Source: Phoronis australis (lineage: Eukaryota; Animalia; Phoronida). Taken from it: DNA of 64,000 bases. The position numbers were made by a program, and so were the translations under genes. Where the stretch lies: contig NMRA01000377.1 of the NCBI GenBank assembly GCA_002633005.1, positions 320,619-384,618 on the forward strand. Direction: 5' to 3'. The notes below the pieces were generated by a model. The model was not told the DNA's origin, made no database searches, and saw only the letters and a list, made by a program, of their open reading frames with translations. Positions within the stretch are counted from its first letter, which is position 1, and each line of letters begins with the position of its first letter. This document shows positions 1 to 64,000 of this stretch, in pieces.

Positions 1-163
1 AAATAAATGACCATGGGGATTTTGTTTTGGAAACAAATTGATCTTACATAGCACACGTTTAAGTAAATTACATTACCAGAACTGGCATGCTACAAATTGA
101 CCTCTGCCAACCTATAAAACAATGTGCAAAATATTGAAATATAACATTTTGCACTTCTGTCAG

Positions 164-410
164 GTATTTCTACGCCGACAAAGAGGCTGAATGCGAACTA
201 CGTCAGACGGCTCATGGCTGGTGGCACAAGAAACTCGCCGATTACTTTGAAACAGTGACGAACGTTGATCGATTCGTTGAAGAGTACCCGTATCAGCTGT
301 CAGAGATCAATGATACGACGCGTCTGTCACGCTGTTTATGCAACTGGCATTTAGTCAACAAGCTGTACCATGAGGAGTTCAGCTCACTGCTTTTAAAATA
401 CTGGAGAAAG
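164..410 (+). CDS. TPR gene exon (HKKLADYF..EEYPYQL..YWRK helical region)
   Basis: ttctgtcag acceptor, AAG|gtgcgg donor, open frame of 82 codons. Confidence 0.85.
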
Positions 411-3400
411 GTGCGGTAGTGTTGTCATGTTTCAATATCAGTTATTAGAACTTGGACCGTCAACTCTGTTTATTCTCAATGAACAAAATCTGTGGTGTTA
501 CGAACAAGGCACGACCAATACTATTGGTCGAGATGTAACTATTGACTAGTGTTAGTCACACTTCTGGCAAGTTAGACGTCTGCTCACTAACATGAAATTG
601 GTGCCACTTCTGGGAATTCCATTTGATAAGATCAGAATAATTGCGAATTTGTTGTCTATGATCCAATGTTAGTTTCAAATACCCAACTATTGAGGGTTCC
701 ATAGAACAAAGTATCATCCAGTTTAATATCATTTAGCTTGTCTGGCTTGGTACTTTAGTCAATACTAGATGTTACTTTTTAGTTGTAAGCTAACAGACTG
801 TACCTTTGTTAGTTTGTTTGTTCCTCAGTTTTCTTTCTTTCTGTCTATGCTTTTTCTTCTCAGATTTCGTGACTCTGTCATTCACATTACTTCTGTATGA
901 TTCATTGATTTTTATTTCATAATTAATATTCATAACTCTCTTAGTAGAGCCATTGTAGAATCATTTTTAATGAAGATGAAATAAGATTTCTGTCAACCAG
1001 AGCTTGAATGAGTGCAGGGCCCTTAACCTAAAAGTTCCCTTCAGAATGCACAGGCTTCCTTACCCTCAGATCCAGGAGTGGACTAAATGTCTTCTTACTA
1101 CAAAATATTTGCACTCCCCAGAAATCATATTTGCATTTAGTTCAGGTGAACTTCGCATTCACTCTGGTCCTTGAATTTTCCACTACGAGTACCGAGCTTT
1201 GAGGAGTGAGAAATGCACTTTTAGCAATGCCAGAGCGTCTGCCATTATTAACACCAGGATTTTGAACCTGGGAATCTGAAGCTGAAGCCACTGAACCATG
1301 TTGTCCTTGCAGTGCTTTATTCAATGTGAGCAATATCTTCATAGGCTGGTGGTGCAGACCAGATGGTAAGTTGCTACATGAATGTACTCAGTGACCTGGA
1401 AACAGAGGGCGCCACTGAGGAAGAAATCACCAGGCGGCATGAGCAGATTGCCAGACTGTTGTAAGTAATGGGGAAATGGTTGAAATATGCCGTTGTTTTT
1501 TATAGAACGTGAGTTACAAGATGTCCCAAAAATGATTACTAGAGGTTTGTAGTACTGGATGGTTTGAAATAGTNTCAGCAACAGCAAGCATGTTATTTGG
1601 ACTGAAAAGGTGAACTACTCTCACTTTGTATTGTAAGTAATAATTCATTATTAAACTGAGTCACCTTCAACATGAAAGTGATGTGTCCGATGGAAGTTTT
1701 TTCTATCTGTAAAAGAAGTATTTACACACCACACAATTGTTACTTTCCTTTCAGTTTACAAGCTGGCAAGTACAGCGAAGCCCTCGATCTCGCTCGGACC
1801 GCTCTCAAAATGGAAGAGCAGGACTTGGGTGGCAGAGATGAGAGATTGGCCGAGTTGTACGGACTTGTATCTGACATCTATGACGAAGTTAGTACACATT
1901 TGAATTTTGAACAAACGAGCTGTGACGTGTTGTAGTTTTTAGGTTATGTGTGAGCTATTTAGCAACTGACGACAATGTAAGATGGGTAATTCTGCACCTA
2001 TATAGCCCAAAATATGGCTGACAAGTGAACATTCTGTTTTGTTTGATTGCTTCACAAAAACTAAGATTAGTATCTTTCTATCACCGTTTGTACTGTGCAG
2101 GTGTCATAAAAACAGCTTTTAGAAAAACATGCAACATACCATGTTCTGATATTGAACTTTCTTTCAGGCCTGCTATATTTGTTCTTCTAAGACAATGTTG
2201 CCTAGTTCTCGTTCTTCGTTTGAATTGAAAATAAAATGATATTTATTGGTGTTGGTTTCAGAGATTGAAGCTTCACGACTTTGTCTCGACCTCCCAATTG
2301 CCTGATCTGGAGCGATCCATGCGTTACAGCAGGAAGTCTATTGCTATCAGGAAGCGTATGACTGGAGAACATAACAAGGTAAACTGTTCACGCTGAGACT
2401 GAACACAAAGCATGTTTGTGTTTTCAGTGCCTGCCTCGTATGTGCCAATCTCCTAGAAAGATCATCGTTGAATTTGCCCGAGGTGTTCGTTCTGAGGATT
2501 GTATGAATAATTAATGACATCATTTCTCAGATAGATAAAGCTGCATCACCGGAAGCACTCAGTATTGAACATGCACCATGCCACTTATTTGTTGTTTGCA
2601 TTGCTCACGGTCGGTGTATATCAATGCTCAGCAATTATTCCGTCATCCGGGCTCATAATGCACCGAAAGAGGTCAGTTACTGGAAAGGTCATCAAAATAT
2701 TAACATGTAATTTTTCCTACAAGTTTGAAGAATTCCTTTTCATATTGGTAAACGGGTTGCTATCAGTAACTTCCCATAACAATTCCAGAAATACTCACGT
2801 GCAGAGTCCATTATTGTCACGCCGTGACAATAATCTTTCTAGTTTGGTCTGTTATTGCATCAGTTAGTACATACATCTTTACATTCAGTTTAAGCTCGGC
2901 ATGGCTCTTATGAGGATGTCCTTCAACATGGAGAGTTGGCAGTCGTTGACTAATGATGAAACTATCCTACAGATGGGGCTAGATGCAATAGACACAGCCA
3001 TCCTCATCTTCAGTGAGGTTAGTGAACAACGCATTTGTAATTGAAGAGTATCTAATAACTAAGAAATTGGTAATATTAAGGAATCTGTTAAGAGGATATT
3101 TTTCAATGTCATTTCCAGCAGTATTTGTTTTTCATTTCTTAACTGTGTAAGGATGATGTGTGTTCATTTATTTTTCAGTGCTTTTATTGTGCATTTTGTA
3201 ATTACTAAAAATTTTATTCTGGGTTGGGGGCATAACCCAAAAATCTTTGTTTTCTCAAGACTAAACCCTATCAGAGTGTCCGGAACAGTGCAAAATCACC
3301 GCCTATAGATAAAGCGAAGAATGAGAAATGTGACCGTATTTGGCATTTTCCTCGGTATTATAATTTAAAATGGTGTGAAAGTCAGGAAATGCTTCCAAGA

Positions 3401-6183
3401 AAAGCCTTAATCTGAAGAATCCAGAATAGTTGAGAAATATACCCAAACTGATAATGCTTGTTATGTGCCATTATCTATGAAGAGATGCCCCGTATTCCAT
3501 GACTAATTTGAAAGGTGGTTCATATGGAGCTTATTACAGGTGATAGTGAATTATGTTTGTCACTATTACATTGAAGTATTTCAAAGTAATGCAGCAGTCA
3601 GAGTGCACGCTTTAACTTCACAGTTGAACGACAGGGGTCACTATGCTGAAGCCTTGATGACCAAAGGTGTGCTGGCACCTAGAGGCAGTGTGGAACAACT
3701 CAAGGTAAATAATAAAAGTTGTTAAGTTCACAGTTGATCAATAGAGGTCACTATGGTGATTCCTTGAATACCAACTTAATGGAGTGCTGGCATCTTGAGA
3801 CAATGTGGAACAATTTAAGGCCAGTGAAAGTTGTGGTATTCCCTTGCTTGGACAAGATATTCATGAGTGNAGTTGGTAATAATAAGGATGTTAAGAGGAT
3901 ATTTTTCAATGTCATTCAGCGAAGAATGAGAAATGTGACCGTATTGCTTGTGGAACATATTTGGCATTTTCCTCGGTATTATAATTTAAAAGGGTGTGAA
4001 AGTCAGGAAATGCTTCCGAGAAAAGCCTTAATCTGAAGAATCCAAAATAGTTGAGAAATATACCCAAACTGATAATGCTTGTTATGTGCCATTATCTATG
4101 AAGAGATGCCCCGTATTCCATGACTAATTTGATTGGTGGTCCATATGGAGGTTATTACAGATGATAGTGAATTATGTTTTTCACTATTACATTGAAGTAT
4201 TTCAAAGTAATGCAGCAGTCAGAGTGCACGCTTTAACTTCACAGTTGAACGACAGGGGTCACTATGCTGAAGCCTTGATGACCAAAGGTGTGCTGGCACC
4301 TAGAGGCAGTGTGGAACAACTCAAGGTAAATAATAAAAGTTGTTAACTTCACAGTTGATCAATAGAGGTCACTATGGTGATTCCTTGAATACCAACTTAA
4401 TGGAGTGCTGGCATCTTGAGACAATGTGGAACAATTCAAGGCCAGTGAAAGTTGTGGTATTCCCTTGCTTGGACAAGATATTCATGAGTGTTGCTCAAAG
4501 CCTCAGGAATATCTTACTAAAAAGTTGGTTCATTTTCACCTTTAAGTCGATCTTTGAATATCTACGCAACTGTAGAGTTTAATGATAACTTGTCAATAAA
4601 GGTATTATTTTCTGATAGCATGGGGAATTTGATTTTAGACTTCAAATTAAAGTGCCAGTGATTGGGTCATGTGACCTTGACTTTTTGGTGAAATTAATAA
4701 GTAGAAAGAAAGTTAGGCATGTTTACACTTGAGATCAATTTTATTTTTTTGATAATATTATTCGAGTTGAGATCATCAAAACTCTGTCACAGATTTCTAA
4801 ATTATTTGTTTTTTTCAACTTCTAATTTTTAATGAAAATCACAAAAAATCAGTTTCAATAGTAACAGGTGCAAAAGTGGAATATTTGAAAAAAAAAACAT
4901 TTCACATTTTAGAGAGCAGTGCATGATAATGTGAAATTGTCGCTGAGATAGTTTCTGATTAGAAGTGAATCAAAAATTAATCCTATTTCTGGAGTTACAT
5001 ACCCAACCATTCTGATTACATTACACTTGACCCAGAAGATGACCTCTGTTCTATTGTGACATAACTGGGTTACATGTGAACTTCACACACAATCCTGTGT
5101 GGGAGAGTTCAAAGCCCAAGAGTAGTTAACTTTTCCGTATGTTGGCACAGGTGCTTGCGTTTTCTGCGTGCACTTCTTTTGTTTTAAAAATGTATTGAAT
5201 TGAGACTGAAATGAAGATAAAATAAAGTATTAAATGCACTTATTTTTATTTAAAGGTATTCTGTTATTTTTTTATTTCCATCTTTCTTGCAGCTGTACAA
5301 TGAGGCTATGGACATCAGTCAACAACTGTATGGAGAGCACCACCTGTTGACATCGAGGCTTTACATCAATATCGGCATCACGCACGAGGATAACAAAAAT
5401 TATACCAAGGCTTACCAATACTTCAAGAAGTGGGCAGAGGTCAGTGAGATCGTGTTGGGCTCGGAGCACCCCAAGACGAAACGAGCGAAAGGGGTTTTGA
5501 AGGAGGCTCGATACATGCAGATAGCGAGAAATCTGGGGGAGCATGTTGACGATGACGGGGAAGATAATTCAGACCAAGCTGATGACTGTGATGGAGAGAA
5601 TGGTGATGATGTTGGTGGTGATATGAATCAGCTGTGGATTGATGTCGGTGATGACGATGATTATCACTTTGATGATGATGATGATGATGATGTGAATGAG
5701 GAAGACTTTGACGTGGTTCTTCATCACCATGATCTTCAGTTGTCTATGCAGAACTTATTGATCATGGATGACGGAGAATGGCTTCAGGACAACCAGTCGG
5801 GCGACACACAGCCGGAAGGCAGCATAGAGGACAATTTTAATCACACTCAGGACGTGGAAGGGAATTTCGCTGACAATCAAGACATTGAAGGCGCTGCGCA
5901 GGGTGCCGATGATGTGGAAGACGCATCACGTGATAACCTGGAGATCGAGGATCATTTGAATGCAGAGGACATTTCGATTCCAGTAGTTGTCAGTCTACTT
6001 CACCATGGTGATGGTAGTAACCATGACAACAGGAGTGAATGTGAATCATACAATGACGGTGAGAGGACACTTAGTGGGTCGCAACGAGGGGCGGAACGTA
6101 GTGCACTTCAAGATGAAACAGTGGACAGCAATATTGTCAGTGACAATGAACGCACTAATGAAAATGATGGCCATGATTTGTAG
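164..6183 (+). CDS. 3' part of a spliced gene: TPR-repeat protein (NPHP3/TEP1-like helical region + kinesin-light-chain-type TPRs + acidic tail); 5' end lies upstream of the window
   Basis: Phase-compatible GT-AG exons 164-410, 1345-1460, 1755-1887, 2262-2378, 2889-3017, 3624-3704 (redundant copy 4245-4325), 5293-6183(TAG). The first exon reads YFY..WWHKKLADYFETVTNVDRFVEEYPYQL..RLSRCL..LLLKYWRK, resembling the helical region after the NACHT domain in NPHP3/TEP1/NWD-type proteins (recognition from memory, not searched). TPR-like units include LQAGKYSEALDLARTALKMEEQDLG and LYNEAMDISQQLYGEHHLLTSRLYINIGITHEDNKNYTKAYQYFKKWAEVSEIVLGSEHPKT. Confidence 0.85.
1345..1460 (+). CDS. TPR gene exon (AGGADQMVSCY..RRHEQIARL)
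   Basis: cttcatag acceptor, gtaagt donor, phase 0 to 2 matches both neighbours. Confidence 0.8.
1755..1887 (+). CDS. TPR gene exon (LQAGKYSEALDLARTALKMEEQDLG)
   Basis: cctttcag acceptor, gttagt donor, TPR-like helix pair. Confidence 0.85.
2262..2378 (+). CDS. TPR gene exon (RLKLHDFV..YSRKSIAIRKRMTGEHNK)
   Basis: gtttcag acceptor, AAG|gtaaac donor, 39 codons, phase 0-0. Confidence 0.8.
2889..3017 (+). CDS. TPR gene exon (FKLGMALMRMSF..AIDTAILIFSE)
   Basis: acattcag acceptor, GAG|gttagt donor, 43 codons, phase 0-0. Confidence 0.8.
3624..3704 (+). CDS. TPR gene exon (LNDRGHYAEALMTKGVLAPRGSVEQLK); second identical copy at 4245-4325
   Basis: ttcacag acceptor, AAG|gtaaat donor, 27 codons. Confidence 0.8.
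3734..3819 (+). pseudogene. Degenerate tandem copy (pseudo-exon) of the preceding 81-nt exon
   Basis: cag-ttgatcaatagaggtcactatggtgattccttga..gtgctggcatcttgagacaatgtggaacaatttaag aligns to 3624-3704 but is 86 nt (frameshift) and lacks the GT donor. Confidence 0.7.
5293..6183 (+). CDS. TPR gene terminal exon: two TPR-like repeats followed by a ~220-aa D/E-rich tail
   Basis: tttcttgcag acceptor; ORF 5287-6183; poly-Asp encoded by (GAT)n near 5671-5691; TAG at 6181-6183. Confidence 0.9.
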   Translation: MYNEAMDISQQLYGEHHLLTSRLYINIGITHEDNKNYTKAYQYFKKWAEVSEIVLGSEHPKTKRAKGVLKEARYMQIARNLGEHVDDDGEDNSDQADDCDGENGDDVGGDMNQLWIDVGDDDDYHFDDDDDDDVNEEDFDVVLHHHDLQLSMQNLLIMDDGEWLQDNQSGDTQPEGSIEDNFNHTQDVEGNFADNQDIEGAAQGADDVEDASRDNLEIEDHLNAEDISIPVVVSLLHHGDGSNHDNRSECESYNDGERTLSGSQRGAERSALQDETVDSNIVSDNERTNENDGHDL

Positions 6184-7600
6184 AGGTTGTTGTCTAACTC
6201 TCTGGAAAAAATAGTTAATAGCGTTAAGGATTTCGCTAAATTGCTTGAAATTATTTAATACCAATATTTGGTATAGGGTAACTTGGCGCGTAATTACATG
6301 TGATATAGTTATTTCTGTGTAGTGCCACTTGGTAAGTGCTGATAACATGGCAAATCGTATTGAGTTTTTGTTTGTCCACCAGGTGTCACTAATGTCACTA
6401 GGTTACCTTGGGGTTGTTTGTACAAGGTAGCATGTGATTAGAGTTGAAATCATGGCAGTGTTCTATAGGACAAGTGTTTTGTGAGATTGGTGAGATGGCA
6501 CAAAATTACGTGAATGAATGAATGACAAGTGTTAAATTAGTAATAAGCTTACCTTGCTTGTATGTACGATAGTACCAAAATGGCAGCCTCTGATATTATT
6601 GGTTGACAAGGCTGGAACATTAAATTAGGGTAAAAAATTCATGGTTTCTATTTAATAAGCAAAGATTTCTCGCTGATAGTGTCCTGGGTTACATAACATG
6701 GCCCAGTTAAGCCAGACAGAATGACAAGGTCCTGAAAAAAGTCGCCATTTTGAACTTGACGGAGTCAAATCTCCATCTGCAAAACTAGCTGCTGAAGCAA
6801 GCTATGAAATTCTCCCAAGCCATACCATAATTTTCTTTTCTCCATATTTAAAGTTATATCGAGTGCTGTTTGGGTGATATTACATCCTGTTTCACAGAGT
6901 TTGGAATGTTTTGATTCGATTTACAATTGGCTCACAAATATCTGTGTTGAAACAAGGAAAGATAACAATTCTTGTTTTCTATTGTTATACTGTGGCTGGA
7001 ATTTATCTTATAGGTGTTATTTTGGTGTAATGTGCTGATTTATGGGATTTTTGAAGTTTGACATTCTTGACCTGCTGTAATATCTTTCTAGGGATTTTTC
7101 CTCATTTGACTTTATTGATACTTCAGTAAGTCCTTTGGTAATGCAGTGCTGACTTTTGAACAACAATTTTGAATGTGTTATTATTCATACACATAATATT
7201 AGCCATGATAGTTGTTACACTTTTGACCAATTTAGTTTTGTAACTCCACGAATCTTTCAAAGGGCAGGATTTGTCCAGTCAATTGCAAGGGAAAGAGATT
7301 TTGTTTTTCACAGATGTCAAAATCAACTGCTCATAACTGGTCAGCTTATGAAATTTTATGGGGCTAAATTATCAATTTCTGAGTTTAAAAAATCCTATTC
7401 AGTTACCCGGGCCTTTCGTTGCCAGAGTTTAGTTTGTAAATATTTCCTCTAGTGTTTTAACCCATTTCCACTTGTCAAAGACCACAATGGAAGTAATTCC
7501 TTGACTTTTGTGTTATTTGTGCTGTCCAGGTACACCTTCCGGCATATGTTCTAATTTTTTATTTGTCTTTTGTTTTCTTCTTGTAATTGCACATGTGTGT

Positions 7601-7606
7601 AATAAA
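7601..7606 (+). terminator. Candidate polyadenylation signal of the TPR gene
   Basis: AATAAA about 1.4 kb after the stop, ending a T-rich UTR-like stretch; no transcript evidence. Confidence 0.35.
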
Positions 7607-10600
7607 TTAATTCTGTGAATATACTCAAACGGCCTGCTCACATTACTCACGGTTTGCATGGTTTCCCAGACTGAATAGTGTCAATCAAAAACGTTAGTCA
7701 TAACATCATCTTTAAGAATATGTTTGCATCTAGACAAGCACCCTTACGACCTATTTTACTGTGCATTTTCGTTTATTTCTAAAATTATACACACAATTAC
7801 TTTCGAGGGTACCCGAAAAGTAAAACAAAAGATGTGCCGTTTTCTGAATACACCGATCGGGACTTATTATCAGAAATTCCCTGTAAAGTAGTTATTAATC
7901 TTCTTCAGTCTCCAGAGATCGTCTGCGTGACCTCACCGTCTGCTGACATTGTGTCAGTAAAGGTGTGCTTCGTACATGTCTGATAAAGATGTCAAAGGGC
8001 GAGAGCTCAACCGCAATTTTTGTATGTGTTGGCCTGATTTCATTTCCCACGTGCATTTACTGGTGATGTACTTTAATTGTTTAATTGCTTTACAAATACA
8101 CGCCAATTTTCTCTAACCAGTTTGCACTCCTTGAAGTACAAGTATTCCAGACCAAGTTTTCTCGATTCCTATGTGGTGAGGCAACTTATCACGAATTCTG
8201 ATTCGTCTATTGTTTTCATGGTTTTTAACGAGCAGTCAATATCAGAGGCGGAGAAATAGTGGAGTTGATTCACAATACTTTGAAGAACGGTATGGCGGGG
8301 ACGACAGTTGAGCTCAAGGTTATGCGAGAAACTGGATGAACAAATCTGGCGAATTTACAAACATCATATCTCAGAGTGACATGATTTATAAAGGGCAATT
8401 GTCCCGGACAAGCCTCCAAAAGCGGACCCAAGTTATAAAAGGCGTGCGACCCAAACACTTGAATATGAAAGGCTATATCATTTACAAGAAATTAAAAAAG
8501 TGATCATAACTGATCATTGGGTCTACCCTCCTTCCATCACCTTTCTTAAAGGGATGCTAAACCCTGCTCTGATAATTTCCAACAATCCTCGTGTTGTCAC
8601 GTGCTAACTGAATGTATCAGTGATGTCAATCTTGAACGATGAAAGCAGGAATGAACTAAAAACGCACACTCCCTGTGTCGGAGATTGTACATTATGGTTC
8701 TTGGTGGGTGGTCTTTCGCCAGAATTGACGTGTAAAAGCGTAGGTCACGCATGCCCGTTTAGCAGACTTTGAAAGGAGCTTTCATATTTTCCTCCAAACT
8801 TTTGAGGGTTAGTGTCGGGATTAAAGAGCATTAATTTGTATCAGAGAATTAGATGAAAAATTCGTTTTAAATATATATTATGTTTGTAGGTCCAAAGCCG
8901 GTTTGGTATCCTTTTAACATAAACGATTTCGCAAAAAGGCTATTTATTAGGACCTTGTCTTTGTACGGAAAGAAACAGGAAATAAGTAGCCTTACATTAC
9001 ACCTTCCGGTCACCTCCAAATACTGGGAGTGTATATCAAATAGTATACAATCCCCCCCCAAAAAAAACGGAAAATCACTCCATTGTCCCTTTATAAAGAA
9101 GGGGTCTTTATTAGAGAAACACAGCTACTCTCATACACGTTTTACCGTGTCTTTCTCTTCTCCTCTTGACTAAATGAACTTATCAATAAGGTATTCCTTA
9201 ACATTCTAAGGTTTTTAGGATCTTATTGACAAGACTACACATTTAGCTGGATATCTACAAAACTGTATGTATTTTTCGAAAGCAGAAAATCCGTTAAATT
9301 TGATTTTTGACTTTAGACCAATTTGCCATTTGTAAAACTTGCTTTTTTAGTTTTTTAGGAAAGTTTAGCAAAAATAAAGGTACATTTCTTGCAAAACAAC
9401 AATATAAATAATATGACCATATTTCTTACGATACAAATATTCAAAAACACCATTACTTTTTTCTAAAGTATCGTTCCGTTTTCGTTCTATGCAACTTCCA
9501 AATCGTTTCATAAAACCATACAAGTTCTATTTTTGATATTTGAGAGCCCTTCGTGCAAAAATGGAACATTTTAAAGACAATTCCTAAAAGGGTTTTGGAA
9601 AACAGTGTTTATAGCGTGGTATATGAGAGTTTCAGTTGAATCTGATCCGCCATTTTTGACGTACGATGTTCCGAAGTTGGTATAAATTGCACATTTGTCA
9701 AGGGTCCTACATATGTTTTGACAACGGTTGTCACACGATTGACTTTAACTGCATTTGCTAAAGATAGGTCGCTATGCCTTGCACTTATATATAATTGCAG
9801 GTAAAACGTTCGGCATCCATTGGTTAACCGACAATAGATATCGATTAACCCTTCTGTATTTTTTAAAATCTCAAATATGAATTCGAATTTAAATTTCATA
9901 AATAATCCCCATTACAATGCACCACTCACTGTGTTTGTTTTTGAGGCGTTCACTCGTGAAATACATATTGCTGCAGAAATATTTGCAAGACATCGTTTGA
10001 ACTTGTCAAATAATCGTACCACTTCAAATACTATTTGATAACATACCCACCAGTGGGCGAACCGAACCTATGTATTCGAGCACGGACGTCCTTGGTCGAC
10101 GAAAATTTTCTATTTGATCAGGGTCTCTATGGCAACCGATCTGTGGCGGACACGTCCAAATGCACTGATCTTGGATTGTAATGCTGTTTGAAGCCAGTCC
10201 GCATGGAAATGCACGTTATTCACACGAAAATGTTTAAGTTTGCAACGAAGAAGACTCAAGATAATAAGGCCAACTAACACAGTTGAGTTCCGGTTTGTGA
10301 CTTTTTGCGCAGATGCTGTTTATTTTTCGAAAAAAATCCACGTGATAAAATGGTGTATTTTTTCTTCGTCTCAATCAATAATGAACCCTTTTTAGTTATT
10401 GATTGACGTTCAGAGGATGATTGAGACCTTGCTAGACAAGTCACGATGCTTGGATGCGTTTGTCTGACTTTTTAAAAGTTTGCGAGCTTGGCTGAACTTG
10501 AGACGGACGACATTTTCTTTAAGCAGTGAAGCGCAGATTTCAAAACGAATCGGACTGCATATCAGAGCCAACTATGCGTTCATAGGTTGACGGACAATAA

Positions 10601-11775
10601 TCACGTACAGGACTCCCGCGGATTTTAAGAATCAGCTTGATGAGCGGATACATGTAATTGTCTCTCATTTCCATTCAGGGCATTTTTCAAACATTGCGGC
10701 TTTTTCCCGTTGCTCCCAACTTGTTCGATTCTATAGCCCAACAACAAGTTGGGAAGTTTAGCCCTGTAGCCAATATCTTCATTCTGGCATTTATGGTTGG
10801 AGGACCAGCTCTCTTTTGTTCGATAATTGGTCTCATCTCCAATAAGATCGTATCTAGCCTGACTGGGCTGTGCTGTTAAAAATAAATGTTAAGTTATAAC
10901 TTATTTGAACATAAACCAAAAGCATTTCTGAAATCCTCGTCAAATGGTGATCATGTTTAGTTTTTGAATGGCCGAAATCGCCCAACTACAACTGAAGTTA
11001 CGACAATCTATTCTTTCCGAACGTATCAATTCGCTCTGGGTTTGACTATGTTCACAGGTAGTCTGTAATAAGCCTAGTAGATAATTGGCCTGCTTGTTGT
11101 CATACCAGACAAAAGACTGTGCTTGGCAGTTAGCAAAGAAGCTAGATGTTACCACACGCTCACAACCCTCTACGTCTGGTAAAGTCACTGAACGGGAAAA
11201 CGCCGTCATGATTGTTTGCGGGTGAGACATTGTGCGTCGCCCACGCTTACATCAAAACTGTCTTCTCCGCTTCGATTCCTTTCAATAAAAAATGAATTTG
11301 CAACCAAGATAAAATTTTACATGCTTGATGAATTTGCTATAAGACCAAGGAGAAACAACAAGGGAGCTGAAAAGTCGTGAGACTCTGCATATCAATTGCG
11401 GAAAACCCAATCTCAATAGGCAACTGGCACACCACAGGTTGTCATTGTAATATAGTCCACTATTATACTCCTCTGTACCTGACTGTGTCTCATTACTTAG
11501 TATTGTTGTGCCCAGTAAGGTGGTCACTGTTTCACTTCTAATATTGTTTCAATAGACACCGAAACATGTCAAACCGATTTAAATGTAAATCAATCAACGC
11601 TTAACACCATTATTTCGACATATGAAACTGAACTTAGAATTACTAAGATTTATTCTTCTAATTTCAGTTGATACTGTATACATACACATATACATGTATT
11701 ATATACATGTACCTATACGCATACACGCACACCGACGTTGAGTAGCATCTGGTCGCAGCGCTAGCGAGTGATTTT

Positions 11776-12053
11776 CTTTATCACCGGGCACGCCCACGTA
11801 AAAGTAACTTACGTACGCTTCACCTATCTTGGTTTTTTCTTGCGACGTCACGAATGTAAAAATTTCATTTATAAAACGAATAGATTGTGACCCTGGCGGT
11901 GAACCAGTCAATTTCTCAAGATAGTGATTGTATACCTTATCTTATCTAAACAAGCGGGTATTTGATTTTTGGGAGTACTACATTTAGGGTTTGTTTGAAA
12001 ACCTTGAGGTATCGCAAGGCACGCTGTAGAGCTCAATCTGAGGCAGCGCAGAG
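11776..12053 (+). promoter_or_regulatory. Candidate proximal promoter/5' UTR of the DSL-mucin gene
   Basis: TATAAAA at 11870-11876, CRE-like GACGTCA near 11844, and several GATA motifs (TTATC/CTATCT/AGATAG) at 11777-11947 upstream of ATG 12054. Confidence 0.35.
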
Positions 12054-12101
12054 ATGACCTTGCTCTGGTTATTTTTACTTTTTGTATTTAATGAATTTCA
12101 G
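12054..12101 (+). CDS. Exon 1, signal peptide MTLLWLFLLFVFNEFQ
   Basis: Hydrophobic 16-codon ORF ending in a perfect CAG|gtaagt donor; phase 0 joins DVNA-KG (likely signal peptidase site). Confidence 0.75.
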
Positions 12102-15100
12102 GTAAGTACACGGAAATGTGTGACAATCTATAGCTTTGTATCATTGGTTTACGTCAGAAAATGAAAAAAAAAAAAATTCTTTCAGTAGTTAAGGTATATC
12201 CGTGAGATTAAGAGAAATTTTGGAACCAAGAAGAGCTCAAATATTTAGAATTTCTTCTCATTTATTGATGGTATATTTGTGTGTGATCTCATATTTTATA
12301 AACGCGTTGTCGATTGCAGAAAGACATTTCTGGTCCGTTTGGTGTTAGTACTATAGCTTGTCCTGATGTATGAACTCATTTTTTATAAACGTTCGGAAAA
12401 CATTCGGAATCTATATGTGACCAAAGAGTCTTGCAAGATTGCTCAGCTAGTGGAGAATTACTACACTGTATGTCATTCGGTTTTAGTCCCACACTTGAAA
12501 AGCGCCAGTTCTATTTGTAGTCAAAAGCAGTTCAGCTATTAAAATGAATTCTTGTATTTAGAATCTACGAAAACTAATTTCTGACGTTCAACTAATGTAA
12601 ATTTATTCTAATTTTGTTGTATTTCAACATGTTGTCTTGGATTTGTTTAAAATTATACAATCAAAAGACGAAGCAAGAGCTCTAAAACTAGACTACTTGG
12701 TCACGCGTGGGAGTTGGCATTCCATTCCTCCAGTTGTAGGTTTGATGAATGGAACACGAATAACACCCTGTGGCGCAATCAAATCAGCTGCGAACGGTAT
12801 AGATGACGAAAAAATTGACTATCCAACATTCATGAAGTCCCACAATTAATTTAACACCCTAGTAAACGAAAGCCCCGAGGAAAAGTCGATCTATGCCCAT
12901 TGTTTGATTCACACTCAAACTGAGGGTGGGATGGGCGAATTTATTGTTGAAAAGCAAACAGGAATGTAGTAAAGTAAAGTAAAAAAGCGAAAAGCAAATT
13001 TGTACAGGGATTCATAAAACATTCGCCGAGACTGTAAACTGGGCGTTGTTAGAACACCTTTGACCTCGTGAACACAATAGATTGAATATAGAGAAATTTA
13101 ATACATGTACAAAACACGACATTCGGTATTTCTGATTCAACTCAACTTTAAACCCAAAGTCGGCCTAGCACATCAAAACATTGTTTGCTGAAGGACCGAG
13201 ACGCATAATATGAGATATGATTAAATCTTCTCAAGTCTGAAAGTAATTAAATTTGGAGCCGTGTATCAATGAAAGGCATGTAATTTACTGGACGCGAAGA
13301 TAACCCAGAGTATAGAACTGTCATTCATGAATGGCGGGGGTTTCATTAACCAAACATTAGGTTTAAGCAACAGCAAGTTCCATACGCTTTCAGCAACAAT
13401 TTCAAACGCAACTGAGTACATATTACACAGCAACATAGACGTTGGAAAACAGCGATTCCTCTTAAGGGATCAAGGTTTTTCAACGTCCGTGGCGAGTCAC
13501 AGATTTTTATAACTTGTGATACCTCAGAGGCATTGCTAAATATCCAGCATAGGTGTGATTCAAGTAGTTGTTGTTGTAAAGACAATAATTATAGCGTACG
13601 AAGCAAAAATGTGTTTTGAATTTACAAAGTTTAACGTTAAGCCTGTACAGTAACATTATCAGCACTAAAACAGCTCCTACGCCAGGCCCGTAGCCAGCAT
13701 TGGACGGGGGGTGGTTCGAATTTCTAGAAAGGTGGACCTTTTGCAAACGTCAACACTCAAGTTCTTGGTAAGGCGCTTGTCGCAGGTTAATTATGGGGAA
13801 GGGAAATATGTATCCGCGGCAACGATGGCTCTCAGCTCTATGCTCCTGAGATAAGACGGAATTTGTAATACCAGAAATGAGGATGTCGTGACGATTGCTC
13901 GCAAACAACAGGAATTAAATTCGGTCGTAATGTGATCCATAAATATAACCTAACGTTCTCGCCATACCGTGAATAATGAGCTTACAAGGAATTCACGCCT
14001 TTCTAAAGATGTGCGGAAAGTTTCACTGCCCTTCTGAGCGGCTTTCACCGGGATGCAAAGAGAGTGCATCGTCGGTGTCGGATACGGTTGTGTTGACCGC
14101 ATTGTCCTGCGCGAGCAAGACCCAATTAAGTGTAATTGTCCAACCATAAACTGTCGTAATCATCACTGCCTGTACGTAATGGTGAATTTTCAAATTGCAT
14201 TTATCAATAATTTTCGTTAAAAAGGAATACCATGGCGGTACTCAGCGGTAAAAACAACCAAGTTAGGTTTTCGATTATTAAAAATCGATGAACTTAAAAA
14301 GCTAAAAACAGCAAACATTGGGTACGATTGAAGATAAACGATCGTGCGTATCGATACAATCGGGGGATTTACAAACGCTGATCAGAGTTGCCAATATATC
14401 ACATTTATTATTCTTTTAATATTCTTTCAATCTCGTTTAACCAGATCTTTGACTAGGAAACAGTTGTATTTAACTTGTGCCCACTCTATATTTTTATGGC
14501 TGACAAAAAGCTACATTAGTTATATAGTTAGTGCAACCAAAATCGTCCAGAGATTCCAAATCTTCAGTTTGGCTATCACCATTTGCACTTCTGTACACAT
14601 TTCATGATTTGAGTTCTAATAAAGATTAAACTTGAACTAATGACATGTGGTTTTGTTCGCTGTGAAATGTTTAGTGTAGCTGCAATCTGGAAAGTTCAGG
14701 GATGGGTTCACAATTAATTAAACTAATTAAGTTTCGGTGGTGATCAAATCTACTACTGTTTTTGGTACTTCAAGTTTAAAATAAAGTAAAAAGATATCAA
14801 CCCGTTCCTGGTAAGAAAAAAACAAGTATGAAAATGAAATAACACAAACCGGCATGAAACATTTAAAACCATCGTTCCTTTCGGAAGCTGTCCACGGTCA
14901 AGATAAACATAAATTAACATTTTTAGTCATTTTGTAATGTTTAAAATGTACCAAGTTAAAACTGCTCGCTACAGTTGCAGACTGTAACTTTGTGAAAATG
15001 CCAGAGACAACCAATTTAGGTGAACTAACAACCATCATTCTTGAGACAGTAGTGCTAGCTATTACCTTTCGACTTCATTAGCTCAAATCTACACCAATAC

Positions 15101-18100
15101 AAAGGGCGACCTGAATAGGCATCATAAAAGTTATCTGGGGCTAAAAAAAACTTTAGAAGGTAGCTAACCTTCGGAGTAGTGAACCTTCGGTCATGTACTT
15201 GTAATCTTGGAAATCTTTTCCATCAAAATTGTTGCTCGTACGAAATCTGCGAAGCTGTGTACCATTGACATTGACTGACAAGAGAAGACTTTCTCCATTA
15301 AGTTTTAATTAGGTCAAGACTTACCTAATAATGTGAACATGCGGGGATTTCTCAGTGCAAGAATACACGGTAGCTAAATGTCTGAGTTTTGAGAAACGAT
15401 AGAGTAGTCAGTGAACTTACCGTCGGCGTGTACTGAATTTAATAGAACGGAAACGCACACACGTGTACACGCATGCATGTCAATCCACCAATCCACAATC
15501 AAAGTGGACACTTGATGATCAAGATATTTGGGGATCACTTTAAATTTCTAAATTTGAAAATGCTTGCAATTAATCCAAACTATGCTAGAAAGTACACCAA
15601 AGTAGCAAATATCAAACCCATTTTCTGCTGTTTTGTTTATCGCACTACATTTGGGTATCTCGCTCGATGCTATAAAGTTTGGGCTAGGCATAGACATTTA
15701 CTTCTAGACTTCTTTGTTACCCTATGGTGTAGACAGAGACCTAGCGCTATCAATGCCGATGAATAACATAAAACATCCTCTAATCGTCATATACGCAGTC
15801 ACCACTCGGGCCGGATACGACCCGATGATTATGTAAAGCGCTTATCATCAGAAGCAAATTCAAAATTACTATTAACTTATTTATGATTGTGGTTAGTAGA
15901 ACTTATAGTTACAACATTTTTTTGTCCATCTAGTAAACCCTATCTTATCCTCATTAGATAGGCACGGGCTGGACCTTTTCCTCGGAGAGGGGTTCCATCG
16001 AACCCCCGGAACCCCCCTGGCTACAGGGCTGCTAATGCGAATGCGAACCTAGAACCTTCGCGGTCACAATCATACTTAGAAATAACAAAAATTAGCAGTG
16101 ATAACAACAATAACAACAATGATAACAACAACAATAATAACTTATAAGAATAATGATAATAACAGTGATATTTGCAATAACATGTTTGAGTAATTATTGT
16201 TATTACTAATTATCCATGTTATTATAATTATTGCTGTCGCTGTTCTAGTTACTAATTATTATTATTATTATTAACAGCATAATAATTAATATTCCTTTAT
16301 CAACGATTATTGCTATTGCAATAATTATTACTACTATAACCACTTGGTATTATTATTACTATAACAATCATTATAACTACTATTATTACTAATTATTATC
16401 ATTACTTGTGGCGGGACAGGCTGCCGCCCATTAGTGCTAGTCACTATTCATATTCTGGTGTCAATTGTGACTTTGAGCTATTTGTTGGCTAGTTATTGAT
16501 AGGCAAATGCCCATGCTGGTTCTTTGGATACCGCGAGGTTTGAGTCAATCTTTTATCAGAGTTTGTGAAGCGTGGTTCATCGTTGACATACTTACAAAAT
16601 ACGATGAAAGTGCAGTCACTGGTCTTATTATTTACTTGTGAACTGATACTGTTTATGACCATCATCAAAGGAATGCCGACAAGTTTTCAGGGAGTTAGTC
16701 AAGGTGCAGAACAAAACGGTTTTCCAACTACATATATTAACTCAGTTGTTCAATAATAAACCTATTTCTTATATTTCGGGCACAAGGAATTCGTTCAGTG
16801 ACAGAACTTATGTTCAAAATGTGTAAACCTTTAATTATATTTATAGGACGTCAATGCTAAAGGAAAACTTCTTGTGAGCTTTCGGAATTTCAACAACCCC
16901 AAACACATCGCATTTGATCAGGACTGTTGTGACGGCGTGTTACTGGGAAGTGGGACATGTACTGGCACGTGTGATCCGGCGTTTGTATTGTGCATGGGAT
17001 GGAACGGCACGTAAGTGGAAACCAGAACAGGGTCCTCTTTCATAAAAAGACTACTTCTTTGTCATTGAGCATGGTGTTTCCAATGTAACTATCACAGCTG
17101 AGCAAAACACAGCATTTTTCGGACATACATAGTAAGCATACACTTCTTTATCAGCAAAAGAGAAATAAAATTGTCCAACGGGCAAGGTCTCTTTTATTTT
17201 CATCCTTGTTCTCTACGCTCTCTATCACATGTCCAAGGTAAAGAGGACGAGTGCACCCGGAACACCACGGGTATTTCGCAGCCTCAAATTTCCACTCGGC
17301 GGTACATTCATCTACGCATGTGCGAAATTCAGACATGCATTCGGTCATTCTCCAGTTTGGAGGTCACATGAATTAAGCCACTAAATGCACAGAGAACGTT
17401 CATCTACCAAGAGAAGGTTAAGGCTATGAAAATACACGAGTTGTTCTGGATGGGCCCAATGTTCTTTCATTCCATAAACTATTTCAAGCAAGTTACTTTT
17501 TACATTTTATTTCACTAGCATTGATATATTAAAATTAAAAAAAGATGACATTATTGTCCATAAATCGAATTTACATTATATCTGGGCATAAGTGACTTTA
17601 GCTGACCTGGCACGTCGATTTCCTCTGTGCTTGCACTTGCAAAGGAAACCTCATAGCAGACGCAACATACCAGGATGAGATCCTGCAGCATTCAGCAATA
17701 CCGCATGATTCACCGTTTACAACAGGCACGTAAGCAATGCAGTACATTACAATGCTCTGCGCATGCGTATAGAAGCACGTCATAAAAATTCCGCAACTTT
17801 CGTCATCTCTCTGCTTTAACAATGAAAAATCTACAATGAAGTTTAACATATTCTAAATTTCTGATAACCGGAAAAGTTGAATCACACTGAACTTCACTTT
17901 TGAGAAAATCGGAAAAAATAAAAAAACACAAACGGCTGTTTTCGAAGTTTTCTTGTTAATGATGTCTTTAACAAAAGACGGCATGAACAATCACGGATGT
18001 TTTAGCCATTCTCTGTTTCAGTAGCAGCGCATGTACCGGGGCAGGTCAGTTAGAAGCTGTTGAAGCTACAAACGAGAACTTCACGTTTGCTGACCAATCT

Positions 18101-21100
18101 AATGTCCTCATAGATTTTGAAGAGTGGAATGTAAGTATATTTATTATTGGGATAACTATGGAAATCCGGAACGGAAAATACTCCAGTACACACATTCTTT
18201 TTGCAAGACAAAAATATAATCAAAATCAAAATTTATCATGCCAGATCAGGACCAAAATTCAACACGTCAGATCCGAGAATTTATCACGCCAGGACAGAAA
18301 ATAAAAAAATTTATTACGTTAGGAAAATTTCACACGTCCGGAAAATTTTACACATCAGGAAAATTTTGTGAGACCACGTGACCATCCACAAGCACGTTAC
18401 CCCTCGAAGAGATGACGTAATGTGTACACAATGTCTAGCCGACGACAGTCATATTATCGTGACAATAATGTTGAATTTCTGTCGTCTCTTCCACGTTTTC
18501 CAACAGAAGCCAAATGTACACTTGGATACACTAGTCTTGAATACGACTGAGTTTTACAGACACAGCGGATCGTCATTGTCAGGTGGTCTCCTGGCATAAA
18601 ATTTTCTCCTGGCAAGAAATTTTCTCCTAGCCAGAAAGTCCATGTCCGGACGTGATAAATTTTGTGTCCTTGCTAGATAAACTATAGGTTCTGGATAGTT
18701 AAATTTTGGTTTTGAATCTATCTTTTGGTCATGCAGAGAATTTTATTCTCGAATAGAAAATTTGTGTCCTGGATTTTTCCGCGTTGGCTTTCCATAGATA
18801 AATAATTTGCTCATTGTTCAAGGTGTACTAATATACAAAAAATCTGCAAGGTCACAAATTCAACTGCAACAGATTGAGTAATTTAAAGATGAAATATATC
18901 AAGTTCTTTACCACATGGAGGCTCATGGTCCCTAGCTTTTGTACTCGATATCGAAAATATTTGTGACTTTTTCATTCTACTGACTATAGGTACTCGAGTA
19001 TAATATGGTTCTCTAATCCAATTTCTGACGTAAAAACTCAAAATTTCGTTTCAGATTTCGAGATTTTGAATTACAATAATCGAACTTGTAACTTAAAAAT
19101 GCTTGGGTCTTCAAATACTTACTAGGATTTAGAGAGTGATCCACGTAAGCTACTACATAATCACGCTCAGGATAATAGAAAATTATCTCGAGTTTGTACT
19201 AAGGTAGAACGGGGGTCAAAAAGAATTTCAAGTACTATGATTTGACACAGAGCCAGGACTGGTCTTTGGAATGAACCTAAAGATTTTTTGCATTGCGACT
19301 ACACTCAGCTAAAGTCTTTGTGACAAAAGTTTTTCGGAATATACATGAGCGCAAAATTGTAGAATTCTACAGTGATACACCCAAGTGAAAATTTTTAAGA
19401 AAAAATCCGAAAAATGCTCCGCAAAAAAGAATGCCATGGTTGGGGCTTACGCTTACTTACGTAAAAAAGCAAATTTGACTATCGTGCAAATTTTAGGCAG
19501 GAAAAAGATTTAAAGCATTTTCCTTAGTCCAGAACAAAAGACATTTTCCCAGTTTTATTATTAAACGTAGACTAAGAACTTCCATATAACTTTATAAAAT
19601 ATTTACTTGCGTCCCCACGGTAAAAGGTGAATGTTCATTCTCTTTAGATTGCATACTTTGGAGCTAAACATAAAATGAGCGCTGAGCCATTTTTGGTGAT
19701 TTCAATTATTGGGGACAAGTAAAACAACACAAGAATAATATGTTAAGTTGTATTGGGAATTTCAGGGTCACAGATCTACCTTAATTACAAGAGTTAACAC
19801 AAACATTTGAGGTACACAATGAGTAATTGGGTATCACAGATTAGTATAATACCAAATAGGTACTAATACCAAATGGGAAATGGCCGATTACCTACCAAGT
19901 TGGTCGAGCAAAACGGCAAATTCAATAATAAGTACCAAATGGGTACAAACTGCCAATGGGCAAATATTATAAAGTACCAAGTGGGTACACCAAACGGCCA
20001 ACTGGACTTAACAACCTGGCAAAGCAGGTTGCGCACAAGCTGAGGGAGCAGACGAGCCGGAGAGATAAAAAAGATATTGTAAGGAACGTGGTGTTGTGGC
20101 TTAGTTTGTGTCGAGAGATGTGACCGGGGTGGAGAGAGGCAATCCACAGTGACAGACGCTAAAGCGCAGTTTTGGTCGCTAACCAATGAAGTCTTCTCCT
20201 GCTTGACGGCAACGCGTTCCGGGCTTGAAGGAGGTACCAGCAGTGACTGTAATAAGAACTATAACCAGCAGCAGATTTTGTTCGACTCAGGGTAGGGAGG
20301 GTGGGATAGGTATATAACTGTTTCATTGCCGGAGATTTTGTTTAGCACCGCCTCACTGGAGTGAGATTAACTAAAAAACTTACTATTGTGTTACAGAATG
20401 GTGGGTGGTCTTTCCCTAAAGTTGTGTTAGAGAGCTGGATGGGAAAGTCGTTGTTAATATCTGTTGATAAGACAAAGTACAATATCAAAGGGTCCAAAAC
20501 TAAAGGAATGCCACCGTTTTTGTTTTTGTCCATTTGTCAACTCTGCCNTCACGACAGGCAGGACCAAAATTCAACACGTCAGATCCGAGAATTTATCACA
20601 CCAGAACAGAAAATTAAAAAAATTATTACGTCAGGAAAATTTCACACGTCCGGAAAATTTCACACGTCAGGAAAATTTTGTGAGACCACGTGACCATCCA
20701 CAAGCACGTTACCCCTCGAAGAGATTACGAAATGTGTACACAATGTCTAGCCGACGACAGTCATATTATCGTGACAACAATGTTGAATTTCTGTCGTCTC
20801 TTCCACGTTTTCCAACAGAAGCCAAATGTACACTTGGATACCCTAGTCTTGAATACGACTGAGTTTCACAGACACAGCGGATCGTTATTGTCGGGTGGTC
20901 TCCTGGCATAAAATTTTCTCCTGGCAAGACATTTTCTCCTAGCCAGAAAGTCCATGTCCGGACGTGATAAATTTTGTGTCCTGGCTAGATAAACTATAGG
21001 TTCTGGATAGTTAAATTTTGGTTTTGAATATATTTTTTTGGTCATGCAGAGAATTTAATTCTCGAATAGAAAATTTGTGTCCTGGATTTTTCCGCGTTGG

Positions 21101-24100
21101 CTTTCCGTAGATAAATAATTTGCTCATTGTTCAGGGTGTACTAATATACAAGAAATCTGCAAGGTCACAAATTCAACTGGAACAGATTGAGTAATTTTAA
21201 GATGAAATATATCAAGTTCTTTACGACATGGGGGCTCATGGTCCCTAGTTTTTGTACTCGATATCGAAAATATTTGTGACTTTTTTCATTCTACTGACTA
21301 TAGGTACTCGAGTATAATATGGTTCTCTAATCCAATTTCTGACGTAAAAACTCAAAATTTCGTTTAAGATTTCGAGATTTTGAATTACAATAATCGAACT
21401 TGTAACTTAAAAATGCTTGGGTCTTCAAATACTTAATAGGATTTAGAGAGTGATCCACGTAAGCTACTACATAATCACGCTCAGGATGATAGAAAATTAT
21501 CTTGAGTTTGTACTAAGGTAGAACGGGGGTCAAAAAGAATTTCAAGTACTATGATTAGACACAGAGCCAGGACTGGTCTTTGGAATGAACCTAAAGATTT
21601 TTTGCCTTGCGACTACACTCAGCTAAAGTCTTTGTGACAAAAGTTTTTCGGAATATACATGAGCGCAAAAATTGTAGAATTCTACAGCGATACACCCAAG
21701 TGAAAATTTTTAAGAAAAAATCCGAAAAATGCTCCGCAAAAAAGAATGCCATGGTTGGGGCTTAGGCTTACTTACGTAAAAAAGCAAATTTGACTATCGT
21801 GCAAATTTTAGGCAGGAAAAAGATTTAAAGCGATCTTTGTATTAGAAAATGTCGCTTTAATATTTCTGAAAAATTAATTATACATTTTCCTTAGTCCAGA
21901 ACAAAAGACATTTTCCCAGTTTTATTATTAAACGTAGACTAAGAACTTGCATATAACTTTATAGAATATTTACTTGCGTCCCCACGGTAAAAGGTGAATG
22001 TTCATTCTCTTTAGATTGCATACTTTGGAGCTAAACATAAAATGAACGCTGGGCCTTTTTTGGTGATTTCAATTATTGGGGACAAGTAAAACAACACAAG
22101 AACAATATGTTAAGTTGTATTGGGAATTTCAGGGTCACAGATCTACAAATAATTATTTCAGAGAAGATACCAGATGGGCACCTTAATTACAAGAGTTAAC
22201 ACAAACATTTGAGGTACACAATGAGTAATTGGGTATCACAGATTAGTATAATACCAAAAAAGTACTAATACCAAATGGGAAATGGCCGATTACCTACCAA
22301 GTTGGTCGAGCAAAACGGCAAATTCAATAATAAGTACCAAATGGATACAAACTGCCAAATGGGCAAATATTATAAAGTACCAAGTGGGTACACCAAACGG
22401 CCAACTGGGCTTAACAACCTGGCAAAGCAGGTTCCGCACAAGCTGAGGGAGCAGACGAGCCGGAGAGATAAAAAAGATATTGTAAGGAACGTGGTGTTGT
22501 GGCTTAGTTTGTGTCGAGAGATGTGACCGGGGTGGAGAGAGGCAATCCACAGTGACAGACGCTAAAGCGCAGTTTTGGTCGCTAACCAATGAAGTCTTCT
22601 CCTGCTTGACGGCAACGCGTTCCGGGCTTGAAGGAGGTACCAGCAGTGACTGTAATAAGAACTATAACCAGCAGCAGATTTTGTTCGACTCAGGGTAGGG
22701 AGGGTGGGATAGGTATATAACTGTTTCATTGCCGGAGATTTTGTTTAGCACCGCCTCACTGGAGTGAGATTAACTAAAAAACTTACTATTGTGTTACAGA
22801 ATGGTGGGTGGTCTTTCCCTAAAGTTGTGTTAGAGAGCTGGATGGGAAAGTCGTTGTTAATATCTGTTGATAAGACAAAGTACAATATCAAAGGGTCCAA
22901 AACTAAAGGAATGCCACCGTTTTTGTTTTTGTCCATTTGTCAACTCTGCCCCCATTCATCTGCCAATGCAGACTAACTTAAACTGACAGTCTGTTCTGAC
23001 CCATTATTTCAATTTTGACTCATTATTTTAATTTTGACCAAGTATGCCCATTCCCATCCATTCTATCCATTTTCACTAGTTAGACCATCACTCACTCGTT
23101 AAGTAGGTTTCATTTCAATCTAAAACTAAAGGTAATTTGTAGCACACATAGTTTTTGATCCATCATTTTGAAATGGACATTATAGGACAAAATGGACAGC
23201 CGTGGGTCAGTATATAGATATTTCTTTACAGGGTGATACACAAAATGGACAGCCGTGGGTCAGTATATAGGTATTTCTTTACAGGGTGGTACACAATTGC
23301 TGATAACTGCAGAAGACTATGACACAGCAACGACACAACTTATCGACAGGTTTGTCGTAACACACAAACAGGAAGTTTGTGATGAAAACGAGGCCGCCGC
23401 CATCAATAGCTGCAACACCATGGTCGCGACCGGAAGTCGAAAGAATCCTACCACGTAAGTCTCATTTTCAACAATTTAAAAATATCGTAGTGTAGTTCGC
23501 TGAGGAAACGACATATGCAAGAATTTATGTACTCGTTTATGTAGCTAGACTTTTTGCCACCTATTTCGATACATGTGAGTGCCCTGGCCTAGTGTTATCA
23601 ACATTCTGGGGACAACTAAGTCGTGCGGCATTCTCGAGTGTCTTCCCGAACCCTGGACGGACTGAAAAGGGTAAATAGACAATTAGAAGTTAAAAGAGAT
23701 ACCTTAGCAACGGCAGTTGTCTGGGGCTTACTCTTGGAAGTGGTACACTTCCACTGCCATAACTACTGTACCCCATGCGTTACGTCGCCTTTATGATAGT
23801 TTAAATCAATTAATTTGAAGCCGAAAACCATGAGCTTCTAAACTATAGGCGTACTTTAATGCCACTCAATTTTCCAGCGCATTTGCATATTGCGTGAAAA
23901 GCAGTGGCAAATGATTGGAGGCGATGTTTGCTGATGACTCAGACCGCGCCCCGTTTTGTTTCAGTTTGGAGATATGTATGGCGGCGTTCTGCGACAAGCA
24001 CTATTATACAGCCGACTGCTCCGTGTTGTGCGTTCCCCAGGACGACTGTTACGGACACTACACGTGCAACCAGACAACGGGCAGAAAGATGTGTAACAAA

Positions 24101-27100
24101 GGGTGGACAGGAGAGCACTGTGACCTACCGTCGAAGGAATTCGAAAATTGTACAGCAGGTATGAATTTGAATTAACAGAAAAACTTAAGATAAGGTCAAG
24201 CTGAAACATGACGGGTTGAAAATGTCGTTGCTGCAGTTCATGCAGGCTTTCAGTGAGCTCATTGGTTTGAAAGACAAACTCCAGACCGCGTAGAGACGAA
24301 ATCGGTTCTACGATAGTGAGGCGTGTGAGACCAAAGTTACCAATATTTTCCTTTAACAGTCATCCCCGTGAACTTCAGCTTCTGGTCATGCGCACACGGT
24401 AATCTTAAACTTTAATTTTTGCCCGGCGTTTTCAGTTTTCCACCGGCAAAATCAATAGTTCTCCCTAGACCAGGGATCTTCGAACAAGACCTCTGGGGCC
24501 GGAAAATTTCGGAAACTTTCAATTTACCGAAATGACAGCGTCCATAAAGAGCTCCCAGGGGTTCTTTCGGAAAATAGAGATGGCACTCGACACCCACGGT
24601 ACTCTCAGTGGGCTATGTTGAAAGAGGAAGTTTTTTCTTGCTCAGCAGTTTGTCTACAGTGTGAGACGTCTGAAGACACTTTTTTGACCTACGCGTCACT
24701 ACGCATGTGTCAAGTTCGACAACATATGTAATAACAGAGGGTTCTTTTAATTGAAATGAGATGAATTGAAAAACTTCAACATTCTTAGAAAGATAAAAAT
24801 GAGAGAATAATTTCACCTTAGCCCACACATTTCACTCTGTATTCGAAATATAAAACGACACCAAAAGAACCCGCACAATGGCCTTTTCGAACTTAATTGT
24901 TTCCAACAGGAGGGCGGTCGAGTCTTTGTTGGTGAGGTCCCTAGTCCTAAATCCCGGATACGGCATTAATTGACCTAGGGCTCTGTTGCGTATGGTGTCA
25001 CCTATAAGCAGTCTCTTATTTGATATTAATTACAGGTTTCGGGTGTTTGAACGACGGACAGTGCGTCCCTTATCTAAACAGCTTCTACTGCTGCTGCAAA
25101 CCAGGATGGAAAGGACCTCTCTGTGGTGAAGTCGCGCCAACAACAGCGTCTACGACAACAACTAAACTGGTGACGTCAGCATCCGGCTACACTGTCACTG
25201 TGACCACGTGGGTGAACCCAAGTCTTCATGCTGATATCGCGACCGGAATTCGTTTCGCCTGGGTTTTCACCAACGGTCTGAATTTACCCAACCTCGCTAT
25301 CACAATCGACAGCGTGGATTTTGCCTACGGATCTAACGCGTAAGCGTTTTACTTATAATTCCTTATGAAATGTCTGTGATTAAAGAAGAATAGTGGCTGT
25401 CTGACACAACTTACCTAAAACGATAGGCACTTTTCAATCTGTTCGTAGCCAACAAAATCATTAAGCGACAGTTATACTTCTCTTGTATCGTCGCTAATTA
25501 TTTCCTACACTGTACTTGTACCGTACAGAACGTTTTTGTGTCCTTTCACTGGGGCAGGATCATGACGTCCTTACCAACTGGTATGCGGCCCTTAGGTTGG
25601 GAGCGAAAATTTCCAAATTGATATGCACCATTTGACACTGCAGGTTGGACAGACGAAGTGCTAGTGTATAGTATTTTCTACCCAACACGATTAGAAAGGC
25701 TCAGTAGCCGGACTAGGAAAAGTACAACGTATAGGATCTGAGAACCATTTTCTAAATAAACGGCATTTGCAGTTTTAAATATTTCTTCCTTAAATATAGA
25801 CATTTATTGTTTATCTATAATAACAATAATAATTATTGTTGGGTTCCCGTGGCCATTACAAAAACCTTCGGGTAGGTGATGCTATAGATTTATTTTGGAG
25901 TCCAGCAGATTCACCACCATACTACGTCTTGTGGCCTTCATTAGCTTATAAATTCAGTCAGTCGAGACTTTCTACTCGGAGTCCGAGATAGTGAGGCCAG
26001 ATGCATTGTTGTTTAGTTCTGTTTTCACCACTTCTTTCAGCAACAAGGTTTCAGTGGTGACGTATACAGTACAACTGAAGAATCTGAACGTTGGGGTCGC
26101 TTCCCTGAAAACTCCGAGCAACATACGGTTAACTGACACCATTGCCGCTCTCACACAGCCCCAAATCACTGTTTACATGGGTACGAACGTGACGAAGCTG
26201 TCGAGAAGCAAGTATGAGGCTACAATTAGTGGGGTAGTCACAAAAGAGACCATTGTCATATCATGGGAAAACACATACCCAGGTGAGGAAACTCTGAATA
26301 TAACGAGTTATAAAGTAGACCAACATAGGGTGCGAAGGAATTCCCCTTACCTCCCTAATTTTGATCACAATCAGAGACCTTTTTCCCGATCCTGGCACTT
26401 GGTGATATCCATTCTAAACGAGAACCAACAAGAGCACGAGAGGAATGCCACGTACGTTATCAAACAGGACGTTGTTATGACAACCAGTTTGCCGGCTCTC
26501 CGTAGATGCAAGAATTTCTTAGATGCTGGGTCACGCAAACTCACCCCAGTGAAAAGCAAGTCTTTACTGGCGTACCCTAGTAAAATGACGGCCACAGAAG
26601 TGACTTGTTGGTGACGTTGGGATGTTGAATCGTTTGATAGAATTGTCTGTTTCCATAAGCGACGTTTTTCGCCATAAGGGCTTCGCGAGTGCTGCGGTCT
26701 ATGGAACGCAGCCTTGTTTACGCATACGCTTGTAGCCTACGCAACTTATGATTGGCGGATTTTGACTTTGGTGATACCGTATTTTTGGTATACAATCATA
26801 CCTACTCTTGTCCGTCCGCAGGTTCCGTAACGAAAACATTTTCTCATTCAAATATCAATTATGGTGTACGCCTACTCGCAAATAGGTCTTTGATTGAGTG
26901 AGCTTTTTGGCAATCATAGAAGCCATGGTTCCAAAGATGTCTAAAAGAACTTGTATTGCAGCGAAGTTTCGCACTAAAATGCAGTTCATTCATAATATTC
27001 TTGTAGGAAATGGAAAACCAGAATGGGGTCGCCTCCACAGATATGACTGGAGACTGTCAATTTAAATCTACCAAAAAGACGTGCCATATTGAATAATGTT

Positions 27101-30100
27101 ATCGTTTAGTTTGACGCTCGTCATCGACGGGGTGCGCTCTAGGAGTAGGGTCTACCGCTCGTGACGTGTAAAGGGCTTTTACACGTGCACATGAATCAGC
27201 ATAAAAAGATGCAAACGTGCCTTGTAAAGCCTGTTTCAAACAGTTTTTGACTAACAGGTCTCGTGAAGCAGCTGAACTCGAGTTATCCAGTTCATAAAAA
27301 CACGTAAGGAGCTGACCACGAACCACGCCCATTTCGTTCAACAGGTCAAATAGTAGTAAGACACAAAGGAAGCTTTTCTCTTTGACAACAAATGTACTCA
27401 CAGACGCCTAGCATTTCTGTACCAGATCCATATTTATGTGCTTTGAACTGTGCAGAGGTGCGTCCCGGACACGCAAGAAATTCTCCAGGCACTGCTTGCG
27501 GCGGGAAATCTTCACAAATGAAACAGAAACAGAGAATTCTAACCATAGTTCAACAACCCATTTTTGCCGTCCAATCACACTAGTGGTCGCCACTTTGTTG
27601 ATATACGCTATAAGCTGAGCTCACGAACATACTGGCGAAATGCTCGCGTGATTTGCCTGGTATTGCGTGATCGTGCATTTTCGCGAGTGCCTTGAGTCTA
27701 CGGAACGCACCCCCGATATGCTTTACGTTTGACAAAAAGTTTGATAAAAAATCGAGAGCTTGTTTCAGAACGGTTCAAGTTAGAATATTTTCTCAGCCTC
27801 GTACTATTCGAGACATGATTGGTCGTGTACCAAGTTTACTGTTTACCCAATATTTTGCAAATAAACTTTGGTATCTTTGCAGAATACAAAGAGTGCAGCT
27901 GCCTGACTGTAGAGATTTCCAAGCTATCAGTAATGTAAGTGAAACGTCAAAGGAATAGGACGCAAGGATATAAGATCGTCACAAACGAGAGTCCCACAAT
28001 GAATGAGCATAAGGGCCGCCGCAGACGGATAGCTACGAGCTGAGATGCGTGTCTCAAGTGAAATTTACCTCACGTCATTGTTACCCGCACACAGCGAGGC
28101 AAAATGCTCACTCACTTGACAACTATGTTCGTAAAAATCAACGAAAATGTAGTAAAACCTATTACAATGAGCGAGCGAGAGATTTGTTTTTGCCAGATGA
28201 TGCAATAATTAGTTTGTGTTGGTTACCGAGCACTTGGCTCCTCTCGCCTGCACATTATGAGAATCTACGTTCACCAGGTAAATGAAATGCAGCAAGTGAA
28301 ACAAAATCCTGGCTCATTTTGCCACGGACGTGAGCTACGAGCTGAGTTCATTTAGCATTTGGGGCGTGTAACTCTCCGTCTGTGCTGGGCTTTGGGGAAG
28401 GCCTTCCTCTGTAACAACAGCATGGATGTGACTGAGCAGGGCTCTGGGGCACTTGGTCCCTTGTCGATCCGAGCCGGTATTTCAACACGATGTTAAAATG
28501 CAAGTTCAAGCTATTTCATTTTTATTTAAAAAGTGAGAATTCGAGTTGTTTTGGGTTAATAATCGAGGCTATCTTCTGTTGTAGAACAAACGTGTTGTTA
28601 GTTTGAATTTTTAACGTCCGAGTTTGTAATTTGTCATAGAAAAATCTATATTGCTGTCACGATAATTCGATTACAGGAACATTATTAACGAGAAATGTAA
28701 TTTACTGAGATAAGTCCCAGCGCGGAATCGCCAAGCCTCTGCAGTCGCAGCCTAACGCTAGGCTGGCAGAGCTGACACCACTCGTCAAATGGCAAAGTAT
28801 TTTTAAGCGTATTCAACCGGTAAATACACTTGCTTTGATTTCAGAGGACAGCCTCGAGAATGGACAGTTCGTAATAAAGTCACAAAACACAACAGACTTT
28901 GTTGTTTTATACCTTTGGTCAAGGCTGAAAGCTTAAAGAAATCTATTCCATTCGATAATAATACCCAACATGCGTTTTCGGCCGTAAAACGAATGACGTG
29001 TACCCGAGTGATAACCGAAGTCTTACTACACACGTTTTAGTCAGTATTCTTGTGGATATATTTCAGCAACTCTTTCACTGTGCTCGAGTACTATGTAGTC
29101 GTAAATGAGACGCTCTTAACAAAGGCAGAGAAGGCTGCTCCAGTGTCTTATGTTACCAAGCAACCTCTAACGACCACTACTCTGAAAACCACCACTGGAC
29201 TGCTTACTACGACTGAGCCGCTAACTACGACTGTGCCACCGACTACGACGGAACTCTTGAGGATAGCCAAATACTCCATACGAGTAAACTCTTGGGTGAC
29301 GACGACCGACAACGACAAATTGGCTGAAGACCTAGAGAATGCTTGGCTATACTCTAACAGGCTGAAATATAAAGACATCCAGATAAAGATTACAATTGAA
29401 CACGTTGAATTTGCATTCGGTGTTGACCAGTAAGTTTGCGAAACAAGAGCCAAAATACTTAAAATCAGTGAAGTGCACAAAAATCTTTTCCACCATGTTC
29501 ACTGTTTAATCATGAACCAAATTTGTCTCAATGAGATCAGTTTACTAAGTGCATTGTAAAGGACTTCACTAAAGTATTTTTCCGAATATTCATAAGCTAG
29601 ATAAATGCATCATATTGTTACCTTTCCGATTTAACCACTACCAAATGCGAAGAAAAATACAAGGTTCGAGTGAGAAGCCATTGACTTGCATTTCAGACAA
29701 AGAGTTTCGATAATCAGCTATATTCTGGAAGTGTTGAACAAAGATATTGGTGTCAAGGATCTTCAACCAGCATCGGAACTGTTACTGGACATTTTAGTGG
29801 GCATCAGCTTTCCCATCTACAACAACGAGAGTATAACTTCTCTCACGTCTAACAACTACAAGCTCACAATTGGAGGTGTTGTGACGGAGGAGACGATCAG
29901 GTTGTCATGGGAGAATGCGTACGCGGGTAAGATTCAAGAATGTAACCTGTCGTTCAGTTTCCATAGACTTCACTCATCAGCCACTGATCACTTCATGAAA
30001 CACAAACTTGTGGCCGAGTAATTTAAAAAAATGTAACAAGGATAACATCTTCAGTGCCCATAGAGAGATAAATAATATATTTCGCTATTTAATTCTTGAA

Positions 30101-33100
30101 GGAATGCAATCATAATTTAACACAAAACAGAATTATTTGCAGTTGGCAAGGGGACCTCTAAAGGCTTACAAGACTCTTAGGTAGAGTCCACATTTAGTGT
30201 CCTATAATGCAATGTACAGCTAATTGTCTACAACTATAGCAGTATTATACAGACAAAAATGTGCAGCTTACAAGTTAAACATTCTTCTGTGAACAGAATG
30301 AAATAAGCGTAATGAACACAACAGTAGATCTGTCAACTAAAACATTACTGCAACTAACTGCTTACATTTATTGAAGTGACCTGAAGGGAAGGGATGAAAA
30401 TGACTTTAGCGAGCACATGAGAGGTTATGACAGTCATAGATGTAACATTTAGTGTTGTTCAACGCAAGTGAAGCAGTTAGATACTCTGCGACCCATATCA
30501 TATATTGATGTGAGTTTTTAGACAGAAAAGTCATTGAATGATTGAGTGATAATTTGAGTATGTGAAATCCAAGTACCGCGTTTCGTGAAGGTTCTCAGCT
30601 CATTCTTAGCTCTGACCCACTCTCTTTAATGCTCTTCGAGCACAAGAGTGCATAAAAATTATATATGCATACACATCCGCAACACCTCGTTGGTGTGTAT
30701 GATCGAACTTTGTTCATGAGAGAAAAGCGGAAATCTGGTCAAAAGACATGTAAATTCGTGGCTTCAAAAGTCGTACACGAATAGCCATAATTTTGTACCC
30801 TTAGTCTACCTTATACATTTAACTGTTTTTTGATCCGGTTATCACAAAGTATCCCGGCCCATTTTGTGAGTCGTATGAGTAAATACAATGATATGAAACA
30901 CCTCCGAGAGTTAACTTGAGGCTGTGAAAATACTCGAAGTTTACCGGATGCTCCGTGGGATAATTTGAGACCACTAAAATATTCGTGGTTTTCCGGATGA
31001 TACATCTAGTTCCTGAAGTACCAGAGGTGTTCCGGATTCCCCGAGACATAATTTGAGGCCACGAAAATACCCGAGGTGTTTCGGATGCTCCGTGGAACAA
31101 TTTGAGGCAATGAAAATATCCGTGGTGTTCCCGATGTTACATATAGGTACGGAAATACCCAAGGTGTTACGGATATTCGGAGGGATAATCGAGACCACGA
31201 AAATACAAGGGGTTCTTTGGATGATGTCTATAGTCCGCTAGCGAACACAACCATCTTCCAACTCCGGCCTCACAAGTGGCGAGTCCGTTGGCCAGCATCT
31301 GTGCTACACTGTATTCCTAATAAAAGTATTAGTAAAGAGTTATATGCCAAAAACGAGTGGCCTTTGAACAAGAATTGTACAGCCACAAATCGTGGTTAGC
31401 CACGTAGACCATTATTTAACAAATCCTAATTTAAATGAATACGTCATTATATTTCAGAGTACAAGAACTGCAGCTGTTTGAAGATACTGATTTCTAATCT
31501 GAAGATTGTGTAAGTAGTTTCGCTCTCGCGAAAATATTCTACGCTTGGAATTTCAATCTAGATCAAATGTTGGGATCAGAAATTTTCCACCACACTTATT
31601 TTTTGTTTCAAACTTCTAATATTACAGCAACTACGTTACCGAAGTCGAATATTTTGTCATCATTAATGACGGGAAGTTACTGAATGTCAGCCAGACAACA
31701 CCTCCGGCTACGATGATAACAGAAAGACCTCTAACGACACCTGTACGAAGCACTGCAATGACAACGGAATCGACAACCTCAGGAGAGACATCAGCGCCCC
31801 CACCTACTGCTTCCTCAGTTACAACTACAACAGTCTCACAACCGGACACAACAATAAAACGGGAGACAACCGAAGAGAGTACCACGTCGGCGAAAGCAAC
31901 AATTTCTAACCCGGCAAGCACAAATGGAAGATTATCAACGGTATTGGTGCCTGAGACAACACTTGGACAAGAAACAACAGGCAGTGCTACAACACCTACA
32001 ACGTCTATTGGGTTAACATCGACAGAGACAAATACAGCGATGCCTACAGTCGTGAGAACTGGAGAACCCATATACCTTTTGAAATGGATTGAGGTCCACA
32101 ACCTTCAGCTCATTGAAAATGCTATCTTGGTGGCATGGAAAGAGGTCAACCCCACCTTTACAGAATCAAACATTAACATTGTAATAACAGGCACAGAGAA
32201 CTCGTACGGAGAAAATGGGTAAGTAGGCATCCACGTAATATTTTACTTATAAAAAATCTATAGTTTTACAAAATTATGTCAGTCAAGCTCTTGAATTTCT
32301 TTATTTTTATTAATTTGGGCGTGTTTCAAACTATAAATCACCATTGCGAGCCGGCAGTGATAAGTGGAAGAACGTTGGGAAATGAATGCATCCCTTGCAA
32401 AATCATTTCCCGTTTCTCTTCATTTAAAGCATGTGTAAGAACAACCTTGAAAAGAAAACCAGGAAGTAATATGTTACCACAGAAGAAACTCACGTGACTA
32501 CCCGCCGTCAAGTCTCTCGGCCGACTCTATTTGCTTTAAAATTTGTATTAACATCTCGCCAACGACAACATTTCGTGAGAGGTTTGACCAAACTGAACTA
32601 CGATCTGATTTATATGTTGCAAAAGAAGAAAACCGTGCGTAGTGATCTACGTTCCGATTTGTATGCGTATTTCAACACATAGTCTCGTTTTCGAAATGTC
32701 CATAACACTCAAACGTAACTAGAGGGGATATGAATGACTAACTACCGACAACTATAAAGTATTAAAACTAACTGCAACTACTCTTTTTACCGTAAGTTCT
32801 ATGCCATTGGAGTGGAACATTTTCAATTGATGATATCCTTTGGAAAATTGTCATGAAGGCTTTAGAAACAAATTATTATATTCTTGTCGCTCATGGCGGA
32901 CACAATTTTCTGTAGTTGTGTAATTGCAAACTGTAATTGATTTGTGCTAAACCTTTTTGCGTCCTTACACTTAAGTTTTGATGAAGGGAAAAAGCTCACC
33001 ATTAACGACTTTTATGTAATCGCCTGTTTCGAACTACTTGTTGTGCAATATCCAAACCCAAACTACCATACATCCAAACAATTTTACAAATAACCTGCTA

Positions 33101-36100
33101 CTTCGGTCTTTGGAACGTGTATAACATTATGTACAATATAACTGGAAACCTACATGCATGTCGTAAATGTTCTAATTCAAAACTGTATTATTGTAGTGTT
33201 CAGCTGACCATCATCCACTATAAGGTGGAGATTTTTGGTCATGGAATCGACGTCACCAAGATCAGCACACCGTCAACAGATGTCGTAACTAGAGTGCTAC
33301 TGGTCCTTTTGGTGGATGTTACAGTCTACACCGGCAGCGTTGTCCCGAGACCAGCAATCTGTCGCTATGAACTTACCACATCCGGCGTGGTCACTAAAAC
33401 GAGTATCCTGGAAGCCTGGCTCACCACATTTCCCCGTACGTTGTCGATTTCATGCATACCTTCGTTAAAGGAACATTTCCTATTTACTCACTAACGAAAA
33501 CGAGTTCTAAACCACGAAATTTGTTATATTAAGAATTGTTTGACTAAATCAAATTCTTATCTTAAATTGCATTCCACGAAATAATGATATCTTAAATTCG
33601 TATTTTAATTTAAAGAAACATCGACCTCTATGTTAAGTCTGTTTTAAGAAGGAAACTGGCGTTCTGTCCCTTAACCACCCATAATGTGATTCAAACCTTT
33701 GCTTACCACGGCTGAAGACTTTTATTCTAAGCAAGCAGGTTAATAGCAGTGCACGGAAAACGAGTGCTAAACTGTCATGATAATGAGCGGGTGGGATTAG
33801 TCAATCCTTCCAACAATAGACTGTTTTTTGCCGTTCTTTTTAAAATTATGGGACCCGTTCGTTAGACGTTATCAGCTTAGAATTTCCCTGTTCAGGCAAA
33901 ACTGAAGAGCAAATGCACTTTTCACTATGTACTTTGCAGTGCCACTTATTCTGTGGTCGTTAGCTTGAGCAATAAGTAGCTTCGGAATGCAATTCGGCAG
34001 CTAATGAACTGGGCGTTAATCAGCCCTGCTTATACTTTTCAGAGTACAAGAACTGCGGTTGTTTGGATATCGAGATCCTTACGATGGACATAACGTAAGT
34101 AACGTCGGCTTGGATATCATAATGCATTAGACCTTGTATGTATAAAATAATATTTTAAGCCAGTGTTTGATTTAAGTATCAGCCGCCGACTTTCTAAAAG
34201 TCTATTTCTCATAACGAACGAGAATTTGGCATTATCTTTCTTACCTCACTTTATGACGCAATAATCCCAACTCATTTAGATTGAGTGTTGATCGGATGAA
34301 GAGTGTTGCGCAGTTTGCTGCCGACTTGATATATGCCGATATTTGCCCCTTTATGTTCGTTTACAATCTTTTCATTTGCACAATGGAGCTGATGCCGTTG
34401 GCAATAAATTATAAAGAGATATTTGTCACACACTAATTAATACAACTATCCAACTACATATCATCTGTAGCTTCTTTCCTCTCTGTTTTTCAATTGTTCC
34501 CAAAACGCACGGAAGCTCCATATAAACAACTGTGCGAACGCAGAACATTTTTTAGGACTGTCAGCAGTATGGTACAATGCTAGAGGTCTTGAAGGCAATA
34601 CATTGCCATAACGGTGAGTCCCAAAGTTTTCGTGGTTGCGTATGTGAATTAAATGATCGCCTATAATTAATAATTATGAACTATTTCGTAATCTATTTCA
34701 GAAAAACACAGACGATCGTAACGTATTTTGTGCTTGTCAACGGCACTGCCCTCAACTCCACATCGAATCCTCCACCTACTGAATTTGTGACACAAACATA
34801 TGTTCCGACTACCACGTCATCCGTCACTGGCACATACAACCAATCGGCATACTATACCTCTACCACAGCTCTACCAACAACGCCTCCTACGGCAGTTGAC
34901 GTCATTACCAACCAAACGATAACTCTTTTAGGTTGGAAGACTGATTTAACTGTTATCGAACGAGCTATTATGACGGCATGGTTTGAGGTCAACGCCGTTT
35001 CACTGTTCGACTTCCGAGTCAAGATCACTAAAATAGAAAAAGTAATTGGAAATAATGGGTAAGTATCCTATTTGCTATTATGTAACAACTTTTCAAACAC
35101 AATTTCGAATTTTGGCAAAAGTCGGGATGCTGAGAGCTGTTAAACTGGACTCTGTTTTTTCCTTTAACCGACAAAATAATTATTTTTAGGCTTACTTTTT
35201 GTAACAGGAGGCGTTTACAATTTTTACTAGTTAGGTACTGACACAGTGTAACCAAAGACCAGGTATCTTATGACATTCTCTATTTATCTTCATTTGCAGA
35301 GTTCAAGTTGTCGACGTGGTGTACAAGATTGACGTCTTCACCGCAAATGTTACGCTTTCAATTCCAAGTTTAGAGGTTTTAAAGAAAAGTTTGACCATTT
35401 CCAACGTCAAGACCTACGTCGGAGGATTAACAAAACGGGACAAATACGCTTACGAGTTAACGATCAAGGAAACGGTTACTGTAGACTACATCGTGAGTTT
35501 GTGGGAGGAAACTTACACTGGTACGACTTTGCTGTTGTTAATGTTCAGCTAAAATGTTATCTAGGCGAGAAACAAGTTTCTGTTTTAAAAAGTGGATTCT
35601 TTGCCTTACGAAGCACTAGAATTAATGCTGTCTAATTCACATTTGCAAAGTTCATTTAATAAAGGCTAGTTTTCGTTTTTTAATGCTACCTTCATTTGAT
35701 GCACTTGACTGACGGTTTAGACGGGGCAACTGCCTGAAACGTCTGATTGGTCTATGAGCTGAAAATCAGCATCCAGAACAAATCATACATGTATGTTGTA
35801 GCCGGCTGATCGGCATATTAAGGACTGGCGTGATAATTATGGTAGTGATCATTGATAATAACGTCATGCTCTTTGACAACTGTAAATTAACTTACCTTTC
35901 AAGCTGCAATCAACGTGTCTACTTTGATTTAGAAAATGCCTTGAATGCTTGTCTCGTTTTTAGAATTGAAGGGATGTGGCTGCGTGGAAATTGACATATC
36001 ATCCGAGTCCCTAAACGTGTAAGTCCATTTTCAAATCACATGTCTTAAAGCGCACCAACGCGCTTACTTTTCGATTTTTATTTTGCAACTCCATTGTTTA

Positions 36101-39100
36101 TAATTGGAACGTAAGCTCGTCTGAGTCAGATTTTTCATACCTTATCGGTTTCGTAATCACGATGATAAATGACCTCGATCAACATTGTTATTTTTCAGCA
36201 CCACGGGTTTGACTACTGTTGTATATTTCGTTACAATCAATCAGACAACAATGAACCCATCCATTAAACAGCCTCCATCTACGAATTTTAAAGTAACAAC
36301 CACTGCAGCTTTAATCAACACTACCACTACTGGCACTGCTGCTCCTCAAAGCAGCCAATCGTCTGCAATAACTATAACATCTGAGACGACGACCTGGCAA
36401 TCGTCGGTTTCACAACGTCTTTCGAGCACGCTTGAATACGCGTCAACGGATGGACATTTTCAATCAACACCCACTTTATCTCCTGGGCATCCTTCCACTA
36501 CACTAATCGTGTCAGCCATGACGACAACTCAGGAAAACGTGATATCAGCATCTCCAAAAACGGAATTCACCACGGACAGTAGGCCTCCCACAAGCACCGA
36601 GGAAATTACTGAATCTATGTCAACCCAGACGCCAAAAGGTACAACCTTAAAGCCATCATTAACGACTGAAGCAGAACTCACAACTGGTTCCTCGACAATT
36701 GCTTTCTCTCGAGAAACTGATGTCGTTAGACAGACTACCAGCGTTAGGAATGATTTGTCAACAACTGAGGGACGAGTGACAGCGTCGCCAAGTAAAGAAA
36801 CTACAACTCTTGCAGCCGTGGACAAAGTGGAAAACCTAACTATTGTTGTTCAAAAGTGGATTAACGAGGTGGACATTGAAATCGTGAAGAAATCGCTGTT
36901 GGAATCGTGGATTCTGACTAATAAGGAGGTTCTAAACTCATCTTACGTGAGGATCAACGTTGTAGAAGTTCAAAGAGGATTCGGCGTGAACACGTAAGTT
37001 TTCCGCAATTGTTTTTTTAGTTATACAAGGCTATTTCAACTGAAGTAACTTTCTAATGGCTAGTCCTTTACCAAATTTCGAATTTCGTGTGCTCGTTCGC
37101 GACTTTTGTACTTCGTCTTACTAGATTCCGTAAGCACGTGTACCAGTAAAGGTAAGTGGCGAAGTAAGAATCAGTTTCAAGCCGACTTTAACCCGAATCG
37201 GAAAATCATTGAATTCCCTTTAAATCTGGAGACTCTGAGAAAGCACACATAACTGCTGGTTACTGAAGTGATTTGTGAAAACAATTTTCTGACTATAATG
37301 CACTCATAATTATTTTGTTTAAAACTTTACTCAGCACTTGTAAAGTACGATAGTACGATGAAATTTGGGTAGCAAGCCTTACGCCATTGTTTAAAAATAT
37401 ACAGGACCCAGATGTTCGTATCCTAACATGTTTTCCGCCATACAAGACTCATTAAAAACACAGTATTGTGAATTGCTTCTCAGTGTCGACATTAGGTTTA
37501 TAAGACACAATCTGGAAATTCTGGTAACTGGTGTTTTGGTGACTGTTCAGGGATAGGTGCTAATAAACATTTACTCTAAAATCTATGCAAATACAGTAGT
37601 GTTTGTAGAGTAAACGTGCTCGTAATGCTCTTTTGTATAACTTATGTCGCTCCAATAGTAAGGATGCAAAGTGAATGAAGCAAACATTTCAAAAGATGAA
37701 CTTTTAAGAGTTTGAGGCCTTTAATAGTTCAAAGATCAAGTGCTAATGACATTTACTCTAAAAAGCTAAGCGGAATGTGCTGTGAAGACGTAAGAAACGT
37801 GAAAAATGCAAGGTAATACCCTGCAGTACGATCAAATCACGTGATTACACTAACCTTTATCGCGGTGTCCACGGAAATGTCGGGGGTCTTTTTTAAAAAA
37901 CTGACTAAAAACTTAATTCCGAATTTTATCTTGAACTCTTCACGTCTATTCCTGAATTTCACTAAGCATTGAAAGATGTTAAGTGTCTGAGAATATTTAT
38001 ATGACTGCCAGTTACTAAGGTAATTTTTGTAAACTTTAATTTGACTATGTTACACTCATAATTAATTGACTAAACCTTCATTCAGTAATTGCTTTTCAGT
38101 GTCGAGATAACGTACATCAGATACAATGTGGAGATTCTGGTAACTGGTGTTTTGGTGACTGATATAAAGGAACCTACAGCGTCAACGATAGAGCAAATAG
38201 TCAAAACATCTAATGTTACCGTAACTATCTACACCAAAGAAGTTAAGCTCACGGAATATCACTTTGTTATTTTGCTGATTGGAGATGTCACAGAAAGACG
38301 GATCCGTGAGGTCTGGGAACTACGCTACCCTCGTAAGTATCACCAACTAGCAAACGTTCCGATTACTTGAATTTTTAACAATATATTCCAGATTAACTGG
38401 TCGTAATACTCATACTTCGTGACCTATATTATAATTTATGCTTGTGGATTTTTTCAGGTTATATTCAGTGTAGCTGCCTTGAAATCAAGATTGTGAAAAA
38501 GACTGTTATCAAGTAAGACCCAATTTACCTAAAAACCAATCTATAGCTTACAAAAAGTATTGGATATGTGAGTATTTACATTGTTGAACATTGTTGTTAC
38601 ATGTGTGTGGATGTTTGGTGACTGTTTCCTCTCAAAAATAATCTCAATACGATGTATAAGCCTGAGTTGAAACGAGTGCTAATGGATTTCAATGTAATCT
38701 GAAATGTCTCGATGGCATTACAAAAATGAAATCAAGTTTATCCTTTTTCCAGAGTGAACACCTATGAAGTGACATACTTTGTCCTTGAGAATAACACAGT
38801 CATCGATCCTCGTATAGTAACCCCACCGACAGCTGCGAACCAATCAACACCAAGCTCTCAGATCACAGTGACAACTCCAGAGCAAATTGGCAACTTGACA
38901 ACTGCTAAGGCAATGAAGTCATCAATTGGCGTCACTGCTACTACCCAGTCCATGGAAGTCTCTACAACTGCATTAAACACCAATGAAGTTGGAGTAACGA
39001 CAGAAACAACGCCAAACGTTTTGAAAACTACAACTGTGCCAGCCGTGAACGTAATCACAAACAAAACTATTGTTGTTAATCACTGGATCAAACAAGTTGA

Positions 39101-42100
39101 ATATGAAACTATAAAAGAAATCCTAGTGGAATCATGGGTTAAGGAAAATCAACAACTAACCAACTCCTCCACCCTAAGAATCAGCATTGTTGAAGTTCAA
39201 AATGGTTTTGGAGTAAACAGGTACTGTTTTGATTTCAATTCTATGCAACTCCAGTAGTGTTTGTAGAGTAAATGTGCTCGTACTGCTGTTTTGTATAACT
39301 TATGTCGCTCCAATAGTAAGGATGCAAAGTGAATGAAGCAAACATTACAAAAGATGACCTTTTAAGAGTTTAACGCTTTTAATAGCTCATAGATCAAGTG
39401 CTAATAAACATTTACTCTAAAAAGCTCAGCGGAATGTGTTCTGAAGACGTAAGAAATATGAGAAAATGCAAGATATTACCCTGCATTCCGATCAAATCAC
39501 GTAATCACTCTAGCCTTTATGGGGGTGTCTACGGAAAAATCGGGGGTCTGTTTCAGAAAAAGTGACTGAAGACTAATTCCGAATTTTATCTTCAACTCTT
39601 CACGTCTATTTCTGAATATAACTACCCATTGCAAGATGTTAAGTATCTGAGAATATTCATATGACTGCCAGATGCTGAGGTAATTTTGTAAACTATTTTC
39701 TGGCTGTGGTGCACTCATAATTAATTGACTAAACCTTCATTCAGCTATTGCTTTTCAGTGTCAAGGTAACGTACATCAGATACAATGTGGAGATTCTGAT
39801 TACTGGTATTTTGGTGACTGATATAAAGGAACCTACATCTTCAGCGATAGAGGAAATAGTCAAAACATCTAATGTTACCGTAACTATCTACACCAAAGAA
39901 GTTAAGCTCACGGAATATCACTTTGTTATTGTGCTGATTGGAGATGTCACAGAAACACGGATCCGTGAGGTCTGGGAACTACGCTACCCTCGTAAGTATC
40001 ACCAACTAGCAAACGTTCCGATTACTTGAATTTTTAACAATATATTCCAGGTAAACTGGTCGTAATACTCATACTTCGTGACCTACATTATAATTCATGC
40101 TTGTGGATTTTTTCAGGTTATATTCAGTGTAGCTGCCTTGAAATCAAGATTGTGAAAAAGACTGTTATCAGGTAAGACCCAATTTACCTAAAAACCAATC
40201 TATAGCTTACAAAAAGTATTGGATATGTGGGTATTTACATTGTTGAGCATTGTTGTTACATGTGCGTGCATGTTTGGTGACTGTTTCCTCTAAAAAATAA
40301 TCTCAAGACGATGTATAAGCCTGAGTTGAAACGAGTGCTAATGGATTTCAATGTAATCTAAAATATCTCGATGGCATTACAAAAATTCAGTCAAGTTTAT
40401 CCTTTTTCCAGACTGAACACCTATGAAGTTACATACTTTGTCCTTGAGAATAACACAGTCATCGATCCTCGTGTAATAACCCCACCGACAGCTGCAAACC
40501 AATCAACACCAAGCTCTCAGATCACAGTGACAACTCCAGAGCAAATTGGCAACTTGACAACTGCTAAGACAATGAAGTCATCAATGGGCGTCACTGCTAC
40601 TACCCAGTCCATGGAATTCTCCAAAACTACACAAAACACCAATGAAGTTGGAGTAACGACAGAAACAACGCCAAACGTTTTGAAAACTACAACTNCATCG
40701 ATCCTCGTGTAGTAACCCCACCGACAGCTGCGAACCAATCAACACCAAGCTCTCAGATCACAGTGACAACTTCAGAGCAAATTGGCAACTTGACAACTGC
40801 TAAGACAATGAAGTCATCAATTGGCGTCACTGCTACTACCCAGTCCATGAAAGTCTCCAAAAGTACACAAAACACCAATGAAGTTGGAGTAACGACAGAA
40901 ACAACGCCAAACGTTTTGAAAACTACAACTGTGCCAGCCGTGAACGTAATCACAAACAAAACTATTGTTGTTAATCACTGGATCAAACAAGATGAATATG
41001 AAACTATAAAAGAAATCCTAGTGGAATCATGGGTTAAGGAAAATCAACAACTAACCAACTCCTCTACCCTAAGAATCAGTATTCTTGAAGTTCAAAATGG
41101 TTTTGGAGTAAACAGGTACTGTTTTGATTTCAAATCTATGCAACTCCAGTAGTGTTTGTAGAGTAAATGTGTTTGTACTTCTGTTTTGTATAACTTATGT
41201 CGCTCCAATAGTAAGGATGCAAAGTGAATGAAGCAAACATTACAAAAGATGACCTTTTAAGAGTTTAACGCTTTTAATAGCTCAAAGATCAAGTGCTAAT
41301 AAACATTTACTCTAAAAAGCTAAGCGGAATGCGTTCTGAAGACGTAGGAAATGAGGGAAAATGAGAGATATTACCCTGCATTCCGATCAATTCACGTAAT
41401 CACTCTAGCCTTTATGGGGGTGTCTACGGAAAAATCGGGTGTCTGTTTCAGAAAAAGCGACTGAAGACTTTAATTCCGAATTTGATCTTCAACTCTTCAC
41501 GTCTATTTCTGAATATAACTACCCATTGCAAGATGTTAAGTATATGAGAATATTCATATGACTGCCAGATGCTGAGGTAATTTTGTAAACTATTTTCTGA
41601 CTGCGGTGCACTCATAATAATTGACTAAACCTTCATTCAGCTATTGCTTTTCAGTGTCGAGGTAACGTACATCAGATACAATGTGGAGATTCTGATAACT
41701 GGTATTTTGGTGACTGATATAAAGGAACCTACAGCGTCAACGATAGAGGAAATAGTCAAAACATCTAATGTTACCGTAACTATCTACACCAAAGAAGTTA
41801 AGCTCACGGAATATCACTTTGTTATTTTGCTGATTGGAGATGTCACAGAAACACGGATCCGTGAGGTTTGGGAACTACGCTACCCTCGTAAGTATCACCA
41901 ACTAGCAAACGTTCCGATTACTTGAATATTTAACAATATATTCCAGGTAAACTGATCGATATACTCATACTTCGTGACCTCAATTATAATTCATGCTTGT
42001 GGATTTTTTCAGGTTATATTCAGTGTAGCTGCCTTGAAATCAAGATTGTGAAAAAGACTCTTATCACGTAAGACCCAATTTACCTAAAAAACAATCTATA

Positions 42101-45100
42101 GCTTACAAAAAGTTTTGGATATGTGGGTATTTACATTGTTGAGCATTGTTGTGACATGTGCGTGGATGTTTGGTGACTGTTTCCTCTCAAAAATAACCTC
42201 AATACGATGTATAAGACTGAGTGGAAACGAGTGCTAATGGATTTCAATGTAATCTAAAATATCTCGATGGCATTACAAAAATGAAGTCAAGTTTATCCTT
42301 TTTCCAGACTGAACACCTATGAAGTGACATACTTTGTCCTTGAGAATAACACAGTCATCGATCCTCGTGTAGTAACCCCACCGACAGCTGCGAACCAATC
42401 AACACCAAGCTCTCAGATCACAGTGACAACTCCAGAGCAAATTGGCAACTTGACAACTGCTAAGACAATGAAGTCATCAATTGGCGTCACTGCTACTACC
42501 CAGTCCATGGAAGTCTCCAAAACTACACAAAACACCAATGAAGTTGGAGTAACGACAGAAACAACGCCAAACGTTTTGAAAACTACAACTGTGCCAGCCG
42601 TGAACGTAATCACAAACAAAACTATTGTTGTTAATCACTGGATCAAACAAGTTGAATATGAAACTATAAAAGAAATCCTAGTGGAATCATGGGTTAAGGA
42701 AAATCAACAACTAACCAACTCCTCTACCCTAAGAATCAGTATTCTTGAAGTTCAAAATGGTTTTGGAGTAAACAGGTACTGTTTTGATTACAATTCTATG
42801 TAACTCCAGTAGTGTTTGTAGAGTAAATGTGTTCGTACTTCTGTTTTGTATAACTTATGTCGCTCCAATAGTAAGGATGCAAATTGAATGAAGCAAACAT
42901 TACAAAAGATGACCTTTTAAGAGTTTAACGCTTTTAATAGCTCAGAGATCAAGTGCTAATAAACATTTACTCTAAAAAGCTAAGCGGAATGCGTTCTGAA
43001 GACGTAAGAAATGTGAGAAAATACAAGATATTACCCTGCATTCCGATCAATTCACGTAATCACTCCAGCCTTTATCGCGGTATCTACGGAAATATAGGGG
43101 GTCTGTTTCAGAAAATGTGACTGAAGACTTTAATTCCGAATTTTATCTTGATCTCTTCACGTCTATTTCTGAATATAACTACCCATTGCAAGATGTTAAG
43201 TATATGAGAATATTCATATGACTGTCAGTTGCTGAGGTAATTTTGTAAACTATTTTTTGATTTGTGGTGAACTCATAATTAATTGACTAAACCTTCATTC
43301 AGCTATTGCTTTTCAGTATCGAGGTAACGTACATCAGATACAATGTGGAGATTTTGATAACTGGTATTTTGGTGACTGATATAAAGGAACCTACAGCGTC
43401 AACGATAGAGGAAATAGTCAAAACATCTAATGTTTCCGTAACTATCTACACCAAAGAAGTTAAGCTCACGGAATATCACTTTGTTATTTTGCTGATTGGA
43501 GATGTCACAGAAAAACGGATCCGTGAGGTCTGGGAGCTACGCTACCCTCGTAAGTATCACCAACTAGCAAACGTTCCGATTACTTGAATATTTAACAATA
43601 TATTCCAGGTAAACTGGTCGTAATACTCATACTTCGTGACCTACATTATTATTTTTGCTTGGGGATTTTTTCAGGTTATATTCAGTGTAGCTGCCTTGAA
43701 ATCAAGATTGTGAAAAAGATTCTTATCAGGTAAGACCCAATTTACCTAAAAACCAATCTACAGCTTACAAAAAGTTTTTGATATGTGGGTATTTACATTG
43801 TTGAGCATTGTTGTTACATGCGCGTGGATGTTTGGTGACTGTTTCCTCTAAAAAATAATCTCAAGACGATGTATAAGCCTGAGTTGAAACGAGTGCTAAT
43901 GGATTTCAATGTAATCTAAAATATCTCGATGGCATTACAAAAATAAATGAAGTCAAGTTTATCTTTTTCCAGACTGAACACCTATGAAGTGACATACTTT
44001 GTCCTTGAGAATAACACAGTCATCGATCCTCGTGTAGTAACCCCACCTACAGCTGCAAACCAATCAACACCAAGCTCTCAGATCACAGTGACAACTCCAG
44101 AGCAAATTGGCAACTTGACAACTGNTTGTTTCGATCCAGGATATAAATCATTGAAAACATCGTATTTTGAATTGCTTTTCAGTGTCGAGGTTACTTATAT
44201 CCGATACAATGTGGAGATTCTGGTAACTGGTGTTTTGGTGACTGATGTAAAAGAACCTACCTTGGCGACGATAGAGCAAATACTCATTACATCTAACGTG
44301 ACCATAAAAATCTACACCAAAGAAGTTAAGCTCATGGAATATCACTTTGTTATTGTGCTGATTGGAGATGTCACAGAAACACGGATCCGTGAGGTCTGGG
44401 AAATACGCTACCCTCGTAAGTATCACCAACTACAGATGTATCAAACGTCCTGATAACTTACATTTTTATAACCCATATGTTCCAGACTGTGATTAACACT
44501 GACGATTCGTGTTCTGTCATTATACTATATGTTTATATAATTCTTTCCAGGATTTGTTGAATGTGGCTGCCTTCAAATCAAGATTGTCAAAAAGACGACT
44601 ATCAAGTAAGACTTACCTTGAGTAAAACAGAACCTAGAGCCTACAAATATTAGGGTTATGTGCGCATTTATATTGTTGAGCATTGTTGTTACATGTTTGT
44701 ACGTCTTTGGTGGATGCTTCCTCTCAGCTGTGTAACAAACTTAATTGAAGAAAAATAGTCTCAATGTGACGTAAGAACCTGGTTTGAACCGAGTCCTGAT
44801 GGAATAGAGTGAAATCTACAATATTTTTGTGACATCACAAAATGAGGTCAATTCTATTCTTTTCCAGACTGAACACCTATGAAGTGATATACTTTGTCCT
44901 AGAGAATAACACAGTCATCGATCCTCGTGTAGTAACTCCACCGGCAGCTTCGAACCAATCAACGCCAAGCTCTCAGATCACAGTGACAACTCCAGAGCAA
45001 ATTGGCAACTTGACAACTGCCCAGACAGTGAAATCGTCACTAGGCGCCACTTCTACTACCCAGTCCATGGAAGTCTCCACAACTGCACCGGCAGCTGCGA

Positions 45101-48100
45101 ACCAATCAACACCAAGCTCTCAGATTACAGTGACAACTCCAGAGCACATTGGGAACTTGACAACTGCCAAGACAATGAAATCATCACTAGGTGCTACTGC
45201 TAGCACCTCAACTTACATCGGTGACCGCACGACCATGAGCCTGAAGTCAACGATTACTCCACCCACACACGTTACCGCTGACGTCAACAGCACATCAACA
45301 ACAAGGTCAACATTGACCAACGTGCTAAGGAGCATTACCGTTACAGTAACCAACTGGATAGAAGATATCAATATAGAAATTGTGAAGACGGTGTTAGTGG
45401 ACGCTTGGATCACAGTCAACCCTGTCTTACGACAAGAACTGAGGATTCACATCGTAACAACTGAAAACAGATTAACACTATTTGGGTAAGTGGTAATGGT
45501 TTTTCTACTGGTTGTATACCTGTATTGGTTTTACATTCGTCCCAGAGAAACACAACCCTAGTGGTTGATGTAGACCTATGTCTTAAGCAGAGATTGATTG
45601 TGTTTTTATGCAATTTGTTTTGTATTTTTGCAGAAAAAAAGCTACGTTAATCACGTATGACCTAGAAGTATTGAGATTGCAGTTCAATCTACACAACCTC
45701 ACAACTCCGTCATCAACACTGATGGAGCAGACGTTCACAACTTACAACATGACCCTTTTCACGGGAACAGTCTTACGTACCGAATACCAGTACACTGTTA
45801 CATTAGTCGGAGCAGTCACAAAAACTCAAGGAATCGAAATCATTCGGCATAACTGGCAGGTTACGTATCCAGGTAATTCCATTTCAAATGTCCCTTATTA
45901 GTTTGCACTTCGCAACAAACCGTTGTGCGAAGTGAATTGATTGAAAATATGCAAGTTCAATTACTCATTGAAGAGCCAGTGTGTTCTGGGGGGATGAGTG
46001 TTTACTTCCTTTACTCAAGGCCGTGGTCTCGAGTCCCACTGGAGCACACTGATAGACCCTTGAGTGAAGTCTCTAGGTCCCCAGCTTGGGTTTAATTGCA
46101 AATTAATACAGCAAAGAAATGGTTTCAGGTGTTCATAGCAATGGACTCACTTGAGCAGCCTACGCACTTCTGACACAAGGCGCATCACACCGCCTGCAAT
46201 TAATTATTTTTACTCGTTGAATGATGATATAGCAAGAGAGCCATCGGCACTGAAATCGGCCTCGGTTGCAGTCTCATCCCGAACGCTTAATTCCGCTAAA
46301 TGAACCACAGAGGGCACTATGTGTCACACTGAGTCAGTGTACCGGAGTTGCTTAATTTGCTCGTTTATTATGTCACTTTGACGTTCTGGACCCATACAAA
46401 TAAAATTAAAATGCCAAAATTAAAAGCAATAATAACATAATTGGGCCAGATTTGCATAGCACTGTAAATTACTAAGCACTTTGAAAATTATTGCTTTGCC
46501 ATGGACCTGGCCAATCACCCTTCTGTACTTTCCGGAAGCATACAACAGGTGCAACCGTTGTCGGAACACACTGATTAATCAAAACCCACAATTTTGCAAA
46601 ATTTTAGGTGCTACATTGCCCCCGTGGATTTTTTCCGCTTTAGGAGTTGGAAAGAATCCAAGACCCCAAAAATTTTCAAAATCTGACGAGACTGAGCATA
46701 TGTGGCCTCATCTATTCATGGGTTCAAATCACGTCATGTTAGTGGCATGTACGCCATCACTAAACATACGAATACTTATCACTTCATATGTACTCATGAT
46801 ATTCACTTTGTTGCAGAATACAAAAATTGTGACTGCTTCAGAGTCGAGCTATATTCAATAACAGTCCAGTAAGTATATACAGCTGATTGTAGAACAAGGC
46901 AGTGTAGTACATGGAGCCGATTTCAAGTTGAATCTAAATTGGATTTTTAAGCTTTGTAAGGCAGTTTTGTTTATCCAAACATCCACCACTTACACAGTTA
47001 ACACACAGATGCAATTTATTGGAATACCATACTGCGAAGTTTGTGTTCTTACAGCTGAAATGAGGACATCGAATGCGTTGTTCCTCAAAATTATTTTTAT
47101 ATTTTTCAGATTTTTCATCTCATAACATGAGACTTCCTGTTTACCGATTTACTGATGCTCTTTTATGTTTTTATCTTCGTATCTTCATTTTTCCAGGGTA
47201 AAAGACACAGTTGTCATCTATTTTGTGATAGCAAACGGAACGCAACTCAGCCCGTACAACGTCACTCAGCCAACAAACTTCACAGGGATAAATGTGACAA
47301 CAACGTCTCAGCCGACATTAGTCAGTAATATCACAACGCAAGTACCCCCGGCGACTTCTTTGACAGCAACAAGTCCCTTGTCTACGGTATCAGGAATACT
47401 AACAACCGCAACAACAAGTACAGAAGCCCACACAAAAATGGTCATCACAACATCTTCAAGTTTGTTGAATGTGAGTACTGAAACTAATAATTTAACAAGG
47501 ACAACGCCTGGAGATATTTCCTCGACAGTGCGGGAATCGTTCACGGCAGCAAGTCAGACGACAGGGCCAACTCCACTATCGGCGTCAAGCACATCGCAGG
47601 TAATAAATGTTACCTCTCAAGGAACAACGAGAATCACCACTACACTAGCAAGTACCACGTCGAAAGTATTGAGTACTGCAGCGCCACCTATCGACAGAAT
47701 CTTCAATCAAACTGTGATGATAGTTGACTGGGTGGAGTATCATAGTTTGGAATTAATTGAGAAGGCCATTCGGCTGGCTTGGATTCAGACAAACGCACTG
47801 AACGTGTCGGAGAATGTTACCGTGCAGGTCAAACTTGTTGAGAACGCCATTGGAAACAAAGGGTTAGTATAAGCCATGCACATGCCTCCCCTATCTGTAA
47901 TGTCGTTTTGCTCCTGCAGCTAATTTCAACATCTTCAGGACGTAAAAGTGCACGCACATGTATAACTATAGTTTGCAATGAAAATCATTATGACCACTTG
48001 TATTTCTTCCACGTTTGTAAAGCATGACCCTACATTCGGCTACTCTCTGAGTATTCCGACGCCCTATTGGTTGGCCCAGGAATACTTGGTTCGTACATGC

Positions 48101-51100
48101 AATTCGACGTGAGTGGGTCAGATATTGCCCGTTTTACGCCACTGGCTCTTTCAGATTTTGCCTAATTTATCAACTCATTGACCCGTAGCCGGTTTTACAT
48201 TTAGTGCCTTTATCACATGGTTTATGTTTGTGATATTTTAGCGTTTCCTTAATTTTTGAAAATTTTCAAATTGACAGCAATTCATTAACGCTATGGTTAC
48301 ATAGCATTTTGTTCCCAATTAACAGTCGATTATTATTCTTTTGCTTTTTCAGATTGGAAGTTGTAATTATCAAGTACAACGTACATTTGGGCCTAAATCT
48401 TCACTCACTCAACATCTCCATCCCATCTCTTACCGACCTCCAGACGTCGCTTACATCAACGTCATCAACACTTAAGCTTTATATCGGTGACGAACCAGTA
48501 TTGGACCGACAGCTTTTTGAACTTAATATTTTGGGGCTCGTGAACCTGGAAAGCGTGAAACATCAATTGGAAATTGAAATAGCTAATTCGTGGAAAACAG
48601 TGTATGAAGGTACGTTGATTAAAAAAGGCATTCATTCTTATGCACTATACGGCAAGAGTTAAGGTTGAAAATCATCATAGATCTAAGTTGGTATATTTTT
48701 CCCAATTGACTCTTTTAAACATGTAAGTGTACTGTCATATAGTGCCACCAGTTTTCAAAAACGTTACATTAATAGTTCGCTTCCATTCAGATTTGAAGAC
48801 GTGTAGCTGCATCGAAGTCGTTGTGACGAAGGTTGATACACTATACGATGTTATGAGGTAGGTGCTCGGATTGATAGAGCTGTGAAGAAGCTTTGTACAT
48901 TTNTTTATCACATGGTTTATGTTTGTGATATTTTAGCGTTTCCTTAATTTTTGAAAATTTTCAAATTGACAGCAATTCATTAACGCTATGGTTACATAGC
49001 ATTTTGTTCCCAATTAACAGTCGATTATTATTCTTTTGCTTTTTCAGATTGGAAGTTGTAATTATCAAGTACAACGTACATTTGGGCCTAAATCTTCACT
49101 CACTCAACATCTCCATCCCATCTCTTACCGACCTCCAGACGTCGCTTACATCAACGTCATCAACACTTAAGCTTTATATCGGTGACGAACCAGTATTGGA
49201 CCGACAGCTTTTTGAACTTAATATTTTGGGGCTCGTGAACCTGGAAAGCGTGAAACATCAATTGGAAATTGAAATAGCTAATTCGTGGAAAACAGTGTAT
49301 GAAGGTACGTTGATTAAAAAAGGCATTCATTCTTATGCACTATACGGCAAGAGTTAAGGTTGAAAATCATCATAGATCTAAGTTGGTATATTTTTCCCAA
49401 TTGACTCTTTTAAACATGTAAGTGTACTGTCATATAGTGCCACCAGTTTTCAAAAACGTTACATTAATAGTTCGCTTCCATTCAGATTTGAAGACGTGTA
49501 GCTGCATCGAAGTCGTTGTGACGAAGGTTGATACACTATACGATGTTATGAGGTAGGTGCTCGGATTGAGAGAGCTGTGAAGAAGCTTTGTACATTTGTT
49601 GTGGTTATCTCGCGTTGCAAGTAAGCTTGTACACTTCCTTATCCGCACTTTACTTTAATAGGGGAAACTATACTGAAAGCAGAGTCACTTAAATCCGGGA
49701 GTCACATTTTAAAGGCTATGGCTAACTTTATTAAACACGACGTAAGGAAATTGCGTGGTTTCTCGCCACCTGACCTCACATCTATATTGGGATCTGACAA
49801 AAGTCTTAAAGAATGCCCCTCTAAGGTATGACTGTCATCCGATTTCAGAAAAGACATATCGCAGGTATCATATCTGGTTCGCATTAATCGCACGGTCGTT
49901 GAGCCTGAACAAAGATTGGCACCACCAGTTAATAAGACCAAACTGACAGGATACGAGGTCATCAGCGTTATACCCAGTCAGATACGAAACTACAAGGACT
50001 CCTACAGCCTCTTCCTGACTGGCTTGGTCAGTGGACAGATTGTCGACTCTGTGGTGTCTTCACTGAATTCAACATGGGAAACAGTTCGTAAGGGTAAGCC
50101 ATTATTAAAGATTTTCAAGAATAAAGCGATAGTATGCGTTACCTGTCTTGTTATTGGTGGCTTTCAAATTTTCTTGACGACAGTCGTCGGAAATGTCGTG
50201 TTCATAAATGACATCAATAGGGCGACTCCGAAGATCTGAGCACAAAAAATTACCAATCGTACTCGATACCTTTCGTTTTCGGTTTTGGTGAATTTAAACT
50301 CAAGTCTGTACAAGTCGCATTTAAGAGCCGGTTTGTGTTGAACATGCGTTGTTCTCTCCAAAAGAATTTCAATTGAAAATTGTCAGATTAGCTATGTAAA
50401 GCACTTTGATATTTGCACTGCCGTCTGTTTATGCTCATCTTGCAAAGAAACAGCAACGTGTATACATGGCTTCCTGCAATACTGCCCAGTAACGTCTTAT
50501 GAAGTGCATCTGCGTAATATATTCTTCCACATATCACGCTGAGGGTACATCTTTTTCTTACGCTCTAAGTGTAACTCACTGGTTCGAGAGCTGTGTTCGT
50601 GACAATCACAGCTTACTCGAGAATCCACTAGAAAACTATTTGATCACATTTCGTAAACACACTTAAAACCAGGCAAAGGATTTTAAACCGAGTCTGGAGT
50701 GACGTTCGGTTATCCGAAGTCCCTGGAATATTGTCGCTTTCATGTCGAATAACTGAAGATTTTTTTTTTTCAGATTACGAGAGCTGCAAATGCTTTAACT
50801 TGGAAGTTGCCCAAGTTGGCAAGTTTGTTAATTCCAAAGGGTAAGTGCGGTTCGTACACTGAACAATGTATTAAAAAGAGCAGATACTACAAGTCGTTAT
50901 TGTCAAATGCGTACTAGATACAAGAATGTCTGCTAGGCACGGAGATTTTTAAATTTTACAACACTTGCAAAGGAATGATCATGTTTTAACCAAAACATGA
51001 GCACGAACTTTAAAATTAGAACGTAAGTAAACAAAGACATATTGATCTGACGTTTTGGCTAATTCGCTATAAACCATTTTCAAGCAAAGATTCACACTAT

Positions 51101-54100
51101 TGACTAATGTGAGCTTTTGTCTTGAGAATGATTTGTAGTGAATAAAGTTTGTAAGGGAATGGACGGAGAAAAGTGCTAGAGTAACAGAGGAGAGCTCTGC
51201 TCATTGACGGGAAAATGGCAATGCTAATACATGTTTCACCAATGGTTAAAGGCACTGGAAGTTCAAAAGGCGAGATTGGGCATAACGGTTTTGAGTTAGC
51301 CTTTAGGAATGGCACGATTTTGTGTTTTTGTTTTTTCAGGAAAGATGTGTCGCGAATCCGATACTTTGTGGTAGTAAACCAAACTGTTGTGTCGTCAAAG
51401 CGAGAGGTTCCTGGTGCGTCCTTCCAGCAACTAATCGAGGAGAAAATAACCGATCTTCAACTACGTGACGTTTATGGAGAAAAGTTGTCAGTATTGGGCA
51501 AGACTGAAATCTCTCAACTTCAAAGCATCAGCGATCTTAAGCAAGTCTTTGTTAAAGGACGCGTGGCGGATCGAAACATCAAGGCACTTAAAGCCGCCAT
51601 ATTGAACGCTTGGAACAAAGTATTTGGTAGGTCAGGTCTTTTGACACACACTTTAAGTAACAATGATGAAGTATTAATCTTGCTTTACCTGAAATTATTT
51701 TGAAACTTAAATTTTTAGTGAAATCTACAAAGTCGTAGGCATAGCGGATATTATGGGACAGTCCAGTTTTGGTGATCTCCAAATAACATCAAAACTATTG
51801 ACTGGTTGATTAATTCGAAGAAGACTACTGTTCAATCATCTTTTTTAGTAATTGCACCACGTTGTTTTTTCCAGGTCTTGTTGATGTTAACGTAATGAAG
51901 ACAAAGACATTTGTAGATAATCGTCGGTGAGTAGAGTCAACGTTTTCTGGGCCATTTATTTCAGCATTGAAACTGCTTTTAAAATGAGGGATGTTTCTAA
52001 TTGCACGTTTTGAGATTTTACTTCTTTAGCTTGTCATGTCTTTTTAGCGGTGTCATCACCTCTTTGGAGTATTCAGTGAAAAATGCTACCACCAACGCAT
52101 CGATCGTAGAGAACGAGAACACAACAACAGACGTGCAGCGGCAACTGGAAATCGCAATCTCCTCCGTGAATCATACCAGGGGAGATAAGTACCAAGTGAC
52201 GACTCTGGATCCTTCAACGTTAGGGTCACTTCAACCGTACAACCTACACTACTCACTCTTTATTGTGGGCAAGATCTCTCGTAGCGACCTCTCTTATTAC
52301 AAAGAATCTTTGAGATCCGCTTGGTTACTGGAATATCCAGGTAACTTTTAAAGCGCCTACTGTTACTTTTTGATGTTGTTATGTTCTAAACTGATTAGAT
52401 TAATCATGCAGTGATCTTTCTGAGGTTCTGTTAAGTCCGCAGAAAATTAACGCCGGATCTCATGATTCACAAAAAAAAACAAATATTTTAAATAGATTTC
52501 CCAGTAGCGCCTTTACCATACTGTGTAAACCAACTTTGTGCGACTGTGAGCCAATGAAATTCCAGGATCGCGCATAACTGGATGTTATAACATTACGTAC
52601 TGCATTGAGTTCGAACTCTTATCACGGAAAATTTAATAGCGATTGAAGAAAACAAACAAATGGAAAAAATAGTAAGAGCGATTAAAAAGTCAGACACCAA
52701 TACTTAACTAACATCATCACCATCACCATCACCATCACCATCACCATCATCATCACCATCACCATCATCATCATCATCGGGCATCTATTGCAGTCTTCCA
52801 GTCGTTTTGTTGAAAGGTTAAATCAATGCTAACAACCAATGTTGTACTTCTTTAGATTTGACAAACTGTGGCTGCAACTTCACAATGGAATTTGGTCCAC
52901 TGGAACAGTACGTTGGCGAGTTCAACTCTGAAGTTACTAAGATCACTTACTGGGTGAAACGAGACAACGTCTTTGAATCCACGTTTACTCTCGCTGAACC
53001 GGCGCCCAATGAGTTGGAGAACGTCGTGAAGTCGTTTGGCGGCGCGTATGGTGTATACACCGGTACAGCTCCATCACCTATGACCGTGCAGTACTCGGTG
53101 GATGTCCTCGGAACCCTGCAATATTCAAACATTGTCACCATCATACAGGGCCTGAATCAGTCTTGGTCAAATTATTGTAAGTCAACAGGAATTCTTCCTT
53201 CGCTGATTCATAGGCGTTTCAATGAACTGGGAAGTGACAAAGTAAATTAGATTGCTGGAGGCTGTTCCAGTGCATAAAAGTAATGTAGTCGACGACTGAT
53301 TGTCAAAACACTAGCAAGTACTCTGCGGAGGTTTCAAAGGAAATAGCATATACGTACTGGAGTCTATGTCTTACATTCGAAGAAAATCTTACCCCAGCTA
53401 TTGGTTGTCGTATTTCCTTGAGTTGTAAATATCACGTTCTTTTTTCAGTGAAGACTGAATGCAACGACTGTGCAGTACAAGTAAAAATTGGAAACAGCCG
53501 CAGCCTTCTTACATTGTCAAGGTAAAGACAACCTTTTACCTTGGATAGTCCTCTGCTAATGGCTAAATGTATCCTAAGCAGTTGCCCCACAGCAGGCTAT
53601 CACTGGTCTTAGGAATTGTCTTTCATGTTTTGTTGCTATGATGCGTGCTGATAGTTCTACTGTACACTGTGTTGCTATGATGCGTGCTGATAGTTTTACT
53701 GTACACTGTGTTGCTATGATGCGTGCTGATAGTTCTACTGTACACTGTGTTGCTATGATGCGTGCTGATAGTTCTACTGTACACTGTGTTGCTATGATGC
53801 GTGCTGATAGTTCTACTGTACACTTTGTGGGTCAAGATTGCCTTGGTTGCTTATCCTGATGATGACTTATGAGACATCAAAACGTGTTGAAGTGGAAACA
53901 TCTCGTTGTTTTATTAATAGTCACATACTTGTCTTCGGTGAGACCAGTTAACAATACCGGTTTCTAACAAACTCGGAGAAGAACAAATGACGAAAGTATT
54001 CCCACATGCGTTTTACTTGCCGATGTAGGCAGTGCTGGCTAAACATACTCCGTTCTGAAGTTACAAAAACTGTTCCGCATTTATTCACATTTTGGACATC

Positions 54101-57100
54101 GGGAAATGAAAAATTGACCTGCCTAATTGTTTATGATAATTTTCTGTGTTTCAGGCAAGCGAGCACACGTCTTGTATATTCCGTGCTTGTCAACGGAGAA
54201 GCCATTGATGTTAAACCTCCAACTAATGACCAAATCAAAAATGCTGTAGAGAGCGTTGGATTCAATGTCTCGACTGCGGTCAAATTGGACATCCAAGAAC
54301 TTACTTTGGACGGAAACCTCGTGTTAGAGCAGGTTGACAAAGTTGCAACAAGCATTGAAACAACATGGAGCAGCACCGTAAAATCATCTTCCGTCGCCGT
54401 AAACGTGGTTTCAACTGAAACATTCGTTAAAGAAAACAAAAGGTAATTTATTTTTTTGGTAAAACTGTGATATTTTAGAACCTCGCCAAAAGATACCATT
54501 TTTAACATACCTCTTCATTTGCTTTTTCGTTTCGTATTCAATTTCCAGCAAGCACAAGTGGCTTTGCGACAATCAGTATTCTTGTGTACGTTATGCCCTA
54601 GGAGAAAAATGTTCATCCATTTAAATTCTTTTTCGTTCTTTGTTCTAGCCCCGCAACGAAACTTAAGTTTGCTGTAACGGTGAACGGTACAAGTCCCCAG
54701 GACTTGACCACCGTTGTTGCTCCGCCTGAATCATTAATAACTAAGAACATACAGAATGCTACTGATATCAGCCCGTGCGGCTGCGCGGCCAGAAAAGTTC
54801 ACAGCCTCGTTGTAAAGAGCAGTTCTGTAGTTACCAGCAGAGCAGTAATCGCAGAAGGTATCTCTCAGGCATGGAGAACTGCAAACTCCCCAGGTGAATT
54901 TTTTTTTTCAGTTTCAGCCCATATGTTTTCACATATTTTAGTGGCTCAGGAAACACTTTCATTAGTTGACAAGCGTTTAAAATATTTGATTGAGGAGTTG
55001 AAATAACTTAATCAAAGTAGCATCTACTTAAGTTCATTTCTTGTGGCTATCCTTCGCACGAAAACAAGTGCGAGTATAGATTTCACTTTAAAGGTGTAAC
55101 GATCAATTGGTAGTTCATTCTTTAGCTAACGGGCTCGCATGGTCCTTTTTTCATTGTAGATTTCAATCTTACCGGCTTTGTCGTCGATGTCGTCAGTGTG
55201 GACAACGGCCTAATTGACACGGCAAGGTAAATGGAATTTAAATAGCTGTAGAAATTACAGCCTACTTTTTGTCGCTGAACTGCTCTGTATAGAAGACACA
55301 TTTAGTTTTAAAAACCTCTATGCGGTGATTCCAAAGTGAAAGAGGACTGTTATATACGTGTTGCCTGATTTTATTTTTCTTGCTTTTTTAGCAATGCCCA
55401 GACACAACAGCGGGTCAGGCGAAGTATTCGAGGAAGACGTGCTGACGAACCTGCGTGAGTGTTTGGCTATGTTAACATATATCAAAATGTAGCCGCTTCT
55501 ATTATAAGTACACAGTATTGCTGAATTTGCAAGGCTTGAACTCCAAGTGTACATGAGATGCAGGCCTAACTAATACAGGATTCCGTCCGTGTTGAAAAGA
55601 AAAATTATCGCAAAAAGTTGTTGGGTAATTACGCCGAAAATCGTCTGGCTTCGTTGAAGTTATGTCGTAATACACAAAAACAGACGAACAATAACGCTCA
55701 ACTTATATTTGGAAATTAAGCAGAAAAGTTTGCTTCGAAATTTTGTGTCTGCAACATGGATTGAATTATAATAATCTTTGATCTGGGCCATCATAGGTCA
55801 GTTTTCAAACTTTACTTTCAAGCATTATACAGTTTTGACTGAACCCATCATAACGTTTACTGGCGTGATTTGCTTCACTATTTATCATTATTCAGGGTAA
55901 CGAAGATCGATTATATCGCTGGCATTAACAACATGGACTCGAGTTTACTCATGATACAGCAGCCGTCGACAGTGGAGCTATCAAAGCAACTTGGAACGGA
56001 AGTGTGCACTGACTGCGAGGCCAGCCGGGTTTATATGTTCCATGCCAACTCGGCACTGAAAGCTATGGATAACAAGGACATCCAAGCTGCTCTAAAGACC
56101 GCTTGGGAAACCGTTAACTCAGGTAAGGATACTTGTGCCAGCTGACCAGCAGAATAATTTGAATTCAGTTATTGCTAGGAATGTCCTCATGCTCTGCAAT
56201 AAATGGGATAACTAGCCCTTTTCAGAAATCTGCAAGGATTTTATCATTTCGAGTTATGCACTTTGGTACACTGTGAGTTACAAATGAATAAGGGAAATGA
56301 CATCTGTTGGAATCTGACATTGGTTTGGATAAACTTGCACTAGTTGAAACGGACAACGAAGATTGATTATTGTAAATCTATTGCCAAAATTGGTTCTGGG
56401 GAAGGACGACTTCAATCATTACATTTTTCTATCGCCGCTTTACATTTTCAGGTGTTGCTAACTTGACTGTTGGTGCTACGGTGTCGTCCAAGGAGAATCT
56501 TTACGATAAGAAAGGGTGAGTTTGCTTAGAACGTTCACGTTTTGTTTCTAACCTACGCACTTGAAATCTTATACCTCCCGCAGTACGTTAACAGTTTCGT
56601 GACAGCAATAAATTCACAATGTTTCTATTCGAAGTGTTTCCCAATTTTTCGATGCTGTCATACACCATCAGGGAGTCTGTCATCCATCACAGCAATCAAC
56701 TTTTGCTTTAGACATCTTACTCTTATAAAATTGGTCTCAATGTTTCCTTAGTCAAATTTTAGATGGTTTAAGGACTTCAAAAGACGTGATGCATCTACCT
56801 CGTTATTGTTTTAAACACGAATCTTTAAATTGGCTTGACACAGCATGTCATTTTAAGCACAGACCTTGATCTTAACGATTAACAACCCTAAATGACTTCT
56901 CATCTGAAGAACAAACAGGTAACTAGTAGTTTTAATCAAACGTTCACTCCTTGTACGGAATGCTGATTTACATACACTTTAAATGCAATATCATTACAGT
57001 CAAGTACCAATGCCGAATACGTTAAATCAAAATTGGAAAACCCATTACCCTACTCTCTGTGTTTCGTGCTCTTGATTACATGGCCGTTTCATTTGAAAGG

Positions 57101-59565
57101 TCAACTTTCCTTTGTCTTTTCAAGAACATCTCTATCCACGTACATGTATCGTTTTCAAAGAAGTACCGTCCACATGTATACGCTACAGCAACCGAAAACG
57201 TCACTTTTTCTGTACGCTCTGAACACAAATGAGGGAACACCAAAGTTTTTGAGATGTTGCGTTTTCGCCCGCCAACAGGCCCCCTAAAACGATGACGGTG
57301 TCAGCTTTTCTAAAAGTTATTTTTTGGGTTGTGATACGTATGGACACACGTCCTATTCCCAAAACGTTTACTTTTTGTTAAAAACTTCATCTCGAGATTT
57401 GGTTTTGCTTGTCAAATCCAATGGATACGTGCAGGTTAGACGTCGAAAGCTGTATCCGTAAAGAAAAATGATGGTGTCAGTGGACAGGGGGTCAATTACG
57501 TTGCAAACTTAAAATCTAAGAGCCAATAATTTGAACATGTATTGGTTAAGTTATCACGAAATAAATGTATCATTTGGCAAACTTAATTAGCTAGGCTATT
57601 ATCTTTTCTTGCAGCAATGATATTATACGAGTGCAGTACACAATTCGACCGACAGCTGGCGGTGTGGCGCAGTCAGAAGATAGGTTAATAGCACCCTCTG
57701 ATGACGAAATAGAGAAAAGTTTGAAGTTAATCGACCCAAATGTCGAACTCTTCCAAGGAGATGTTTTCAAGACTAAAAATAAAGACAAATTCATACCATC
57801 AATAACTAACGTATGTAATTATTCAAAAACAATAATTTTAATCATTGTACTGTTAAGAATTTTTTGAAGCGGCTGTAAACTTGTCTTCCATCTGCTGTCT
57901 GTAATCGAATTTGTCTTTTTCTCGTATAGAACTCGGTCTCATAATACTCCTGATCGTGAGTAGAATCCCATTTTCATGATGAACCCCAGTCAAAGGCAAT
58001 GGGTTTCTTGTGCCATTTTTGAAGCGTTTTCTTGGGTCGCTATCTTTTCGATGTTCTTGTTGGTAAACGAAATGGAATCCAGTCAGGGTAAAGAGTATTA
58101 TGACGTAGTTTTAGTCAGCTTAACAGGGTCAAATGTAACTTCAAGCTCCTAAACTAGTGCGTAAAGACTCTTTTTACTTCAGGGAATTACGAAAGGCATA
58201 ACATGTATATCCTTTAAACGTCACAGATTTACACATACATGTATTCCGTAAGGAAAGTATACGTTCGTAATTTAAGCTCTTACATAATGGTCAATAGTTA
58301 ATATACTCTCATATCCTACTACAGCTATGTAGTTATGTGACTGAGTTTTACCTGGCTTAACAACGATGCTTCAGAAGCCCGATTGACATTGTTGTACTTT
58401 GAGTTCCCGATTGAAAGACGTGTTTACCGACCTCCTTAAGTAAAGCACTTGCTCAGTATTGATGTAGTGAAAACAATTAATAAAAATTCAAACTTTGTCT
58501 TCCAGGAGCCATGGTTCTGGCCCGTTGTGATCGCTGTCGGCGGACTGCTTCTCATTCTTATTGTCGTGCTTGTAGTGAATGCATACAGACGATACGGCAG
58601 GTAAGTTTACTTCGCGAGCGGAAAGTTAGTGTGATGAAGTGCTTCGCTTGCATCGCCTGATGATCTCTTGATTAAGTTGCGCCATCTGGCTTATCTCGCG
58701 GCAGCCTTGCTCCACTCAACGTGGTGCAAATTTTGTCAAGTCAAAGCGACTAACACACGTCAAGCTGAATGAAATCAAATTATAGGATCCAAATTGCGAT
58801 CCTGAACGGTCAATGGATTTCATTTGTTTCACTGAATTATGTTTTAAAACTAGGAACGGTCATTTAGTCACATTATTAAAAATCGAAACGAAGGGATCCA
58901 CCCCGAAAAGGAACAAAAACAATCATGATTTTTGAAGAAATTGATGTAGGTGGCTTTAAGCCTAGTTTAACACGCGTTTGGCAAGAACACTCAAATCTTC
59001 GCGAGATAACGCCACGTGTTACGTACATTAAGTAAACCACGTCATAGCACTAACTTTCACTCGCGAGTGTCTTGTGTTACGAAACTGGCATTGTGGTTGC
59101 ATTATTACAGTTAAATTTATTTCGAATAAATTGAAAATCTTGATATCCTTAAGCTCTTGAAAATATTTCCTGCAGGGTTACGTAATGGGTATACATCTTC
59201 TCTGCTGTTCTTTTGCACAAGTTGACAATTATCTTCTGCATAAGTTGACAATTTTTAAAAACACAGTATTTCACATTTCTGGGATTTTCAAAATTGAATC
59301 GTTTTTTTGTCGAGGGACCACAGAAGATGTGCCACGCCTCTAAATCGTGAAAATAGTATGTAAGGGATTGTTTACATGCCACTAACCGTTTTTGTTGCGA
59401 ATTGAATGCTGCCGTGTGCTTTTAATTCTTCTGTTTTTACTTTACAGACAAAAATCTGCTCTGTCTGTCAGTCAAACAGATTTCAGAGAAGAAATCGATT
59501 TCACGTATGCAAAGGCAAGGGCATTCGAGGCTTCTAATCCAATGTACACCTCTTTAGCTGTTTAG
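12054..59565 (+). CDS. Giant Delta/Serrate-like type I membrane protein: signal peptide - MNNL(C2) - DSL - EGF - ~29 SEA-like repeats with Thr-rich mucin spacers - TM - NPxY tail (~54 exons, ~4,000 aa)
   Basis: Apart from the two gap-interrupted exons, all exons have GT-AG boundaries with continuous phase: 12054-12101, 16847-17010, 18022-18130, 23285-23454, 23965-24158, 25036-25339, 26041-26282, 27883-27934, 29067-29429, 29697-29926, 31458-31509, 31628-32218, 33197-33435, 34043-34094, 34702-35058, 35300-35520, 35964-36018, 36199-36993, 38100-38332, 38458-38512, 38753-39220, 39759-39991, 40117-40171, 40412-41115(gap), 41655-41887, 42013-42067, 42308-42775, 43317-43549, 43675-43729, 43973-44124(gap), 44183-44415, 44551-44605, 44868-45485, 45634-45872, 46817-46868, 47197-47862, 48353-48609, 48791-48857 (redundant copies 49048-49304, 49486-49552), 49849-50093, 50774-50840, 51340-51626, 51875-51926, 52048-52340, 52856-53176, 53449-53521, 54155-54442, 54649-54893, 55160-55226, 55392-55454, 55896-56122, 56452-56515, 57615-57810, 58506-58600, 59448-59565. 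Confidence 0.88.
13683..16031. mobile_element. Non-autonomous DNA transposon-like element (hAT-like CAG..CTG termini) in intron 1
   Basis: Left CAGGCCCGTAGCCAG and right CTGGCTACAGGGCTG (reverse complement CAGCCCTGTAGCCAG, 13/15 match); both ends carry GGACCTTTT and ggggg..ttcga/tcgaaccccc motifs; no clear TSD, no transposase ORF. Confidence 0.55.
16081..16405. repeat. Low-complexity (AAT/AAC)n then (ATT)n degenerate microsatellite
   Basis: Runs of ataacaacaat followed by attattatt/actattatt. Confidence 0.75.
16847..17010 (+). CDS. MNNL/C2 domain exon (Notch-ligand N-terminus, part 1)
   Basis: KGKLLVSFRNFNNPKHIAFDQDCCDGVLLGSGTCTGTCDPAFVLCM matches the Delta/Jagged G..F.N..CC.G..C..C..F..C pattern; not in the ORF track. 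Confidence 0.85.
18022..18130 (+). CDS. MNNL/C2 domain exon, part 2 (SSACTGAG..NFTF..NVLIDFEEW)
   Basis: gtttcag acceptor, gtaagt donor, phase 2 to 0; matches the C..G..N.F..N..i.F..W pattern of Notch ligands. Confidence 0.8.
18156..18797. mobile_element. MITE-like element (~640 bp) with imperfect TIRs and inverted subterminal repeats; partial second copy at ~20561-21110
   Basis: Left ctatggaaatccggaacggaaaatactccagtacaca vs right reverse complement ctatggaaagccaacgcggaaaaatccaggacaca; ggaaaattt repeats on the left and aaattttctcctgg on the right; ATAA on both flanks. Confidence 0.65.
18249..22950. repeat. Gap-flanking ~2.3-kb duplication (18249-20547 vs 20561-22950), probably two haplotypes
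   Basis: Near-identical copies on both sides of the N at 20548, differing by SNPs and indels (extra segments near 21831-21883 and 22147-22180 in copy 2). Confidence 0.85.
23187..23295 (+). repeat. 53-bp tandem duplication covering the splice acceptor of exon 23285
   Basis: acaaaatggacagccgtgggtcagtatatag(a/g)tatttctttacagggtg(a/g)tac occurs twice. Confidence 0.85.
23285..23454 (+). CDS. MNNL/C2 domain exon, part 3 (GGTQLLITAEDYD..LIDRF)
   Basis: tctttacag acceptor, gtaagt donor; matches the G..Lii.A.D..LI.R motif. Confidence 0.85.
23965..24158 (+). CDS. DSL domain exon
   Basis: CDKHYYTADCSVLCVPQDDCYGHYTCNQTTGRKMCNKGWTGEHC has the DSL cysteine spacing plus the YY, DD, GHYTC and GW.G..C hallmarks. 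Confidence 0.93.
25036..27934 (+). CDS. EGF domain + repeat module 1 (exons 25036-25339, 26041-26282, 27883-27934)
   Basis: C..FGCLNDGQCVPYLNSFYCCCKPGWKGPLC EGF-like repeat, then a Thr-rich linker, two beta/alpha repeats and the EYKECSCL micro-exon. Confidence 0.88.
29067..31509 (+). CDS. Repeat module 2 (exons 29067-29429, 29697-29926, 31458-31509)
   Basis: Phases 2-2, 2-1, 1-2; YYVVVNET / LENAW / SWENAY / EYKNCSCL. Confidence 0.85.
30927..31233. repeat. Degenerate minisatellite with 49/39-bp units
   Basis: Repeating aaaata-cc-gaggtgttccggatg core with or without the ataatttgaggccacg tail; about 7 units. Confidence 0.75.
31628..34094 (+). CDS. Repeat module 3 (exons 31628-32218, 33197-33435, 34043-34094)
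   Basis: Long Thr-rich spacer; ILVAW / EAWLTTFP / QYKNCGCL. Confidence 0.85.
34702..36018 (+). CDS. Repeat module 4 (exons 34702-35058, 35300-35520, 35964-36018)
   Basis: YFVLVNGT / IMTAW / LWEETY / ELKGCGCV. Confidence 0.85.
36199..38512 (+). CDS. Repeat module 5 (exons 36199-36993, 38100-38332, 38458-38512)
   Basis: Longest S/T spacer (~180 aa); LLESW / VWELRYP / RYIQCSCL. Confidence 0.85.
37471..37545 (+). pseudogene. Truncated degenerate copy of a module domain exon (pseudo-exon)
   Basis: aattgcttctcagtgtcgac..tggaaattctggtaactggtgttttggtgactg aligns to the acceptor and 5' part of exon 38100 and then breaks off. Confidence 0.65.
37590..44124 (+). repeat. Recent tandem array of ~1.66-kb units, each with three exons and their introns
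   Basis: Exon starts 38100/39759 (1659 bp apart) and 41655/43317 (1662 bp apart); introns near-identical between copies; gaps at 40695 and 44125 may hide further copies. Confidence 0.9.
38753..44605 (+). CDS. Repeat modules 6-9 (near-identical copies; two exons interrupted by assembly gaps)
   Basis: YFVLENNTVIDPR..ILVESW / YNVEIL..VWELRYP / YIQCSCLEIKIV repeated; frames intact except at the N positions. Confidence 0.8.
44868..46868 (+). CDS. Repeat module 10 (exons 44868-45485, 45634-45872, 46817-46868)
   Basis: Mucin exon with an internal 147-bp duplication; LVDAW / HNWQVTYP / EYKNCDCF. Confidence 0.85.
45974..46095 (+). mobile_element. Possible decayed tRNA-derived SINE fragment
   Basis: ggtctcgagtccc resembles a Pol III B box and is followed by cccttgag as in many SINE bodies; heavily diverged. 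Confidence 0.3.
47197..48857 (+). CDS. Repeat module 11 (exons 47197-47862, 48353-48609, 48791-48857)
   Basis: YFVIANGT / IRLAW / NSWKTVY / DLKTCSCI. Confidence 0.85.
48209..49597. repeat. Gap-flanking ~695-bp duplication (48209-48902 vs 48904-49597), likely assembly artefact
   Basis: Essentially identical copies on both sides of the N at 48903, duplicating two exons. Confidence 0.8.
49849..57810 (+). CDS. Membrane-proximal block of ~7 divergent SEA-like repeats without mucin spacers (14 exons)
   Basis: Each unit keeps the strand / helix ending in W (NSTW, LNAW, RSAW, NQSW, ETTW, SQAW, KTAW) / strand / Y-x-V strand / P pattern; phases continuous. Confidence 0.8.
52712..52778. repeat. (CATCAC/CAT)n microsatellite, intronic
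   Basis: catcatcaccatcaccatcacc...catcatcatc. Confidence 0.9.
53631..53825. repeat. 39-bp minisatellite, 5 copies, intronic
   Basis: tgttgctatgatgcgtgctgatagttctactgtacactg x5, near-perfect; explains the repetitive ORFs 53623-53859. Confidence 0.95.
55392..55454 (+). CDS. 63-nt symmetric micro-exon encoding (S)NAQTQQRVRRSIRGRRADEP(A), two furin consensus sites
   Basis: Long polypyrimidine tract + tttttag acceptor, GC|gtgagt donor, phase 2-2, open in the required frame. Confidence 0.7.
58506..58600 (+). CDS. Transmembrane exon EPWFWPVVIAVGGLLLILIVVLVVNAYRRYGR
   Basis: Hydrophobic helix followed by basic stop-transfer residues; tcttccag acceptor, CAG|gtaagt donor. Confidence 0.9.
59448..59565 (+). 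CDS. Terminal exon, cytoplasmic tail QKSALSVSQTDFREEIDFTYAKARAFEASNPMYTSLAV*
   Basis: tttactttacag acceptor, phase 2 continues the TM exon; NPxY motif; TAG at 59563-59565. Confidence 0.85.
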
Positions 59566-60813
59566 TAGTGATTTTAGACAAGTATGAAATATATGTATAT
59601 GCTCAAATTTATTAAAGATACTCCTCCGTCGTTTTCATCAATTTTAAACACATAATGAGTCTCATCAATACTAAGATATAACTGAGTTCGAACTATACAT
59701 GTACCCTGCGATAAATTGCGGTCTTGTACAATTAGTTATAAGTATGAATTATTTAGACGTCTTGAACAGTGAAGTTTAATTTTCTACGATTCAATCTATG
59801 GCTGCCTCTCTGTTGGTGTACCACCCGAAATTCTAATAGTGTACGTTTTATATTGAATGTTGTATATTTTGAGATGTGCCAAAGCTCGTGTCGGGAAGTG
59901 TTTATCTGTAGCGGTTAAGTCTCTTTAATTTGTGATGTGCAGTATGTTTGTAAACAGCGCAAGATAGTCCCTCAGGATCAGCACGCTTTCGCCATTTCAT
60001 TTGAAAATTCCCGCGAGATTACCTTGTTATCAGATGAATGTTTGAAACTGAATGAACTGAGATGTTTACAATTCTCTTTTGTAGTATTTGGTTTTGAACA
60101 GGTAAAATGAATTGTACACTTCATCTCAGTCTTAGTGTTTGTCTTTGTCTTGTTGACTGTTTACATTGTGGACCTGTGACTTGAAGTCGTTTTTGCTGTT
60201 TTTGACCGCACCTCCGATCTGTATTGCGTTATGTGTACAGTGCGTATGTTACTTAAAATATTTTATGCTCGATATGCATAACTTTTGTAAAAATTTAAAA
60301 CCTGACTTACATGTTATGTCGACTTTGAGATTTCTTCGCCCGCAATCTAATCTCAGAACTCGGAACTATCTTGTTTTTGAATTGTTCTTAGTAACCTTTG
60401 GAATTAAGTGTATGCATAATCCAAATTTGTACTTGATGACCCTGCCTGAATTCGAGTCATGATTTTAAAGACGCTAAAGTCAACACGTTCAAATTCAAAT
60501 GAATCCAATTAGAAGCTGTGACTTCTCCCTATTAGTGAACATCTCTCTTGATTTCAAGCTTTTACACATTTATTTCTTTGAAAGCAGGAATTGACTTGAT
60601 ATTATAATTGTGCGATTTAAATGATTTATATTTTTGTATGAATATTTGTGTACAAATGATTAGAATAGACGCTTCTTTCCGCGTCTAGATTTTTACGAAT
60701 TTGACTGGGGTATACACCGATACAGCGATTATCCAACTAATTTGTTTAAGACATGTAGCTTTTATTTATTAAAAGTTTCACCTGAAATGTTTAATATTGG
60801 CAACTTATGTACT

Positions 60814-60819
60814 AATAAA
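60814..60819 (+). terminator. Candidate polyadenylation signal of the DSL-mucin gene
   Basis: AATAAA followed ~15 nt later by a T-run; no transcript evidence. Confidence 0.35.
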
Positions 60820-63800
60820 TGATCTTTGCTACGTTTTTTTTTCACACAAACATGTGTCGTTTGCATTACATACACGGTGCAGTTTGCGCATGGACCAGCC
60901 CATTCTTTAAACATGTTACTGTCCCCTGAGTACCAAATTTTACCCAAGACACGAAAACTGGCGAATCTCGGGTTTACTCAAATTCACGCTGTGTGATTGG
61001 CCAATTTTAGATTCGAATCTCATAAAACATTTGACACGCACGAGGTCTGGTGCTGATGAGTACATAGTTCATAGCTGTAGCCCAATGTACGGTAGTTTCA
61101 ATAGACACACATAAATGCGCCCTTACTTACAGCATAAAGGCAAATGCTTTTCAGGATATGTAAACGTCTACATCGATCAAGCAGAGTATAGGTTTGCACC
61201 CAGATAACCCGACAATTTCATCCTCAGTGAACGCTTAGCTGATACAATCCTTTAGTGTCATATCTTGAAACTTTGCTATTCCCCAAAGTCACAAAACGGC
61301 TCTCATGAGAAATTCGGAACATAACACCATTTTTTCGAAGCGATGAACACGACGAGTCAATCGAACACATGGTACTGAGTAGCCGACAATCGTACGAAAG
61401 CGTTGACGTATTAAGGAGACTGAAACGGCGTCGAGAGATCACCGAGAAAAAATCTGTTCACAGTTTAAAGTTATAGTTAGCGAGAAGAAATCAACAAGGC
61501 AAATGGATATAAGTGTAGAAGGTCATATATTTATTTCCTGAAAGTCTCTTAAACTAGAAAGACAGTGAACAATTTAAAATGTTGATTCAAAAATCCGCAA
61601 TTTCTGTAATCACCATTAACCTTCCTTATGAGGTGCATGGCTAAGCCTGAACAGTCCAAAGTAATGCCGCTACTATTTATGGATCTTAGAAGCAAAAATT
61701 GGTTGAAGTCACGAGTGTTCAGCAGCTCATCAGAACAAACAAACTGCCGTGTCAACTGTTTGTAACTGTAATCACACTTCTGTAATAGAATCGTTCAAGT
61801 ATTTAATGGATATCACGACGGACACGGTATTTATGACCAGATTGCAAAAGATTATCAAACTACTTTATTTATATTGCCTTGGCCCGCCCTCTTCAAAGTA
61901 CTTCCTGTTACAGCTAAGTGGTGATGAAGAGTCAGCGGTTCCCACTGCTTTCTGAAATTCTAACATTGCTAAACGATAAACAAACAAAATTAGTAATATG
62001 CCACTTAAAAATTCCTACAAAACAATTCTCAATATATTTTTTCAACATAATGGGATTTCATTCCCTTTGGAAAATAAAAATCAATAGTATTTAGAAACCA
62101 TGGAATCGTTGCAGAAAATCACCAAAGTGACCAGCTCTTACAAAATTTTACAATTTCAATTCAATCCATCAGATTCATTTTTTTCAGAAGTGTAATATTC
62201 ACTCACCGCATTGTGTCAAAAATCTTCATTTTTTGTTGCTACTGACAACACTGATAGACCAATCCCTAATTTTCCGTTCCATGCGCCGCCGTTGCACCTT
62301 TGAGTACAGCAACTTTGACATCGTTTTGTAGATATCAATTTTTTCATTTTCAAATGTTGTCAACTTTGCAGTGTTTGTGGAGGACAGGGCTTTCGCAACG
62401 TCCCATACGCCATTTTTAAAAGTCTGTCGCAGATATTTGTCCTTCGGAAATTGTGGCCGGGTACCCCTAGTGACCTTCCCACACGCAGGTAGCACCCAGT
62501 TTAAGACATGCAAGTACACCACTAACCACGGCTGGAATACTCAGCTGTTCGTAAATCAAATCGATTATCACTGTTTTTGCTTCTCTAGATGAGCCCAATA
62601 CACTTAAACATCGTTCCACCAGGAAATGAAGTGAGTAAAGCATGAATATGCGTAAGAAATCAACTAGCTAAGCCTCATGGGCCCTGGTCATGAAAAGTGA
62701 CAAAATACGTAAGACCCAAAACTTGAGTAAGTTAAGACCGTAAGTCGGTTTAAGTTAAGACCCGAGACAAAAATACAGAAAAGAGAGTTTCATGGACACT
62801 AAGTCCATTTTTGGTCTTCTGTCTTAACAGCTATTTTTATTGTCTTAAAAGTCGAGTTTAGACATAGGTGAGCAAAAAACTGCGGGTTTGCCATCCGAAA
62901 TTACAAAGGCGAGGCGGAATGTGAAATACGGTTTCAGAATAATCTTGACCTTGATAAATAAAGATTTATTGACACCATGTTTGATATGACTGGGAAATCG
63001 CTTACGTGAGAAGAGCCTGGTATGTCTGGAAATTATCATTTGACATGTGCAGGTAAGTCGCACTGTATTGTCTCTACGCGACTGCGCAGCTTTACCGGCT
63101 CTTGAATCAATCTTCAATTGTGTAGGGAAATCAGATTCTGAAATAAATCAACGAACTTTGTTTCTTAACAGTTCTCAGTGACGACAGTGACATAAATTTT
63201 GGTCATTGAGACTAAAAGTCCAATCTTATGCCTGCTCCACATGTAGCAACAACTTCTCAACCCTACAAATCATTTCTAGTCTGGGTAAGGAACAAAATGG
63301 AGGCAATTTTAGAATGACAAGTAGCCTAAGTAAGCAGTTGTCTTTTAACACGAGACCCTGGTTTGTTATTGCACATTCATTAAACAGTATCGGATCCAGA
63401 TAAAATAAATTAGGCTGTCAAAATACATTGGCCAGAGAAAACACTTCATCTGCACAATCATTCTCAACACGTAAATACTTGATAGTCAAATTCATTCTAG
63501 CAATTCTCAAAACCTTGAATATTAGAAAGATTATCTCTGTTGCATTACATGTCTCTATAAACTGAATTGCATGACTTATGAGTGGTGGCCTAACACTTGT
63601 AAACAAATAAACATATTCATATTTTTAAGGTTTTTTATTTTAATAAGTTTATTTGCAGAAACTGAAGTTAACAATGGAATACAATAGAAAAAAAAAACAA
63701 ACACAAACACATTCACTCTCACATTCGCACATTCCACGTCTGCTTGAATTTATACTGAATATATAAGGGTTTCAAAAATCCCAGCAAGTCAGGGGGTAAT

Positions 63801-64000
63801 TTTCTAGATTTTATACTTTTCCATGTCATGACAGTGTCAAATAAAATTGGGTGAAATCCCTGAAGTACAGGAATACAAGAAGACTTCGAACAAGTACATG
63901 TATATAAAAAGTACTAAGCTAACGTTAAGTATCAGTCCACGGATCCACCGACCACAGTACAGCCAACAAGCGGCAAGGTGGGGGGTCAACCATTCAGATC

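Follow-up and report, generated by a model that had tools for sequence, protein, structure and literature searches.

Between positions 12054 and 59565 on the plus strand of the 64,000-nucleotide stretch of Phoronis australis DNA analysed here (the window), we read a chain of 56 exons that runs from an ATG at 12054 to a stop codon at 59565 and encodes, in order, a signal peptide, a C2/MNNL domain, a DSL domain, a single EGF domain, 27–30 repeats of about 100 amino acids (aa) with Thr/Ser-rich spacers, a transmembrane (TM) helix and a tail with an NPxY motif. It is very likely that this chain is one gene, because the EGF domain shares exon 6 with the first repeat and because eight database proteins join a DSL domain, the repeats and a TM helix. 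Judged from its sequence, the product is a variant within an unnamed family, already predicted in spiralian genomes, of proteins that combine the DSL family with tethered SEA proteins. Two of its features are new in this analysis: a furin-type motif in the penultimate repeat, and a DSL domain without either of the Notch-binding arginines.

Gene model, assembly breaks and transcripts

The window was read over its whole length by six-frame translation, a splice-site scan and a check of exon phases. AG was present at all 55 internal acceptors and GT at 54 of the 55 donors, the single exception being the exon at 43973-44124, which is cut by the gap N44125. The exon boundaries that the sequence-only reading had given at 24158/25036/26041 and at 57810/58506/59448 were identical in the rebuilt model. 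That reading had also described a continuous phase-compatible chain of about 3,700 aa with about 29 repeat copies. Phases are indeed compatible elsewhere, but the chain is broken at two assembly breaks, N40695 and N44125, and a literal join of all 56 exons runs into a stop at aa 1860, because the exon at 40412-41115 contains a 235-bp overlap duplicate (97% identical) at N40695 and the exon at 43973-44124 is cut at N44125. In addition, 48209-48905 and 48904-49600 form a 697-bp duplicate of 99.7% identity across N48903, with two exons inside it, and this repeat segment is probably an assembly duplicate. Four treatments of the breaks and duplicates gave open frames of 3,545, 3,653, 3,797 and 4,051 aa. 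The two breaks and the probable duplicate therefore leave the protein length only bounded, at 3,545–4,051 aa, and the earlier figures for length and copy number hold only within this range (27–30 repeats), which is set by the treatment of the assembly.

The assembly has six single-N joins here, several with duplicated flanks. N3870 is flanked by a near-identical duplicate of 533 bp (97.9%) and N20548 by one of about 2.3 kb (96-99%); the duplicated flanks at N3870, N20548, N40695 and N48903 are typical of unmerged contig overlaps or haplotypes. Upstream, at about 170-6183 on the plus strand, lies a multi-exon TPR gene with a long acidic tail at its end, the last exon of which matches Pfam TPR_12 (7.9e-11). 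Repeats within introns include a CATCAC microsatellite (52712-52778), a five-copy array of 39 bp (53631-53828) and a two-copy array of 137 bp (30904-31206), and intronic stretches such as 46148-46811 and 51020-51141, where reads have loose ends, resemble interspersed repeats.

Three raw-read RNA runs carrying the same species label were compared with 16800-36790 (together with one contig run) and with 41500-61400, at low depth. Ten GT-AG joints were listed, nine of which connect predicted adjacent exons, so that 9 of the 55 predicted introns are confirmed by RNA and 46 are without such confirmation. All nine lie in the stalk and tail (36018>36199, 44605>44868, 53521>54155, 54442>54649, 55454>55896, 56122>56452, 56515>57615, 57810>58506 and 58600>59448). 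The remaining GT-AG joint, 42775>44183, either skips one near-identical unit or is a product of multi-mapping; the joints 42064>43970 and 46420>46457, which lack GT-AG ends, were left uncounted. For the junctions singled out beforehand as checks on the chain, the outcome was split: 57810>58506 and 58600>59448 were confirmed, but the comparison with 16800-36790 yielded no joint within the head or between head and stalk, 24158>25036 and 25339>26041 included, where depth was near zero and most bins of the head held no reads. The orientation of the reads fits plus-strand RNA in a usual stranded library. Reads run about 1.2 kb beyond the stop, over a likely 3' UTR at 59566..60820 (depth 9.5-15 in run X3 across 59428-60755; poly(A)-signal hexamers at 60768 and 60814).

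Repeat stalk, furin motif and tail

Behind the head, exons 7-18 (26041..36993; RNA joint 36018>36199) encode diverged repeats in a three-exon cycle composed of an exon of about 230-240 nt, a CxC micro-exon of 52-55 nt and a long exon with a Thr/Ser spacer. Exons 19-30 (37579..44124), which hold N40695 and N44125, arose by recent tandem amplification, within the gene, of a unit of two repeats and about 1.7-1.9 kb, whose copies are 92-96% identical by self-BLAST, introns included, and 94-97% identical as proteins. Because these units are near-identical and RNA depth in run X1 peaks among them (5.0 at 42164-42827, against 1-2 elsewhere), further copies may be collapsed here, or copy number may vary between individuals. 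Exons 31-38 (44183..48857; RNA joints 42775>44183 and 44605>44868) add more repeats with Thr/Ser spacers, exons 39-40 (48904..49600) are the probable assembly duplicate, and exons 41-50 (49849..55226; RNA joints 53521>54155 and 54442>54649) encode membrane-proximal repeats without mucin spacers. The diverged and the membrane-proximal repeats were recognised with the repeat HMM. Over the N-terminal two-thirds there is an alternation of full repeats with shorter ones that bear CxC and lead into a Thr/Ser spacer. Thr/Ser-rich segments amount to about 1,055 aa, Thr and Ser make up 23% of the protein overall, and there are 74 NxS/T sequons.

Each repeat carries a tryptophan in a helix, and pairwise identity is mostly 10-40%, the recently amplified block being the exception. 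A repeat HMM built solely from homologue domains, which had themselves been chosen with a window-derived HMM, found 27 domains in model C of the protein and 30 matches in model D, and zero matches in 20 shuffles or the reversed model; a repeat array had been described in the sequence-only reading. The repeat exons gave no Pfam match above cut-off, and Pfam SEA (PF01390) matched neither the exon pieces nor the full-length homologues. Autoproteolytic mucin SEA domains carry a GSVVV-type motif, for which neither model C nor any of four long homologues gave a match.

The fold of the repeat was modelled with AlphaFold on a homologue, P0028, which is about 21% identical to the window protein, from alignments of 21-22 rows. 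Its repeats were predicted as βαββαβ units, with a mean pLDDT of 83 for a model of three domains and 90.6 for one domain. When compared with 48,161 solved chains, the single domain gave as its best 11 rows PCDH15 MAD12 (three rows), CELSR1, a nuclear-pore chain, MUC16 SEA (three rows), TMPRSS6, GPR126 and a dystrophin-complex chain, at Z 6.1-6.9 and rmsd 2.8-3.9 over 80-94 of 100 residues, and several of these rows we take to be SEA-like domains. The three-domain model reached Z 8.0, to PCDH15. Unrelated ferredoxin-like folds lay within 1 Z of the SEA-like rows (MscS, Z 6.0). Foldseek returned generic ferredoxin-like matches and no SEA match. A search of the ESM Atlas with P0028 gave only leads under 0.9 (SEA at 0.86, collectrin and CD34), and one with a window exon gave no usable match; when the stalk profile was run against PDB sequences, its matches were confined to TM, EGF and low-complexity segments. 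In the homologue model the repeat has the ferredoxin-like βαββαβ arrangement of a SEA or SEA-like domain. We consider the repeats likely to be SEA-like domains, and put it no higher than likely because the Z scores are moderate and tied with those of unrelated ferredoxin-like folds and because Foldseek gave no SEA match.

Near the membrane, the 63-nt micro-exon 51 (55392..55454; RNA joint 55454>55896) carries the only R-x-K/R-R motifs in model C (RVRR..RGRR), 176-182 aa before the TM helix, and within the penultimate repeat this furin-type motif falls in the predicted β2-β3 loop. Exons 52-54 (55896..57810; RNA joints 56122>56452, 56515>57615 and 57810>58506) complete that repeat and encode the last one. 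The motif occurs in 7 of 20 homologues, in the same loop and 176-180 aa before their TM helices, and is absent from the other 13. All seven belong to one of two clades in a tree of the C-terminal region (20 rows), in which the window protein sits on a long branch and groups with the motif-lacking clade (99/99), a placement that is weak and unreliable. The motif in the window may therefore be an independent gain, since its holders all fall in one clade and the window falls, weakly, with the other. KIAA1549 and Notch are both documented cases of a SEA-like domain that furin cuts, and in KIAA1549, where the furin site lies inside such a domain, a furin inhibitor blocks cleavage, according to the accessible text of PMC13570299.

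Exon 55 (58506..58600; RNA joints on both sides) encodes the strongest hydrophobic segment of the protein (Kyte-Doolittle value 3.23; the next is 1.68), and exon 56 (59448..59565; RNA joint 58600>59448) a 46-aa cytoplasmic tail with NPMY, two lysines and the stop codon, in agreement with the TM helix and NPxY tail proposed earlier. The strict NPxY occurs in 5 of 20 homologues, and the tail motifs ExF and NPxY/FxNxxF are kept across the family.

The head and its predicted relatives in spiralians

The C2-DSL-EGF head named by the sequence-only reading was recovered in a Pfam search with 18 single-exon pieces of the gene, in which MNNL (6.6e-5, 16847-17008), DSL (7.5e-15, 23966-24157) and EGF (1e-4, 25038-25337) all scored above their curated cut-offs. 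Exon 1 (12054..12101) contains the ATG and most of the predicted signal peptide, and ends at a GT donor in phase 0. The C2 domain starts in exon 2 (16847..17010) and continues through exon 3 (18022..18130, placed by phase, with alternative in-frame acceptors at 18025 and 18028) and exon 4 (23285..23454, with a few RNA reads in the bin 22803-23469), both of which align with the heads of homologues. Exon 5 (23965..24158) encodes the DSL domain together with the first EGF cysteine, and exon 6 (25036..25339) encodes, in a single reading frame, the rest of the EGF domain with its CCC motif, a short Thr run and the first half of repeat 1. The EGF domain is single and carries an extra cysteine.

By PDB sequence alignment, the best solved-structure matches of the DSL domain are Dll1, Jagged and Delta. 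The Notch-binding face of Jagged1 consists of F199/R201/R203/D205/F207 (described in PMC3415683), and in the same alignments these positions are L/V/Q/D/Y in the window, with neither arginine present. The accessible text of PMC5538765 reports that R203K alone abolishes Notch binding by Jagged1, and that the C2 domains of Notch ligands bind lipid. Across the family, none of the 7 N-terminal DSL domains examined has either arginine, Phe is found at the F207 position in 0 of 14 listed motifs, and an extra cysteine occupies the F206 position in 13 of the 14. The window model contains no EGF1-EGF2 (DOS) pair. In a metagenome scan with the DSL exon we obtained one distant DSL fragment (38%).

To find relatives, a profile of 15 window repeat exons was searched exhaustively against 1.84 billion representatives. 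Word-index searches with a single repeat exon or a repeat alignment had no homologue to offer among proteins of up to 2,000 aa. The profile search gave 38 matches. A whole-domain window HMM picked up 32 of them again, and the other six were left out. Four of the six are evidently unrelated (BspA, CHU_C, Ig and CHAT/TPR); P0005 and P0023, the latter short and only weakly matched by BLAST, were also not recovered by the HMM and remained unused. The named homologue set consists of profile matches, cluster members and the result of one further search.

Eight database proteins, all of them spiralian gene predictions, combine a DSL domain with the repeats and a TM helix. Seven are molluscan: Patella KAK6195844.1 (3,634 aa), Potamilus KAK3591160.1 (3,590 aa), Saccostrea LOC133190156 (3,593 aa), Haliotis rufescens XP_048255349.1 (3,543 aa), Aplysia XP_012936519.1 (2,750 aa), Biomphalaria XP_013079301.2 (2,760 aa) and Mizuhopecten XP_021363915.1 (1,252 aa). 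The eighth is from the annelid Owenia (CAH1774350.1, 3,394 aa). Database labels of the relatives read "uncharacterized", hypothetical, "Delta-like protein" or "jagged-1b-like". Marks of the family are the extra DSL cysteine, an EGF of the CCC type, a conserved tail and, ahead of the last repeat, a CxC linker. To its homologues the window protein is about 20-25% identical in the stalk, 31-38% in the head and 23% at best in the C-terminal region, where it forms a long branch.

The long forms of Patella, Potamilus, Saccostrea and Haliotis rufescens, with 26-27 detected repeats each and the furin motif, resemble the window protein in both respects, but their Thr and Ser lie mainly in one block after the head, whereas the window protein disperses its spacers between repeat pairs. 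The long molluscan proteins P0002, P0003, P0048 and P0064 have a probable beta domain of about 120 aa between EGF cysteines 1 and 2. The window lacks this domain, for which Pfam gave no match. Short homologue forms differ in having several DSL/EGF units and about 5-6 repeats. Because P0021 places the repeat beside an LDL-receptor class A domain and P0012 beside a stretch that is C-type-lectin-like by eye, the repeat may be a mobile module. In P0016, P0024, P0029, P0034 and P0037, short ORF calls have both their ends at points of the repeat where the window's exons of about 240 nt also begin and end, hinting that intron positions within the repeat are conserved across genomes. The expectation that automated annotation would fragment such a gene proved true in some genomes, where homologues are stalk-only fragments, but not in all.

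The layout had been called unrecognised. Within the open literature, including searches with six locus identifiers, we found no description of a DSL head joined to a SEA-like array, though supplements or the SEA survey PMC5326570 could mention members; the same layout is, however, already predicted, unnamed, in molluscs and an annelid. The literature covered, in its accessible parts, includes PMC10970066, PMC7850063, PMC2770060, PMC8166818, PMC5356439, PMC12166595 and bioRxiv 2025.03.09.642222.

Set against Delta and Serrate/Jagged ligands, the protein shares the signal peptide, C2/MNNL, DSL, EGF and single TM helix, but has one EGF domain instead of 8-16, lacks the Notch-binding arginines, a VWC domain, a DOS pair and an ATEV/PDZ end, and bears extra cysteines in DSL and EGF and a stalk of about 3,400 aa, SEA-like and mucin-like by prediction, with a furin motif. 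As Delta is defined in the accessible text of PMC5356439 (signal peptide, MNLL, DSL, TM and intracellular domain, and at least nine EGF repeats), every part is found here, the signal peptide by sequence, except the EGF number. The at least 16 EGF repeats and VWC of Jagged/Serrate contrast with one EGF and no cysteine-rich juxtamembrane domain, and the L/V/Q/D/Y face departs from that of canonical ligands. The protein does fit the catch-all "DSL-like" class of PMC5356439, having a DSL domain and an additional conserved domain, the repeat kept in molluscs and the annelid. Other non-canonical invertebrate proteins of the DSL family, namely the "Delta-like" and "DSL-like" classes (PMC5356439), the repeated-DSL genes of Nematostella (PMC2770060) and AnNLL (PMC7850063), are set apart by their descriptions, which in the accessible text speak of fewer EGFs, repeated DSLs or a Hint domain and mention no SEA-like array.

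Possible functions and significance

We lean, without great confidence, towards a furin-cleaved and endocytosed surface glycoprotein of the tethered-mucin type with a repurposed C2-DSL tip, and away from an ordinary Notch activator, because both Notch-binding arginines are absent and there is only one EGF. Like tethered mucins, the predicted product is a type I membrane protein that has Thr/Ser-rich segments, and the likeness to MUC16, MUC1 and KIAA1549 extends to the likely tandem SEA-like domains: KIAA1549 is described as having three, with a furin site (PMC13570299, in its accessible part), and MUC16 SEA is among the best fold matches. The window protein differs in having no Pfam SEA match and no GSVVV-type motif, and none of the three has a C2-DSL head. 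In the proposed mechanism, a giant type I membrane glycoprotein would have a stalk that combines predicted SEA-like domains with Thr/Ser spacers, the latter presumably O- and N-glycosylated (74 sequons). Furin would cleave the β2-β3 loop of the penultimate repeat, near the membrane, to leave a non-covalent heterodimer whose large ectodomain could be shed by force or proteases, and NPxY would direct endocytosis through PTB adaptors. By analogy with tethered mucins, the protein would be located at epithelial surfaces, where the C2-DSL-EGF tip would probably serve as an adhesion or capture module that binds lipid or a partner other than Notch EGF11-12. Such a tip was one of three functional options in the sequence-only reading and is the one we favour; the option of a long-range Notch ligand is weakened by the lack of R201/R203 equivalents and of a DOS pair. 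Retention of C2 and DSL across several phyla could equally mean a Notch-related role.

The strongest competing explanation, which we hold to be rather unlikely, is an unusual Notch ligand or modulator with a re-tuned interface, displayed at long reach or shed by furin, that activates at a distance, inhibits in cis or acts as a soluble decoy. The order C2, DSL, EGF is kept in the window and in the homologues of seven molluscs and one annelid, the solved structures closest to the DSL domain are those of ligands, and the NPxY and two lysines of the tail could support endocytic pulling. Of the two sites of Notch contact, moreover, the DSL site is described as varying more from ligand to ligand (PMC5538765), and variation at these residues is reported for the ligands of medusozoans (PMC12166595), in the accessible text of both. 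Against this stand the loss of both arginines in all seven N-terminal DSL domains, the lack of Phe at F207 in all 14 motifs, and a single EGF domain with an extra cysteine and no DOS-type pair, which in four mollusc homologues is interrupted by the insert of about 120 aa. A broader and speculative proposal, which we also regard as improbable, is that an ancient, unnamed giant-DSL family with a Notch-like furin-cleaved SEA array reaches across the glycocalyx to signal to Notch-type partners or to sense them, with distance set by the number of repeats and a head that can be shed as a modulator.

We think it distinctly improbable that the protein is instead a receptor, in which the furin-cleaved juxtamembrane SEA-like pair would act like the Notch heterodimerisation domain, a pull on the DSL tip exposing a protease site and leading to release of, or signalling by, the short tail. 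As in Notch and KIAA1549, it is a juxtamembrane SEA-like domain that holds the furin motif, and several SEA-like domains can replace the proteolytic switch of Notch (PMC6586460, accessible text). The Notch2 NRR is a weak match of the fold search (Z 4.7, rank 50), and the ExF and NPxY/FxNxxF motifs are conserved across the family; the tail, however, is just 46 aa long with no recognised signalling domain, and there are no LNR-like shielding modules. A very improbable alternative is that two adjacent genes, or a mis-joined model, encode a short secreted C2-DSL protein and then a separate SEA/mucin membrane protein, as the lack of an RNA joint across 24158>25036>26041 (at near-zero depth), the single-N joins and the stalk-only homologues would allow, but the junction of exons 5 and 6 falls within the EGF domain, which shares exon 6 with repeat 1, the stalk lacks a separate signal peptide, and DSL and repeats stand in single predicted proteins in eight homologues.

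Notch ligands are described in the literature, as far as its accessible text goes, as C2-DSL heads on EGF stalks. Here a C2-DSL head stands on about 27-30 predicted SEA-like domains, the fold of Notch's own cleaved switch. These repeats make up a family for which Pfam has no model, and bivalves, gastropods and one annelid share the layout. Such proteins inflate the counts of "Delta-like" and "jagged" genes in invertebrate genomes and are probably not canonical ligands. The family offers a test case for a C2-DSL module without the Notch-binding arginines, and its members in Aplysia, Biomphalaria, abalone and oysters bring it within experimental reach.

Follow-up and report, generated by a model that had tools for sequence, protein, structure and literature searches.

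A 63-nt micro-exon at positions 55392-55454 of the window, i.e. of the 64,000-nt stretch of Phoronis australis DNA analysed here (GCA_002633005.1, contig NMRA01000377.1, positions 320,619-384,618, forward strand), is real and is spliced into mRNA. In our preferred reading, to which we give a probability of about 0.58, it would by default provide a furin cut that makes a giant, DSL-tipped membrane protein a two-chain molecule with a built-in breaking point, the ectodomain being released under shear or pull, by analogy with known cleaved SEA-like proteins.

Expression and coding content of the micro-exon

The first-pass annotation had proposed a phase 2-2 exon carrying two R-X-R-R motifs; its coordinates proved exact, with AG before and GT after the 63 nt, phase 2 on entry and on exit, RNA joints on both sides and the encoded peptide NAQTQQRVRRSIRGRRADEP. 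The RNA evidence comes from four public runs (X1-X4, one species label) over positions 51300-60000, with 18-19% of each raw run sampled and a joint listed when at least 3 reads in one run or one contig supported it. The reads diverge by a few percent from the window and therefore derive from other individuals or a close relative. The runs of one study are unequal in this interval, their listed joints amounting to 42 reads in X4, 17 in X2 and 2 in X3.

The upstream joint 55226>55392 was found in one X1 contig, 2 reads of X2, none of X3 and 2 of X4, and the downstream joint 55454>55896 in the same X1 contig, 4 reads of X2, none of X3 and 1 of X4. The contig, of depth 33, spans both joints. Inclusion is thus seen in three of the four runs, X3 being nearly silent for this gene; every joint read at the micro-exon gives a plus-strand transcript, and ten further GT-AG joints are listed from 51626 to the last exon. 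Summed over X2 and X4 (rebuilt from bins), depth is 5.7 in the upstream exon, 6.5 in the micro-exon and 6.2 in the following 60 nt. Splice signals, described earlier as strong, are so on the acceptor side and less so on the donor side: scored with a leave-one-out matrix over the 12 RNA-supported sites, the acceptor reaches 11.8 bits, the best of 12, and the donor 5.8 bits, the third weakest.

R-X-K/R-R is the furin/PC consensus. It is also given for GPR126 (PMC6954182; here and below, statements cited to the literature draw on the accessible parts of the articles). In the draft model RVRR and RGRR, both in the micro-exon, are the only such motifs of the 3,683-aa ectodomain, in the whole of which composition predicts 0.26; the chance of two in one chosen 21-aa stretch is about 8e-7, or about 2e-4 after a rough correction for some 200 stretches. 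Their P1 arginines lie 176 and 170 aa before the start of the transmembrane segment and the end of the exon 166 aa before it, in agreement with the distance of about 165 aa claimed at first.

Table 1. Predicted features of the host gene in the window, in order of position
Feature	Position	Strand	Evidence
Five predicted exons: signal-peptide-like start, C2/MNNL, DSL (23965-24158)	16604..24158	+	Pfam MNNL 6.6e-5, DSL 1.4e-14; frame-consistent GT-AG chain; no RNA joints
One EGF, then about 25 further repeats, including nine Ser/Thr-rich stretches	25036..54442	+	Pfam EGF 1.6e-4; draft model; RNA joints 36018>36199 and from 51626 on
Exon ending in CxC; beta1 and alpha1 of the penultimate, putatively SEA-like repeat	54649..54893	+	RNA joints; alignment to modelled homologs
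67-nt exon; beta2 of the penultimate repeat, donor feeding the micro-exon	55160..55226	+	RNA joints; alignment
Micro-exon; RVRR and RGRR furin-type loop	55392..55454	+	RNA joints both sides in X1, X2, X4; frame, motifs
Exon with beta3, alpha2 and beta4 of the penultimate repeat, CxxC, and beta1-alpha1 of the last repeat (predicted start of membrane-side fragment)	55896..56122	+	RNA joints; hhalign 96% to P0019 189-265
Exons 56452-56515 and 57615-57810; remainder of the last repeat, predicted to stay on the membrane stub	56452..57810	+	RNA joints; alignment
Transmembrane exon	58506..58600	+	RNA joints; hydrophobic segment
Last coding exon; short tail with NPxY, stop	59448..59565	+	RNA joint, 3' UTR coverage; translation; FxNPxY in 5 furin-site homologs

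Architecture of the host gene

The host gene was modelled as a hand-built chain of 52 exons (16604-59565) from which two gap-broken exons and one duplicated exon were omitted. Every intron in it is GT-AG, and the frame stays open for 3,751 aa; the draft protein comprises a signal-peptide-like start (judged by eye), a C2/MNNL domain, a DSL domain, one EGF, about 27 repeats with Thr-rich linkers, a transmembrane segment starting at residue 3684, and a short tail (tail region 46 aa) bearing an NPxY motif. Counting the two gap-broken exons gives 29 repeats; the repeat count is unsure, as assembly gaps fall within near-identical copies. The nine Ser/Thr-rich stretches total 937 aa. RNA coverage of the gene drops steeply toward its 5' end, and in 16400-36300 there is nearly none, 36018>36199 being the sole joint; the proposed link between the DSL domain and the micro-exon therefore rests on the frame-consistent gene model and on the homologs.

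Several other properties of the gene were noted. Lone CxC/CxxC motifs (14 in the draft) start beta2 of every second repeat between 27883 and 53521, all but one in a short phase 1-2 exon, and could form local disulfides or mucin-like cross-links between chains. Between 29067 and 47862 the Thr-rich exons place the stalk directly after beta3, by eye seemingly instead of alpha2-beta4, and every second repeat there may be an incomplete SEA-like unit. The segment 37579-45088 holds four to five recent tandem copies of a two-repeat unit, 78-96% identical including introns: either the stalk is still expanding by genomic duplication or this part is in some measure mis-assembled. Six single N occur in the window (1574, 3870, 20548, 40695, 44125 and 48903), at least four of them at joints of near-identical direct duplications (3337-4490, 18247-22950, 38801-42590 and 48209-49600), which are likely to be assembly overlaps; owing to them, two Thr-rich exons are interrupted and the exon at 48353 is present twice. 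An intronic repeat (19700-20400 and 22100-22900), whose open reading frames had no Pfam match, is covered by very abundant opposite-strand RNA, with hundreds of reads; these are 90-95% alike and therefore come from an expressed copy elsewhere. Further, a minisatellite (39-bp unit, 5.1 copies, 98% matches) occupies intronic positions 53631-53828, a CATCAC array lies at 52715-52778, and positions 138-6180 (plus strand) hold exons from an adjacent gene, which encodes NPHP3-type and TPR_12 repeats followed by a C-terminus rich in Asp; its Atlas look-alikes are NACHT/WD and TANC1-like proteins.

Predicted SEA-like fold of the repeats and position of the motifs

The fold of the repeats was approached through AlphaFold2 models of two homologs, P0019 (Haliotis cracherodii) and P0021 (Mya), of mean pLDDT 80, in which each complete repeat is ferredoxin-like (beta-alpha-beta-beta-alpha-beta). 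In a full structural alignment against 48,161 chains, PCDH15 MAD12 came first (Z 8.3, rmsd 3.5, 95 aligned), followed by the nuclear pore chain 7tbj_P1, CELSR1, CDH23, the dystrophin glycoprotein complex, TMPRSS6, SorCS2, GPR126 and the MUC16 SEA domain. The best Z values of two such searches were 8.3 and 7.0, with GPR126 at 5.9 and 5.7. The top 9 and top 13 rows are proteins with SEA or SEA-like domains. Such proteins are markedly enriched among the top rows, at middling Z values; the matched parts lie more in the neighbouring repeats than in the penultimate one, and a Z of 6-8 possibly marks a common arrangement. Pfam SEA (PF01390) matched none of 15 window pieces or 25 database proteins, the GSVVV autoproteolysis motif is absent from the penultimate hairpin, the repeat profile matched no solved structure by sequence, and Foldseek with a three-domain model returned generic ferredoxin-like matches and no SEA domain. 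In the Atlas, a SEA cluster appeared at 0.80 only and is a lead. On the strength of the models, the repeats of P0019 and P0021 are classed as SEA-like domains, and by alignment to them the penultimate repeat of the window protein, which is spread over four exons, is predicted to be SEA-like as well.

The insert had been placed between two strands of the penultimate repeat, a position that holds by alignment to the modelled homologs: exon 55896-56122 aligns with residues 189-265 of P0019, from beta3 of the penultimate repeat onward (E 4e-9). A loop location, as expected for the insert, would fit the structure predictions, in which the homologs' own furin motifs fall in disordered beta2-beta3 loops with pLDDT<50 (residues 170-178 of P0019 and 117-125 of P0021). 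The predicted loop is exposed in both models, that of the window lying about 8 residues further along the hairpin.

Homologs and distribution of the furin-type site

A profile of 13 repeat exons searched against 1.84 billion proteins gave 33 matches at E<=0.001, the named ones coming from molluscs (Haliotis, Patella, Gigantopelta, Aplysia, Lymnaea, Physella, Bulinus, Biomphalaria, Potamilus, Ruditapes, Mya, Dreissena and Mizuhopecten) and from the annelid Owenia. Four (P0009, P0012, P0015 and P0023) were set aside as apparently unrelated repeat proteins, P0018 and P0030 are doubtful as relatives, and nine are short fragments without a transmembrane segment. Seven proteins of 2,750-3,634 aa combine DSL and repeats, and the giant DSL-repeat architecture predicted here is therefore, to judge from sequence, real. 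The search found no close relative of the window protein on record; its identity to the homologs amounts to about 20% over the repeats and 32-42% over the N-terminus. Single exons gave no match in word-based protein searches, and one such search with alignment A2, confined to proteins of 2,362-5,000 aa, found two Biomphalaria proteins. A metagenome scan left one locus of 225 candidates, rejected as a 21-aa chance match in a seemingly bacterial gene. Database names for the family are 'uncharacterized', 'hypothetical', 'Delta-like' and 'jagged-1b'. Our literature search, with most subscription papers outside its scope, returned no description of a giant DSL SEA-repeat family; in their accessible parts, the surveys PMC8166818, PMC5356439 and PMC12166595 discard or set aside DSL proteins of unusual architecture, and family members may stand in their supplementary figures.

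The last 300 ectodomain residues were aligned with those of 20 homologs (17 profile matches, two cluster mates and P0047). Part of the family shares such a site: ten of the 20 have a polybasic site in the same penultimate repeat, 172-176 aa before the transmembrane segment (seven R-X-K/R-R, two RHTR and one RRIRKR; two of the ten proteins are cluster mates of others), and three of the seven with a full R-X-K/R-R are full-length with a DSL domain. The other ten, mainly a second gastropod paralog together with Owenia and Mizuhopecten, are without it, and the site is therefore not needed family-wide.

The mollusc loop bulges from beta2 before the last short strand of the hairpin, whereas that of the window follows this strand, about 8 residues later and at the intron position; the difference suggests that the furin site was gained independently in the two. 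The micro-exon was probably gained by insertion into the phase-2 intron present at almost every hairpin. A tree of the last 300 ectodomain residues leaves the window protein unplaced (end branch 1.68), and a clade uniting it with the site-bearing group is neither supported nor rejected (p-AU 0.08). Its N-terminus scores better against the site-less paralog (173 and 159 bits versus 108, 91 and 85); its NPxY tail resembles that of five site-bearing proteins (FxNPxY).

Three observations concern other database entries. The short ORFs P0020, P0022, P0027, P0028, P0031 and P0033 run from near beta3 to just past the alpha1 tryptophan, like the window exons, hinting at an exon layout conserved in the family. 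P0032 is continuous through beta2-beta3, with no break. The site-less paralog has two annotated isoforms in Biomphalaria glabrata, P0025 (X1) and P0042 (X2); a difference of 73 aa between them at the transmembrane region (residues 2679-2751) points to a possible secreted form made by splicing.

Proposed cleavage and alternative explanations

In the mechanism that we favour, furin or a related convertase would cut after RVRR and/or RGRR in the Golgi, and the halves would stay together through their shared sheet, with beta1-alpha1-beta2 on a piece of about 3,500 aa and beta3-alpha2-beta4 on a membrane piece of about 240 aa. Shear or a pull on the tip would then part them and free the ectodomain. 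The cleaved heterodimer of the first-pass annotation is retained as probable and non-covalent, with the furin-type loop in the beta2-beta3 hairpin as at Notch S1 and with the sites in ten of 20 homologs adding strength. One whole repeat would remain on the stub, and release alone would therefore not bare a juxtamembrane site of the Notch type; a Notch-like downstream cleavage is not implied.

The exon was further proposed as a candidate splice-controlled switch, with some tissues or stages skipping it to give an uncleavable tether and others including it to give a releasable form. This proposal, so far unsupported, is in our view doubtful. The exon is present in each of the nine listed joint reads and in the sole contig, which crosses both inclusion joints, and its depth matches that of its flanks; the skipping joint 55226>55896 is unlisted in all four runs (depth 2-6 reads, threshold 3 reads or a contig), although at this threshold as many as 2 skip reads in a run would escape listing. 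At the downstream acceptor none of five reads skips, a result still compatible with up to 45% skipping. The junction counts thus establish both inclusion joints and, being thin, agree with partial skipping too. In a toy Poisson model, X2 favours full inclusion about 20-fold over 50%, whereas X4 alone favours 25-50% inclusion about tenfold over full, which is compatible with partial skipping; with the runs multiplied, the model is flat from 75% to 100% inclusion. The inclusion joints have 2 and 1 reads in X4 against 2-8 at seven neighbouring joints, but the model took seven of the ten other joints, and the three left out had 0, 1 and 1 reads in X4, so that it overstates the shortfall. Nor is the X4 dip exon-specific, coverage being 2.1 in the micro-exon and 2.3 in the first 60 nt after it.

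Some features would suit a switch: the micro-exon contains only the loop, its donor is modest, and a direct 55226-55896 splice, noted earlier to be in frame, leads without interruption to the stop and would leave a hairpin resembling the ones in the remaining repeats and in homologs that have no site. The 2-2 symmetry was rejected as evidence for a switch because the repeat region has 27 phase-2 introns, nearly every beta2-beta3 hairpin having one: any exon gained in such an intron preserves the frame only when it is 2-2, and its symmetry is to be expected. Ten other exons of the gene are symmetric as well.

A second alternative, which we hold to be unlikely, accepts the cut and sees in it maturation instead of a force-sensitive fuse, with the halves either bridged by cysteines or parting spontaneously, so that shedding would need no pull. 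Cysteine pairs flank the penultimate repeat (3437/3439 and 3556/3559) and could staple the halves together. In the ferredoxin-like SEA-like fold, beta1 and beta4 are adjacent. The window protein has a CxC ahead of beta1 and a CxxC behind beta4 of the domain with the cut site, an arrangement that Potamilus, Patella and Haliotis share. The proteins of the bivalves Ruditapes, Dreissena and Mya, however, possess the site without a CxC upstream, and CxC occurs repeatedly on its own both in the window protein and in paralogs that lack the site, so that the motif looks self-contained. As for spontaneous parting, a double cut and a long loop could loosen the sheet, and in a cell assay SEA domains without a structured neighbour were shed at a high basal rate (PMC6586460); the cleaved SEA domain of GPR126, by contrast, resists separation (PMC6954182).

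A more far-reaching version of the switch would have the giant DSL SEA-repeat mucin family acquire its furin fuse on at least two occasions, both in the penultimate repeat: as a beta2 bulge in molluscs and as a hairpin-tip micro-exon here, with the micro-exon a regulated cassette choosing between a Notch-like breaking point and an unbreakable tether; taken as a whole, this appears quite improbable to us. That the loop is a tolerated basic insertion and stays uncut is very improbable: half of the homologs are without such a loop and cleavage is predicted by analogy, but two full motifs share a 21-aa stretch while the rest of the 3,683 aa has none, several mollusc lineages have a site of this type in the corresponding repeat, and the loop is exposed in the homolog models.

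The DSL tip and Notch binding

A reading of the released DSL ectodomain as a Notch signal is weakened by the domain itself. At the Notch-binding residues of Jagged1 (F199, R201, R203, D205 and F207; PMC3415683), the window DSL has L, V, Q, D and Y, i.e. one identical and one conservative residue out of five; R203 and F207 are absent from all 14 DSL-type motifs found in seven homologs. Lacking this Notch-binding face and followed by only one EGF, the predicted released piece is unlikely to act as a normal Notch signal. A shedding coat or an adhesion tether with a fuse would fit better than a signalling ligand. An extra Cys at the position of Jagged1 F206 (DSL exon 23965-24158), common to 12 of the 14 homolog motifs, is by this count a family signature.

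The protein shares with canonical Delta/Jagged the order signal peptide, MNNL, DSL, EGF and transmembrane segment, and departs from it in having one EGF where these have nine or more, with some 3,400 aa of repeats and Thr-rich stalk in addition. Canonical Delta is defined by Gazave et al. 2017 (accessible parts) by a signal peptide, MNNL, DSL, at least nine EGF, a transmembrane segment and an ICD; with one EGF in the draft, the window protein falls outside this definition and fits only their catch-all 'DSL-like' class, which was excluded from that analysis.

Comparison with known cleaved proteins

In MUC1, Notch2 and human GPR126 the cut falls in the beta2-beta3 loop, after which the halves remain associated until force parts them (PMC6954182, PMC10556640). 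A close parallel is S1 of the SEA-like Notch HD domain, a juxtamembrane fold whose beta2-beta3 loop receives a furin-type cut that gives a non-covalent heterodimer (PMC6954182, PMC3415683), the cut in the window protein being predicted. Notch is a receptor, whereas the site described here belongs to a molecule with a DSL domain and lies in the last but one of about 27 repeats, with one intact repeat above the membrane, no LNR cap and, in place of a signalling NICD, the short tail region. In GPR126/ADGRG6, a furin site likewise occupies the beta2-beta3 loop of the SEA domain in a lineage-dependent manner (mammals and birds versus zebrafish), and the two halves remain joined. A 23-aa insert that is alternatively spliced in this protein belongs, however, to the linker preceding the SEA domain, and cleavage takes place in either isoform, whereas the micro-exon would be the furin loop itself.

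KIAA1549, MUC1 and MUC16 are, like the window protein, of type I with a Ser/Thr-rich stalk and SEA-like domains, and KIAA1549 is furin-processed in a membrane-proximal SEA-like domain below its mucin-like stalk (PMC13570299). The mucin domains differ in undergoing autoproteolysis at GSVVV, KIAA1549 in having its site in the last domain, and both in being without a C2-DSL-EGF tip. Exon-controlled shedding is known from exon 6 of KIT ligand/SCF (SCF248 versus SCF220; PMC13755836), where, too, a small membrane-near exon carries the cleavage site; skipping of the micro-exon would similarly leave a tethered form. Both SCF isoforms are documented, whereas inclusion alone is seen for the window gene, and the site described here would lie inside a folded domain, so that a cut need not release anything.

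Hairpin cleavage of SEA-like domains into heterodimers separable by force is thus already known from Notch, mucins and adhesion GPCRs. What is new is its putative carrier, a protein of about 3,700 aa with a C2-DSL tip on a long stalk of SEA-like repeats and mucin-like stretches. It may be a case of an exon gained to create a protease site, and skipping, if found, would make it a splice switch over a mechanical fuse. The paralogs with and without the site, together with the single-exon site of the window, offer natural pairs in which the effect of a cleaved SEA fuse can be tested.
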